The notes beneath the pieces are model-generated. The model worked only from the letters and a program-made list of their open reading frames with translations. It searched no databases and was not told the origin of the DNA. A stretch of DNA of 35,288 bases from an uncultured Clostridia bacterium (lineage in GTDB: Bacteria; Bacillota; Clostridia; Lachnospirales; CAMVHY01). How positions within the stretch are numbered: position 1 is the first letter of the stretch; every line of letters starts with the position of its first letter. Of the stretch, positions 1 to 35,288 are shown one piece after another. Location of the stretch: assembly GCA_946415665.1 (NCBI GenBank), contig CAMKTI010000003.1, positions 1 to 35,288 on the forward strand, written 5' to 3'. The position numbers were made by a program, and so were the translations under genes.

Positions 1-588
1 TCTGCAAAGACTAATTTTGCATCGAGATTTTTGAGCAAGTTAATAGTTTCTTTACTATCGGCACGCGTTCCCTCTGTAACGATAAATTTTACAGGCATAC
101 CACGCTCATTGACGGCTAAGTGTATTTTCAGATTGAGCCTTCTTTTGTCTTTTTGAGCTCCCTTTTGTCTTTGATAAGCCTGATTTCCGCCGCGAGCCCC
201 AGCTATATTTTCACATAACTCGAGTCTATCCTTAGCCATTCAAAACTCACATCACCTTTCAGTATCTCGAATAATTTTTTCCACACACCTTTTTGTTGCC
301 ACCGAATAAATCTTTGATGGACCATACTCCATTTACCCAATCCCTCTACGAAGATCATATTTTAAGTATCCAAACAACTGCATTGATAAATTTTCGATTA
401 TCTTTGGCTATGCCTCCACGTTGCCCAGGCCGACCTGTCAGATGCGGTTCTATTAGCTTCCACTTTGCATCACTTATATCAAATCTACGATACGTTTTTT
501 TTCCATTTTTATTTTGCTCTTATTTTCTATTTTTCTCCATTATATTTTACTTTATAACTTATTTCTCTTTTTTTGTGTAGACAGTATT
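1..588 (-). mobile_element. IS5-family (IS427-like) element 'type A', frameshifted transposase pseudogene, cut by window start
   Basis: Minus strand from ATG at 506 reads MEKKTYRRFDISDAKWKLIEPHLTGRPGQRGGIAKDNRKFINAVVWIL, later KIHLAVNERGMPVKFIVTEGTRAD, with frameshifts between. Putative end GTGTAGACAGTATT followed by TA (589-590). Confidence 0.85.
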
Positions 589-805
589 TAGATATAAGGA
601 AAAAATTTGAACAAAACGGTGTGCTTTTTGTTTTTGTTGATGAATTTCTCTTTATTTCATATTTTGTAATAAATACGTTCGCTGAGACATAATTTTTTTT
701 TATATAAAAAAATAATTGGCTTGATAATAAGTCGATTTTTTTGTGAAAAAATTTTAATTAGCAATATTTTTTATTTGCATACATAAAATAATTTTGGTGT
801 TACGT

Positions 806-1021
806 ATGAAATTAACTGAGCTAAAAAAAAATCAGACGGCAAGAATTTTATTTATAGGATTAGATTGGAATTTAAAAAAAAGGTTATTAGAAATGGGTTT
901 TTGTTTTGGATCAGAAATTAAATTTATTTATGAATTTAATACGACGTTTGCATATGAAATAAAAAATAGTTTGGTGGCGTTACGCAAAGAAGATGCCGAA
1001 AATATATTTATAAGCTTTTAA
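806..1021 (+). CDS. feoA: Ferrous iron transport protein A
   Basis: KRLLEMGF...VALRKEDAENI FeoA motifs; directly upstream of feoB. ATG at 806 preferred over TTG at 794. Confidence 0.9.
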   Translation: MKLTELKKNQTARILFIGLDWNLKKRLLEMGFCFGSEIKFIYEFNTTFAYEIKNSLVALRKEDAENIFISF

Positions 1022-1031
1022 TTTTTTAGGA

Positions 1032-2864
1032 ATGATGAATATGAAAAAATTTAATATTTGTTTGATTGGAAATCCAAATGTCGGAAAAAGTACGGTTTTT
1101 AATTGTTTGACTGGATTGAAACAACATACTGGAAATTGGACGGGAAAAACCGTTGAGACGGCAAAAGGAAATTTTAAAATAGAAAATTATTTTTTCGAGA
1201 TAATTGATTTGCCTGGTACATATTCTTTGGATGCAAAGGCAAAAGATGAAAATATTGCTTGCGAATATATTTTAAAAAATAATTTTGACGCAATAATAAT
1301 TGTTGTGGATGCGAATTGTTTGTCAAGAAATTTATTGTTAGTTTTGGAGATCATGAGATTAAAAAAAAATTTGATTTTGTGCGTAAATTTTATTGATGAG
1401 TTGGAAGAGCAAAATATTTTGTTTGATAGGAATAAATTAAAAAAGATTTTATGTATGCCAATAGTAGAAATCAGTGCAAAAAAAAAATTTGGGTTAAAAA
1501 GATTAAAGTATGAAATATTAAAAATGTGTTTGGGAGATTATAAAAATCATCGTGTGATGAATTTGCCGAATCAAATCGAAAAATTATATGAGATTGGAGA
1601 TTTAATTGAAAAACTTGTTGTTAAAAAAAATTTTAATGTTAGGCAAAAAAATTTTTTTTATGGCTGGGATAAAATTATTTTAAATAAATTTTTTGCGCTG
1701 CCAGTTATGTTTTTATTGTTGTTAATAATTTTTTGGCTAACTATTTTTGGAGCAAATTATTTTTCTGATTGGCTAGCGATTTTATTTGGCGAATTAGAAA
1801 TTTTATTGCGAAAATTATTTTTTTGGTTGGGCATAAATAAATTTTTGACTGGATTATTTATCGATGGAATGTATAGAACACTTGCATGGATCATCGCCGT
1901 TATGTTACCACCGATGGCAATTTTTTTCCCGTTATTTAATATTCTCGAAGATTTTGGCTTATTGCCAAGAATAGCTTTTAATTGCGATGGGATATTTAAA
2001 AAATTTAATTGTCATGGCAAACAAGTTTTAAGTATGTGTATGGGATTTGGATGCAATGCGGCGGGAGTTGTTTCTTGCAGAACAATTAATTCAGAGCGCG
2101 AAAAATTAATCGCTATCCTGACAAATAATTTTACTCCATGTAACGGAAGATTTCCCGGATTAATTATTTTAGCTTCGATGTTAATAAATAAAACTAAAAA
2201 ATTATTTTTGCTTAAAATCGCTGTGATATTAGCTTTAATAATAATCTTTTCGGTTTGTATGACTTTAATAAGCTCAAAAATTTTGGCGCGATTTTTTTTT
2301 AAAGACCGTGAATCGTTTTTTATTTTAGAATTACCGCCTTATCGCAAACCAAAAATTTTTGAGATAATAATAAGATCAGTGTTTGATAAAACTTTAAAAA
2401 TTTTATTTAGAGCTGTTATAGTTGCAATTCCTGCCGGGATTTTAATCTGGTTATTGGCAAATTTAAAATTTAATTCAGTTTCGTTTTTTAATTTTTTTAT
2501 AAATCTTTTTGATCCGTTTGGTAAATTAATTAATCTTGACGGAAAAATTTTAACAGCGTTTTTTTTGGGCATGCCAGCAAACGAAATAATCTTTCCATTA
2601 ATAATTATGGCATATAAAAATAATTCGACATTAATCCCAATAGAAAATTTTAAAAATATAACTTATATCTTAAAATCAAGCGCTTGGACGATAAAAACTA
2701 TTTTGGCCATGATGATTTTTTATGTAAATCATTTTCCATGCGCGACAACTTTATTAACAATCAAAAAAGAAACCGGAAACATAAAATATATGTTTTTGGC
2801 TTTTATTTTTCCAACTCTAATCGGTTTTTTATTATGCTTTTTATTAAATTTTTTTGTGTTTTAA
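1032..2864 (+). CDS. feoB: Ferrous iron transport protein B
   Basis: GNPNVGKS (G1), GNWTGKTVE, DLPGTYSL, GFGCNA and PCNGR gate motifs, ELPPYRKP, multiple TM helices. Confidence 0.96.
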   Translation: MMNMKKFNICLIGNPNVGKSTVFNCLTGLKQHTGNWTGKTVETAKGNFKIENYFFEIIDLPGTYSLDAKAKDENIACEYILKNNFDAIIIVVDANCLSRNLLLVLEIMRLKKNLILCVNFIDELEEQNILFDRNKLKKILCMPIVEISAKKKFGLKRLKYEILKMCLGDYKNHRVMNLPNQIEKLYEIGDLIEKLVVKKNFNVRQKNFFYGWDKIILNKFFALPVMFLLLLIIFWLTIFGANYFSDWLAILFGELEILLRKLFFWLGINKFLTGLFIDGMYRTLAWIIAVMLPPMAIFFPLFNILEDFGLLPRIAFNCDGIFKKFNCHGKQVLSMCMGFGCNAAGVVSCRTINSEREKLIAILTNNFTPCNGRFPGLIILASMLINKTKKLFLLKIAVILALIIIFSVCMTLISSKILARFFFKDRESFFILELPPYRKPKIFEIIIRSVFDKTLKILFRAVIVAIPAGILIWLLANLKFNSVSFFNFFINLFDPFGKLINLDGKILTAFFLGMPANEIIFPLIIMAYKNNSTLIPIENFKNITYILKSSAWTIKTILAMMIFYVNHFPCATTLLTIKKETGNIKYMFLAFIFPTLIGFLLCFLLNFFVF

Positions 2865-3256
2865 AGCTTATTCGTTTTTTAATTTTTTAATAATTTTTTT
2901 TAATCCGTTTGGCAAATTAATTAATCTTGACGGAAAAATTTTAACAGCGTTTTTTTTGGGCATGCCAGCAAACGAAATAATCTTTCCATTAATAATTATG
3001 GCATATAAAAATAATTCGACATTAATCCCAATAGAAAATTTTAAAAATATAACTTATATCTTAAAATCAAGCGCTTGGACGATAAAAACTATTTTGGCCA
3101 TGATGATTTTTTATGTAAATCATTTTCCATGCGCGACAACTTTATTAACAATCAAAAAAGAAACCGGAAACATAAAATATATGTTTTTGGCTTTTATTTT
3201 TCCAACTTTAATCGGTTTTTTATTATGCTTTCTGCTAAATTTTTTTGTGTTTTAAA
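2480..3256 (+). repeat. Tandem duplication (391-bp period) of the feoB 3' end; second copy is a gene fragment (ORF 2854..3255)
   Basis: 2480-2865 is nearly identical to 2871-3256; stop codons end at 2864 and 3255; the few substitutions lie near the ends. Confidence 0.95.
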
Positions 3257-3311
3257 TCTCATTTTTATGTTTAATTAAGCTTTTATACATTAAGCAGTAA
3301 TTTATTAACGC

Positions 3312-3343
3312 AAAAAAAAAGCCCGAAAATATTTTTTCGAGCT
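3312..3343 (-). terminator. Intrinsic terminator downstream of codY
   Basis: AGCCCGAAAA-tatt-TTTTCGAGCT hairpin next to an A-run (U-tract on minus strand). Confidence 0.6.
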
Positions 3344-3380
3344 GATATAAAAACACGCAAAGCAATGCCGGCTATTTAAT

Positions 3381-4166
3381 TTAATCAGACTGATTTGCAG
3401 CATTTTTTCCTTTGCGTTGAAATTTTTTGATTTCCGTACATAATTTTTTATTTAAAACATAAATATAAGTTCCTTTTACACCAAGCGAACGCGTTTTAAT
3501 AACTCCGGCGCTTTCAAGTTTTCTTAGTGCATTCACAGTCACCGAACGCGCATAACCATTTCGATCTGCAATTTTACTTGCTACGACGAGTCCCTCTCCA
3601 TTTTGCAAACAATCTAACACTTCGCTAATAACATCTATTTCTGTAAACGACAGCGAATCCAAAACATCATGAGCAACTTTTAACTCTTGTTTTTCAGATT
3701 CGCTTTGTTTAAACGCGTTTTGTTTATTAACCATTGCTGCAGCACTTGCATAAACAGTTGCTTGGTCAATATCACTTTCAGAATATTCTCCGTCTTTATA
3801 CATAAAAAGTAAATCATCATTAATTGGCACAACAGCTGAATTATATTTATCAAATCCTTTTAGTTTAACGTTTGCCTTACAATCCTGAAATCCTGACATC
3901 TGATCATGAATATTCTTATCAATAAACCAATTTTCATCAGAATTACTATCAGAACTATCACAATCATTAAATTTTAAATTCGCAGCAAAATTGCTCGAAC
4001 CGGATAATTTACCATTTTTTTTAACAAACGCAACTCCAACCGAACCTGTTGCATCACAAACACTTTTCATAACCGCATTCATCATTTCCGGATTGTTTTT
4101 GATTTGATCGTTCTTTAACAACCCGTTAATATTTTTAAACGCACTTAAAATATTTTTATTTGGCAT
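3381..4166 (-). CDS. codY: Pleiotropic repressor CodY, divergent GAF domain
   Basis: C-terminal LSFTE...EGLVVASKIADR..RSVTVNALRKLESAGVIKTRSLGVKGTYI wHTH; dprA-topA-codY synteny; ATG at 4166 behind GGGGGA RBS. Confidence 0.92.
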   Translation of the reverse strand: MPNKNILSAFKNINGLLKNDQIKNNPEMMNAVMKSVCDATGSVGVAFVKKNGKLSGSSNFAANLKFNDCDSSDSNSDENWFIDKNIHDQMSGFQDCKANVKLKGFDKYNSAVVPINDDLLFMYKDGEYSESDIDQATVYASAAAMVNKQNAFKQSESEKQELKVAHDVLDSLSFTEIDVISEVLDCLQNGEGLVVASKIADRNGYARSVTVNALRKLESAGVIKTRSLGVKGTYIYVLNKKLCTEIKKFQRKGKNAANQSD

Positions 4167-4279
4167 AAATAATCCCCCTAAAAAATATAAAATAAACAAA
4201 TCTAAAAGTCCGGTTACATACCGGTATATCACCGCATAAACAACAATATATTATTTAATTTGCTAAAATCCGTCAAAAT

Positions 4280-6367
4280 TCACTCAGTTTTTTTACTATC
4301 AACTTTTGGAGCTTTCCAAGAAATAAAATCACATTCTGGTGAATTCTCGCAAATATAAAAAAAATTTCTTTTTCGTGTTCTTTTTATTACTAATTTTTTC
4401 CCGCACTTAGGACAAGAAAAATCAGACACTTGCAAGTACGGTTTCATATTTTTACACTCAGGAAAACCTGGACACGCTAAAAATTTACCATAACGCCCCC
4501 TTTTAATTACCATATTCCGACCGCATTTCTCACACACAACATCCGATATTTCATCGGAAATACTGACTTGATCAATTTTACTCTCGGCTTCATGAACTAA
4601 ATCCATAAACGGAAAGTAAAAGTCAATCAGTATTGCCGTCCATTTTACTTTACCAATTTCTATTTTGTCAAGTAATAATTCCATTTTGAAAGTAAAATCT
4701 ACGTTTACAATTTGGTTAAAGTTTTGTTCTAACAATTGGTTAACAATTTTGCCTAATTCTGTCGGATAAAAGGCTTTGCCATCCTTAGCTACATAATTTC
4801 TCTGTTTTATATTACTTATAATCGTAGCATAAGTGCTTGGACGACCAATACCCAATTCTTCTAAAGTTTTTACAAGCGTAGCCTCTGTAAATCTTGCAGG
4901 CGGCTGAGTAAAATGCTGTTGAGCATCACTTTTTTCAAACTTTAATTTATCATCGCTTTTTAATTCGGGCAGACTTATATTTTTTTCTTTGTTGTTTTCA
5001 TAAACAACTAAATAACCATTAAATTTTAAAACTGACCCCGATGTCTTAAATAAATAATTATTATTTAAAATTTTAACCGATTGCGTATCATAATCTGCGG
5101 GCGCCATTTGGCTGGCAACAAATCTTTGCCAAATTAATTTATAAAGCTTGTACTGCTCACTACTTAGTGAATTTTTTAAAATATCTGGTTCGCGATTAAC
5201 ATCCGTTGGACGAATCGCTTCGTGAGCATCTTGAGCATTTTCTTTGATTTTATAAACCGGACGTGACTTCGCCAAATATTCTTGTCCATATCTTTCTAAA
5301 ATAAATTTTTTTGCTTGTTCATAAGCTTCATCTGAAACTCTTACAGAATCAGTCCTTATATAAGAAATTAGTCCGACATTTCCCTCTTTTTCTATTTTTA
5401 TGCCTTCATATAATTGCTGAGCGACACGCATTGTTTTTGCTGTATTAAATCCAAGTAATTTTGCTGCTTCTTGCTGTAAACTACTAGTTATAAATGGAGG
5501 ATGCGCTTTACTTACTCTTGAACTTTTTTTTACTTCAGCAACATAAAAACTATCTTTATTTTTATCTATAAAGTCCAAGATTTTTTTTGCATCATCTTCA
5601 TTATTTAACTCTATTTTTTCTTCTTTTTTATTTTCAGCATTTATAACCCCAAAAAAACTGGCAGTAAATTTATTATTTTTTAATTTTAATACAACATCTA
5701 CGGACCAATATTCTGTCGCTATAAAATTCTCTCGTTCTAACTCGCGATCACAAATTATTTTTACAGCAACAGATTGCACGCGTCCGGCACTTAATCCACC
5801 ATGTATTTTGTGCCAAAGAATCGGACTGATTTTATAGCCAACAATTCTATCCAAAGCGCGACGTGCTTGTTGAGCATCGACTAAATTCATATTTATATCT
5901 CTTGCGCCTTTAACAGAATTTTGAACAGCAGTTTTAGTAATCTCATTAAAACTTATTCTCTTAGCTTTATTTTTATCTAACTTCAAGAGAATAAATAAAT
6001 GCCATGCAATTGCTTCACCTTCACGGTCCGGGTCAGTTGCTAAATAAACAAAATCTGAGTTTTTAACACCGTCTCTTAATTTCTTAATCGTATCTGTTTT
6101 CCCGCGCACAGTTATATACTGCATATTTACTTCTTGAACACCATTGTTTTTTATTTCTATTCCGAATTTACTTTTCGGCAAATCCCTAACATGTCCAACA
6201 GAAGCTATTACCGTATATTTTTTCCCGAGAATTTTATTCAACGTTTTAGCTTTTGCCGGTGACTCGACTATCACCAAAATTTTTTTGCCAGTATTTTTTT
6301 TCGTTGATAACTTTTTTGCTGGCATTTTTTTAATAGGACTTTTTTTGGCTAAAGTTTTTTCTGCCAT
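4280..6367 (-). CDS. topA: DNA topoisomerase I
   Basis: LVIVESPAKAK, ATDPDREGEAIAWH, SAGRVQS, ISYIRTDS active-site Tyr, GIGRPSTYA, C-terminal Zn ribbons. Confidence 0.98.
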   Translation of the reverse strand: MAEKTLAKKSPIKKMPAKKLSTKKNTGKKILVIVESPAKAKTLNKILGKKYTVIASVGHVRDLPKSKFGIEIKNNGVQEVNMQYITVRGKTDTIKKLRDGVKNSDFVYLATDPDREGEAIAWHLFILLKLDKNKAKRISFNEITKTAVQNSVKGARDINMNLVDAQQARRALDRIVGYKISPILWHKIHGGLSAGRVQSVAVKIICDRELERENFIATEYWSVDVVLKLKNNKFTASFFGVINAENKKEEKIELNNEDDAKKILDFIDKNKDSFYVAEVKKSSRVSKAHPPFITSSLQQEAAKLLGFNTAKTMRVAQQLYEGIKIEKEGNVGLISYIRTDSVRVSDEAYEQAKKFILERYGQEYLAKSRPVYKIKENAQDAHEAIRPTDVNREPDILKNSLSSEQYKLYKLIWQRFVASQMAPADYDTQSVKILNNNYLFKTSGSVLKFNGYLVVYENNKEKNISLPELKSDDKLKFEKSDAQQHFTQPPARFTEATLVKTLEELGIGRPSTYATIISNIKQRNYVAKDGKAFYPTELGKIVNQLLEQNFNQIVNVDFTFKMELLLDKIEIGKVKWTAILIDFYFPFMDLVHEAESKIDQVSISDEISDVVCEKCGRNMVIKRGRYGKFLACPGFPECKNMKPYLQVSDFSCPKCGKKLVIKRTRKRNFFYICENSPECDFISWKAPKVDSKKTE

Positions 6368-6400
6368 AAATAAACCTCCAGATATTTAATAACTAAATTA

Positions 6401-7498
6401 TTATGCTCTTATATATTTTTGACCGGGTAATTTTTTTATGATTCCACGCATCTCAAGCATCATTAAGCATGACGAAAGTTTATTTATTGGCAAATTTGCA
6501 TTCGCAACAATAAAATCAAAACTTGTTTGCTCAAGTCCGATAAGATTGTATATTATTTTTTCTTCATTGTCAAGTAAAATATTTTTATTTGGAATATTTT
6601 TTTCTGACAAATTATTCTCTATTTTTTCATTTTCACCTATTAATTCCAAGACATCTTGACAATTCATAATTAAATTTGCTCCTTGTTTAATTAAATAATT
6701 TGTTCCCTGACTAAACATATTATTAATTGCGCCGGGCACTGCCATAACTTCACGTCCTTGATCTAATGCGTGTCCAACTGTTATAAGCGTTCCACTTTTT
6801 TCGTTTGCTTCGGTTACTATTAAACCTTTCGATAAACCACTTATAATTCTATTCCGTACAGGAAAATTTCCTGTCAACGGTTTTGTTCCCAAAGCAAATT
6901 CTGAAATTAAACAACCATGATTAATAATTGTCTCTCGCAGTTTATTATTTTCTGGTGGATAACAAATATTTAAACCGCATCCCAAAACTGCAATTGTTTT
7001 GCCTCCCGCTTCGATTGTTGATTTATGCGCAACGCTGTCAATTCCTCTCGCCATTCCACTGACTATTACTACATTTCTTTTTGCTAAGTCATAAGCAAAT
7101 TTATGTGTTACATATGCACCATATTCAGTATATTTTCTTGATCCGACAATACTTATTTTTGTATATTCATCGCTTGGTAATTTTCCTAAAACATAAATTC
7201 CTAATGGATAATCATTTATCTCTTTTAATAACTTTGGATAATTATCGTCAAGATAACTTATAAATTTAATTTTATTTTTTGCCATTAAATTTTGATATGC
7301 GATTACTTTTTTTTCGTTCTTATAGTTAATTATATTTTCTAAAATATTTTTTGGAAATTCATCGAGCATTAAAATTAATTTTTCTGGTGCAGTCCAAATA
7401 TCATGCGCACTACCAAAAATTTTAATCATTTTTTTTTGTCGTTTTAAACTTAATCCAGGAACACTTGACAACCAAATCAAATAATCTCTTTCGTTCAT
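6401..7498 (-). CDS. dprA: DNA-processing protein DprA
   Basis: IVGSR, IVSGMARGIDSVAH, FPVRNRIISGLS, KSGTLIT, C-terminal wHTH. Confidence 0.97.
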   Translation of the reverse strand: MNERDYLIWLSSVPGLSLKRQKKMIKIFGSAHDIWTAPEKLILMLDEFPKNILENIINYKNEKKVIAYQNLMAKNKIKFISYLDDNYPKLLKEINDYPLGIYVLGKLPSDEYTKISIVGSRKYTEYGAYVTHKFAYDLAKRNVVIVSGMARGIDSVAHKSTIEAGGKTIAVLGCGLNICYPPENNKLRETIINHGCLISEFALGTKPLTGNFPVRNRIISGLSKGLIVTEANEKSGTLITVGHALDQGREVMAVPGAINNMFSQGTNYLIKQGANLIMNCQDVLELIGENEKIENNLSEKNIPNKNILLDNEEKIIYNLIGLEQTSFDFIVANANLPINKLSSCLMMLEMRGIIKKLPGQKYIRA

Positions 7499-7819
7499 AA
7501 AAAAAAATCACCTCACAAAAATTTTTTATATCCATACTACACAAATAAAAATAAAAGCAAACATAGATATATCTATACAAATTTTTTTATTAGTTTTATA
7601 AATGTCAAATAAGATTAAGAGAAAATATTCTCACTCTAAAAAATTAAAAATTAGTCAAGATAATAACTTTATGTGATCATTTGGTAGCAATTAATTTTTT
7701 GTGATAAAAAAATTTTGTGGGTATTAACAAAAATTTTCTTGCCCAACATATATATTTATCTTTTGCACATATTTATTTTTGAGCCTAAAGAAATAACATT
7801 CATAACAAAAAAGTAAACA

Positions 7820-7858
7820 AAAAACGCACCGACATTTAAATTAAAATGCCGACACGCT
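7820..7858 (-). terminator. Intrinsic terminator of tRNA-Pro/tRNA-Met transcript
   Basis: Minus strand GCGTGTCGGCATTT..AAATGTCGGTGCGT hairpin (with G-U pairs) followed by a T-run. Confidence 0.6.
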
Positions 7859-7881
7859 TGTTTTTTTAATCACACAAAAAA

Positions 7882-7955
7882 TAGCGGAGAACGGATTCGA
7901 ACCGTTGACCCTGCAGGTATGAGCCGCATGCTCTGACCAACTGAGCTACTCCGCC
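7882..7955 (-). tRNA. tRNA-Met(CAT), elongator type
   Basis: GGCGGAGTAGCTCAGTTGGTCAGAGCATGCGG-CTCATAC-CTGCAGGGTCAACGGTTCGAATCCGTTCTCCGCTA cloverleaf; CCA not encoded. Confidence 0.9.
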
Positions 7956-7977
7956 ACAAAACTTTTTCTACGAAAAA

Positions 7978-8051
7978 CCTGGGTGGCAGGATTTGAACCT
8001 GTGACCTCTAGAACCCCATTCTAGCGCGCTACCAAGCTACGCTACACCCAG
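7978..8051 (-). tRNA. tRNA-Pro(GGG)
   Basis: CTGGGTG acceptor, CTAGA-ATGGGGT-TCTAG anticodon arm, GTTCAAATC T-loop. Confidence 0.93.
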
Positions 8052-8369
8052 AAAAAAACAAATCGCTTCAAGGCTATCAAATAAAAAAAATAAAGTCAAG
8101 TCTCTTACAAAATTTTTTTATTATAAAAGCTTGATATGAAAAAATTGATTTTTTTGATCGGCTAAATATTAATTCCAAAAACATTTATTTTTTTATTCGT
8201 CGGATGTACTCCAAAAAATCAAATTCATAATTAAAAACAAAAAGCATTTACGAGTTAAAATCAAGTTTTCCAATTTATTATCGTTTTGTCGTAATCATTA
8301 ACACTTATACTTCTAAAATTTAATGTTACAGTCTATTACTATTAAAGCGATAATCAAAAATTTAAGCAC

Positions 8370-8393
8370 AAAAAAAAACCCTGAGAATCAGGG
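8370..8393 (-). terminator. Intrinsic terminator of rplM-rpsI
   Basis: CCCTGA-gaa-TCAGGG hairpin with adjacent A-run (U-tract on minus strand). Confidence 0.75.
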
Positions 8394-8422
8394 CTCTTAA
8401 AAAAATTAATTTTTCTTTACTA

Positions 8423-8812
8423 CTATCTTTTAGAAAATTGGGGTGCTTTTCTCGCTTTTTTTAAACCATATTTTTTACGTTCTTTCATTCTTGGATCACG
8501 AGTCATAAATCCTGATTTCTTTAAAATTTGTTTTAAATCACTATCAAAAACTACCAACGCTCTGGCAATACCGTGGCGGATTGCTCCCGCCTGACCCGTA
8601 TATCCTCCACCTGATACATTTACTTTTATATCAAACTTGGACAAATTATTTGTTAGACTTAATGGCTGCTTAACAATAAATTTTAACGTATCAAATTTAA
8701 AATACTCATCAAAATCTTTTTTATTAACAGTAATTTTTCCGCTTCCGTCTTTTAAATAAACTCTGGCAACAGATTTCTTTCTTCTTCCCGTGCCGTAATA
8801 AACATTCGACAA
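8423..8812 (-). CDS. rpsI: 30S ribosomal protein S9
   Basis: [14 protein letters not shown]...[19 protein letters not shown]...[10 protein letters not shown]. Confidence 0.99.
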
Positions 8813-8841
8813 AATTATACTCCTCCTCGATTATAAATAAA

Positions 8842-9282
8842 TTAATTCAAATTAAAATCAACTTTCACTGGCTTTTGTGCAACTTGTTTATAATTTTCGC
8901 CAGTATAAACATATAATTTTTTAATAATCGCATGTCCAAGATTATTTTTTGGCAACATGCCTTTTATTGCGTGACGCAAAACAAATTCCGGCCGACGTTT
9001 TAACATGTCTTTTAATTTTATAATTTTCATTCCGCCTGGATATCCTGAATGTTTGCGATATATTTTTTGTTCCAGTTTTTTGCCGGTCACCTTAATTTTT
9101 TCTGCATTTATTATTATTACATAATCACCATTATCTACATTCGGCATAAAATCTGTTTTGTGTTTACCGCGCAGAATTTTTGCAATCTCAACAGATAAAC
9201 GTCCAAGTGTTTCCCCATTAGCATCAACCAAAAACCATTTCCGTTTAACTTCTGCTGGTTTTGTAATAAACGTAGTACGCAT
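8842..9282 (-). CDS. rplM: 50S ribosomal protein L13
   Basis: RKWFLVDA...LGRL...[13 protein letters not shown]...HSGYPGG; ATG at 9282 behind GGAGGA RBS. Confidence 0.98.
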
Positions 9283-9574
9283 CTTCTTCCTCCAATAAAA
9301 ATAATTTTTATTAAAAAAAATTTCGAGGCTAAGTGGCTTCGAAATCATAGCAAAAATAAAATTTTTGTCAAAGCAAAATTTTTTTGTTACGGATTTTTTT
9401 GTCAGAAGCAAAAATTAAGATCAAATCCAAAAACAATATCATTGAATAAAATTCATGCGATATTTTTTTGTTTGTCTTTGAAATTTAAATTAAGTTTTGT
9501 ATAATATTTTATGTGAGCAGATGAAACTGTTATCTCTTTTCTTTAAAACCTTAAAATCTTTATGATTACGTTGT

Positions 9575-9782
9575 CTAAGTCTGTTAACATTTTGGAAAAA
9601 TAACCGAGCTCATATTTCGTGTAGAACATAAGATAAGGTCTCATTAGTATCATGATCGCAGTCGCAAATAATAATTCTATGTCGACTTTATTTTGCTCTT
9701 TTTTTTATTTTTTTCCATTATATTTTATTTTTTATTTTATAGTTTATTTATCTTTTTCTCTTTTTTTTGCGTAAACAGCACC
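9575..9782 (-). mobile_element. Internally deleted IS5 'type A' remnant
   Basis: 9690-9782 is homologous to 510-588 (ttttgctctt...ttccattatatttta...gtaaacagca). Minus strand IICDCDHDTNETLSY resembles the LADxxYDxN transposase segment. Confidence 0.6.
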
Positions 9783-9784
9783 CA

Positions 9785-10639
9785 GATGGCGTTCACACAA
9801 GAGAAAAATCGATTGACTAAAGGGAAAAGGCAACAAGATGGAGCTATGAAACTTACAAAAAATCAACATAAAAAGCTAGATGGATTAACGCCGATAGCGA
9901 GGAAACTGCAAAAGATATCAAACTACAAATTCACGTGTATGATGCTTTGCGTAATAAAAAATAGTTGCAAATGGATGTTTCCACCAAAAAGGTACGGAAA
10001 TTTGTCCACAGTTTATATAAAATCTGGTAGACGGGTAATGAACGGCACAATTGCCAAAAACTATTGCTTTTCTACTTTGAAACCTTAATTTTAGAAGTTA
10101 TAAAAAAGCAAAGACTGCTTAACGAAGAAATTGTGTAGCCATTATTGATAGTACGAGTACAAAGGTTAGTCCAGATGCAAACAAGAATAAAAATAAAAAA
10201 TAATCAAAAATAAAGTATCGGACGCTCGAAAAAGGGTCTGCCGACAAAGTCACACCTATGTCTTGTATCTTCATGCCGAGTTGTCTTTCGTTTGTCTTCT
10301 GGCAACTCCCACGACGCCCCTAAAGAAAGTTGATTGAATCCGCATATTCCAAAAATAATAATTATCTTTTGATAAACTAAACTTACGAAGATGATAAGAC
10401 TTCGGCTTTGGACAAGACCAAAGTTCATGAGTTTTTCACAGTTGCTTGACCTAAAAAAACCGTAAGTTCTCTTGGAACTATAATGAATGGATGCATAGGC
10501 ATCACAACAATACCGCACGATGTTTCAGAATGTCGAAACATTATACAAAGGTTCCACTCGTTATAACAAACTTGATTCCATTTTTATCTTTACTACTCCC
10601 CTTACTTTTGATTTGCTATCTATGTACGTGAACGCTGTC
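9785..10639 (+). mobile_element. IS5-family element 'type B', degenerate near-full-length copy
   Basis: Terminal IRs GATGGCGTTCACAC and GTGAACGCTGTC; decayed transposase MKLTKNQHKKL...YGNLSTVY...IDSTSTKVSPDA...GRSKKGLPTKSHL; flanked by CA/CA. Confidence 0.88.
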
Positions 10640-11018
10640 CAAGTGCATAGTCGACATAATCTTTATTGATGTGAAACCCGTTCTCCAAGAACCATACAAC
10701 ACACTTCTTTAAGTATACAAAAAAACTGCGGTATGGCTTTAAAATAACACCCCCACCACATAAAAACAGTCTTAACCCACAACAGTGATGTCTACTGAAA
10801 GACATTCCTCGACAGCAAAAAAAACTCGATTAAAATTTGAAATTTTTCTATCCAACTTATCATTTTCCATAGCAAACTACCTACAAATAAACGCAGCTAA
10901 ATTTAAAAATCTTCTTTTTTCATAACCAGCACCTTTTTTAGCCCATGTCAACCAACAAGAGCTAAAAAACACCGCATTCACTCAATCTAAATTGCAAAAC
11001 TGATATATAATACAGACA

Positions 11019-11092
<74 letters not shown>

Positions 11093-11101
11093 AAAAAACA
11101 A

Positions 11102-11174
11102 TGGGTGTAATAGGGCTCGAACCTATGACCCTCTGCTTGTAAGGCAGACGCTCTCCCAGCTGAGCTATACACCC
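11102..11174 (-). tRNA. tRNA-Val(TAC)
   Basis: GGGTGTA acceptor; TCTGC-CTTACAA-GCAGA anticodon arm. Confidence 0.95.
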
Positions 11175-11179
11175 AAGCG

Positions 11180-11253
<74 letters not shown>

Positions 11254-11320
11254 AACTTTCCCACGATATCATACAAAAAAACCTTTGTCAAGTACTAAAT
11301 CAAATTTTTTTCAATAAAAA

Positions 11321-11824
11321 TTATTTTACAAAACAAATTAACTTATGGGCTGCCTGTTTAGGACTTGAAAATTTATTGCAATCCAACGTATAATCGCAAA
11401 TATTTTTATATAAATTATATCTTTGGGAAAATAATTTTTTGATCGACAAATAATTTTGAATTAGAGGACGCAGATTTATTTTGTCATTCATAAGATTTTT
11501 ATGAATTTTATTGGGCCGGCAAAAAAGATAAATTACAATACCAAGTTTTTTTATCAAATCAAAATTTTTTTTATAAGTCACGCAGCCTCCGCCGAGAGCA
11601 ATAATCAAATTTTTATCCTGCGGAATATTTTTTATAATTTCTGATTCAAGTTCACGAAAATAATTTTCACCATGCACTTTAAATATATCTGGAATATTTT
11701 TTTTTGCCTTTTTAACAATTTCCATATCACTGTCAATATGTTTATACAAATATTCTTGGGCAAAAATTTTAGCAACAGAAGATTTTCCGCTTCCTGGCAT
11801 TCCAATTAAAACAATATTTTTCAT
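11321..11824 (-). CDS. aroK: Shikimate kinase
   Basis: NIVLIGMPGSGKS P-loop, GENYFRELE, LGGG, RPL motifs. Confidence 0.93.
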   Translation of the reverse strand: MKNIVLIGMPGSGKSSVAKIFAQEYLYKHIDSDMEIVKKAKKNIPDIFKVHGENYFRELESEIIKNIPQDKNLIIALGGGCVTYKKNFDLIKKLGIVIYLFCRPNKIHKNLMNDKINLRPLIQNYLSIKKLFSQRYNLYKNICDYTLDCNKFSSPKQAAHKLICFVK

Positions 11825-11926
11825 TTTTTATCACCTATTCTTTAAAATTTAATTTATAAAAAAAACAGACCTGAAAATAATAGCATTTTTCAGATCAATA
11901 AAGTATTTATAATAAAATTTCGCTTT

Positions 11927-12208
11927 TTATTTACGATTTTTTTTCAAATTATCAATTTTAATATCTACCCATTTTAAAAATTCTTCTTCCGGCATGTTTG
12001 GATCTTTGTAAGACATAAATTTTTCGCACTGCTTTATATTACAGCCACCACAATTTTTGCAAGGTTTTTTCACTGCACACTCATAAAGAGGACATGTACT
12101 TCCTTCAAGATAAAAAACTTTACCTTTTGCATTTTTACAGCCACCACAATTTTTAAACGACTTACAAACTGAGCAATCAGCTCCACACATTGAAATAAAT
12201 TCGTTCAT
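11927..12208 (-). CDS. Small Cys-rich protein, DUF3795-like
   Basis: CGADCSVC..CGGC...CPLYEC....CKNCGGC....C pattern; GGAGGTG RBS. Confidence 0.75.
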   Translation of the reverse strand: MNEFISMCGADCSVCKSFKNCGGCKNAKGKVFYLEGSTCPLYECAVKKPCKNCGGCNIKQCEKFMSYKDPNMPEEEFLKWVDIKIDNLKKNRK

Positions 12209-12380
12209 TTTGTCACCTCCGATTTATTTAAACATAATATAGCACCAAATTTTCCATAAGCATTGTTTTAACTTTAAAAACGGAATTTTTTGCTTTGATT
12301 TAAGACAAATATGATTTATTGTGTTCGGTTTTTGTTTTTAAAATGTGCTGTTGGTAAAAAGTATGGAACAGAAAACATTA

Positions 12381-12997
12381 GGTAGCGTTCACATAAAATA
12401 AAAATAGATTTACCAAAAAGAAAAAGTGATTAAGATAGAAATATGAAATTTACAAAAGTGTAATATAAAAAGCTAGAGGGATTAATGCCGATGGAAAGAA
12501 GACCGGCAAATGTATAATTCAGGTGTGCAACGCTTTACATAATAGAGAATGGTTACAAATGGAGAGCATTACCGAAAAAATATGGAACATGGCACACAGT
12601 TTATATGAAATTTAGTAGATGACCGAAGAACGGTACAATTGCCAAAAGCTATTGCTTTTTTTTTTACCCTGATTTTAGAAACTATGAAAAAGCAAAAACT
12701 GCTTGATGAATAAGATTATATATTCTTTATTGATAGTACGAGCATAAAGATGATAAAACTTTAGCTTTAGCCAAAAATCACGGCTTTAAGACAGTTGTTC
12801 CACCTAAAAAAAAATCGTAAGTTACCTTGGAGTTACGATAAACACCTTTATAAACAACGCAATAACATCGAGCGATATTTCCTGAGATTAAAACGTTTTA
12901 GAAAAGTTTTTACTCGTTATGATAAACTTGATTCTATTTTTATTTCTACAGTCTCCCTTGCTTTTATTTTTGACTTGTTTTTTATGTGAACGCTGTC
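12381..12997 (+). mobile_element. IS5-family 'type B', internally deleted non-autonomous copy
   Basis: IRs GGTAGCGTTCACATAAAA / TTTTATGTGAACGCTGTC flanked by TA on both sides; C-terminal YKQRNNIERYFLRLKRFRKVFTRYDKL; central region missing relative to the other copies. Confidence 0.92.
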
Positions 12998-13026
12998 TAA
13001 TTAAAAAAATTAAGTCGGCGAAAATA

Positions 13027-13196
13027 TTTTTTAATATTTACTTATAAATTCAGCCAAAATATTTATATCAAGCGTATTTTCTAAATTTATGTCATGTTTT
13101 TTCGTCTCGTTGATAAATTTTATAGTGAACAGCAAATCAAGATTTGATTTTAAAATTGAGTTTTTGGTTTACCTTTTTTCGTGCAAAAAATATTTT
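13027..13196 (-). repeat. Diverged duplicate of the last ~170 bp of the ECF ATPase gene (matches 13898..14068)
   Basis: Minus strand encodes ILKSNLDLLFTIKFINETKKHDINLENTLDINILAEFISKY* versus ILKSNLDLPFTIKFINEIKKHGINLENTLDINLLAEFISKY*. Confidence 0.93.
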
Positions 13197-13298
13197 GTGC
13201 TTTTGTTAAAAAAATAATTTACAAATAATATTTTTATAGTGATAGAATGATAATGGTTGTATTTTCAATTCGATTTTTTGATAAGGAGGGAGTTTTTT

Positions 13299-13839
13299 GA
13301 TGGATTCGATTCAAAATAAAAATGCTTTGGATATGTATTGGCATCCAGATGGATACTGTCGTTCCACAAAAGTTTCGTCATTACGCATGTCATGGTTGTT
13401 ATTTAAAAGAATCTTTAAGTTAGTTTTTAATGGTTTTGCAAGACCAGATGGTAAAAAACTCGAAGGGACAGTAATTGAGAAGATTTTAGCTGTTGGATAC
13501 GTTTTGTTTGCACTGTTAGGTTGTTTGGCGTTATTAATTGCTTTGGGTGTATTGGCTGATGCTGGTATTGGACCATTATTTTTTATTTTTCTTGGTATTG
13601 GAGCTTCTCTGCTAGGAATTGTCGCGATTGGTACAATTGTATTTAGTGCGATTTATAAAAAAAATATGCCTGAAGATAAAATTTATTTTTATTGTGGCAA
13701 GACCAACAGAGAAAAACAAATATATTTCGCAAGGGGAAACGCCCTGTTTGATATGCCGAAAAAAGGTTTTAAGCCGTATGATGTAAAAAATATTGACACT
13801 AGAAATTTGATCATTCCCCGATCGCAAGTTTATGATTAA
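13299..13839 (+). CDS. Orphan membrane protein with a central two-helix hydrophobic hairpin
   Basis: ~180-aa ORF (start TTG 13297 or the next codon, ATG 13300) behind AAGGAGG RBS; ILAVGYVLFALLGCLALLIALGVLA-DAG-IGPLFFIFLGIGASLLGIVAIGTIVF. Confidence 0.8.
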
Positions 13840-13901
13840 AAAGATTTTCAACGCAACCGTCGCGATTTCAATCGACAAAATTAAACTGCTAACAAAATTT
13901 T

Positions 13902-14729
13902 TTAATATTTACTTATAAATTCAGCCAGAAGATTTATATCAAGTGTATTTTCTAAATTTATGCCATGTTTTTTTATTTCATTAATAAATTTTATAGTAAA
14001 TGGCAAATCAAGATTTGATTTCAAAATTAAATCTTTGGTTTGTTTTTTTTTTGCGCAAAAAATATTTTCTGGCGTATCATCAAAAATTATTTTTGACTTA
14101 TCTAAAATTATTAAGCGATTAAATTTTATTGCTTCCTCTACATCATGCGTAATAAAAATAATTGTCTTTTGATATTTACGATTCAAATCAAAAATTTGTT
14201 CTAAAATATCCTGTTTATCATTTATCATCGATGTCGATTCGTCGAAAATAATATAATCCGGATTCATCGCTAAAATTCCTGCGATAGCAATTTTTTGTTT
14301 TTGTCCGCCGGAAAGATTACTTACAAGCAAATTTTTATATTCAAACATATTAACCATTTTTAATGCATTTTCAACGCGCTGATTTATTTCGTTTTCATCC
14401 AAATTTAAATTTTCCGGACCAAAAGCAATATCTTCACAAATAATATCCGAAACGATTTGATTATCTGGATTTTGAAAAACCATGCCGACTTTCGAACGAA
14501 TTTTATAAATATTATTTTCATCATCATAATTTAAATCGTCCGTAATAATCACACCGGATTTTTTTTTCAATAAATAATTTAATAGGCGAGCCAAAGTTGA
14601 TTTTCCTGAACCGTTTGCTCCCATAAAAGCAATAAGTTCGCCTTGTTTTATTTCTAAATTTATATCATCTAAAATATTTCTTTGTTCGTCACATCCATAA
14701 GCAAAATATAAATTTTTTATTTTTATCAT
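13902..14729 (-). CDS. ecfA: Energy-coupling factor transporter ATPase (EcfA/CbiO family)
   Basis: GANGSGKS Walker A, VFQNPDNQ, DIAFGPENL, LSGGQKQK, IIFDES, ITHD. ATG at 14729 is the likely start. Confidence 0.9.
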   Translation of the reverse strand: MIKIKNLYFAYGCDEQRNILDDINLEIKQGELIAFMGANGSGKSTLARLLNYLLKKKSGVIITDDLNYDDENNIYKIRSKVGMVFQNPDNQIVSDIICEDIAFGPENLNLDENEINQRVENALKMVNMFEYKNLLVSNLSGGQKQKIAIAGILAMNPDYIIFDESTSMINDKQDILEQIFDLNRKYQKTIIFITHDVEEAIKFNRLIILDKSKIIFDDTPENIFCAKKKQTKDLILKSNLDLPFTIKFINEIKKHGINLENTLDINLLAEFISKY

Positions 14730-14823
14730 TTTTTTATCACCCAAGAAAAAAATATTTTTTTTGCACTATAAAATCAAGTTTTTTGATAGAATAGCGTTTA
14801 AAAAATATTTAGGGGATGAAAAA

Positions 14824-16944
14824 ATGCCTGACAATGAAAATAAAAATTATGCGACAAAATTATTTGATTACGTGATGAATTATGAAGATGTTTTAAATTT
14901 TGAAGCTGTTTTTAGTGACGAAACAGAAAATTTTGTTTTGCCAGTAAATATAGAAAAAAATCAGCCGTTTAAAATTAAAATCAGGACGGCAAAAAATAAT
15001 GTGGATGAAATTTATTTATGTTCTGGAATCGAAAGATTTTTGATGCAAAAAATTGAGGATGATGATTTTTTTGATTATTATTTAGCGGAAATTGATGGAC
15101 AGGAAAATAGATTTGAGTATTATTTTGAGCTAAGCAAAAATGAAAAGATTTATTTTTATAACAAAAGAGGTTTATATGATTTTTTAAATCCGGAATATAA
15201 TTTTAATATTATTCCCGGATTTATTGTTCCGGATTGGCTTAAGGGTTCGGTTATGTATCAAATTTATGTCGATAGATTTTATAATGGTGATGAAAAAAAT
15301 GATGTGCTTGATAATGAGTATATTTATTTAGGAAAGCCAGCGAAAAAAATAAAAGATTGGAGTGCTGACGTTTTAAAAGATGATGTTTGTAATTTTTATG
15401 GCGGAGATTTGCAAGGCGTAATAGATAAATTGGATTATATAGAAAGTTTGGAAGTTGAGATTATTTATTTGAATCCGATTTTTGTTTCTCCGAGCAATCA
15501 TAAATATGATATTCAGGATTATGATTATGTTGATCCGCATTATGGAAAAATTGTTGAAGATAGCGGAGAAGTTCTTGATTTAAATAAATTTCATAATAAA
15601 TTCGCGACGAAATATATTTCACGGACAACGGATAAAAAAAATCTTGAGGCTTCGAATAAGTTATTTATAAATCTTGTGAAATTAGCGCATGAACGCGGAA
15701 TAAAAATAATTTTGGATGGTGTTTTTAATCATTGTGGCGCGTTTAATAAATGGCTCGATAAAGAAGGATTTTATTACAAAAATAATTATCCGGCAGGAGC
15801 TTACCGTGACGAAAAAAGCATTTATCACAATTATTTTAGATGGTATGACAAAAACTGGCCGAATAATGATTGTTATGATAGTTGGTGGGGATTTGATAAT
15901 CATCCGAAATTAAATTATGAGAACTCGCCGGAGCTTTTTAAATATATTTTAGAAATCGGAGCGAAATGGGTTAGCGCACCATTTAATGCTGACGGTTGGA
16001 GAGTTGATGTTGCGGCAGATATTGGAATGAGTCCAGAGTTTAATCATGAATTTTGGCGGCAATTCCGTAAGGCAATAAAAAAAGTAAATCCTGAGGCGAT
16101 TATTATTGCTGAACATTATGGCAGTCCAAAAAGTTGGCTCGTTGGTGATCAATGGGATTCTGTTATGAATTATGATGCGTTTATGGAGCCAATAACTTGG
16201 TTTTTAACTGGAATGGAAAAACACAGCGAGAGTTTTAAACACGAAAAATTATGTAATGCGATTGATTTTGAAAATTCGATGAGATATTTTATGTCGCAAT
16301 TTAGTTTTCAATCGCTTTATTCGGCAATGAATGAATTATCGAATCATGATCATTCAAGATTTTTGACGCGAACAAATAAAATTGTTGGGCGGCTTGGACA
16401 AAAAAATTCGCGTGAGGCAGAAGAAAATGTTGATAAAAATGTAATGATGGAAGCCGTCGTTTTTCAAATGACTTGGCCGGGATGTCCTACGATTTATTAT
16501 GGCGATGAAGTTGGATTGGCGGGATGGTCTGATCCGGATAATCGTCGGCCTTTCCCTTGGGATAATCAGGATAAAAATTTGCTTGAGCTGCATAAATTTT
16601 TGGCGCATGTGCATAAAAAAAGTCGAGCATTAAAAGTTGGTTCGCTTGAATATTTATATTTGAATCATGGAATAATTTCGTTCGGCAGATGGCTTGATCA
16701 AGAAAAATTTGTGGTTGTGCTAAATAATAATGATTGTGAAAAAGAAATTTTTGTGCCGGTTTGGAAAATTGGTTTGGATGAAAAAGAAAAGTTAAAAAAA
16801 ATAATTTTGACGGGCGAAAATAAATTTGATGTGAATGAAGATGTTTTTGATGTGAAAGATGGTTTTGTAAAGTTAATTTTAAACGGAAAAAGTTCGATTG
16901 TATTAAAAAATATTTTTGAACGAGAAAAGTCGAGCGCGAGTTAA
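14824..16944 (+). CDS. GH13 alpha-glycosidase (neopullulanase/cyclomaltodextrinase-like)
   Basis: YQIYVDRF, GGDLQGV, SNHKYD, DGVFNH, DGWRVDVA, AEH, SNHDHSR, YYGDEVG, DPDNRRPFPW; ATG 14824 behind AGGGG. Confidence 0.93.
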   Translation: MPDNENKNYATKLFDYVMNYEDVLNFEAVFSDETENFVLPVNIEKNQPFKIKIRTAKNNVDEIYLCSGIERFLMQKIEDDDFFDYYLAEIDGQENRFEYYFELSKNEKIYFYNKRGLYDFLNPEYNFNIIPGFIVPDWLKGSVMYQIYVDRFYNGDEKNDVLDNEYIYLGKPAKKIKDWSADVLKDDVCNFYGGDLQGVIDKLDYIESLEVEIIYLNPIFVSPSNHKYDIQDYDYVDPHYGKIVEDSGEVLDLNKFHNKFATKYISRTTDKKNLEASNKLFINLVKLAHERGIKIILDGVFNHCGAFNKWLDKEGFYYKNNYPAGAYRDEKSIYHNYFRWYDKNWPNNDCYDSWWGFDNHPKLNYENSPELFKYILEIGAKWVSAPFNADGWRVDVAADIGMSPEFNHEFWRQFRKAIKKVNPEAIIIAEHYGSPKSWLVGDQWDSVMNYDAFMEPITWFLTGMEKHSESFKHEKLCNAIDFENSMRYFMSQFSFQSLYSAMNELSNHDHSRFLTRTNKIVGRLGQKNSREAEENVDKNVMMEAVVFQMTWPGCPTIYYGDEVGLAGWSDPDNRRPFPWDNQDKNLLELHKFLAHVHKKSRALKVGSLEYLYLNHGIISFGRWLDQEKFVVVLNNNDCEKEIFVPVWKIGLDEKEKLKKIILTGENKFDVNEDVFDVKDGFVKLILNGKSSIVLKNIFEREKSSAS

Positions 16945-16981
16945 AGTCGCGTTTTTTTTGTGCCAAAATAAAATTTGAATT
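16935..16981 (+). repeat. Terminator-containing direct repeat, copy 1 (copy 2 at 18900..18944)
   Basis: CGCGAgttaaagTCGCGTTTTTTTTgtGCCAAAATAAAATTTGAATT versus CGCGAttttaatTCGCGTTTTTTTTGCCAAAATAAAATTTGAATT. Confidence 0.85.
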
Positions 16982-17042
16982 CGTTTGATTATGTATTTTT
17001 GAGCTGAAACTAAAATCATTAGAAAAATATTTTTGTTATCTC

Positions 17043-17071
17043 TTGACAAATAAAAATTTTTGTTTTATAAT
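17043..17071 (+). promoter_or_regulatory. Consensus sigma-A promoter of the 584-aa orphan
   Basis: TTGACA-17 bp-TATAAT; GGAGGAG RBS before ATG 17110. Confidence 0.85.
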
Positions 17072-17109
17072 CTATTATATTATAGAAGATTTTGGAGGAG
17101 TGATTTGAA

Positions 17110-18864
17110 ATGAAAGAAAACGATGGTGATAGTTTAAATTTATTTTTGGGTGATAATAATTCAAAAAAAGATAAATCTAATAACAATACAAACAAACAGG
17201 AACAAAATCAAATTATGATGAATAAAAGTGATTATTCCGAAATCTTAGCGGATGAATCGGTAATTAAAAAAATAAAAGAGAGCGAACAATTAAGCATTGA
17301 TAAAATGAAAAACATTATAGACAAATGTTTTAAAGCAAAGCGTAAAGACCCAAACGCAAATATTATTGATGAGGATTTTTTGCGTTTAGTTTGGAGTTTT
17401 AATTTTAGGTATTACAAAGCTAAGAATAAAACATGTTCTTCTATTGATTATGCATCGGTAAATAAGAATCAATTAAATAATTTGGTTCAGCAACATCCTA
17501 GTGAGTTTTTTCATTGTCTTTATAAGCTTGATATTAAATTTGACGATTTATATATTATCGCCCAAGAAGCGATAAAAAATAGTGATTATAACAGAGAATT
17601 ATCGAGCAGATATCCGAATCAATATAATATTACTCATAAACCTTGGCGTAATAGTATTGCTGACAAAATGTTTTATGATTCGAAAAAAACTTTGGATGTC
17701 AAATTTTTTGTTTGGTTGAATGAAAATGGTTACTTTGCTAAACACGATGAAATTGTTTTTTATCAGTCTTCCGGTCACCATTTTAAGGCAAGTTCTGAGA
17801 AGTTGCCAGCAATTGACGAATTCGAAAATATTTGTAAAAAAAGAAAAGAAGAGAGAATAGGAAATTATAAATTTGAGACGTTTGATGAATTTAAAAAGTT
17901 TGTTGGTCTTGACAAAGACGATGATCAATATAAAAAAGAATATTACCCAAATGTAGCGGTTTCTGTAAAATCATTGTCCGAGATTTTGAAAAAGGAAAAT
18001 AAATTTTTAACCAAAGATGAATTTATAAAACTGATAAATAGAGAAAATATATTTTTTGATAAACCGGGAAATCTCACTGAAGATGATATTAAAGGATGGG
18101 ATAATTATAAAGACTTTGTTAATAAATTAGGAAAAATGACTGACGAAGAAAGAAAAAAAAGACGTGAATCTAGAAAAAAACTTTGGGAATACATGGAGCA
18201 TATTCTTTTTGGTAATCCGAGAAAACAAAATACTCAAGGGCTAACCGATATAAGAAATTTAGACGATGCCGATCTAGAAAATATCGCTGATTGTTTGTCA
18301 AAAAAGTTTGAGTTTTTTACTGGTATAAGCTTATTGTGTGATAATGATGACATTTTCGATAACAAAAAAGACGAAAAGAATAATGAATTCAAATACAGAA
18401 ATTATATTGTTAATAGTTTAAAAAATTTTAAGGGTTTATTCCCATTACTGGAGAATTGCGAAATTAAGCCACAAATAAAAATCGATTTACCGGAGCTAGA
18501 ACAAAAAATAAAAATAACAGGACAAGATAGAAATAAGCTTGTGACGTCCCAGAATGCAACTAGCAGCTGGAAAAGATTAACTGCCGGAATAATTTTATTG
18601 GTGTTTGGAGTTATTGGCTGTGGTAGTGTGGTTTTGGGCTTAGGTTTGGCAAGTAAACTTGCTGTTGCTTTGTTGTTTTTGTTTGTATTTATGATAATCA
18701 CCGGTACATTGTGTTTGTTGTGGAAAAAAATTAGTGATTGTTTAGCTCCGTGTTGTTCGCAAATATTTGATTCAAGGTATCAAAAAAGTTTGATTGACAA
18801 AAGTAAAATTATCAAGCAGGAAATAAATTTCAATTTAACGACCAATAACATCTTGCAAAAATGA
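17110..18864 (+). CDS. Orphan protein with C-terminal hydrophobic hairpin and juxtamembrane Cys cluster
   Basis: 584 aa with ~490 hydrophilic residues, then AGIILLVFGVIGCGSVVLGLG / LAVALLFLFVFMIITGTLCLLW, then DCLAPCC; no signal peptide; no family recognised. Confidence 0.85.
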   Translation: MKENDGDSLNLFLGDNNSKKDKSNNNTNKQEQNQIMMNKSDYSEILADESVIKKIKESEQLSIDKMKNIIDKCFKAKRKDPNANIIDEDFLRLVWSFNFRYYKAKNKTCSSIDYASVNKNQLNNLVQQHPSEFFHCLYKLDIKFDDLYIIAQEAIKNSDYNRELSSRYPNQYNITHKPWRNSIADKMFYDSKKTLDVKFFVWLNENGYFAKHDEIVFYQSSGHHFKASSEKLPAIDEFENICKKRKEERIGNYKFETFDEFKKFVGLDKDDDQYKKEYYPNVAVSVKSLSEILKKENKFLTKDEFIKLINRENIFFDKPGNLTEDDIKGWDNYKDFVNKLGKMTDEERKKRRESRKKLWEYMEHILFGNPRKQNTQGLTDIRNLDDADLENIADCLSKKFEFFTGISLLCDNDDIFDNKKDEKNNEFKYRNYIVNSLKNFKGLFPLLENCEIKPQIKIDLPELEQKIKITGQDRNKLVTSQNATSSWKRLTAGIILLVFGVIGCGSVVLGLGLASKLAVALLFLFVFMIITGTLCLLWKKISDCLAPCCSQIFDSRYQKSLIDKSKIIKQEINFNLTTNNILQK

Positions 18865-18896
18865 ATTAAATAAGTATTATTATACAGCAAATGATA

Positions 18897-18944
18897 AAAC
18901 GCGATTTTAATTCGCGTTTTTTTTGCCAAAATAAAATTTGAATT
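18897..18944 (+). terminator. Intrinsic terminator (direct repeat copy 2)
   Basis: AAAACGCGA-ttttaat-TCGCGTTTT then T-run. Confidence 0.8.
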
Positions 18945-18974
18945 TATTGGAATATATGGATCCAATCAACTTTT

Positions 18975-19040
18975 TTTCAGTAACATAGATGCAACATTTT
19001 TGTTAACCCCCATTTTGAACGTCACATGATCTGTTCCTGA
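18975..19040 (-). pseudogene. Small IS5 transposase fragment
   Basis: Minus strand QIM*RSKWGLTKMLHLCY resembles the GRSKGGLTTKxHL motif region of the type B copies. Confidence 0.5.
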
Positions 19041-19262
19041 TTATTTTTATTGTGGAAAAAATATAATTGGCGAAACAAAAATAAATACAAGTGGAGAAAA
19101 TATTAATTTAAAGCCCGCAAGAATGACAATTATTCAAAAATAGAGATAAAAAAAACAAAACTGTGTACCTGTTACACAGTTTTATTTATGTAAATAAATT
19201 TTTTAAGCATAAGAAATTATGTGCTGTGAATAAATTTCAATAACATCAACGTTTTTTTTTAG

Positions 19263-19745
19263 TTGATAAATAAGGTGATGACTTTGGATTTTTTGGCGAA
19301 TTATATTAAAAATATTTTGCTCTGTGTGATTTTTTCGATATGCATTGAAATGATTTTGCCAAACGATAAATATAAAAAATATATTAATTTAGTCTCGGGC
19401 TTAATTTTAATTTTGGTAATAATTTTTCCAATAAAAAACTTCTACAACAAATATTTTATTTGTAATAGAAATAATTTTTCAGTAGATAAATATGACAAAA
19501 AAATTTTTGTTTGCGATATTTATAAGCAAAGTATAAATAAGCAGATAAATCTTTTAGCAAAAAAAATGGGAATAAAAATTTTGGATTCTGAAATTGAAGT
19601 CAAAGAAGAAAATAATACGTGTGAAATAAAAAATATAAAAATTAATTTTGGTGACGATTGTAAAGTTGATGACAAAAAAAAATTTTTATATGCGTTGGGT
19701 TTGATTTATAAAATCGGCGCTGAAAATATAATTTGTGGCCAATAA
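19263..19745 (+). CDS. spoIIIAF: Stage III sporulation protein AF-like
   Basis: YIKNILL...IEMILPNDKYKKYINLVSGLILILVIIFPI signature; upstream of AG/AH. Confidence 0.82.
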   Translation: MINKVMTLDFLANYIKNILLCVIFSICIEMILPNDKYKKYINLVSGLILILVIIFPIKNFYNKYFICNRNNFSVDKYDKKIFVCDIYKQSINKQINLLAKKMGIKILDSEIEVKEENNTCEIKNIKINFGDDCKVDDKKKFLYALGLIYKIGAENIICGQ

Positions 19746-19963
19746 ATAGAAAAAAAATAAATTGGTAAGCAAAGTTGAATTTATTTTTTGAGAATAATTT
19801 TTTAGCTAGCGAAATATAAAAATTACATAAGCTTTATTTCGGTTTGAAAATAATTTGTTAGTTAAGGAGTGATTTAAGTAATCAAAAATATTTTTTTTGA
19901 AACAAAAAATTTATTTAAGGAATCGATTTAATCGCGTGCAAAATTTTTTGAGGTGGTAAACAA

Positions 19964-20521
19964 ATGAGCCTGATACAAAAATTTTTTGTTAATCAGGATA
20001 AAAATATCGGATTGAAATTAATTTTTGGTTTGCTTTTGGGAATAGTTTTGTTGTTTATAAGTAATTCAGACAAAAAAAAAATTAATACAGGCGAAAAAAA
20101 TATTTTTGAGACAGAAAAAAAAATTGATTTTGATTGTGATGTGTATGAGAAAAAATTGGAGTTAAAACTAGAAAATTTATTGTCACAAGTAAAAGGTGCA
20201 GGAAATATAAAAGTAATGATAAGTATATTTAACGGAAAAGAAATTTTGCTTGCGCAAGATATAAATTCAAGCGAATCAAAAATTAATGAAAATGATAAAT
20301 CTGGTAGCACAAAAGAAACGTTTGAGCAAAAAAAAGAAACCAAAAAAATAATTATTAATGATAAGCCACTGATAATAAAAGAAATTATGCCGGAGATTAC
20401 CGGAGCAATTATTGTTGCAGAAGGAGGAGATAATGCGTTTATAAAAAGTGAATTAATACGAGCAACACAAATTATTTTAAATATCGATGTCCATAAAATT
20501 CGTGTTTTAAAAATGAAATAA
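19964..20521 (+). CDS. spoIIIAG: Stage III sporulation protein AG
   Basis: N-terminal TM, YEKKLELKLENLLSQVKGAGNIKVMI, PEITGAIIVAEGGDN...HKIRVLKM. Confidence 0.92.
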   Translation: MSLIQKFFVNQDKNIGLKLIFGLLLGIVLLFISNSDKKKINTGEKNIFETEKKIDFDCDVYEKKLELKLENLLSQVKGAGNIKVMISIFNGKEILLAQDINSSESKINENDKSGSTKETFEQKKETKKIIINDKPLIIKEIMPEITGAIIVAEGGDNAFIKSELIRATQIILNIDVHKIRVLKMK

Positions 20522-20536
20522 AAAATAAATTTTGGA

Positions 20537-21190
20537 GTGAAAAAAATGTTTGTCATAAAACGAAATCATGTGATTATAGTTGCTTTGGTAATAATGGTTG
20601 GAGTTGCTGGATATTTAAATTACATGGATAATAATTTAAAAAATGACGAAATAATTTTAAATGATAACGGAGAAATTTCTGCGCTTGTGCCGGATGAAAA
20701 CTTGCCGGTCAATGCAAATCTTGATTCACAAATAGAAATGGATTTTGATAAAAAAAATAGTAAAAAAAATAAGTTTGAAAGCAAAAATGATTTTGAAGAA
20801 AGTGATAATGATGCAATCGCTGTAAATAAATCAATGGAAAATTCTTATTTTGTTCAAGCAAAACTTGACAGGGAACAAGCTAGAGCTAAACAAAAAGAAA
20901 TTCTTGATGATATGATTAATAATAAAAATTTGAGTGAAAGTAAAAAAACGGAATGTGTGGATAATAAAATCGAAATTCAAAAGAGAATAGAAAAAGAAAG
21001 TGCGGCTGAATCTTTACTAGAGTCAAAAGGTTTTGATGAAACTTATGTAAGAATTGATGATGAAACGGTTGATGTTGTAATAAATAAAGAAATGCTTTCG
21101 GATGCAGAAGTCGCACAAATAGAAGATATAGTTAAAAGAAAAACTGGTTTTAAAGCAAGTCAAATAAGAATTAGTACGTTAAAAAAATAA
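20537..21190 (+). CDS. spoIIIAH: Stage III sporulation protein AH-like
   Basis: KRNHVIIVALVIMVGVAGYLNY, YFVQAKLDREQAR, ESLLESKGF...VDVVI...QIEDIVKRKTG. Confidence 0.92.
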   Translation: MKKMFVIKRNHVIIVALVIMVGVAGYLNYMDNNLKNDEIILNDNGEISALVPDENLPVNANLDSQIEMDFDKKNSKKNKFESKNDFEESDNDAIAVNKSMENSYFVQAKLDREQARAKQKEILDDMINNKNLSESKKTECVDNKIEIQKRIEKESAAESLLESKGFDETYVRIDDETVDVVINKEMLSDAEVAQIEDIVKRKTGFKASQIRISTLKK

Positions 21191-21376
21191 ATAAACAAAA
21201 ATAAAAAGTAGCCGAAGAAAAATTATTTTTTATAGATTTTAAAGCTTAATCTAATATCAGATGCATAAAAATTTTTTTTGCCGTACACAAAAAACGCGCT
21301 TTTAAAACAAAGTTCGTTTTTTTTATTAATTGTGTTATAGTTTGCATAAATTAAATTAAAGGTGGCTGTGTTTTTT

Positions 21377-22816
21377 ATGTTAAACGGAATAAACATATTT
21401 ATAGAATCCGTTAATAATATGATATGGATTCCGATTTATTTTTTATTATTTTGGCTGGGAATTTATTTCACACTTAAGACCAATTTTTTACAAATTCGCA
21501 AATTTATATTTATGTTAAAAAAAACTTTTGGCAATGCAGCGGCAAAAAAAAATGCAAATACAAAAGGGGCTTTTACACCGTTGCAAGCAATAGCAACTTC
21601 TTTAGCAAGTACGATAGGAACCGGGAATATAGTTGGAGTTGCTGTGGCAATTACAGAAGGCGGGCCCGGGGCAATTTTTTGGATGTGGTTTATTGCTTTT
21701 TTTGGAATGCTAATAAAATATGCAGAAATAGTTTTGGCTTTGAAGTTTAGAGAAAAAAATAAAGACGGTGAATGGTGCGGCGGCCCAATGTATTATATAA
21801 AAAATGGTTTAAAAAATTCTGGGCTGGCATCCGTTTTCGCATTTGCCATGCTTTTTTCTTCGTTTGCTGGTGGTAATTTAATCCAAGTTCATTCGATAGC
21901 AAGCATTGTAAATGATTTTGTCGTTTTGCCTGAAATAAAAATAGCCGGCGGTTATTGTTTTAGCTTGGCGAAAATAATAGTTGGATTTTTGTTAGCGTTA
22001 TTAATTTGTTTAGTTGTTATCGGTGGTATGAAAAGCATCGGAAAAATAACTGAAAAACTTGTGCCGTTTATGAGTGTGTTTTATATTCTAGGCGTAATTT
22101 TTACTTTAACGATGAATTGTAGATTAATTCCCGGGGCATTTGTAAATATTTTTAGCGAGGCATTTAAATTAAAAAGTGCATTAGCTGGAGGAGTTGGTTA
22201 TGGAATTTCGAGAGCGCTGCATCATGGAATCGCACGTGGAACAAGTTCAAGTGAAGCAGGAATAGGAACTTCTCCGATTGCACAAGCAGCATCTGTTTTG
22301 AAAAATCCTGTTGAACAAGCATTATATGGAATTTTAGAAGTTTTTGTTTCGTCGTTTGTAATTTGTACGTTGACAGCTTTAGTAATTTTAACGAGCGGAA
22401 TTTATGATAAGAATATATATAGTAAAGCATTAGCGCTTGGAGCAAACGGTTTTAAAATAAGTAATTTAAGTGAAGGTGTTGTTTTATCGGCAAAATCTTT
22501 TGCTACGGTAATGGGCCCTAATTTTTCGAGAATTTTTATTATGGTTTGTGTTACTTGTTTTGCTTTATCAACTGTGATTGGATATTCTTATTATGGCGTG
22601 AAATCTTATGAATTTTTGTTTGAAAAAAAATTTATAGAGGTATATAAATTAATTTTTATAGCTGTTGTTGCTGTTGGACCGCTGATCGAGACAAAAATTG
22701 TTTGGGCATTAAGTGATATTTTTAATGCATTGATGGCAATTCCAAATTTAATTGGATTAATTTTTTTAAGTAAAGTTGTTTTGGACGAAACTAAAAAATA
22801 TTTTTCAGAACGATAA
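21377..22816 (+). CDS. Alanine/glycine:cation symporter (AGCS family)
   Basis: LASTIGTGNIVGVAVAITEGGPGAIFWMW, GGPMYYI, SEAGIGTS, LMAIPNLIGL; ATG 21377 is the likely start. Confidence 0.93.
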   Translation: MLNGINIFIESVNNMIWIPIYFLLFWLGIYFTLKTNFLQIRKFIFMLKKTFGNAAAKKNANTKGAFTPLQAIATSLASTIGTGNIVGVAVAITEGGPGAIFWMWFIAFFGMLIKYAEIVLALKFREKNKDGEWCGGPMYYIKNGLKNSGLASVFAFAMLFSSFAGGNLIQVHSIASIVNDFVVLPEIKIAGGYCFSLAKIIVGFLLALLICLVVIGGMKSIGKITEKLVPFMSVFYILGVIFTLTMNCRLIPGAFVNIFSEAFKLKSALAGGVGYGISRALHHGIARGTSSSEAGIGTSPIAQAASVLKNPVEQALYGILEVFVSSFVICTLTALVILTSGIYDKNIYSKALALGANGFKISNLSEGVVLSAKSFATVMGPNFSRIFIMVCVTCFALSTVIGYSYYGVKSYEFLFEKKFIEVYKLIFIAVVAVGPLIETKIVWALSDIFNALMAIPNLIGLIFLSKVVLDETKKYFSER

Positions 22817-23274
22817 TTTAGCCTGAAAATACTACTCCGTATAAGTTTTTGACGTTGATTTATATTAAAATTAATAAAAAAGATAGAGACAAAATGTTTT
22901 CCACCTCTATTTTTTTTTTTGTAAAATAAATATTCAGAAGCTCTATTATAGAGAATTAATCATTTCTTATCACCAAACTATAATTTTTCTTTATAATATA
23001 GTTAAAAATAAAATATTTAAGCACAAACAAATTCTCGGATTGGGATAAAAATCAGACCGAAAGTTTTTTGTTTGTTGGATAAAGATTTTGTATGAGTCGT
23101 ATTTTCTCGTCGAAAAATATTTTGGTAGAATAAACATTGCTTCTGAGTAGAAAATAAATTTTTATGAAATCAAAAAAGATATTTGGAAGGTTATTTTACG
23201 ACTAAAACCAAAAGAAATTATCAAGGCGAAATAATGTTTTTTGTTTTGGTTATGCCATAGTAAACGGTATTGAC

Positions 23275-24150
23275 TTAATATATTTCATAATACAAGTCTA
23301 ATGCTTTCTCAAGCTTTCTTGCGTCTGCAAAGAATCGATTATGATTGGCTTCACGTCTTGTGACACGCCACACTTGTTCTATCGGATTTAGATCCGGAGA
23401 ATATGGCGGAAGGTACACGAACACGACCTGATCATTTATAAAACGCTTTGCTTTTTTATGCCAGGGAGCATTATCCATAATCATGTAGTACTTGCATCCT
23501 TCCGGAGCGGGACATTCGGTAAGAAATGATCTTATGGATTCTATCGTGGTCTTGTAATGAAACCAGCTTGGCTTATGGGCAAAAAACTTTCCGGTGGGCG
23601 ATGTTACAAATCCACTATAAAAAATCTTATTTCCTCTTGGGTATGATTTCACATTAGTCTTGGAGCTTTTTGGAGCTCACATTGAAGTCACACTTGTTTC
23701 TGCCATAAATTGAAGATGCGCTGGCACTGGCGGACACTTAGTTCAACGTCACAATCATATGTCTCTTTTATGTAATCAGAAAGCGTTATGCTGTTCCAAA
23801 CATAGCAACCAGGTTCAGCTGCCGGTTTCAAAAGAGCCTCTTTGATTTTTGCCATTTGCTCATCGCTAAGTTTTGGTTTTTTGCCAGGTTGTTTTTTGGC
23901 GCGAAGAACCTCAAAACCTCCCTCATCAACCTTTTTGACCCATTCGGAAAGTGTACGTTGTAACATAAAGTTAACCTAACCATAGCCACACGAAAAACAT
24001 ATTTTGTATCGTCAGATTGATTTACTATACTCTTGCCTTCGCGTAGCAGTCCTTTTGGATTATGTATAAAGCTTCTTGTATTCATACTCATAGCCCTCCT
24101 CTGACCTTTGTATATAATACCACATTTAAGACGTTTGTAATAGGCAATTA
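23275..24150 (-). mobile_element. IS630-family element, frameshifted transposase pseudogene
   Basis: HTH part (LSEWVKKVDEGGFEVL...PGKKPKLSDEQM...SVRQCQRIF) and DDE part (IMDNAPWH, YLPPYSPDLNPIEQVW) in broken frames; element ends not resolved. Confidence 0.88.
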
Positions 24151-24951
24151 TCATTGTTGTTTACTATAGAACGAAAGCTGAAGAAATCTTGGAGTTATTG
24201 TTATTTTTCGGTGGAATAGTTTTTGTCTCTTTGATTTTACTTGAATTTTTACCATTTGGATGCTGGAGAATCGGTGTGTGCTACATTTGCTTTTGTTGGC
24301 GCAAGTCGTTTTGTTCTCACTAACAGTTTTACAGAAGATCATAATATGTACGAAAATAATCCTGGGCAAGGCTTTGTCGATAACGCATCGGGAGTTTTCC
24401 TGTTTTTTAAGTTGATTGTTTTTCCTACGTTTTTAGTTGTTGCCGGAATTGTACTTATAGTTTTTGGATTCGGTCAGCTTGGTGTTTTAGGTTTTTGTTT
24501 TGGAATGCCAAGTTTAGGCTTATCAATTATGGCACTGATAAATATTGTTTGTGGTAATCGTGGCATGTGTAATGGCTATGAAAATTATAATGATAATTTT
24601 TGGTACACTCACAATTCTGATAATTTATGGAGCACCTTTATGATCATGACTGGTTTCATGTCTATTACTATATTTGAAATTTTGGAATTGATGTGAGTTT
24701 GTACTTGGCAAACTGTTTTAGCTCTCGGTTCACCAGTAATTGCTTTTGCTATATCGATTGTAATTATTTTTGGTGTTACGTATGGCATATATAAATATAG
24801 GTGTAATTTAAGCCCAAAAGTTCAAAACTTAAAATATCAAAATAAAAATTCTAGTAATTTTATACAAATATTAAATCAAAAAAACCGGAAAGAAGATGAA
24901 AAACCGCATTGCTGGTTTTTAGGTCTTGGTTTTGGCATAAGAGAACACTGA
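24151..24951 (+). pseudogene. Disrupted orphan multi-pass membrane protein
   Basis: ORF 24241..24696 has TM segments; the same frame continues past TGA with another TM (LALGSPVIAFAISIVIIFGVTYGI) to TGA 24949-24951; upstream TM segment in another frame abuts the IS630. Confidence 0.6.
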
Positions 24952-24999
24952 AGATTAAAAAAAAATATCTATCTTTCAAGAAGAGATAATTTAAAACAC

Positions 25000-25028
25000 T
25001 TGACACACATTATTTTTTACTTTACACT
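25000..25028 (+). promoter_or_regulatory. Sigma-A-like promoter upstream of tagA
   Basis: TTGACA-17 bp-TACACT. Confidence 0.55.
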
Positions 25029-25280
25029 GGAAACAACCTATTGAAATTCAATTTTAGTTTGGTTGTTTTTTTCTTGGTTATTTTCTGTGTTGTTAAAAAA
25101 ATTTGCTAATCGGTTTTGAATTTGTTTTGTTTGAGAAAATATTTTCTCATGTTACAAAAAAGGTAAAGATATCTCAAAGAAAATTACGAAATAAATTAAA
25201 AATTGAAAGATAGCAAAGAATTTTATTGATGTCTTGAGGAAAGTAAAATAATGATTTTAAATATTTTAGAAGGGTTTATT

Positions 25281-26003
25281 ATGAAAACAAATATTCTTGA
25301 TATAAATTTTGATGTAACTAATTTTAATGATGTGATAGAGAAAATATTTGATTGTATTGAGCAAAAGAAAAAATGTTTTATTGTGACTCCGAATCCGGAA
25401 ATTGTTATGTCGGCACAAAAAGATTTGGATTTGAAAAAAATAATTAATCAGGCTGATTTGGTTTTGCCAGACGGGATTGGAGTTGTTTTTGCATCGCAGT
25501 TAAATAAAAATAAAATTAAAAAACGGATCACAGGTTATGATCTTGTGCAAAAAATTTTTTTAATGAGCGAAAAAAAAAATTTTAGTGTTTATTTTTTAGG
25601 CGGAAAAGAAGATATTGTTGAGCTGGCAAAAAAAAATATGGAAAAGAAATTTAATAAGCTAAAAATTGTTGGCTGTAATAATGGATTTTTTAGCGAAGAA
25701 AAGAAAGTTGTAAAGAAAATAAATTTTGTCAAGCCAGATATTTTGTTAGTAGGAATGGGTTCGCCAAAACAAGAAAAATTTATTTTTAAATATAAAGATG
25801 AGATTGATGCGAAAATTTTTATTGGCATAGGTGGAAGTTTTGATGTGATGTCAGGAAAAATTAAGCGCGCACCAAAAATTTTTATAGATTTAAATTTAGA
25901 GTGGTTTTATAGATTTATGAAGGAGCCAAAAAGATTTTTTAGATTAATGGCTTTGCCAAGATTTTTATTTAAAGTCGTCGCGGAAAAGATTTTTCGCGCA
26001 TAA
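25281..26003 (+). CDS. tagA: WecB/TagA/CpsF family glycosyltransferase
   Basis: IVTPNPE, ADLVLPDGIGVV, RITGYDL, LVGMGSPKQE, GIGGSFD, KRAP, LEWFYR. Confidence 0.92.
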   Translation: MKTNILDINFDVTNFNDVIEKIFDCIEQKKKCFIVTPNPEIVMSAQKDLDLKKIINQADLVLPDGIGVVFASQLNKNKIKKRITGYDLVQKIFLMSEKKNFSVYFLGGKEDIVELAKKNMEKKFNKLKIVGCNNGFFSEEKKVVKKINFVKPDILLVGMGSPKQEKFIFKYKDEIDAKIFIGIGGSFDVMSGKIKRAPKIFIDLNLEWFYRFMKEPKRFFRLMALPRFLFKVVAEKIFRA

Positions 26004-26049
26004 AAGTAAATAATAAAAAATATATATTGCACAGAGGAGGACTTGCTGT

Positions 26050-26904
26050 ATGAAAAAATTTTTATTGGCAAGCTTTTTTTGTGCGTTTTTATTTATAAAT
26101 CTGTTTTTTAAAAAAAATATTATCGCAAAAGAAATTATTTATGGGACAGATAAAATTATTACGCGAGCTGAAGTTGCTAAAATGATAAGTTTTATTTACG
26201 GAAATAAAAAAGATATTTTGGAGTGTTATAAAAATCGAGAAATAAATTTTTTAGATAGCGAAATAAATGATTGGTTTGATAAATATATAAATTTTGTGTT
26301 TAAAAAAAAAATAATGACTGGGACGAGTGAAAATAAATTTGAGCCGGAAAAATATTTAAATTTAAATCAGGCGCAGATTTTACTGGATAAAATAAATGTG
26401 GATAATAAAATAAAAATAAAAATGGATGATGAAAATAAAAATAAATTTGTTTCGTATTCGTTATGGGTGAAATTATTTTTGGATTTGTTGAGTGATTTAG
26501 AAATTAAAAATATAAAACAGAAAGAAATAATTGTTTTAGCAACGCATAAGCAAAATAAAAAAGATATATTAAAAAATTTTTTGGTGAGCGATAAAAATTA
26601 TTTTTGTCATGAGGGAATTGATTTTGATTTTTATGAGAAAAAAGTAAAAGTTTTGGTTTGTGAGCAAGAAATTTTAGCGATTATAAATTATGATTTTGAT
26701 TTTGATGTTGAGTTTAAAATTAATAAAAAAACAGAAAATAAAATTTGGGCCGAAAATGATTTGCTAAAAAGATGTTTTTATTTAAAAAAAGATTTGCAGG
26801 GGAAAAAAATTAATATGAATAAAAATTATGTTTTAAAAATAAAATCAGGAGAAGTGATTGATTTTGATGAGTTAAATAATTTTAATGAGCGAAAAAAAAA
26901 TTAG
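26050..26904 (+). CDS. Secreted SLH-domain protein
   Basis: Signal peptide; ITRAEVAKMI and FLD...WFDKYI...IMTG...FEPEK SLH-like motifs; AGGAGG RBS. Confidence 0.65.
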   Translation: MKKFLLASFFCAFLFINLFFKKNIIAKEIIYGTDKIITRAEVAKMISFIYGNKKDILECYKNREINFLDSEINDWFDKYINFVFKKKIMTGTSENKFEPEKYLNLNQAQILLDKINVDNKIKIKMDDENKNKFVSYSLWVKLFLDLLSDLEIKNIKQKEIIVLATHKQNKKDILKNFLVSDKNYFCHEGIDFDFYEKKVKVLVCEQEILAIINYDFDFDVEFKINKKTENKIWAENDLLKRCFYLKKDLQGKKINMNKNYVLKIKSGEVIDFDELNNFNERKKN

Positions 26905-27429
26905 TATTAAGCCGGAAATAAAGATTAATTTATTTTGGTTTATGTTTAGAAATAAGATTTTTCTGCCAAAAAAAATGCCGAGAGATAAAAAAATATATTG
27001 GAAAACAGCGGTTAAAATCGGTAAAAAAAAAGTATTATTTTGGATTAAAGAAAAAGCAATGCCAGAACCAATTGAGTCGATGGATAAGGCAACTCCTAAA
27101 AAAAAAGCGCGCAATGGCTTTTTAATTTTGGTTTTAATTATTTTGTTTTTGTCGATGAAATTATTTTGATTGTGATAAAAACTTTTGCGAATTAAATTTA
27201 TGCCTATAAAGAATAAAAAACTTGAGCCGATTAAATTTGTTATTTTGCTTGAAAAAATATTTTTTAGATAAGAGCCGATTGCTAAAGCCAAAAAAGTTAT
27301 TAAAAAAGAAATGATTGCGATTATAAATTTATAAATAAACTCGATTTTTATTTTTAATGCTCCATATGTAATTCCGATTACAAAAGAATCAATGCTGAGA
27401 GAAATCGCCATTAATATAACTGTAAACAT
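26872..27429 (-). CDS. ytaF: YtaF/MntP-family membrane protein
   Basis: Duplicated A(I/L)SLSIDS motif (AISLSIDSFVIGITYG; GVALSIDSIGSG); about six TM helices. Confidence 0.78.
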   Translation of the reverse strand: MFTVILMAISLSIDSFVIGITYGALKIKIEFIYKFIIAIISFLITFLALAIGSYLKNIFSSKITNLIGSSFLFFIGINLIRKSFYHNQNNFIDKNKIIKTKIKKPLRAFFLGVALSIDSIGSGIAFSLIQNNTFFLPILTAVFQYIFLSLGIFFGRKILFLNINQNKLIFISGLILIFFSLIKII

Positions 27430-27585
27430 TGTTGCCTCCGAAATTTTTAATTTAAAATTAATTTATAATATGTGACAAGCAGAAAAACAGTTAAAAAAAA
27501 CTTGTTTTAGACAGCAACAAAAAAAGCACATCAAGAACGACGCGCTTTAGTTTTTTTTATTCTTTAATTCTTGGAGTTCAACGAT

Positions 27586-28434
27586 TTATAAAATGTCAGT
27601 TTTTTCAATAACTTCACAATCCGACGGAATTTTATTATATCGATTTTCTTTGTCGACCTGTTGAAATGATGTAGCCCATTCATTTTCGTTTTGATATTTA
27701 AAAAAGTAAATATCTGTTCTAAGTTTTTGTCTGTTAAAATAAACATTACAAAAGGTAACAACAAGTTTTGAAGCCACTGCCACAATCGCTAACACAAAAA
27801 GCCATTTCGGTACCGTTATTAAAAAACATGAGACAACCGTTATCCAAAACGAGATACCAACAATAATGTGTAATATATTACAATATATCGATTTCCATTT
27901 TGTTTCACGGTAGATGTTTTCTCCTGATAAAAAATTTTTTCCAACAAAACCACCAAAATATATATTTCCAATAATCCTAAAAAAATCACCAATCAAAGTA
28001 GTCGGTTTATTTTTATAAAATTTATCACCATATTCATAAAATTTGGCATGATTTTTCGCCTGTTTTTCCACTTTTTGTTGTTTTTTTTTTGACCGTTTTA
28101 TGTAATCGTCGCGGTAAAGAATAGCACCCAGTACAATTAAACATAAATTAGCCGCCATTGCCACAATCACCAATACAAAAAGCCATGTTGGCAGTGTTAT
28201 TAAAAAATACGAAACAAACAATACTACAGGTAATGATTCGATTGTTAGAAAAAAAATGTTACTAACGAAACCCAAAAACCTATTTAGAATCTCTTCTCCC
28301 GCAACTAAACCAATAAAACCACCGAAATAAATATGTGCAAGCACTTCAAAAAAACAAACTAACAAGTTAGGTTTTCGCGGCGCTTGGGGATTTTCCCCTC
28401 CCGCAAAATCAATTTTTTTTTCACTATTTTCCAT
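27586..28434 (-). CDS. Orphan membrane protein with internal duplication, paralog 1
   Basis: Two copies of P..L...FF....IYFGGF(I/V)G ... S(Y/C)FLIT(L/V)P(T/K)WLFVL.IV; ATG 28434 (MENSEKK) behind GGAGG. Confidence 0.85.
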   Translation of the reverse strand: MENSEKKIDFAGGENPQAPRKPNLLVCFFEVLAHIYFGGFIGLVAGEEILNRFLGFVSNIFFLTIESLPVVLFVSYFLITLPTWLFVLVIVAMAANLCLIVLGAILYRDDYIKRSKKKQQKVEKQAKNHAKFYEYGDKFYKNKPTTLIGDFFRIIGNIYFGGFVGKNFLSGENIYRETKWKSIYCNILHIIVGISFWITVVSCFLITVPKWLFVLAIVAVASKLVVTFCNVYFNRQKLRTDIYFFKYQNENEWATSFQQVDKENRYNKIPSDCEVIEKTDIL

Positions 28435-28519
28435 TTTTATTTTAACCTCCACTTTTTAATAATATTTTGGATTAAGTGTTAAACCAAAAAAGATGTCATT
28501 TAACATACCCCACATAATA

Positions 28520-28548
28520 ATCTTAAAACATTTTTTTTTATTTGTCAA
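28520..28548 (-). promoter_or_regulatory. Sigma-A promoter of paralog 1
   Basis: TTGACA-17 bp (containing A9)-TAAGAT. Confidence 0.7.
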
Positions 28549-28592
28549 GATCTAAACCAAAAATTTTTATAAGCTTCATGATTTTTAGACAT

Positions 28593-28637
28593 AAAAAAAT
28601 ACATGCTCGTTTTATTTTTTCACAAGCATGTATTTTT
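28593..28637. terminator. Hairpin terminator between the paralogs
   Basis: AAAAATACATGCT...AGCATGTATTTTT inverted repeat. Confidence 0.65.
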
Positions 28638-28713
28638 GTTATCGCTAAAAATTTTTTTCCTTGCCACAAGTGAATTACCTTTTTCGACTCACTCAAATTA
28701 TCACTAAACGTTC

Positions 28714-29556
28714 TTATCGATGTAAAACATTTTGTGAACTAATAGATTCAAAATCCGGAACATCAGCTCGATTTTCTTCTCCTACCTGCTTAAGTGATGC
28801 ATGGACTATACTTTCGCCTCGGCATTTACAGAAGAAAAGATCTTTCATTGCTGTTTGTCTCTTACAATAAGAAACACAAAAGTTATTAGCCAATTTTACA
28901 ACCGCCGCTACAATCGCCAATACAAAAAGCCATGTTGGTACCGTTATGAAAAAACACGGAATAACCAGAGCCCAAAAACAGAGCATGTAAATGATCACGT
29001 TAATATTATATTTAGCCATGTCCAATCTCTTGATTTTTTCTCCGTACATAAAATCTTTCCCAAACAAAAAAGCAAGATACTTAGTTCCAATATATCTAAA
29101 AAAATCGCCAATCAAAGTAGTCGGTCTGTTTTTATAAAATACACCGGCATATTTGTAACACTTGACATGATTTTTTGCCTTTTCTTCTGCTTTTTGTTGT
29201 TTCTTTTCTGAAGATTTTGTTTGTGTCTGACGTGAGTCCGGGACTTTTTGTGCCATATTGGTTGCAATTACCAAATTGTATAAATCAACAACCATCTTTA
29301 CAATCGCCAACACAAAAAGCCATGTCGGCAGTGTTATTAAAAAATAAGAAACAAACAACACTATAGGTAATAGTTTGATTATTAGAACAAAGATGTTACT
29401 AATGGAATCTAAAAACCTGTTCGAATACTTTTTTTCAAAAAATAAATCTTTCCCAATAAAACCACTTAAAAAAGTATTTACAAGTACTTTAAAAAAACAA
29501 GTGAACCAGCTCGGCTTTCGAGGCAGTTTTTTCTCAAGATCAAGTTTTTTTTCCAT
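28714..29556 (-). CDS. Orphan membrane protein with internal duplication, paralog 2
   Basis: Colinear with paralog 1 (PRKP, VLFVSYFLITLPTWLFVL, KKQQK.E..AKNH, FYKN.PTTLIGDFFR); upstream ~120 bp also duplicated. Confidence 0.85.
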   Translation of the reverse strand: MEKKLDLEKKLPRKPSWFTCFFKVLVNTFLSGFIGKDLFFEKKYSNRFLDSISNIFVLIIKLLPIVLFVSYFLITLPTWLFVLAIVKMVVDLYNLVIATNMAQKVPDSRQTQTKSSEKKQQKAEEKAKNHVKCYKYAGVFYKNRPTTLIGDFFRYIGTKYLAFLFGKDFMYGEKIKRLDMAKYNINVIIYMLCFWALVIPCFFITVPTWLFVLAIVAAVVKLANNFCVSYCKRQTAMKDLFFCKCRGESIVHASLKQVGEENRADVPDFESISSQNVLHR

Positions 29557-29676
29557 TTTTTATTTTAACCTCCATTATTTAACAATATTTTGGAAATAAG
29601 CATCAAACAAATAAAATGTCATTTAACACCGCCTTCATAACAATTTTAAAACATTTTTTTTATTTGTCAAGATTTA

Positions 29677-30369
29677 GAGAGCGTTCACATAAAAAACAAG
29701 TCAAAAATAAAAGCAATGGAGATGGTAGAGATAAAAATAGAATCAAGCTTATCGTAGCGAGTAAAAACTTTTCTAAAACATTTCAATCTCAGGAAATATC
29801 TTTCGATATTATTGCGTTGTTTATAAAGTTGTTTATCATAACTCCAAGGCAACTTACGATTTTTTTTTAGGCGGGACAACAGTCTTAAACCCGTGATCCT
29901 CGGCTAAAACTAAAGTTTTATCACCTTCGGGAGCATCGTGATAATTACCAGGAGACAAACGAAAAATCGCCGGACATGAAGATATACAACATGGGTACAA
30001 TTTTGTTGTTAACTTTCTTTTGAACATCTGATGCTTTGTTACTGATTATTTTTATTCTTGTTTGCATCTGGACTCACCTTTATGCTCGTACTATCAATAA
30101 AGAATATATAATCTTCTTCATTAAGAAGTTTTTGCTTTTTCATAGCTTCTAAACTTAAGGTTGTAAAAAAAAACAATAGCTTTTGGCAATTGTACCATTC
30201 CATATTTTTTTGGTAATACCCTCCATTTGCAACCATTCTCTATTATGTAAAGCATTGCATACATGAATTTGTAGATTTGATATTTTCGCCGACTTCCTTG
30301 CTATCGGCATTAATTCCTCTAGCTTTTTACATTGTAGTTTTGTCAGTTTCATTTTTCTATCTTACCACT
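29677..30369 (-). mobile_element. IS5-family 'type B' copy, frameshifted, left end lost
   Basis: Right IR GAGAGCGTTCACATAAAA after TA; fragments MKLTKLQCKKL, FIDSTSIKVSPDA, YKQRNNIERYFLRLK..RKVFTRYDKL. Confidence 0.9.
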
Positions 30370-30473
30370 GTGCAATACTTTACATAAAAGAGAATGGTTT
30401 CAAATAAAGAGTACTACCAAAAAAATATAAAAATTGGCACATAACTAAACTTTAGATTGAATAAATATTGAGT

Positions 30474-30502
30474 TTGACAATGATCGTGTTGAAATATAAA
30501 AT
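30474..30502 (+). promoter_or_regulatory. Sigma-A promoter upstream of the truncated acyltransferase copy
   Basis: TTGACA-17 bp-TAAAAT. Confidence 0.65.
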
Positions 30503-30613
30503 TCCGTAGAAATAATTTTTGCAATTAAATTAATGGCTAAATAATTTTAAGCATGTTGTTTTTATTTTATGTTTATGAATCAAAAAATTTAATAAGAGGC
30601 TGATTTTGAAATA

Positions 30614-30841
30614 ATGAGTGAAGAACGAGAAAAAATAATTTTGCCAGACAGAAAAATTTATTTGGATTATTTGAGAGTGTTTGCAATTTTTGCAATGATA
30701 ATGTTACATGTGGCAAGTCAAAATTGGGCTTATATAAATGTAAATAGTTCTACTTGGCAAATATTTAATTTTTTTGATGGAATTTTAAGATGGTGTGTAC
30801 CGATTTTCGTAATGATAAGCGGAAATTTATTTTTTGGATAA
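30614..30841 (+). pseudogene. 5' fragment duplicate of the acyltransferase at 33898
   Basis: First 73 codons nearly identical to 33898.. (one amino-acid difference, several silent changes); RBS region also duplicated. Confidence 0.93.
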
Positions 30842-31232
30842 AAAAATTTATGATGAGAAAAAAAATTATTATTTAAGTGAGCTAGAAAAAGTTAGCCATG
30901 GAATTTATTCGAGTGGGTTTTATTTGGGTGATAAAAAAAATGAAATTTATGAGAGTAGCAGTTATATAAATAATTATGATTTTGTCGGGATAGTAAAGGA
31001 TTTTGACGAGAAAAATTTTTTTGCAGTGGTTGAGCAGAGAAATAAAATTAAAATCGGGGATGAAATAGAAATTTTAGGCAAGAAAAAGATTTTTTATATG
31101 AAAGTAAAGGAAATGTTTGATAATGATGGAAATGAAATAAAAGAAGCACCGCATGCGCAACAGATTATAAAAATTAAAATGGATTTTAAGATTGAAAAAA
31201 TGGATTTAATGAGAAGAAAAATAGTTTGTTGA
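30834..31232 (+). pseudogene. C-terminal fragment of a U32-family (TrhP/YegQ-like) protein
   Basis: ELEKVSH..YSSGFY, YDFVGIV, VEQRNKIKIGDEIEI, EAPHAQQ, DLMRR match the U32 C-terminal domain; catalytic domain and RBS absent. Confidence 0.75.
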
Positions 31233-31304
31233 ATATAAGTAAAATTAGTTTTTGAGCGTAAAGAATATATGGCAAATATAAAAATTTTGTTTGCAGTTGA
31301 TTAA

Positions 31305-33263
31305 TTAATTATCTATTGTACCATCTCTATCAGCTGGGCTATGTCGATCTGATCCTTGAGCGCCTATAAAATTCTCTTTTCCTTGACTTTGTTCTTGTAT
31401 GTGTTGTATGGATTTATTAGAGCTATATTGTTCCCCGTAAGCTCCAATTTTGTTGGGCAGGGGAGTATAAAGTTTTGTATGTATATAAATTAAGATGATC
31501 CCGACAACTATTGGTACAAGTGGAGGAAGTATAACAACTAACAGACTCAATGCCTCAATAAGTAATAATTTTATTATTAACGTGATAACAAATCCGAGCA
31601 CACCTAAAATTATTGCAGCAATTCCAATATTTCTGAATTTGTTTGAAGGTTTTTGAGTAGAACTGGATTGGGATGAATTACGAGTTTCTTCCGTTTTAGA
31701 TTTACCATTATTACCATTAAAATTAATTTGTTCAATATATTTTTTATTTGCAATATCAATATTTTTCCCTTTATTATATTCACGTTCATTTTGATTGGCG
31801 ACTTGGTTATTGTTGTTATATGGATTATTGCTTTTTCTATCTTCGTTCAAATTTATTTCAGAGTTATTGTTTGTAACATCGTTATTGTTTGTAACATTTG
31901 CTTTTAAAACATCTTCTTTTTGTCCTAAAATATCTGTTTCAATTTTATTTATCTTCTGTTGATCTATTTCGTTTTCAATTGATCTTTCAGAATCAGGAAA
32001 ATCGCTTACATGAACCACTGTGCTAGGTTTTATATTCTTTTTTGCAGGTGTGTCAAGCTCACCTGAAATGGAATCAATAGTACTCATTTTATCGTTATTT
32101 ATATTCTTAAGATACATAACATGCTCGGAGTTTCGTAGGTCACCTGGATTGTTTCCAGTCCCTATCAAAACTAATTTCTTAGACGTAAGATTTTGTTGTA
32201 TATTTTCAACTGTATCGTTCTTGTTATTGGAATCCAGCTTTTTATTGTTTTTTCCGAGAATTATCTGAATACCTACTGATTCGAGTCCATGGTCAATATC
32301 CTGCATATCGAATTTTTTTTCAATATCACCTGAGCTAAGCGTTCTACTTCCATCTTTTTCTAGCGATCCTATATTATTCCAATCAATTCCTAAAACTGTT
32401 CTCTGTCCTTTCACATATTTATATATATCATATTGAGGCTCATTATAACAGTTTTTAAATTTATTTATGCCCATCATAACACATACAGCTTTTTCCAGCA
32501 TTATAATCCATAAAGGTCTCTTATCTTTATCCGGTCTAGTTTTATCCACAACAATATCGACAGGCAATCCATCCTCATCATGAAGTCGTACAACAGCTTT
32601 GTTAGGGCGTTGCTCAATGTCGTTGTCTACATCTTCATTACTTTTATCATCTGCATTTTCTTTGCCTTGATTGTTATCTGGATAATCTCGCACCATTTTT
32701 TTCGGAATATATTTTGCATCGTGATCGATAATTCCTATTATTATCGACAAAAACCAGCAATCCTGGACATCAGATTTTTGTCTTACTGAAAACCTACCAT
32801 CTGGAAGATAAGGATTTGCCTTATCTATCTTTTCACAGTATTGTGAGGGGTTGTTTTTGACTCTGCTTTTTTCATATCTGGGTAAATAATCAAGTACCAA
32901 TGCATCTTTATTATTTTGTTCGGTGCAGCCTTTAGGATAAAGTAATTCACTCCAATTATTAGAATCTTCTTCTTTAAAAAATTCAAAAAGTGCGTTGTCT
33001 GCGTCACCATAACGCTTTGGTGCTTTACAATTATCACCAAAACATTCATCCGGAACATAAACTACAGGAACTTTTTTGTTTTTCGCAAATCGTTTTATAC
33101 AGTCTATTCTGTTTTTATGATATATAAGCTTTTCGTTCTCATCTGGTGATAATTCTTCTTTTTTAGATTTTTCTTGTAGTTTTTTAAATTCTTCACAATG
33201 TTTTTCAAATGAATCATAAACAATCCAATCAATGCCATCACTTGCAATATTTTTATTTTCCAT
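31305..33263 (-). CDS. Calpain-like (peptidase C2) cysteine protease with C-terminal hydrophobic hairpin
   Basis: VRQKSDVQDCWFLS, VDIVVDKTRP, LWIIMLEKA, LRNSEHVMYL; Asn-rich linker; two TM helices; ATG 33263 behind GGGAGG. Confidence 0.72.
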   Translation of the reverse strand: MENKNIASDGIDWIVYDSFEKHCEEFKKLQEKSKKEELSPDENEKLIYHKNRIDCIKRFAKNKKVPVVYVPDECFGDNCKAPKRYGDADNALFEFFKEEDSNNWSELLYPKGCTEQNNKDALVLDYLPRYEKSRVKNNPSQYCEKIDKANPYLPDGRFSVRQKSDVQDCWFLSIIIGIIDHDAKYIPKKMVRDYPDNNQGKENADDKSNEDVDNDIEQRPNKAVVRLHDEDGLPVDIVVDKTRPDKDKRPLWIIMLEKAVCVMMGINKFKNCYNEPQYDIYKYVKGQRTVLGIDWNNIGSLEKDGSRTLSSGDIEKKFDMQDIDHGLESVGIQIILGKNNKKLDSNNKNDTVENIQQNLTSKKLVLIGTGNNPGDLRNSEHVMYLKNINNDKMSTIDSISGELDTPAKKNIKPSTVVHVSDFPDSERSIENEIDQQKINKIETDILGQKEDVLKANVTNNNDVTNNNSEINLNEDRKSNNPYNNNNQVANQNEREYNKGKNIDIANKKYIEQINFNGNNGKSKTEETRNSSQSSSTQKPSNKFRNIGIAAIILGVLGFVITLIIKLLLIEALSLLVVILPPLVPIVVGIILIYIHTKLYTPLPNKIGAYGEQYSSNKSIQHIQEQSQGKENFIGAQGSDRHSPADRDGTIDN

Positions 33264-33873
33264 AATTTTTTGCCTCCCTTGTATCAATAAAAAAACAAAA
33301 AATGAACCGTTTATATATTATTATAATAAATCCAAAAGACAATGTCAACTGTTTTTATTAACATTTATTCATTAAACAAAAAAATTAATTCGATAAATTG
33401 TTTTTTTCAGATCTTTCTTTTAGTTATTTAACACTTTGACGATGGCATTTAAATGAATCATAAGCACCCCAATCAATACCATCACTTGCAATATTTTTAT
33501 TTTCCATAATTTTTTGCCTCCCTTGTATCAACAAAAAAACAAAAAACAAACCATTCATATGTTATTATAATAAATCCAAAAGATAATGTCAACTGTTTTT
33601 ATTAACATTTATTCATTAAACAAAAAAATTAATTCGATAAATTGTTTTTTTCAGATCTTTCTTTTAGTTATTTAACACTTTGACGATGGCATTTAAATGA
33701 ATCATAAGCACCCCAATCAATACCATCACTTGCAATATTTTTATTTTCCATAATTTTTTGCCTCCCTTGTATCAACAAAAAAACAAAAAACAAACTATTC
33801 ATATGTTATTATAATAAATCCAAAAGACAATGTCAGCTGTTTTTATTAATATTTATCCATTAAACAAAAAAAT
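33148..33873 (-). repeat. Three tandem 244-bp units, each promoter + RBS + 5' end of the protease gene
   Basis: Period exactly 244 bp (ATGs at 33263, 33507, 33751). Promoters TTGACA-17-TATAAT at 33320-33348 and 33564-33592; CTGACA variant at 33808-33836. Confidence 0.95.
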
Positions 33874-33897
33874 AACTAAGAGGTTGATTTTAAAATA

Positions 33898-34968
33898 ATG
33901 AGTGAAGAACGAGAAAAAATAATTTTGCCAGACAGAAAAATTTATTTAGATTACTTAAGAGTGTTTGCAATTTTTGCGATGATAATGTTACATGTAGCAA
34001 GTCAAAACTGGGCTTATATAAATGTAAATAGTTTCACTTGGCAAATATTTAATTTTTTTGATGGAATTTTAAGATGGTGTGTACCAATTTTTGTAATGAT
34101 AAGCGGAAACTTATTTTTGAGTAAAGAAATTCTGATTAAAAAATTATATTTTAAGTATATCCTGCGCTTAATAATCGCTTTTTTGTTTTGGTCTTGTTTT
34201 TATGCGTTGGTTGATATTAAAGAAAAAAATTTTATTTCTGTGTATTCGGAATTTATTACGGGGCATTATCATATGTGGTTTATTTTAATGATAATCGGTT
34301 TATATATTTGTGTGCCTTTTATAAAATTAGTTGCTAATAACAAAAATATATCGAGATATTATTTATTAATAACATTTTTGTTTGCGTTTTTTTTGCCACA
34401 AGTTGTTACGCTAGTCAACGATTTTGGTGCAAATTACATGATTAAGGCAGTTTCCAAAATAAATTGCAATATGTCTTTTATGTACATGAATAATGTTGTT
34501 GCTGGATTTGTGCCTTATTTTATTTTAGGGAATTATTTAGATAAAACGGAGCTTAATAAAAAAACAAGAATGATTATTTATATAATGGGCGTATTAGGTT
34601 TTTTTTTAACTGTATATTTAAGTTGGATAGTTTCTGTTAAGGCACAAATTGCGCTTGAAAATTATTATGGACCGTGGCGAGTAAATGTTTTATTTGAAAG
34701 TGTTGCTGTGTATATATGGTTTAAATATAAAAAATATAATGTAAAGAAATTAAATGCGGTTGTTGTTAAGTTATCGAAATATAGTTTCGGAGCTTATTTA
34801 GTTCATGCGTTTGTAATTGAAAAATTAGACATTTTTTTTAGCTTAAATAGTCTGTCTTTTAATCCTATTTTTTCGGTTGTTTTAATAGGCGTCTTGGTAT
34901 TTATTGTTTCGTTTATGATTTCTGGAATTTTAAATAATATTCCTAGTTTAAAAAAATATATTGTGTAA
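33898..34968 (+). CDS. Acyltransferase family 3 membrane protein (WecH-like O-acetyltransferase)
   Basis: YLDYLRVFAIFAMIMLH, RWCVPIFVMISG, HYHMWF, SFGAYLVH; about ten TM helices. Confidence 0.88.
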   Translation: MSEEREKIILPDRKIYLDYLRVFAIFAMIMLHVASQNWAYINVNSFTWQIFNFFDGILRWCVPIFVMISGNLFLSKEILIKKLYFKYILRLIIAFLFWSCFYALVDIKEKNFISVYSEFITGHYHMWFILMIIGLYICVPFIKLVANNKNISRYYLLITFLFAFFLPQVVTLVNDFGANYMIKAVSKINCNMSFMYMNNVVAGFVPYFILGNYLDKTELNKKTRMIIYIMGVLGFFLTVYLSWIVSVKAQIALENYYGPWRVNVLFESVAVYIWFKYKKYNVKKLNAVVVKLSKYSFGAYLVHAFVIEKLDIFFSLNSLSFNPIFSVVLIGVLVFIVSFMISGILNNIPSLKKYIV

Positions 34969-35208
34969 ATCTAGTAAAAAGAATTTTTTATATGTATTTA
35001 AATTAAATACGCTGCGAAAATTTATTTTTCGGAGCGCTTTTTTGATAGAAAAATATTTTTTATAGCTAAATAAAAAAATGAATACGTCAACAAATTAAGA
35101 TTTAAATGTAATAAACGTGTGTAGGATATATGATTTATAAATTTGTAAAAATAATTTGGAGTTAGTATTTTTTGTTATGATTTTAAAAAAATTTTGGGGT
35201 GAAAAAAA

Positions 35209-35288
35209 TTGGGCGAGTTAAAGATTCCTGAACACGTTGCAATAATAATGGATGGAAATCGACGGTGGGCAAAAAAAAATTTTTTGAA
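35209..35288 (+). CDS. uppS: Undecaprenyl diphosphate synthase, 5' part (runs off window)
   Basis: TTG start reads (M)GELKIPEHVAIIMDGNRRWAKK; GGGGTG RBS; not in the supplied ORF track. Confidence 0.88.
   Translation, partial: MGELKIPEHVAIIMDGNRRWAKKNFL

Follow-up and report, generated by a model that had tools for sequence, protein, structure and literature searches.

Three membrane-protein genes (o180, o584 and o660) in the 35,288-nt stretch of DNA analyzed in this study (the window) are each enclosed by two diverged copies of the end of a neighboring gene. We give about an even chance to the reading that these genes are resident, fast-evolving and lineage-specific, that they sit in IS-scarred variable stretches, and that the repeats around them are recombination scars. 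A preliminary description of this DNA had proposed that the event that made the repeats also installed the genes; the layout looks instead like ordinary duplication, recombination and IS scarring, not a new gene-delivery system.

Self-BLASTN of the whole window confirmed three direct-repeat pairs, one per locus and within about 40 nt of where the preliminary description had placed them: 13006-13199 versus 13877-14071 at locus 1 (85% identity, E 1.6e-55), 16935-16992 versus 18900-18955 at locus 2 (84%, E 1.8e-10), and 30557-30878 versus 33838-34156 at locus 3 (88%, E 1.3e-113). The true homology at locus 3 stops at ~30831/34115, beyond which the match is extended only because the U32 and acyltransferase sequences happen to resemble each other; within 30557-30831 and 33838-34115, the coding part is ~95% identical. 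Repeat sizes range from 58 to 275 nt, divergence within pairs from 5 to 16%, and the copied stretches originate less than 3.3 kb away. No cross-matches among the three pairs were found by self-BLASTN of the window, which bears out the earlier statements that the repeats share no sequence and differ in length; each also copies the neighbor's own end, and they are unlike att sites or target duplications, as had been proposed. The neighboring genes are intact, as described, with ecfA of 275 aa, an acyltransferase (356 aa) as long as in relatives, and a GH13 gene of 706 aa, and a Kyte-Doolittle scan found the expected hydrophobic hairpin in each of the three enclosed proteins.

At locus 1, the right copy (13877-14071, reverse strand) is the 3' end of the intact ecfA gene (13902-14729, reverse strand), whose product is an ECF-transporter ATPase with an ABC_tran match, a TIGR04520 score of 302.8 bits (cut-off 315), and 94-97% identity to 13 relatives. 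The left copy (13006-13199, reverse strand) holds the last ~56 ecfA codons plus 25 nt downstream, and differs from intact ecfA at 19 sites over 49 codons (4, 5 and 10 at the first, second and third codon positions), including an in-frame stop. Because of this stop, and because six of its eight amino-acid differences are private (the other two being states common in intact relatives), the left copy is evidently a decayed pseudogene. Between the copies lies o180 (13300-13839, forward strand), a membrane protein of 179 aa whose hydrophobic hairpin is central (residues 58-120), which is present in exactly this form in the protein collection and for which a profile search found no Pfam or NCBIfam family. 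At locus 2, the GH13 glycoside hydrolase gene (14824-16944, forward strand; Alpha-amylase domains) encodes a protein whose exact 706-aa form is likewise in the collection, with a C-terminal 7-aa extension that is missing in 12 of 13 full-length relatives. The left copy (16935-16992, forward strand; terminator-like site at 16932-16954) and the right copy (18900-18955, forward strand) of this gene's terminator stretch are short, amounting to the terminator hairpin plus ~35 nt. They enclose o584 (17110-18864, forward strand; 584 aa), which has a consensus promoter at 17043-17071 (12/12 consensus positions), a C-terminal hydrophobic hairpin, a Cys-rich tail, and no family match in profile searches.

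At all three loci, degraded IS5-family DNA was found no more than about 115 nt away from one of the repeat copies, and an IS630 remnant is present at 23275-23966; the earlier remark that the window contains no integrase is literally true but passes over these IS copies at the borders. The degraded element IS_B (12378-13000, forward strand) carries the terminal motif TGTGAACGCT at 12384-12393 (reverse) and 12985-12994 (forward), aligns with IS_A and IS_C, and has an ORF (12795-12989) matching DDE_Tnp_1_2 and, at 1.3e-15 but below that model's cut-off, the IS5 transposase model NF033580; 6 nt separate its right inverted repeat from the left ecfA copy, where the homology of locus 1 stops. The right copy at locus 2 is overlapped or abutted by an internal IS5-family fragment (18916-19051, reverse strand), which matches IS_A (10322-10382) and IS_C (29988-30056) by BLASTN and is colinear with the IS copies and with the related sequence L002 in alignment. 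Near locus 3, the degraded IS5-family element IS_C (29674-30441, reverse strand) has an internal inverted duplication (30202-30259/30428-30371, self-BLASTN) and a rearranged left end, with ~115 nt between it and the left copy; at its right end it adjoins the promoter of o280, and the homology between o280 and o288 also ends there. In L002, the one close relative compared at this level, two 68-nt copies of the L28 terminator region flank a gene of 408 aa, and the outer copy begins at an IS end.

It is conceivable, although very improbable, that such coincidences reflect break repair, in which a short nearby stretch was patched in beside an IS and the membrane gene was never duplicated. Either a transposase nick together with a second nick 60-300 nt off would have produced a staggered break, or the template would have been switched during repair. 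Such a patch would suit duplicated stretches that start 0-6 nt from the IS right end (locus 1 and L002), the end of the o280/o288 homology at IS_C, and copies that are short and come from nearby. However, the IS at locus 3 is ~115 nt off and in the opposite orientation, the piece at locus 2 is an internal fragment, and the synonymous-only divergence at locus 3 (see below) would be unexplained; a deletion ending at the IS accounts more simply for the same coincidence.

The earlier notion of a self-contained promoter-gene unit fails at locus 3, as the repeats there enclose a truncated U32 3' end and a triple 244-nt array in addition to o660. The left copy (30557-30831, forward strand) contains 57 nt of upstream sequence and the first ~73 acyltransferase codons, within a 75-aa ORF (30614-30841) that matches the Acyl_transf_3 N-terminus; in place of the 244-nt array, ~115 nt of unique sequence comes before it, and it has its own promoter-like site upstream at 30474-30502 (11/12 positions). 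The right copy (33838-34115, forward strand) is the 5' end of the intact acyltransferase gene (33898-34968, forward strand; Acyl_transf_3), whose 90% cluster has 11 members, five of which, including the window's own, are 356 aa. At a novel junction (30823-30831, forward strand), acyltransferase codon ~73 is joined out of frame to U32 codon ~277 at a microhomology of 8-9 nt, TTATTTTT, leaving the last 132 codons of the U32 peptidase gene (30834-31232, forward strand; Peptidase_U32_C, 3.1e-27). The full-length U32 protein of relatives reads DDYF followed directly by LDKKIY, the window's fragment starts at LDKKIY, and 12 of the 15 members listed for the 28-member U32 90% cluster are full-length proteins of 408-409 aa. 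Locus 3 is thus a piece of chromosome beginning within a U32 gene, and not a cassette.

The enclosed gene o660 (31305-33263, reverse strand) encodes 652 aa with a C-terminal hydrophobic hairpin, and its family keeps Q162, C169, H381 and the block RLHDEDGLPVDI..DKTR...RPLW.IMLEKAVCVMM invariant. The label "calpain-like" given to it earlier is a possible one for the protease core, resting on a feature-based lead in which 27 of 30 matches in an Atlas feature search were Peptidase_C2 clusters (top score 0.93), whereas none of the eight family members had a Pfam match and a PDB profile search likewise gave none. Each unit of the 244-nt array (33148-33879, reverse strand) contains a consensus promoter, an RBS, and the first o660 codons, with an early stop in both upstream units; the promoters at 33348-33320 and 33592-33564 match 12/12 positions and that at 33836-33808 matches 11/12. 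The window also holds simple tandem duplications without an insert, namely this array, the feoB 3' end (391-nt unit, 96%), and the paralogues o288/o280.

Between the two 5' copies of the acyltransferase there are 12 nucleotide differences over 74 codons, and 11 of these fall at third positions (p = 4.7e-5); by codon, nine are synonymous and two non-synonymous, overall divergence is 5.4%, and the first 50 nt are identical. Since the differences are almost all at third positions, one copy descends from a diverged functional allele, and the bias favors exchange between lineages. Both copies encode E4, while all nine relatives have G4. These features would also suit a second full-length acyltransferase paralogue that once lay downstream of IS_C, if one illegitimate recombination event joined acyltransferase codon ~73 to U32 codon ~277, so that the intervening DNA was lost or relocated and a 5'-3' fusion was left. 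Two functional paralogues could diverge synonymously only, gene conversion within one genome could produce the private E4 and the 50 identical starting nucleotides, the promoter-like site and the upstream sequence of the left copy are its own, and an out-of-frame fusion at microhomology is a classic deletion signature; in addition, DprA too seems to be on the 26901-nt contig of a relative, a hint that the gene order differs on a large scale. This account, which mainly concerns locus 3, is nevertheless distinctly unlikely, as only one of the 11 members of the acyltransferase 90% cluster (all of them listed) is on the 26901-nt contig, and loci 1 and 2 and L002 are left unexplained, a second ecfA, GH13 or L28 paralogue being unlikely.

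The repeats are least likely of all to be an assembly artefact, in which alleles of two co-occurring strains were strung together into false near-identical repeats. The longest-contig value of the window's own proteins is 35288 nt, so that the window makes up an entire metagenomic contig; in addition, the copies at locus 3 differ as sister-strain alleles do, and many ecfA contigs of relatives are short, which suggests a region that is hard to assemble. Against this, the novel junctions are unique sequence and a k-mer join would need a longer shared stretch than the 8-9 nt at locus 3, the fragment of ecfA is a decayed pseudogene with a stop and not the allele of a second strain, three contigs are on record with exactly this truncated ORF of 75 aa, and a similar layout occurs in the independent assembly L002.

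The enclosed genes had been called orphans, which is wrong: seven homologues were found for o180 (28-67% identity), six for o584 (32-66%, with the hairpin and the "WKKIS.CL..C" tail kept), and seven for o660 (27-79%). Their location in relatives was judged by identical longest-contig values in nt, which force adjacency only in the case of a 1355-nt contig. An EcfA (P0031, 89% identity) and a partial o180-like ORF (P0141) both have this value, and a contig of that size has room for little besides. Members of the GH13 cluster have values of 34124, 30993 and 132121 nt, the same three as the o584-family proteins P0014, P0144 and P0011, and EcfA P0023 likewise has the value 34124 nt. For locus 3, a full-length U32 (P0162), an acyltransferase (P0150) and an o660-like protein (P0007) all have the value 26901 nt, and the remaining homologues share no equal contig values with neighbor genes. 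No match for o180, o584 or o660 was found in plasmid or phage records. Because homologues share equal-sized contigs with the same neighbor genes, the enclosed genes look resident, not delivered, and relatives indirectly point to them as ancestral at these sites, which speaks against the claim that the repeat event installed them.

The preliminary description's Campbell-type model involves a single crossover, or else homology-facilitated illegitimate recombination. A related strain would have been the source of DNA that bore a membrane gene and a stretch of its neighbor; once taken up, by transformation for instance, this DNA would have integrated through that stretch, leaving it on both sides and regenerating an intact neighbor. 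This route is mechanistically possible, with experimental precedent in E. coli according to excerpts of PMC3240628, and the geometry fits, as there are direct repeats of host sequence, one intact copy, and one microhomology joint (locus 3). The left copy at locus 3 retains its own promoter-like site, and the near-synonymous differences there, at 5.4%, resemble the ~6% divergence over 3.6 kb between the window and a related MAG, as expected of a sister-lineage donor. The window also has an intact dprA, which was said to make transformation possible; dprA is widespread, so this is weak evidence. We consider the model unlikely, although still a serious rival. Against it, relatives seem to have all three homologues beside the same neighbors, which would mean either that the recipient first lost each gene or that the crossover merely amounted to tandem duplication, as in our preferred explanation. 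Furthermore, the model does not explain why, at locus 1 and in L002, homology ends where an IS ends, the locus 3 insert begins within a U32 gene, searches of plasmid and phage records with the three proteins gave no source, and the E4 of both acyltransferase copies is absent from nine of nine relatives.

In the duplication-scar reading that we prefer, a segment comprising the membrane gene and its neighbor's end would have been duplicated locally via an illegitimate joint, visible at locus 3 as the microhomology. The outer membrane-gene copy would then have been lost by IS5-linked deletion or rearrangement, leaving a short neighbor fragment beside an IS remnant. At locus 3, the acyltransferase copies would additionally go back to two alleles that were both still functional as they diverged, so that homologous exchange with a related lineage, during the duplication step or later, would be part of the history. 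The prevalence of local duplication in the window, the IS5-family remnants at the borders of all three loci with the same layout in L002, the decayed ecfA fragment, the U32 gene cut at TTATTTTT, and the lack of matching plasmid or phage records support this reading. On the other hand, no second membrane-gene copy was seen at any of the three loci, and every locus therefore requires an extra deletion step. The third-position bias is not expected of a fragment that was non-functional from birth, and calls for the added exchange of alleles between lineages or for a full-length paralogue that persisted for a long time; the unique sequence and promoter-like site before the left copy also count against the reading, and the shared E4 requires gene conversion or an unsampled donor.

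Several known systems resemble parts of this arrangement. Chlamydial Inc-type proteins combine a soluble domain with one bilobed hydrophobic hairpin, an architecture shared by the enclosed proteins; however, there is no significant sequence relationship (one o180 homologue has a sub-threshold IncD match, E 0.008, 16.4 bits versus a cut-off of 27), and the host here is a Clostridia-like bacterium. Genomic islands flanked by att sites integrate into a gene end and bring a replacement end, so that their ends are imperfect direct repeats and the target gene is intact, as here, but the window has no integrase gene, the sites have no common core, and each "island" consists of one gene that is shared with relatives. 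Tandem segmental duplication followed by decay and then by IS-mediated adjacent deletion is established in bacterial genome dynamics; the clear tandem duplications in the window and the homologies that end at IS ends agree with it, while only the neighbor's end is doubled here, one copy of the enclosed gene was seen, and the locus 3 divergence is synonymous. In Campbell-type insertion-duplication, as in the window, the insert lies between direct repeats of host sequence, and the target gene occurs twice, once intact and once truncated. According to excerpts of PMC3240628, part of the homologous locus was duplicated in 56 of 60 E. coli recombinant clones, and duplications in 14 sequenced recombinants, attributed to a single crossover of circular molecules, varied from 109 to 950 bp (58-275 nt here). 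The window differs in that its genes seem resident in relatives, its repeats are 5-16% diverged, IS remnants are present at the borders, and no circular or plasmid source was found in plasmid and phage records. Homology-facilitated illegitimate recombination, with one homologous and one illegitimate end, usually has junction microhomologies of 3-10 bp according to the same excerpts, comparable to the 8-9 nt at locus 3, but it usually replaces recipient DNA with a deletion about the size of the insert, whereas in the window recipient sequence has been duplicated.

The three pairs of direct repeats claimed in the preliminary description were recovered by self-BLASTN and by pairwise alignment. 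At locus 1, copies of the ecfA 3' end lie on both sides of o180 (13006-13199 and 13877-14071; 85% identity, E 1.6e-55); at locus 2, copies of the GH13 terminator enclose o584 (16935-16992 and 18900-18955; 84%, E 1.8e-10); and at locus 3, a truncated copy of the acyltransferase 5' end and the intact gene enclose o660 and a U32 peptidase fragment (30557-30878 and 33838-34156; 88%, E 1.3e-113, with true homology ending at about 30831 and 34115). It was also confirmed that the repeats share no sequence (no cross-matches among the three pairs by self-BLASTN) and that the neighbouring ecfA, GH13 and acyltransferase genes are intact. Direct repeats of host sequence thus flank an insert, with one copy running into the intact target gene, as is characteristic of a single crossover. 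No riboswitch or leader was found within the repeats using Rfam, which returned only tRNAs in the window and 6S RNA in L002, a contig of one related MAG. Promoter-like sites as a class were not enriched over shuffled sequences (41 vs 36.9 and 37 vs 36.8), and promoters are therefore cited here only as individual matches to 11-12 of 12 consensus positions.

The genes between the repeats had been considered orphans, which proved wrong: seven homologues were found for o660 (27-79% identity), six for o584 (32-66%) and seven for o180 (28-67%), all of them unnamed metagenome-derived proteins. Each enclosed protein contains the hydrophobic hairpin originally described. No family was found for o584 or o180 in Pfam or NCBIfam, and an Atlas feature search with o584 likewise gave no usable match. 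One o180 homologue from the representative library, P0140 (1617 aa), has 12 matching stretches, the best of them corresponding to o180 residues 9-97, and these residues may represent a repeat module of a far larger protein. The evidence for the label "calpain-like" for o660 is mixed: Peptidase_C2 clusters made up 27 of the 30 matches in an Atlas feature search (top score 0.93), and Q162, C169 and H381, putative catalytic residues, are invariant across eight sequences, but none of eight family members matched the Peptidase_C2 calpain profile PF00648 at E values up to 10. A PDB profile search with o660 gave no matches, and its AF2 model, built from an eight-sequence alignment, was unusable (mean pLDDT 37.2). 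The conserved core and the feature-based search make a calpain-like protease a lead rather than a family membership. The enclosed genes have evolved much faster than the genes beside them, their nearest homologues being 32-79% identical compared to at least 90% for the neighbours. The three small, lineage-restricted families, which share a conserved hydrophobic hairpin and one of which may contain a calpain-like protease core, are of interest in themselves.

The notion of a self-contained unit fails at locus 3, where the truncated 3' end of a chromosomal U32 gene lies inside the repeats. The interval consists of the last 132 U32 codons, o660 and three tandem 244-nt units (33148-33879), a plain tandem duplication in which each unit carries the o660 consensus promoter, an RBS, a start codon and approximately 38 codons; the two upstream units stop early and could either encode 27-aa peptides or serve as a stack of promoters. 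Full-length proteins in the U32 90% cluster (408-409 aa) read ...DDYF-LDKKIYDEKK..., and the window fragment starts at LDKKIY. The sequence is ...GGAAATTTATTTTT in the acyltransferase fragment and ...GGAAACTTATTTTTGAG in the intact gene, and comparison of the U32 and acyltransferase sequences therefore places the joint inside a microhomology of 8-9 nt, TTATTTTT, over which the frames of the two genes are not in phase. The joint is the product of an illegitimate recombination that truncated a chromosomal gene.

At locus 3, 12 nucleotide differences separate the acyltransferase copies over 74 codons, 11 of them at third positions (nine synonymous and two non-synonymous codons; binomial p vs one third = 4.7e-5), while 15 positions differ in the 57 nt upstream. 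The third-position bias implies that the divergence arose while both copies belonged to working genes; the truncated copy is therefore a foreign allele or what is left of a long-lived paralogue, or else another allele later replaced the intact copy. Residue 4 is E in both window copies but G in nine of nine relatives, and the first 50 coding nucleotides of the copies are identical, which together suggest gene conversion between them in one genome. A paralogue followed by one deletion would fit locus 3 well; however, it leaves loci 1 and 2 unexplained and is distinctly unlikely. The ecfA fragment at locus 1 differs at 19 nucleotides over 49 codons, distributed 4, 5 and 10 over the codon positions (p = 0.065), and contains an in-frame stop; of its eight amino-acid differences, two (D and I) are common in intact relatives and six are private. 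This fragment is old and decayed, and its status as a pseudogene is one of the points that make chimeric assembly of the contig very unlikely, the others being that the junction sequences are unique and that three contigs have the truncated 75-aa ORF on record.

Remnants of insertion sequences lie close to all three loci. Degraded copies of one IS5-family element occur at 9782-10642 (IS_A), 12378-13000 (IS_B, stopping 6 nt short of the left copy of locus 1) and 29674-30441 (IS_C, which precedes the left copy of locus 3 by approximately 115 nt), with an internal fragment of the same element at 18916-19051 overlapping the right copy of locus 2 and an IS630 remnant at 23275-23966. The family assignment is based on a DDE transposase with terminal inverted repeats (five occurrences of the inverted-repeat motif vs 1.08 expected), on matches to NF033580 at 1.3e-15 and 1.5e-14, with fragments scoring below the cut-off, and on Pfam matches of fragments to DUF4096 and DDE_Tnp_1_2; every copy is degraded. 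The earlier statement that no integrase is present holds for the 36 ORFs scanned with Pfam, but IS5- and IS630-type DDE transposase fragments do occur. IS_B and IS_C lie in inverted orientation on either side of a 16.7-kb block that runs from ecfA to o280, each with its right end towards the block. As a source of the partial copies, a repair patch arising from an IS nick or a template switch is speculative and very unlikely.

The window has a G+C content of approximately 29% and is a whole assembled contig, because its own proteins give 35,288 nt as their longest contig. The Pfam scan of its ORFs identified feoB, codY, topA, dprA, rpsI, rplM, shikimate kinase, a DUF3795 gene, an ECF-type ABC ATPase (ecfA), a GH13 hydrolase, spoIIIAF- and spoIIIAH-like genes, an alanine symporter, tagA, an SLH protein, mntP and an Acyl_transf_3 acyltransferase, in addition to which there are five tRNA genes. 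Ahead of the spoIIIAF- and spoIIIAH-like genes (19263-21190) come o584 and an IS fragment instead of other spoIIIA genes. No ecfA2 or ecfT adjoins ecfA (13902-14729) within the window in the Pfam scan, and its score for TIGR04520 (EcfA1) is 302.8 bits vs an NCBIfam equivalog cut-off of 315; rplM and rpsI, its usual neighbourhood in Bacillus, lie 4.5 kb away with two IS copies between. These settings suggest broken operons and a rearranged genome. The GH13 C-terminus (16924-16944) carries seven additional residues, REKSSAS, that are missing in 12 of 13 full-length relatives, and its stop codon now lies inside the loop of the terminator hairpin. A small hydrophobic-hairpin protein without a family, o151 (24241-24696), directly adjoins the IS630 remnant; flanking repeats were looked for around it and none were found.

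Duplications of a more ordinary kind occur elsewhere in the window. The feoB 3' end is duplicated in tandem (2480-2884 and 2871-3276; 96%, 391-nt unit) with nothing between the copies and no codon-position bias (5, 1 and 3 differences). The middles of these copies are identical, with differences clustered at both ends, and a Gate domain is found in the 133-aa ORF that the second copy forms. The genes o288 and o280 (27586-29556) are tandem paralogues whose proteins are 48% identical and whose homology stops at the IS_C right end. Each encodes two hydrophobic hairpins; the o280 promoter begins 2-3 nt past the IS_C right end, and the motif TCTTGACAAATAAAAA is common to the promoters of o288, o280 and o584 (17043-17071 for the last). 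Comparable arrangements were found in the related MAG. In L002 (5403-6988), the ribosomal L28 terminator region is present as two 68-nt copies (88%) on either side of a 408-aa gene without a Pfam family; the outer copy begins at an IS5-type right end, a layout equal to that of locus 1. In L001, the other contig of this MAG, an 884-aa LRR/SLH surface protein gene (3486-6591) is flanked on each side by a copy of a 172-nt upstream element (87%, BLASTN). In the window this element occurs once, downstream of the symporter, and after it comes what remains of the start of the downstream paralogue, cut by an IS630 remnant (23002-23275). In this start, ACG replaces ATG. A recombinant origin of the window element from the two L001 copies was also considered, but the informative sites are interspersed and give no single switch point.

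Whether the enclosed genes are resident in relatives bears directly on how they came to lie between repeats. A genome scan anchored on the alanine symporter gave 46 loci, of which only L001 and L002, from one "uncultured Clostridia bacterium" MAG, were close (94% nucleotide identity over 3.6 kb); the other 44 (30-42% protein identity, other taxa) were left out. L001 overlaps the window only at 19561-23172, outside all three loci, and the evidence for residency therefore consists of identical longest-contig sizes for relatives' proteins. For locus 1, an EcfA (P0031, 89% identity) and a partial o180-like ORF (P0141) are both on a longest contig of 1355 nt, which leaves little space for anything besides these two ORFs. 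For locus 2, members of the GH13 90% cluster give 34124, 30993 and 132121 nt (among the 15 of 25 members listed), and these three sizes recur for the o584-family proteins P0014, P0144 and P0011; another EcfA, P0023, likewise gives 34124 nt. For locus 3, a full-length U32 (P0162), an acyltransferase (P0150), an o660-like protein (P0007) and a DprA (P0268) all give 26901 nt, and the o660 homologue P0003 gives 141215 nt, a size common to TagA and MntP members. No equal sizes were found for the remaining homologues, which is uninformative because the longest contig alone is given and many contigs are short. These sizes are indirect but consistent evidence that relatives carry the three genes, or others of the same families, beside equivalent neighbours and that the order U32-o660-acyltransferase is the usual arrangement. 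The matching sizes point against empty sites in relatives. Since the 26901-nt contig seems to unite DprA with the three locus 3 genes, large-scale gene order may differ among relatives.

The best explanation, to which we give roughly even credence, is that o180, o584 and o660 would be resident genes and the partial copies would be scars left either by local duplication or by illegitimate recombination. The duplicated unit would have comprised a gene and its neighbour's end, and the outer gene copy would later have been lost in a deletion or rearrangement linked to an IS. Such a history accounts for an IS at every border, for homology stopping at IS ends, for the truncated U32 and the other tandem duplications, and for the genes apparently being present in relatives. 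Three points weaken it: a second gene copy is never seen; the left copy of locus 3 follows a unique stretch of 115 nt; and the synonymous-only divergence at that locus requires, in addition, exchange between lineages or a paralogue. The model proposed earlier, a Campbell-type single crossover (or HFIR), fits both the geometry and the divergence seen at locus 3 and has an experimental precedent in E. coli, where PMC3240628 reports that 56 of 60 recombinants duplicated part of the homologous locus and attributes the 109-950 bp duplications in 14 sequenced recombinants to single crossover of a circular molecule. However, it leaves the IS coincidences without explanation and needs recipients lacking genes that relatives seem to have; moreover, no foreign or extrachromosomal source was found for the inserts: none of the three proteins had a plasmid or phage match (tblastn), and the locus 3 insert starts within a chromosomal U32. 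It is therefore rather unlikely, and in a recipient already carrying the gene the crossover would yield just a tandem duplication, merging with the explanation by resident genes and scars. The observation behind the cassette model is real, but installation of the genes as cassettes is not supported.

It is possible that homology-linked exchange formed part of the history of these loci. In a broader form, which we consider unlikely, circularised chromosomal fragments of sister strains, each with a fast-evolving gene for a hairpin-anchored membrane protein and a piece of its conserved neighbour, would integrate recurrently by single crossover at fixed sites, swapping or stacking variant alleles without a dedicated recombinase; housekeeping neighbours would serve as landing pads, and IS ends would mark trimmed outer copies. 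If so, surface-type genes would exchange alleles via plain homologous recombination without mobile-element machinery. If the ordinary reading of resident genes and scars is right, the loci are a worked example, from an uncultured AT-rich Clostridia lineage, of gene-end fragments left around variable genes by local duplication, microhomology joints and IS-linked deletion, and a warning that such duplication and deletion scars can mimic a cassette system.

The three loci are a further example of recombination scars of known kinds. Site-specific integrating islands typically have an integrase gene and a shared core sequence, neither of which was found at the window loci (Pfam, self-BLASTN); the repeats are thus unlike att sites, as had been noted, with no core common to the different sites. 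They are equally unlike the target-site duplications of transposons and IS elements, which have a fixed short length and start out identical, whereas the window repeats (194, 58 and approximately 275 nt, at 84-95% identity) are constant in neither length nor identity. At the three loci the repeat covers only the neighbour's end (self-BLASTN), whereas a simple tandem segmental duplication carries the whole unit twice, head to tail, an arrangement matched in the window by the feoB 3' end, the 244-nt array and the o288/o280 pair.

Follow-up and report, generated by a model that had tools for sequence, protein, structure and literature searches.

The gene at positions 31305-33263 of the window (the whole stretch of DNA analysed here, 35,288 nucleotides from an uncultured gut Clostridium) encodes a protein of 652 residues with a calpain-like core and a C-terminal membrane hairpin. 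It belongs to a family that has the calpain fold class, homology to Peptidase_C2 and conserved catalytic columns, and an earlier observation of a calpain-like, hairpin-anchored gene is confirmed. We read its product as a calpain-superfamily protein (MEROPS C2, clan CA) that has diverged deeply; taken as a whole, with its anatomy, topology and function, this reading has in our estimate a little better than an even chance of being right.

The gene is intact on the minus strand, and when every position was rechecked, all previously noted motifs were found at their codons, including the Cys at 32757-32759 and the His at 32121-32123. The open reading frame listing gives one open frame, 31305..33287 (minus strand), in which an ATG at 33263, 9 nt behind GGGAGG at 33273-33278, starts the product of 652 residues. 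Its main parts are:

31305..33263, minus strand: complete CDS, 652 codons plus a TAA stop at 31305-31307; intact in orthologues.
33273..33278, minus strand: ribosome-binding site GGGAGG, from its position before the ATG at 33263.
33078..33224, minus strand: N-terminal helical hairpin, residues 14-62 (helices 14-35 and 40-62); AF2 pLDDT 89-98 over residues 11-70.
31989..33074, minus strand: two-lobed calpain-type protease core, residues 64-425, from VIA-align and from hhalign to canonical C2 domains.
32613..32672, minus strand: acidic, length-variable, clade-specific loop, residues 198-217; pLDDT < 50.
31308..31463, minus strand: variable C-terminal tail, residues 601-652, of low identity to close homologues.

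Full-length calpains carry an N-terminal anchor region, and the part of the model aligned to it (from residue 43/44, paired with chain residue 2) takes in helix 2 of the N-terminal hairpin. The acidic loop varies among close homologues and is missing from P0008 and from distant relatives. The tail shares 10-25 identities per 37-46 aligned residues with close homologues, and contigs of X1 and X4 have different letters in place of 31315-31382 within it.

The fold was predicted with AF2 from 22 sequences (pLDDT 83.7, pTM 0.88). In a Foldseek search of the PDB, every row listed down to rank 25 was a calpain, with a top E value of 7.6e-5. VIA-align superposed both lobes of the model onto calpain cores with Z 15.0-15.2 and an r.m.s.d. 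of 3.2-3.3 Å over 216-222 residues, pairing model residues 64-423 with calpain-1 residues 33-354. The next fold class reached Z 8.1-8.2, and a structural comparison run without Foldseek gave a Z of at least 8 for 4 of 48,161 chains, three of them calpains. The model fits Ca-bound or inhibitor-bound calpain cores (Z 15) better than Ca-free m-calpain 1df0 (Z 11.8, r.m.s.d. 5.8). The earlier note had named the lack of a predicted papain-like fold as one of two findings that would overturn its protease call; a papain/calpain-like fold is predicted, and the model has the two-subdomain (PC1/PC2) papain-clan core that marks the calpain superfamily. A full-length AF2 model from an 8-sequence alignment was of low confidence (pLDDT 37.2, pTM 0.34) and is uninformative on how leash and tail are placed against the core.

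Direct sequence searches gave little. At E ≤ 10, PF00648 (gathering threshold 23.8 bits) had no match in the 652-residue protein, among the 22 family members or in a six-frame translation of the genome; phmmer against PDB sequences returned 0 matches at E ≤ 10, and a profile of alignment A2 run against the PDB returned coiled-coil and low-complexity noise, with calpains absent. NCBIfam gave weak membrane-helix matches only, and the protein has no Pfam matches to EF-hand or C2 domains. Because PF00648 is blind to the family, the case for membership is built from profile-profile comparison, intermediate sequences and the fold. Aligned by hhalign with five Pfam-positive C2 domains from Lachnospiraceae MAGs, the family scored 98.5 % (E 3.7e-15); the alignment has 99 columns, starting at the Cys and ending at LW..EKA. 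The Pfam or profile check proposed with the original call came out negative for PF00648 itself and positive for the profile comparison with canonical C2 domains. The family HMM found 8 of 8 long frames with C2 matches in loci L021-L028 (16.7-85.8 bits; L023 and L028 among the eight are one protein), the 85.8 bits being those of L023, which is itself above the Pfam cut-off. BLASTP linked family members to Lachnospiraceae C2 proteins at 1e-6 to 5e-11 in a small database (L036 to P0027, 5e-11), and 28 of the 30 nearest clusters among ESM-Atlas language-model neighbours were Peptidase_C2. Homology to the calpain (MEROPS C2) superfamily calls for a significant link to accepted C2 domains, direct or via intermediates, and such links were found. 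The calpain-like cysteine protease call is upheld by the fold (Z 15), the hhalign alignment to canonical Peptidase_C2 and the ESM-Atlas neighbours.

Between the core and the tail lie two further parts:

31641..31925, minus strand: Asn-rich low-complexity leash, residues 447-541, from composition.
31464..31640, minus strand: two-helix transmembrane hairpin, residues 542-600, with a turn at about K565..E570, from a Kyte-Doolittle scan.

The scan gave one hydrophobic stretch, 542-600, with room for two helices, and left the N-terminus without a hydrophobic segment; together with composition it bears out the two-helix hairpin, the Asn-rich stalk before it and the absence of a signal peptide. The low-confidence full-length model has a helix at 544-598. 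Pfam matches to DUF3671, DUF2207_C and Tetraspanin on the hairpin and low-complexity region were below cut-offs and were read as compositional. The leash region holds an 18-nt tandem repeat (31863-31897); the leashes of P0002 and P0003 carry an additional repeat module of ~75 residues, and in P0017 the leash is replaced by a ~500-residue helical tandem-repeat spacer, read from sequence as a coiled-coil stalk. The ~500-residue coiled-coil-like stalk of relatives is of a kind commoner in surface fibrils, which counts against our reading. Paralogues of 27-36 % identity have the same order of protease, spacer and hairpin.

Lys and Arg abound on either side of the hairpin in 11 of 11 relatives that have one, and the turn is short and nearly uncharged. 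Since both flanks are positively charged, the positive-inside rule of thumb, applied to the Lys/Arg distribution, suggests that the protease most likely faces the bacterium's own cytoplasm on its flexible Asn-rich leash, with an N-in/C-in arrangement. The first hairpin helix would serve as a signal anchor in N-in orientation, and the second would bring the chain back; protease and tail would then remain cytoplasmic, fastened to the membrane's inner face. We infer that the tethered core would there, like calpains in general, make limited, site-specific cuts in membrane-proximal substrates.

The family is rare, with 20 representatives among 1.84 billion proteins. Orthologues are 64-79 % identical in the best BLASTP segment and 69-84 % over aligned columns, and the source genome, which is small, pseudogene-rich and 87 % complete, holds three paralogues, one of them on contig C26. 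Two genomes out of 41 related ones have the gene, and among the 399 class genomes scored only the source genome does; the runs that hold the sequence are animal-gut runs. In metagenome contigs the A2 profile found three loci, all Lachnospiraceae-type, and the A1 profile none, and no relatives were found on viral contigs, in phage records or in plasmid records. For one orthologue pair dN/dS was 0.52 (1.0 in the N-terminal part) against 0.11 for the neighbouring NUDIX gene, and in one allele pair, ~98 % identical, 26 of the 27 changed codons were non-synonymous. On these comparisons the family is patchy and, for a housekeeping protease, fast-evolving, and the pace counts against our reading. In the Lachnospiraceae relatives the domain is C-terminal in proteins of 660-1450 residues, and the genes beside these giants encode products that end in canonical C2 or ABC1-kinase domains; the layout looks like an effector-like pattern, likewise a point against our reading. 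A common N-terminal domain was not found among the giants, which argues against the classical polymorphic-toxin layout with one trafficking domain.

A rival reading is an exported effector or toxin that leaves by a non-classical route and inserts its hairpin into a foreign membrane, whether of a eukaryotic host, a protist or a competitor. Its calpain core would then sit in the cytosol of the target, in the manner of Inc-type effectors with hairpin anchors, which combine a bilobed hydrophobic hairpin with a dedicated injection system. The bilobed hairpin without a signal peptide would suit this, as would the fast, mostly non-synonymous divergence, the three paralogues with their strain-variable loop, leash and tail, the patchy occurrence, the Lachnospiraceae giants and the small, pseudogene-rich gut genome. 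The charge distribution, however, favours N-in/C-in in the producer's own membrane, no immunity-like gene is adjacent, relatives on phage, plasmid or viral contigs were not found, and the giants share no N-terminal trafficking domain. WXG100 (PF06013), EssC (TIGR03928) and the flagellar-export FHIPEP were also not found in the genome, which proves little because the genome is only 87 % complete; type VII (LXG/WXG100) Pfam domains are absent from the 652-residue protein, and a T4SS coupling-protein homologue is present on contig C83. We consider export unlikely, and the charge pattern and missing secretion genes speak against the host-directed effector proposed earlier; nothing points to the deubiquitinase activity also raised then. 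That hairpin-anchored calpains are specifically eukaryote-directed effectors, delivered by an unrecognised route, set by their hairpin into a host or protist membrane and holding the core on a leash or, in the giant paralogue, on a ~500-residue coiled-coil rod in the host cytosol, seems quite improbable. If it were true, arms-race evolution would explain the excess of amino-acid changes.

The residues that bear on catalysis are:

32778..32780, minus strand: Gln162, candidate oxyanion-hole residue; Gln 5-7 residues before the Cys in 18 of 18 relatives.
32757..32759 (QKSDVQDCWFLS), minus strand: Cys169, candidate nucleophile, in DCWFLS; Cys in 18 of the 18 sequences covering the column.
32121..32123, minus strand: His381, candidate general base, in SEHVMYL; His in 18 of 19, Arg in P0016.
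32073..32075, minus strand: Asp397, candidate third triad residue, in IDSISG; Asp in 15, Glu in 3 and Asn in 1 of 19.

Two further motifs, DIVVDKTRP and PLWIIMLEKA, occupy residues 236-244 and 250-259. The motifs are more than chance resemblances because they fall where the alignment of a genuine family is most conserved and because the same region folds as a calpain core. The order Gln, Cys, His, third residue is kept, with Asp, Glu or Asn in the third column in 19 of 19. By hhalign, the partner of Cys169 in canonical C2 domains is the Cys of QGxxGDCY/W; an extended hhalign alignment, of low-confidence register, puts His381 on the His of GHAYTV and Asp397 on the Asn of RNPW/Y. The counts agree with the Cys-His-Asp triad raised earlier as one possibility, both in its conserved Cys and His and in an Asp that would replace the Asn of RNPWG, distant relatives having RDPYG, MDP or VNP at this site. 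According to the available part of a survey of bacterial calpains, Asp for the triad Asn is tolerated in PalB, which is still thought functional (Rawlings, 2015; PMC4631099). We infer that the core is probably catalytically active.

A calpain-like fold might instead serve as a scaffold, as a pseudo-enzyme or for other thiol chemistry of a transpeptidase/isopeptidase-like kind. Phytochelatin synthase and PeiR, a pseudomurein endoisopeptidase, are the second-tier structural neighbours (Z 7.8-8.1) and share the basic fold, P0016 has Arg at the His column, and the same source, in its available part, allows that possibly no bacterial calpain has been characterised biochemically (PMC4631099). Set against this, relatives spanning 22-85 % identity retain Cys, His and a third residue that is acidic or an amide, and the scores of calpain cores are roughly double those of the best other class, so we give a non-peptidase role a low probability.

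Upstream of the gene, its own start is repeated:

33148..33879, minus strand: three tandem 244-nt copies of promoter, ribosome-binding site and first ~27 codons; the upstream two end in a stop (27-residue ORFs).
33320..33348, minus strand: proximal promoter-like site TTGACA-17-TATAAT, 12/12 by consensus comparison.
33564-33592 and 33808-33836, minus strand: further promoter-like copies, 12/12 and 11/12 by consensus comparison.
30554..30845, plus strand: 292-nt direct repeat at the 5' end of the acyltransferase gene, with its partner at 33838-34129.

By tblastn the N-terminal 39 residues were found again at 33391-33507 and 33635-33751. In the rest of the genome the 244-nt repeat had two short, weak blastn matches only (contigs C117 and C91), and a promoter cassette shared by a variable gene family was dropped as an explanation because the repeat is not spread through the genome. 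The 292-nt pair (89 % identical, or 91 % over 281 nt) brackets the calpain-like gene, beside which lie a truncated U32 peptidase, IS fragments and the acyltransferase. Among assembled metatranscriptome contigs, one of 2181 nt covers the whole CDS (31100-33264); in the same RNA run cover was 0 at 30531-31054 and almost none beyond 33544 (depth 0.44, one bin).

The gene might also be a single-gene anti-phage or abortive-infection module, its protease domain sensing an invader or being triggered by one and the hairpin, or its release from the leash, damaging the membrane. Such a role would suit the quick evolution and scattered occurrence of the family, a rearranged locus that holds IS fragments and duplications, and a gene that stands alone under strong promoters of its own; we regard this as the least probable reading, given that PADLOC 2.0 assigned 0 families to seven proteins (the 652-residue protein, the C26 paralogue and five neighbours), that PHROGs matched neither protein nor paralogue (one neighbour, 27589-28452, had one weak unnamed match, E 0.007), that no recognisable defence genes adjoin, and that a triplicate constitutive consensus promoter would be odd for a toxic effector.

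Read as a diverged calpain, the clade widens the superfamily past Pfam recognition and adds a new architecture of core, spacer and C-terminal hairpin. A soluble 450-residue construct with a Cys-to-Ala control would make bacterial calpain biochemistry directly testable, and the family's rapid change prompts the question of what adaptation or conflict lies behind it. The titles and abstracts found in a literature search did not cover calpains of rumen or gut Clostridia.

The available part of the 2015 survey describes bacterial calpain homologues as rare, which adds to the value of the clade, and as patchy and without EF hands, some being in Firmicutes and three predicted to be membrane-associated; by its argument possibly none has yet been characterised biochemically (Rawlings, 2015; PMC4631099). 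It counts one homologue per bacterial species, whereas the source genome has three paralogues and one Lachnospiraceae MAG has 10 PF00648 matches in at least six large open frames, so that some gut Clostridia hold several. The clade lies beyond the reach of PF00648, and an N-terminal core with a C-terminal hairpin is absent from that part of the survey (PMC4631099). The nearest sequence relatives that pass the Pfam cut-off are the canonical C2 proteins of loci L033-L039, in which the domain (43.6-69.2 bits by Pfam) is C-terminal in Lachnospiraceae proteins of 740-1912 residues. Like the 652-residue protein they have no signal peptide; they lack hydrophobic segments of their own and have no membrane hairpin. 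Canonical Lachnospiraceae C2 domains keep GHAYTV and RNPW/Y and, unlike the core described here, are C-terminal. Among the PalB/calpain-7-type calpains, which are eukaryotic, PalB, as the available text of the survey has it, shares the Asp at the triad Asn (PMC4631099). With the cores of human calpain-1, -3, -8 and -9 (PC1+PC2; MEROPS C2, PF00648) the protein has in common the two-lobed papain-clan core, the motifs DCW(F/L), VVD..P and LW..LEKA and the order of residues. It differs from classical calpains in its 14-18 % identity to their cores, in IDSISG for RNPWG with Asp for Asn, in a His-to-third-residue spacing of 16, in lacking C2L and EF-hand domains and in its C-terminal membrane hairpin. 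Phytocalpains are predicted to associate with membranes, with a cytosolic calpain core, and among them the eukaryotic DEK1 has a large multi-spanning anchor at the N-terminus, where the 652-residue protein has a hairpin at the C-terminal end.

P0001, the 652-aa product of 31305..33263 (minus strand), is encoded in one long open frame in the ORF listing of the window (31305..33287, minus strand). A codon check located every motif that the earlier note had read in this protein, at the codons it had named. Signals, motifs and predicted domains are as follows.

33273–33278, minus strand: ribosome-binding site GGGAGG, upstream of the P0001 ATG
33263, minus strand: start ATG of P0001 (652 aa), 9 nt behind GGGAGG
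32778–32780, minus strand: Gln162 (codon check)
32757–32759, minus strand: Cys169, within QKSDVQDCWFLS (codon check)
32121–32123, minus strand: His381, in SEHVMYL (codon check)
32073–32075, minus strand: Asp397, in IDSISG (codon check)
residues 236–244: motif DIVVDKTRP (codon check)
residues 250–259: motif PLWIIMLEKA (codon check)
residues 14–62: N-terminal helical hairpin, in a block of pLDDT 89–98 (residues 11–70)
residues 64–425: calpain-like core (AF2)
residues 198–217: acidic, clade-specific loop inside the core, length-variable, pLDDT <50
residues 435–446: helix after the core
up to residue 541: Asn-rich leash
residues 542–600: membrane hairpin
last 52 aa: C-terminal tail

A hydropathy scan gave no hydrophobic segment at the N-terminus and a single hydrophobic stretch at residues 542–600, the length of which fits two helices with a K..E turn mid-way. 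The Asn-rich stretch that precedes it contains an 18-nt tandem repeat. Hydropathy and composition thus bore out the proposed two-helix anchor after an Asn-rich stalk in a protein without signal peptide.

The P0001 family is real but rare. A word-indexed search of 5.8 billion clusters returned eight proteins including the query, six of them 64–79% and one 27% identical to P0001 (best BLASTP segment), and when 1.84 billion representatives were searched exhaustively with HMMER, 20 passed E ≤1e-3, 12 of them E ≤1e-10 and three E ≤1e-30. None of the 15 relatives scanned carried a known enzymatic Pfam domain, the matches being of coiled-coil type only. Two more paralogues are encoded in G000, the genome of the window itself (1.73 Mb in 176 contigs, 87% complete): a 615-aa frame on contig C26 and a frame on contig C117 that is interrupted by the contig end and measures at least 1028 aa. 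One same-genus genome has two members and the remaining 39 sampled related genomes have none; in a class sample, the only match among 399 scored genomes was G000 itself (two further genomes could not be scored). Scans of genome contigs added five loci, carried by uncultured Clostridia and by Lachnospiraceae MAGs. A first scan of JGI metagenomes gave no locus and a second gave three, and no family member turned up in records of phages or plasmids or among viral contigs. The DNA runs that contain the P0001 sequence are from animal guts and several studies, and most bear the label bovine gut metagenome.

The C26 paralogue, its same-genus orthologue, and the relatives P0008, P0014, P0016 and P0017 repeat the order core, spacer, hairpin, short tail. 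Leash length differs between alleles, with a ~75-aa additional module in P0002 and P0003. P0017, of the giant paralogue type (1788 aa; 71% identical to the C117 frame over 1011 residues), has a ~500-aa helical, repeat-rich spacer instead of a leash.

Residues 1–450 were modelled by AF2 from 22 sequences (pLDDT 83.7, pTM 0.88). Foldseek against the PDB returned a calpain in every row among the best 25 (best E 7.6e-5; TM by target 0.43–0.50 for protease-core chains). On this list VIA-align gave Z 15.2 and an rmsd of 3.3 Å over 216–222 aligned residues, spanning model residues 64–423 and calpain-1 residues 33–354, and hence both lobes; the next fold class (phytochelatin synthase, PeiR, streptopain) reached Z ≤8.1. 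A scan of 48,161 representative chains made without Foldseek found four at Z ≥8, three calpains (15.0, 14.9, 12.4) and one Legionella C1-type peptidase (8.2). Among classical calpains, the model is closer to Ca-bound or inhibitor-bound cores than to Ca-free m-calpain (Z 11.8, rmsd 5.8), a weak hint that its lobes may have been modelled closed.

Curated models do not reach this clade. On P0001, Pfam gave no peptidase family, only sub-threshold matches on the hairpin and low-complexity part; NCBIfam likewise gave no peptidase family, and phmmer against PDB sequences gave no match at E ≤10. The Pfam calpain model PF00648 matched neither the six frames of G000 nor any of 22 family members (0/22) at E ≤10; a sample of 401 genomes of the phylum likewise contained no PF00648 match. 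In one Lachnospiraceae MAG, a family member adjoins a 1912-aa gene that contains QGHLGDCYF and scores 45.4 bits on PF00648. The four genomes behind loci L007–L010 have 10, 2, 5 and 0 PF00648 matches, all in large open frames (461–2927 aa); nine such ORFs taken whole (740–1912 aa) carry the C2 domain in the C-terminal half, mostly at the very end, and show no hydrophobic segment. An HMM of the family alignment matched 8/8 C2-bearing frames at 16.7–85.8 bits (those of L023 and L028 being one protein). With the best intermediate omitted from the target set, hhalign joined the family to five canonical C2 domains with probability 98.5% and E 3.7e-15; the 99 aligned columns start ahead of the Cys and run to LW..EKA. 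Greedy extension paired His381 with the GHAYTV His and Asp397 with the RNP Asn, at low confidence. BLASTP joined canonical-C2 proteins with family members (e.g. 5e-11 over 394 columns, E-values being those of a small database), and a language-model search assigned Peptidase_C2 to 28/30 nearest clusters (score 0.93). On these grounds, beside the predicted fold, we place P0001 in the calpain superfamily, as a clade outside the curated Pfam model. The original call of a calpain-like protease was therefore right on both AF2 fold and homology to C2 domains; of the evidence for Peptidase_C2 itself, the Pfam match failed to appear, while hhalign against canonical C2 domains and the calpain-like predicted fold agreed with it.

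The Lachnospiraceae MAGs (L033–L039, genomes G440–G442) encode several 740–1912-aa proteins with a canonical Peptidase_C2 domain at the C-terminal end. At L038 (2–1693, 1845–7580, 7602–11999) and L009 (1–3120, 3110–8728), consecutive giant genes bear different C-terminal enzyme domains (the family's calpain-like domain, canonical C2, ABC1 atypical-kinase), a layout reminiscent of arrayed effector-like modules.

Across 19 aligned domain sequences, 22–85% identical to P0001, the Cys169 column is Cys in 18/18 sequences covering it, with a Gln 5–7 residues ahead in 18/18; the His381 column is His in 18/19, and position 397 is Asp in 15, Glu in 3 and Asn in 1 (n=19). The block AVVRLHDEDGLPVDIVVDKTRP..RPLWIIMLEKA is almost invariant. 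At the third-residue position, distant members read RDPYG, MDPY, FDPL, LDPL and VNPI, apparently in register with the RNPWG of calpains; canonical C2 domains have RNPW/Y there. P0016 has Arg in the catalytic His column and retains Cys and Asp; either a sequencing error or pseudo-enzyme status may explain this. For PalB, the portions of Rawlings (2015; PMC4631099) considered here describe Asp in place of Asn as tolerated.

The P0001 gene stands alone in the window, amid the following features.

29685–30352: IS fragments
30554–30845 and 33838–34129: 292-nt direct repeat (89–91%), bracketing the P0001 gene
30834–31232: U32 peptidase C-terminal domain remnant (132 aa), downstream of the P0001 gene and convergent
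33148–33879, minus strand: three tandem 244-nt units upstream of the ATG, 85–88% identical to the first
33898–34968: full acyltransferase copy, upstream of the P0001 gene and divergent
1032–3255, 9693–10088, 23275–23652 and 29685–30352: signs of genome decay (feoB, transposase fragments)

The 292-nt repeat consists of the acyltransferase promoter and first 75 codons, the 5' ends of both acyltransferase copies; its left copy continues into the U32 remnant, which comes after a 75-aa acyltransferase remnant. Every 244-nt unit contains a promoter TTGACA-17-TATAAT (scores 12/12, 12/12 and 11/12), a ribosome-binding site and first codons, and the two distal units stop after 27 codons, giving 27-aa truncated N-termini, MENKNIASDGIDWGAYDSFKCHRQSVK. 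We read the units as remnants of gene turnover here, which at the same time stack promoters.

The rest of the window includes housekeeping genes (topA, dprA, rpsI, rplM, aroK, spoIIIAF/AH) and several broken genes; feoB consists of two overlapping frames, and several transposase fragments (DUF4096, DDE_3, DDE_Tnp_1_2) are also present. Going by this gene content (spoIIIAF/AH, broken genes), the DNA comes from a sporulating Clostridium whose genome shows signs of decay. Other hairpin proteins occur nearby. The 584-aa product of 17110–18864 has the layout of P0001: its large N-terminal part is hydrophilic, and a two-helix hairpin lies at the C-terminus. It has no signal peptide, no Pfam, PADLOC or PHROGs match in the N-terminal part, and a weak paralogue on C115. 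Two paralogous ~285-aa membrane proteins without Pfam family (27586–28452 and 28714–29556; 48% identical), each built from a duplicated hairpin unit, have more copies on C47 (two) and C101. Small hairpin membrane proteins without known family lie at 13297–13839 and at 24241–24696; the latter is one of a multi-copy family, matched on C31, C82, C8, C38 and C77.

A 2181-nt contig from a metatranscriptomic library spans 31100–33264 at ~98% identity, and a second from that run covers 33235–33508. Cover in the run is nil at 30531–31054 and almost nil beyond 33544 (depth 0.44, one bin); DNA runs cover parts of the same flanks. This RNA evidence, which consists of contigs from a type of library that can contain DNA, is consistent with transcription of the P0001 gene and is not proof of it. 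Between the gene and the metatranscriptome allele, 26/27 changed codons are non-synonymous, a count that used 34/38 differing letters. Comparison of the C26 paralogue with its orthologue in the same genus gives a dN/dS of 0.52 over the whole protein, 1.0 in the N-terminal part and 0.41 in the core; for the adjacent NUDIX gene it is 0.11. Outside the catalytic block the family is thus under weak or diversifying constraint. It is chiefly this fast change that speaks against a simple housekeeping role.

Lys/Arg residues lie on both hairpin flanks in 11/11 hairpin-bearing members (e.g. SNKIKK ... YFYRNNKKP), and the turn in these members spans a few residues, almost or wholly uncharged. Under the positive-inside rule, by which topology is read from such flanks, the P0001 hairpin would be N-in/C-in; it would also be unusual for an N-terminal domain of 540 residues to cross the membrane with no signal peptide. 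We lean towards P0001 being an active Cys-His-Asp calpain-type peptidase: a core tethered by a flexible leash to the bacterium's own membrane, on the cytoplasmic side, where it would carry out limited proteolysis of membrane-proximal substrates.

Fast change keeps two other readings alive. One is an exported effector that inserts by its hairpin, which we consider unlikely. WXG100, EssC and FHIPEP were not found in the 87%-complete G000; a T4SS coupling-protein homologue is present on C83. The earlier gloss of a host-directed effector is unsupported. Use of the calpain fold for something other than peptidase activity appears improbable. Least probable is the other reading that fast change sustains, a single-gene defence module; PADLOC gave no match, and PHROGs gave none for P0001 or its paralogue.

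At title and abstract level, we found no literature on calpains of gut or rumen Clostridia. The portions of Rawlings (2015; PMC4631099) considered here count 67 bacterial calpain homologues in seven phyla, and 19/681 Firmicutes species that have one; they give a single homologue per bacterial species, three proteins with predicted membrane helices, and perhaps none biochemically characterised so far. Against that one per species, one of the Lachnospiraceae genomes with canonical Peptidase_C2 proteins has 10 PF00648 matches. As far as those portions describe the published homologues, the P0001 clade differs from them in being undetected by PF00648, in combining core, spacer and C-terminal hairpin, in having several paralogues per genome, and in evolving fast.
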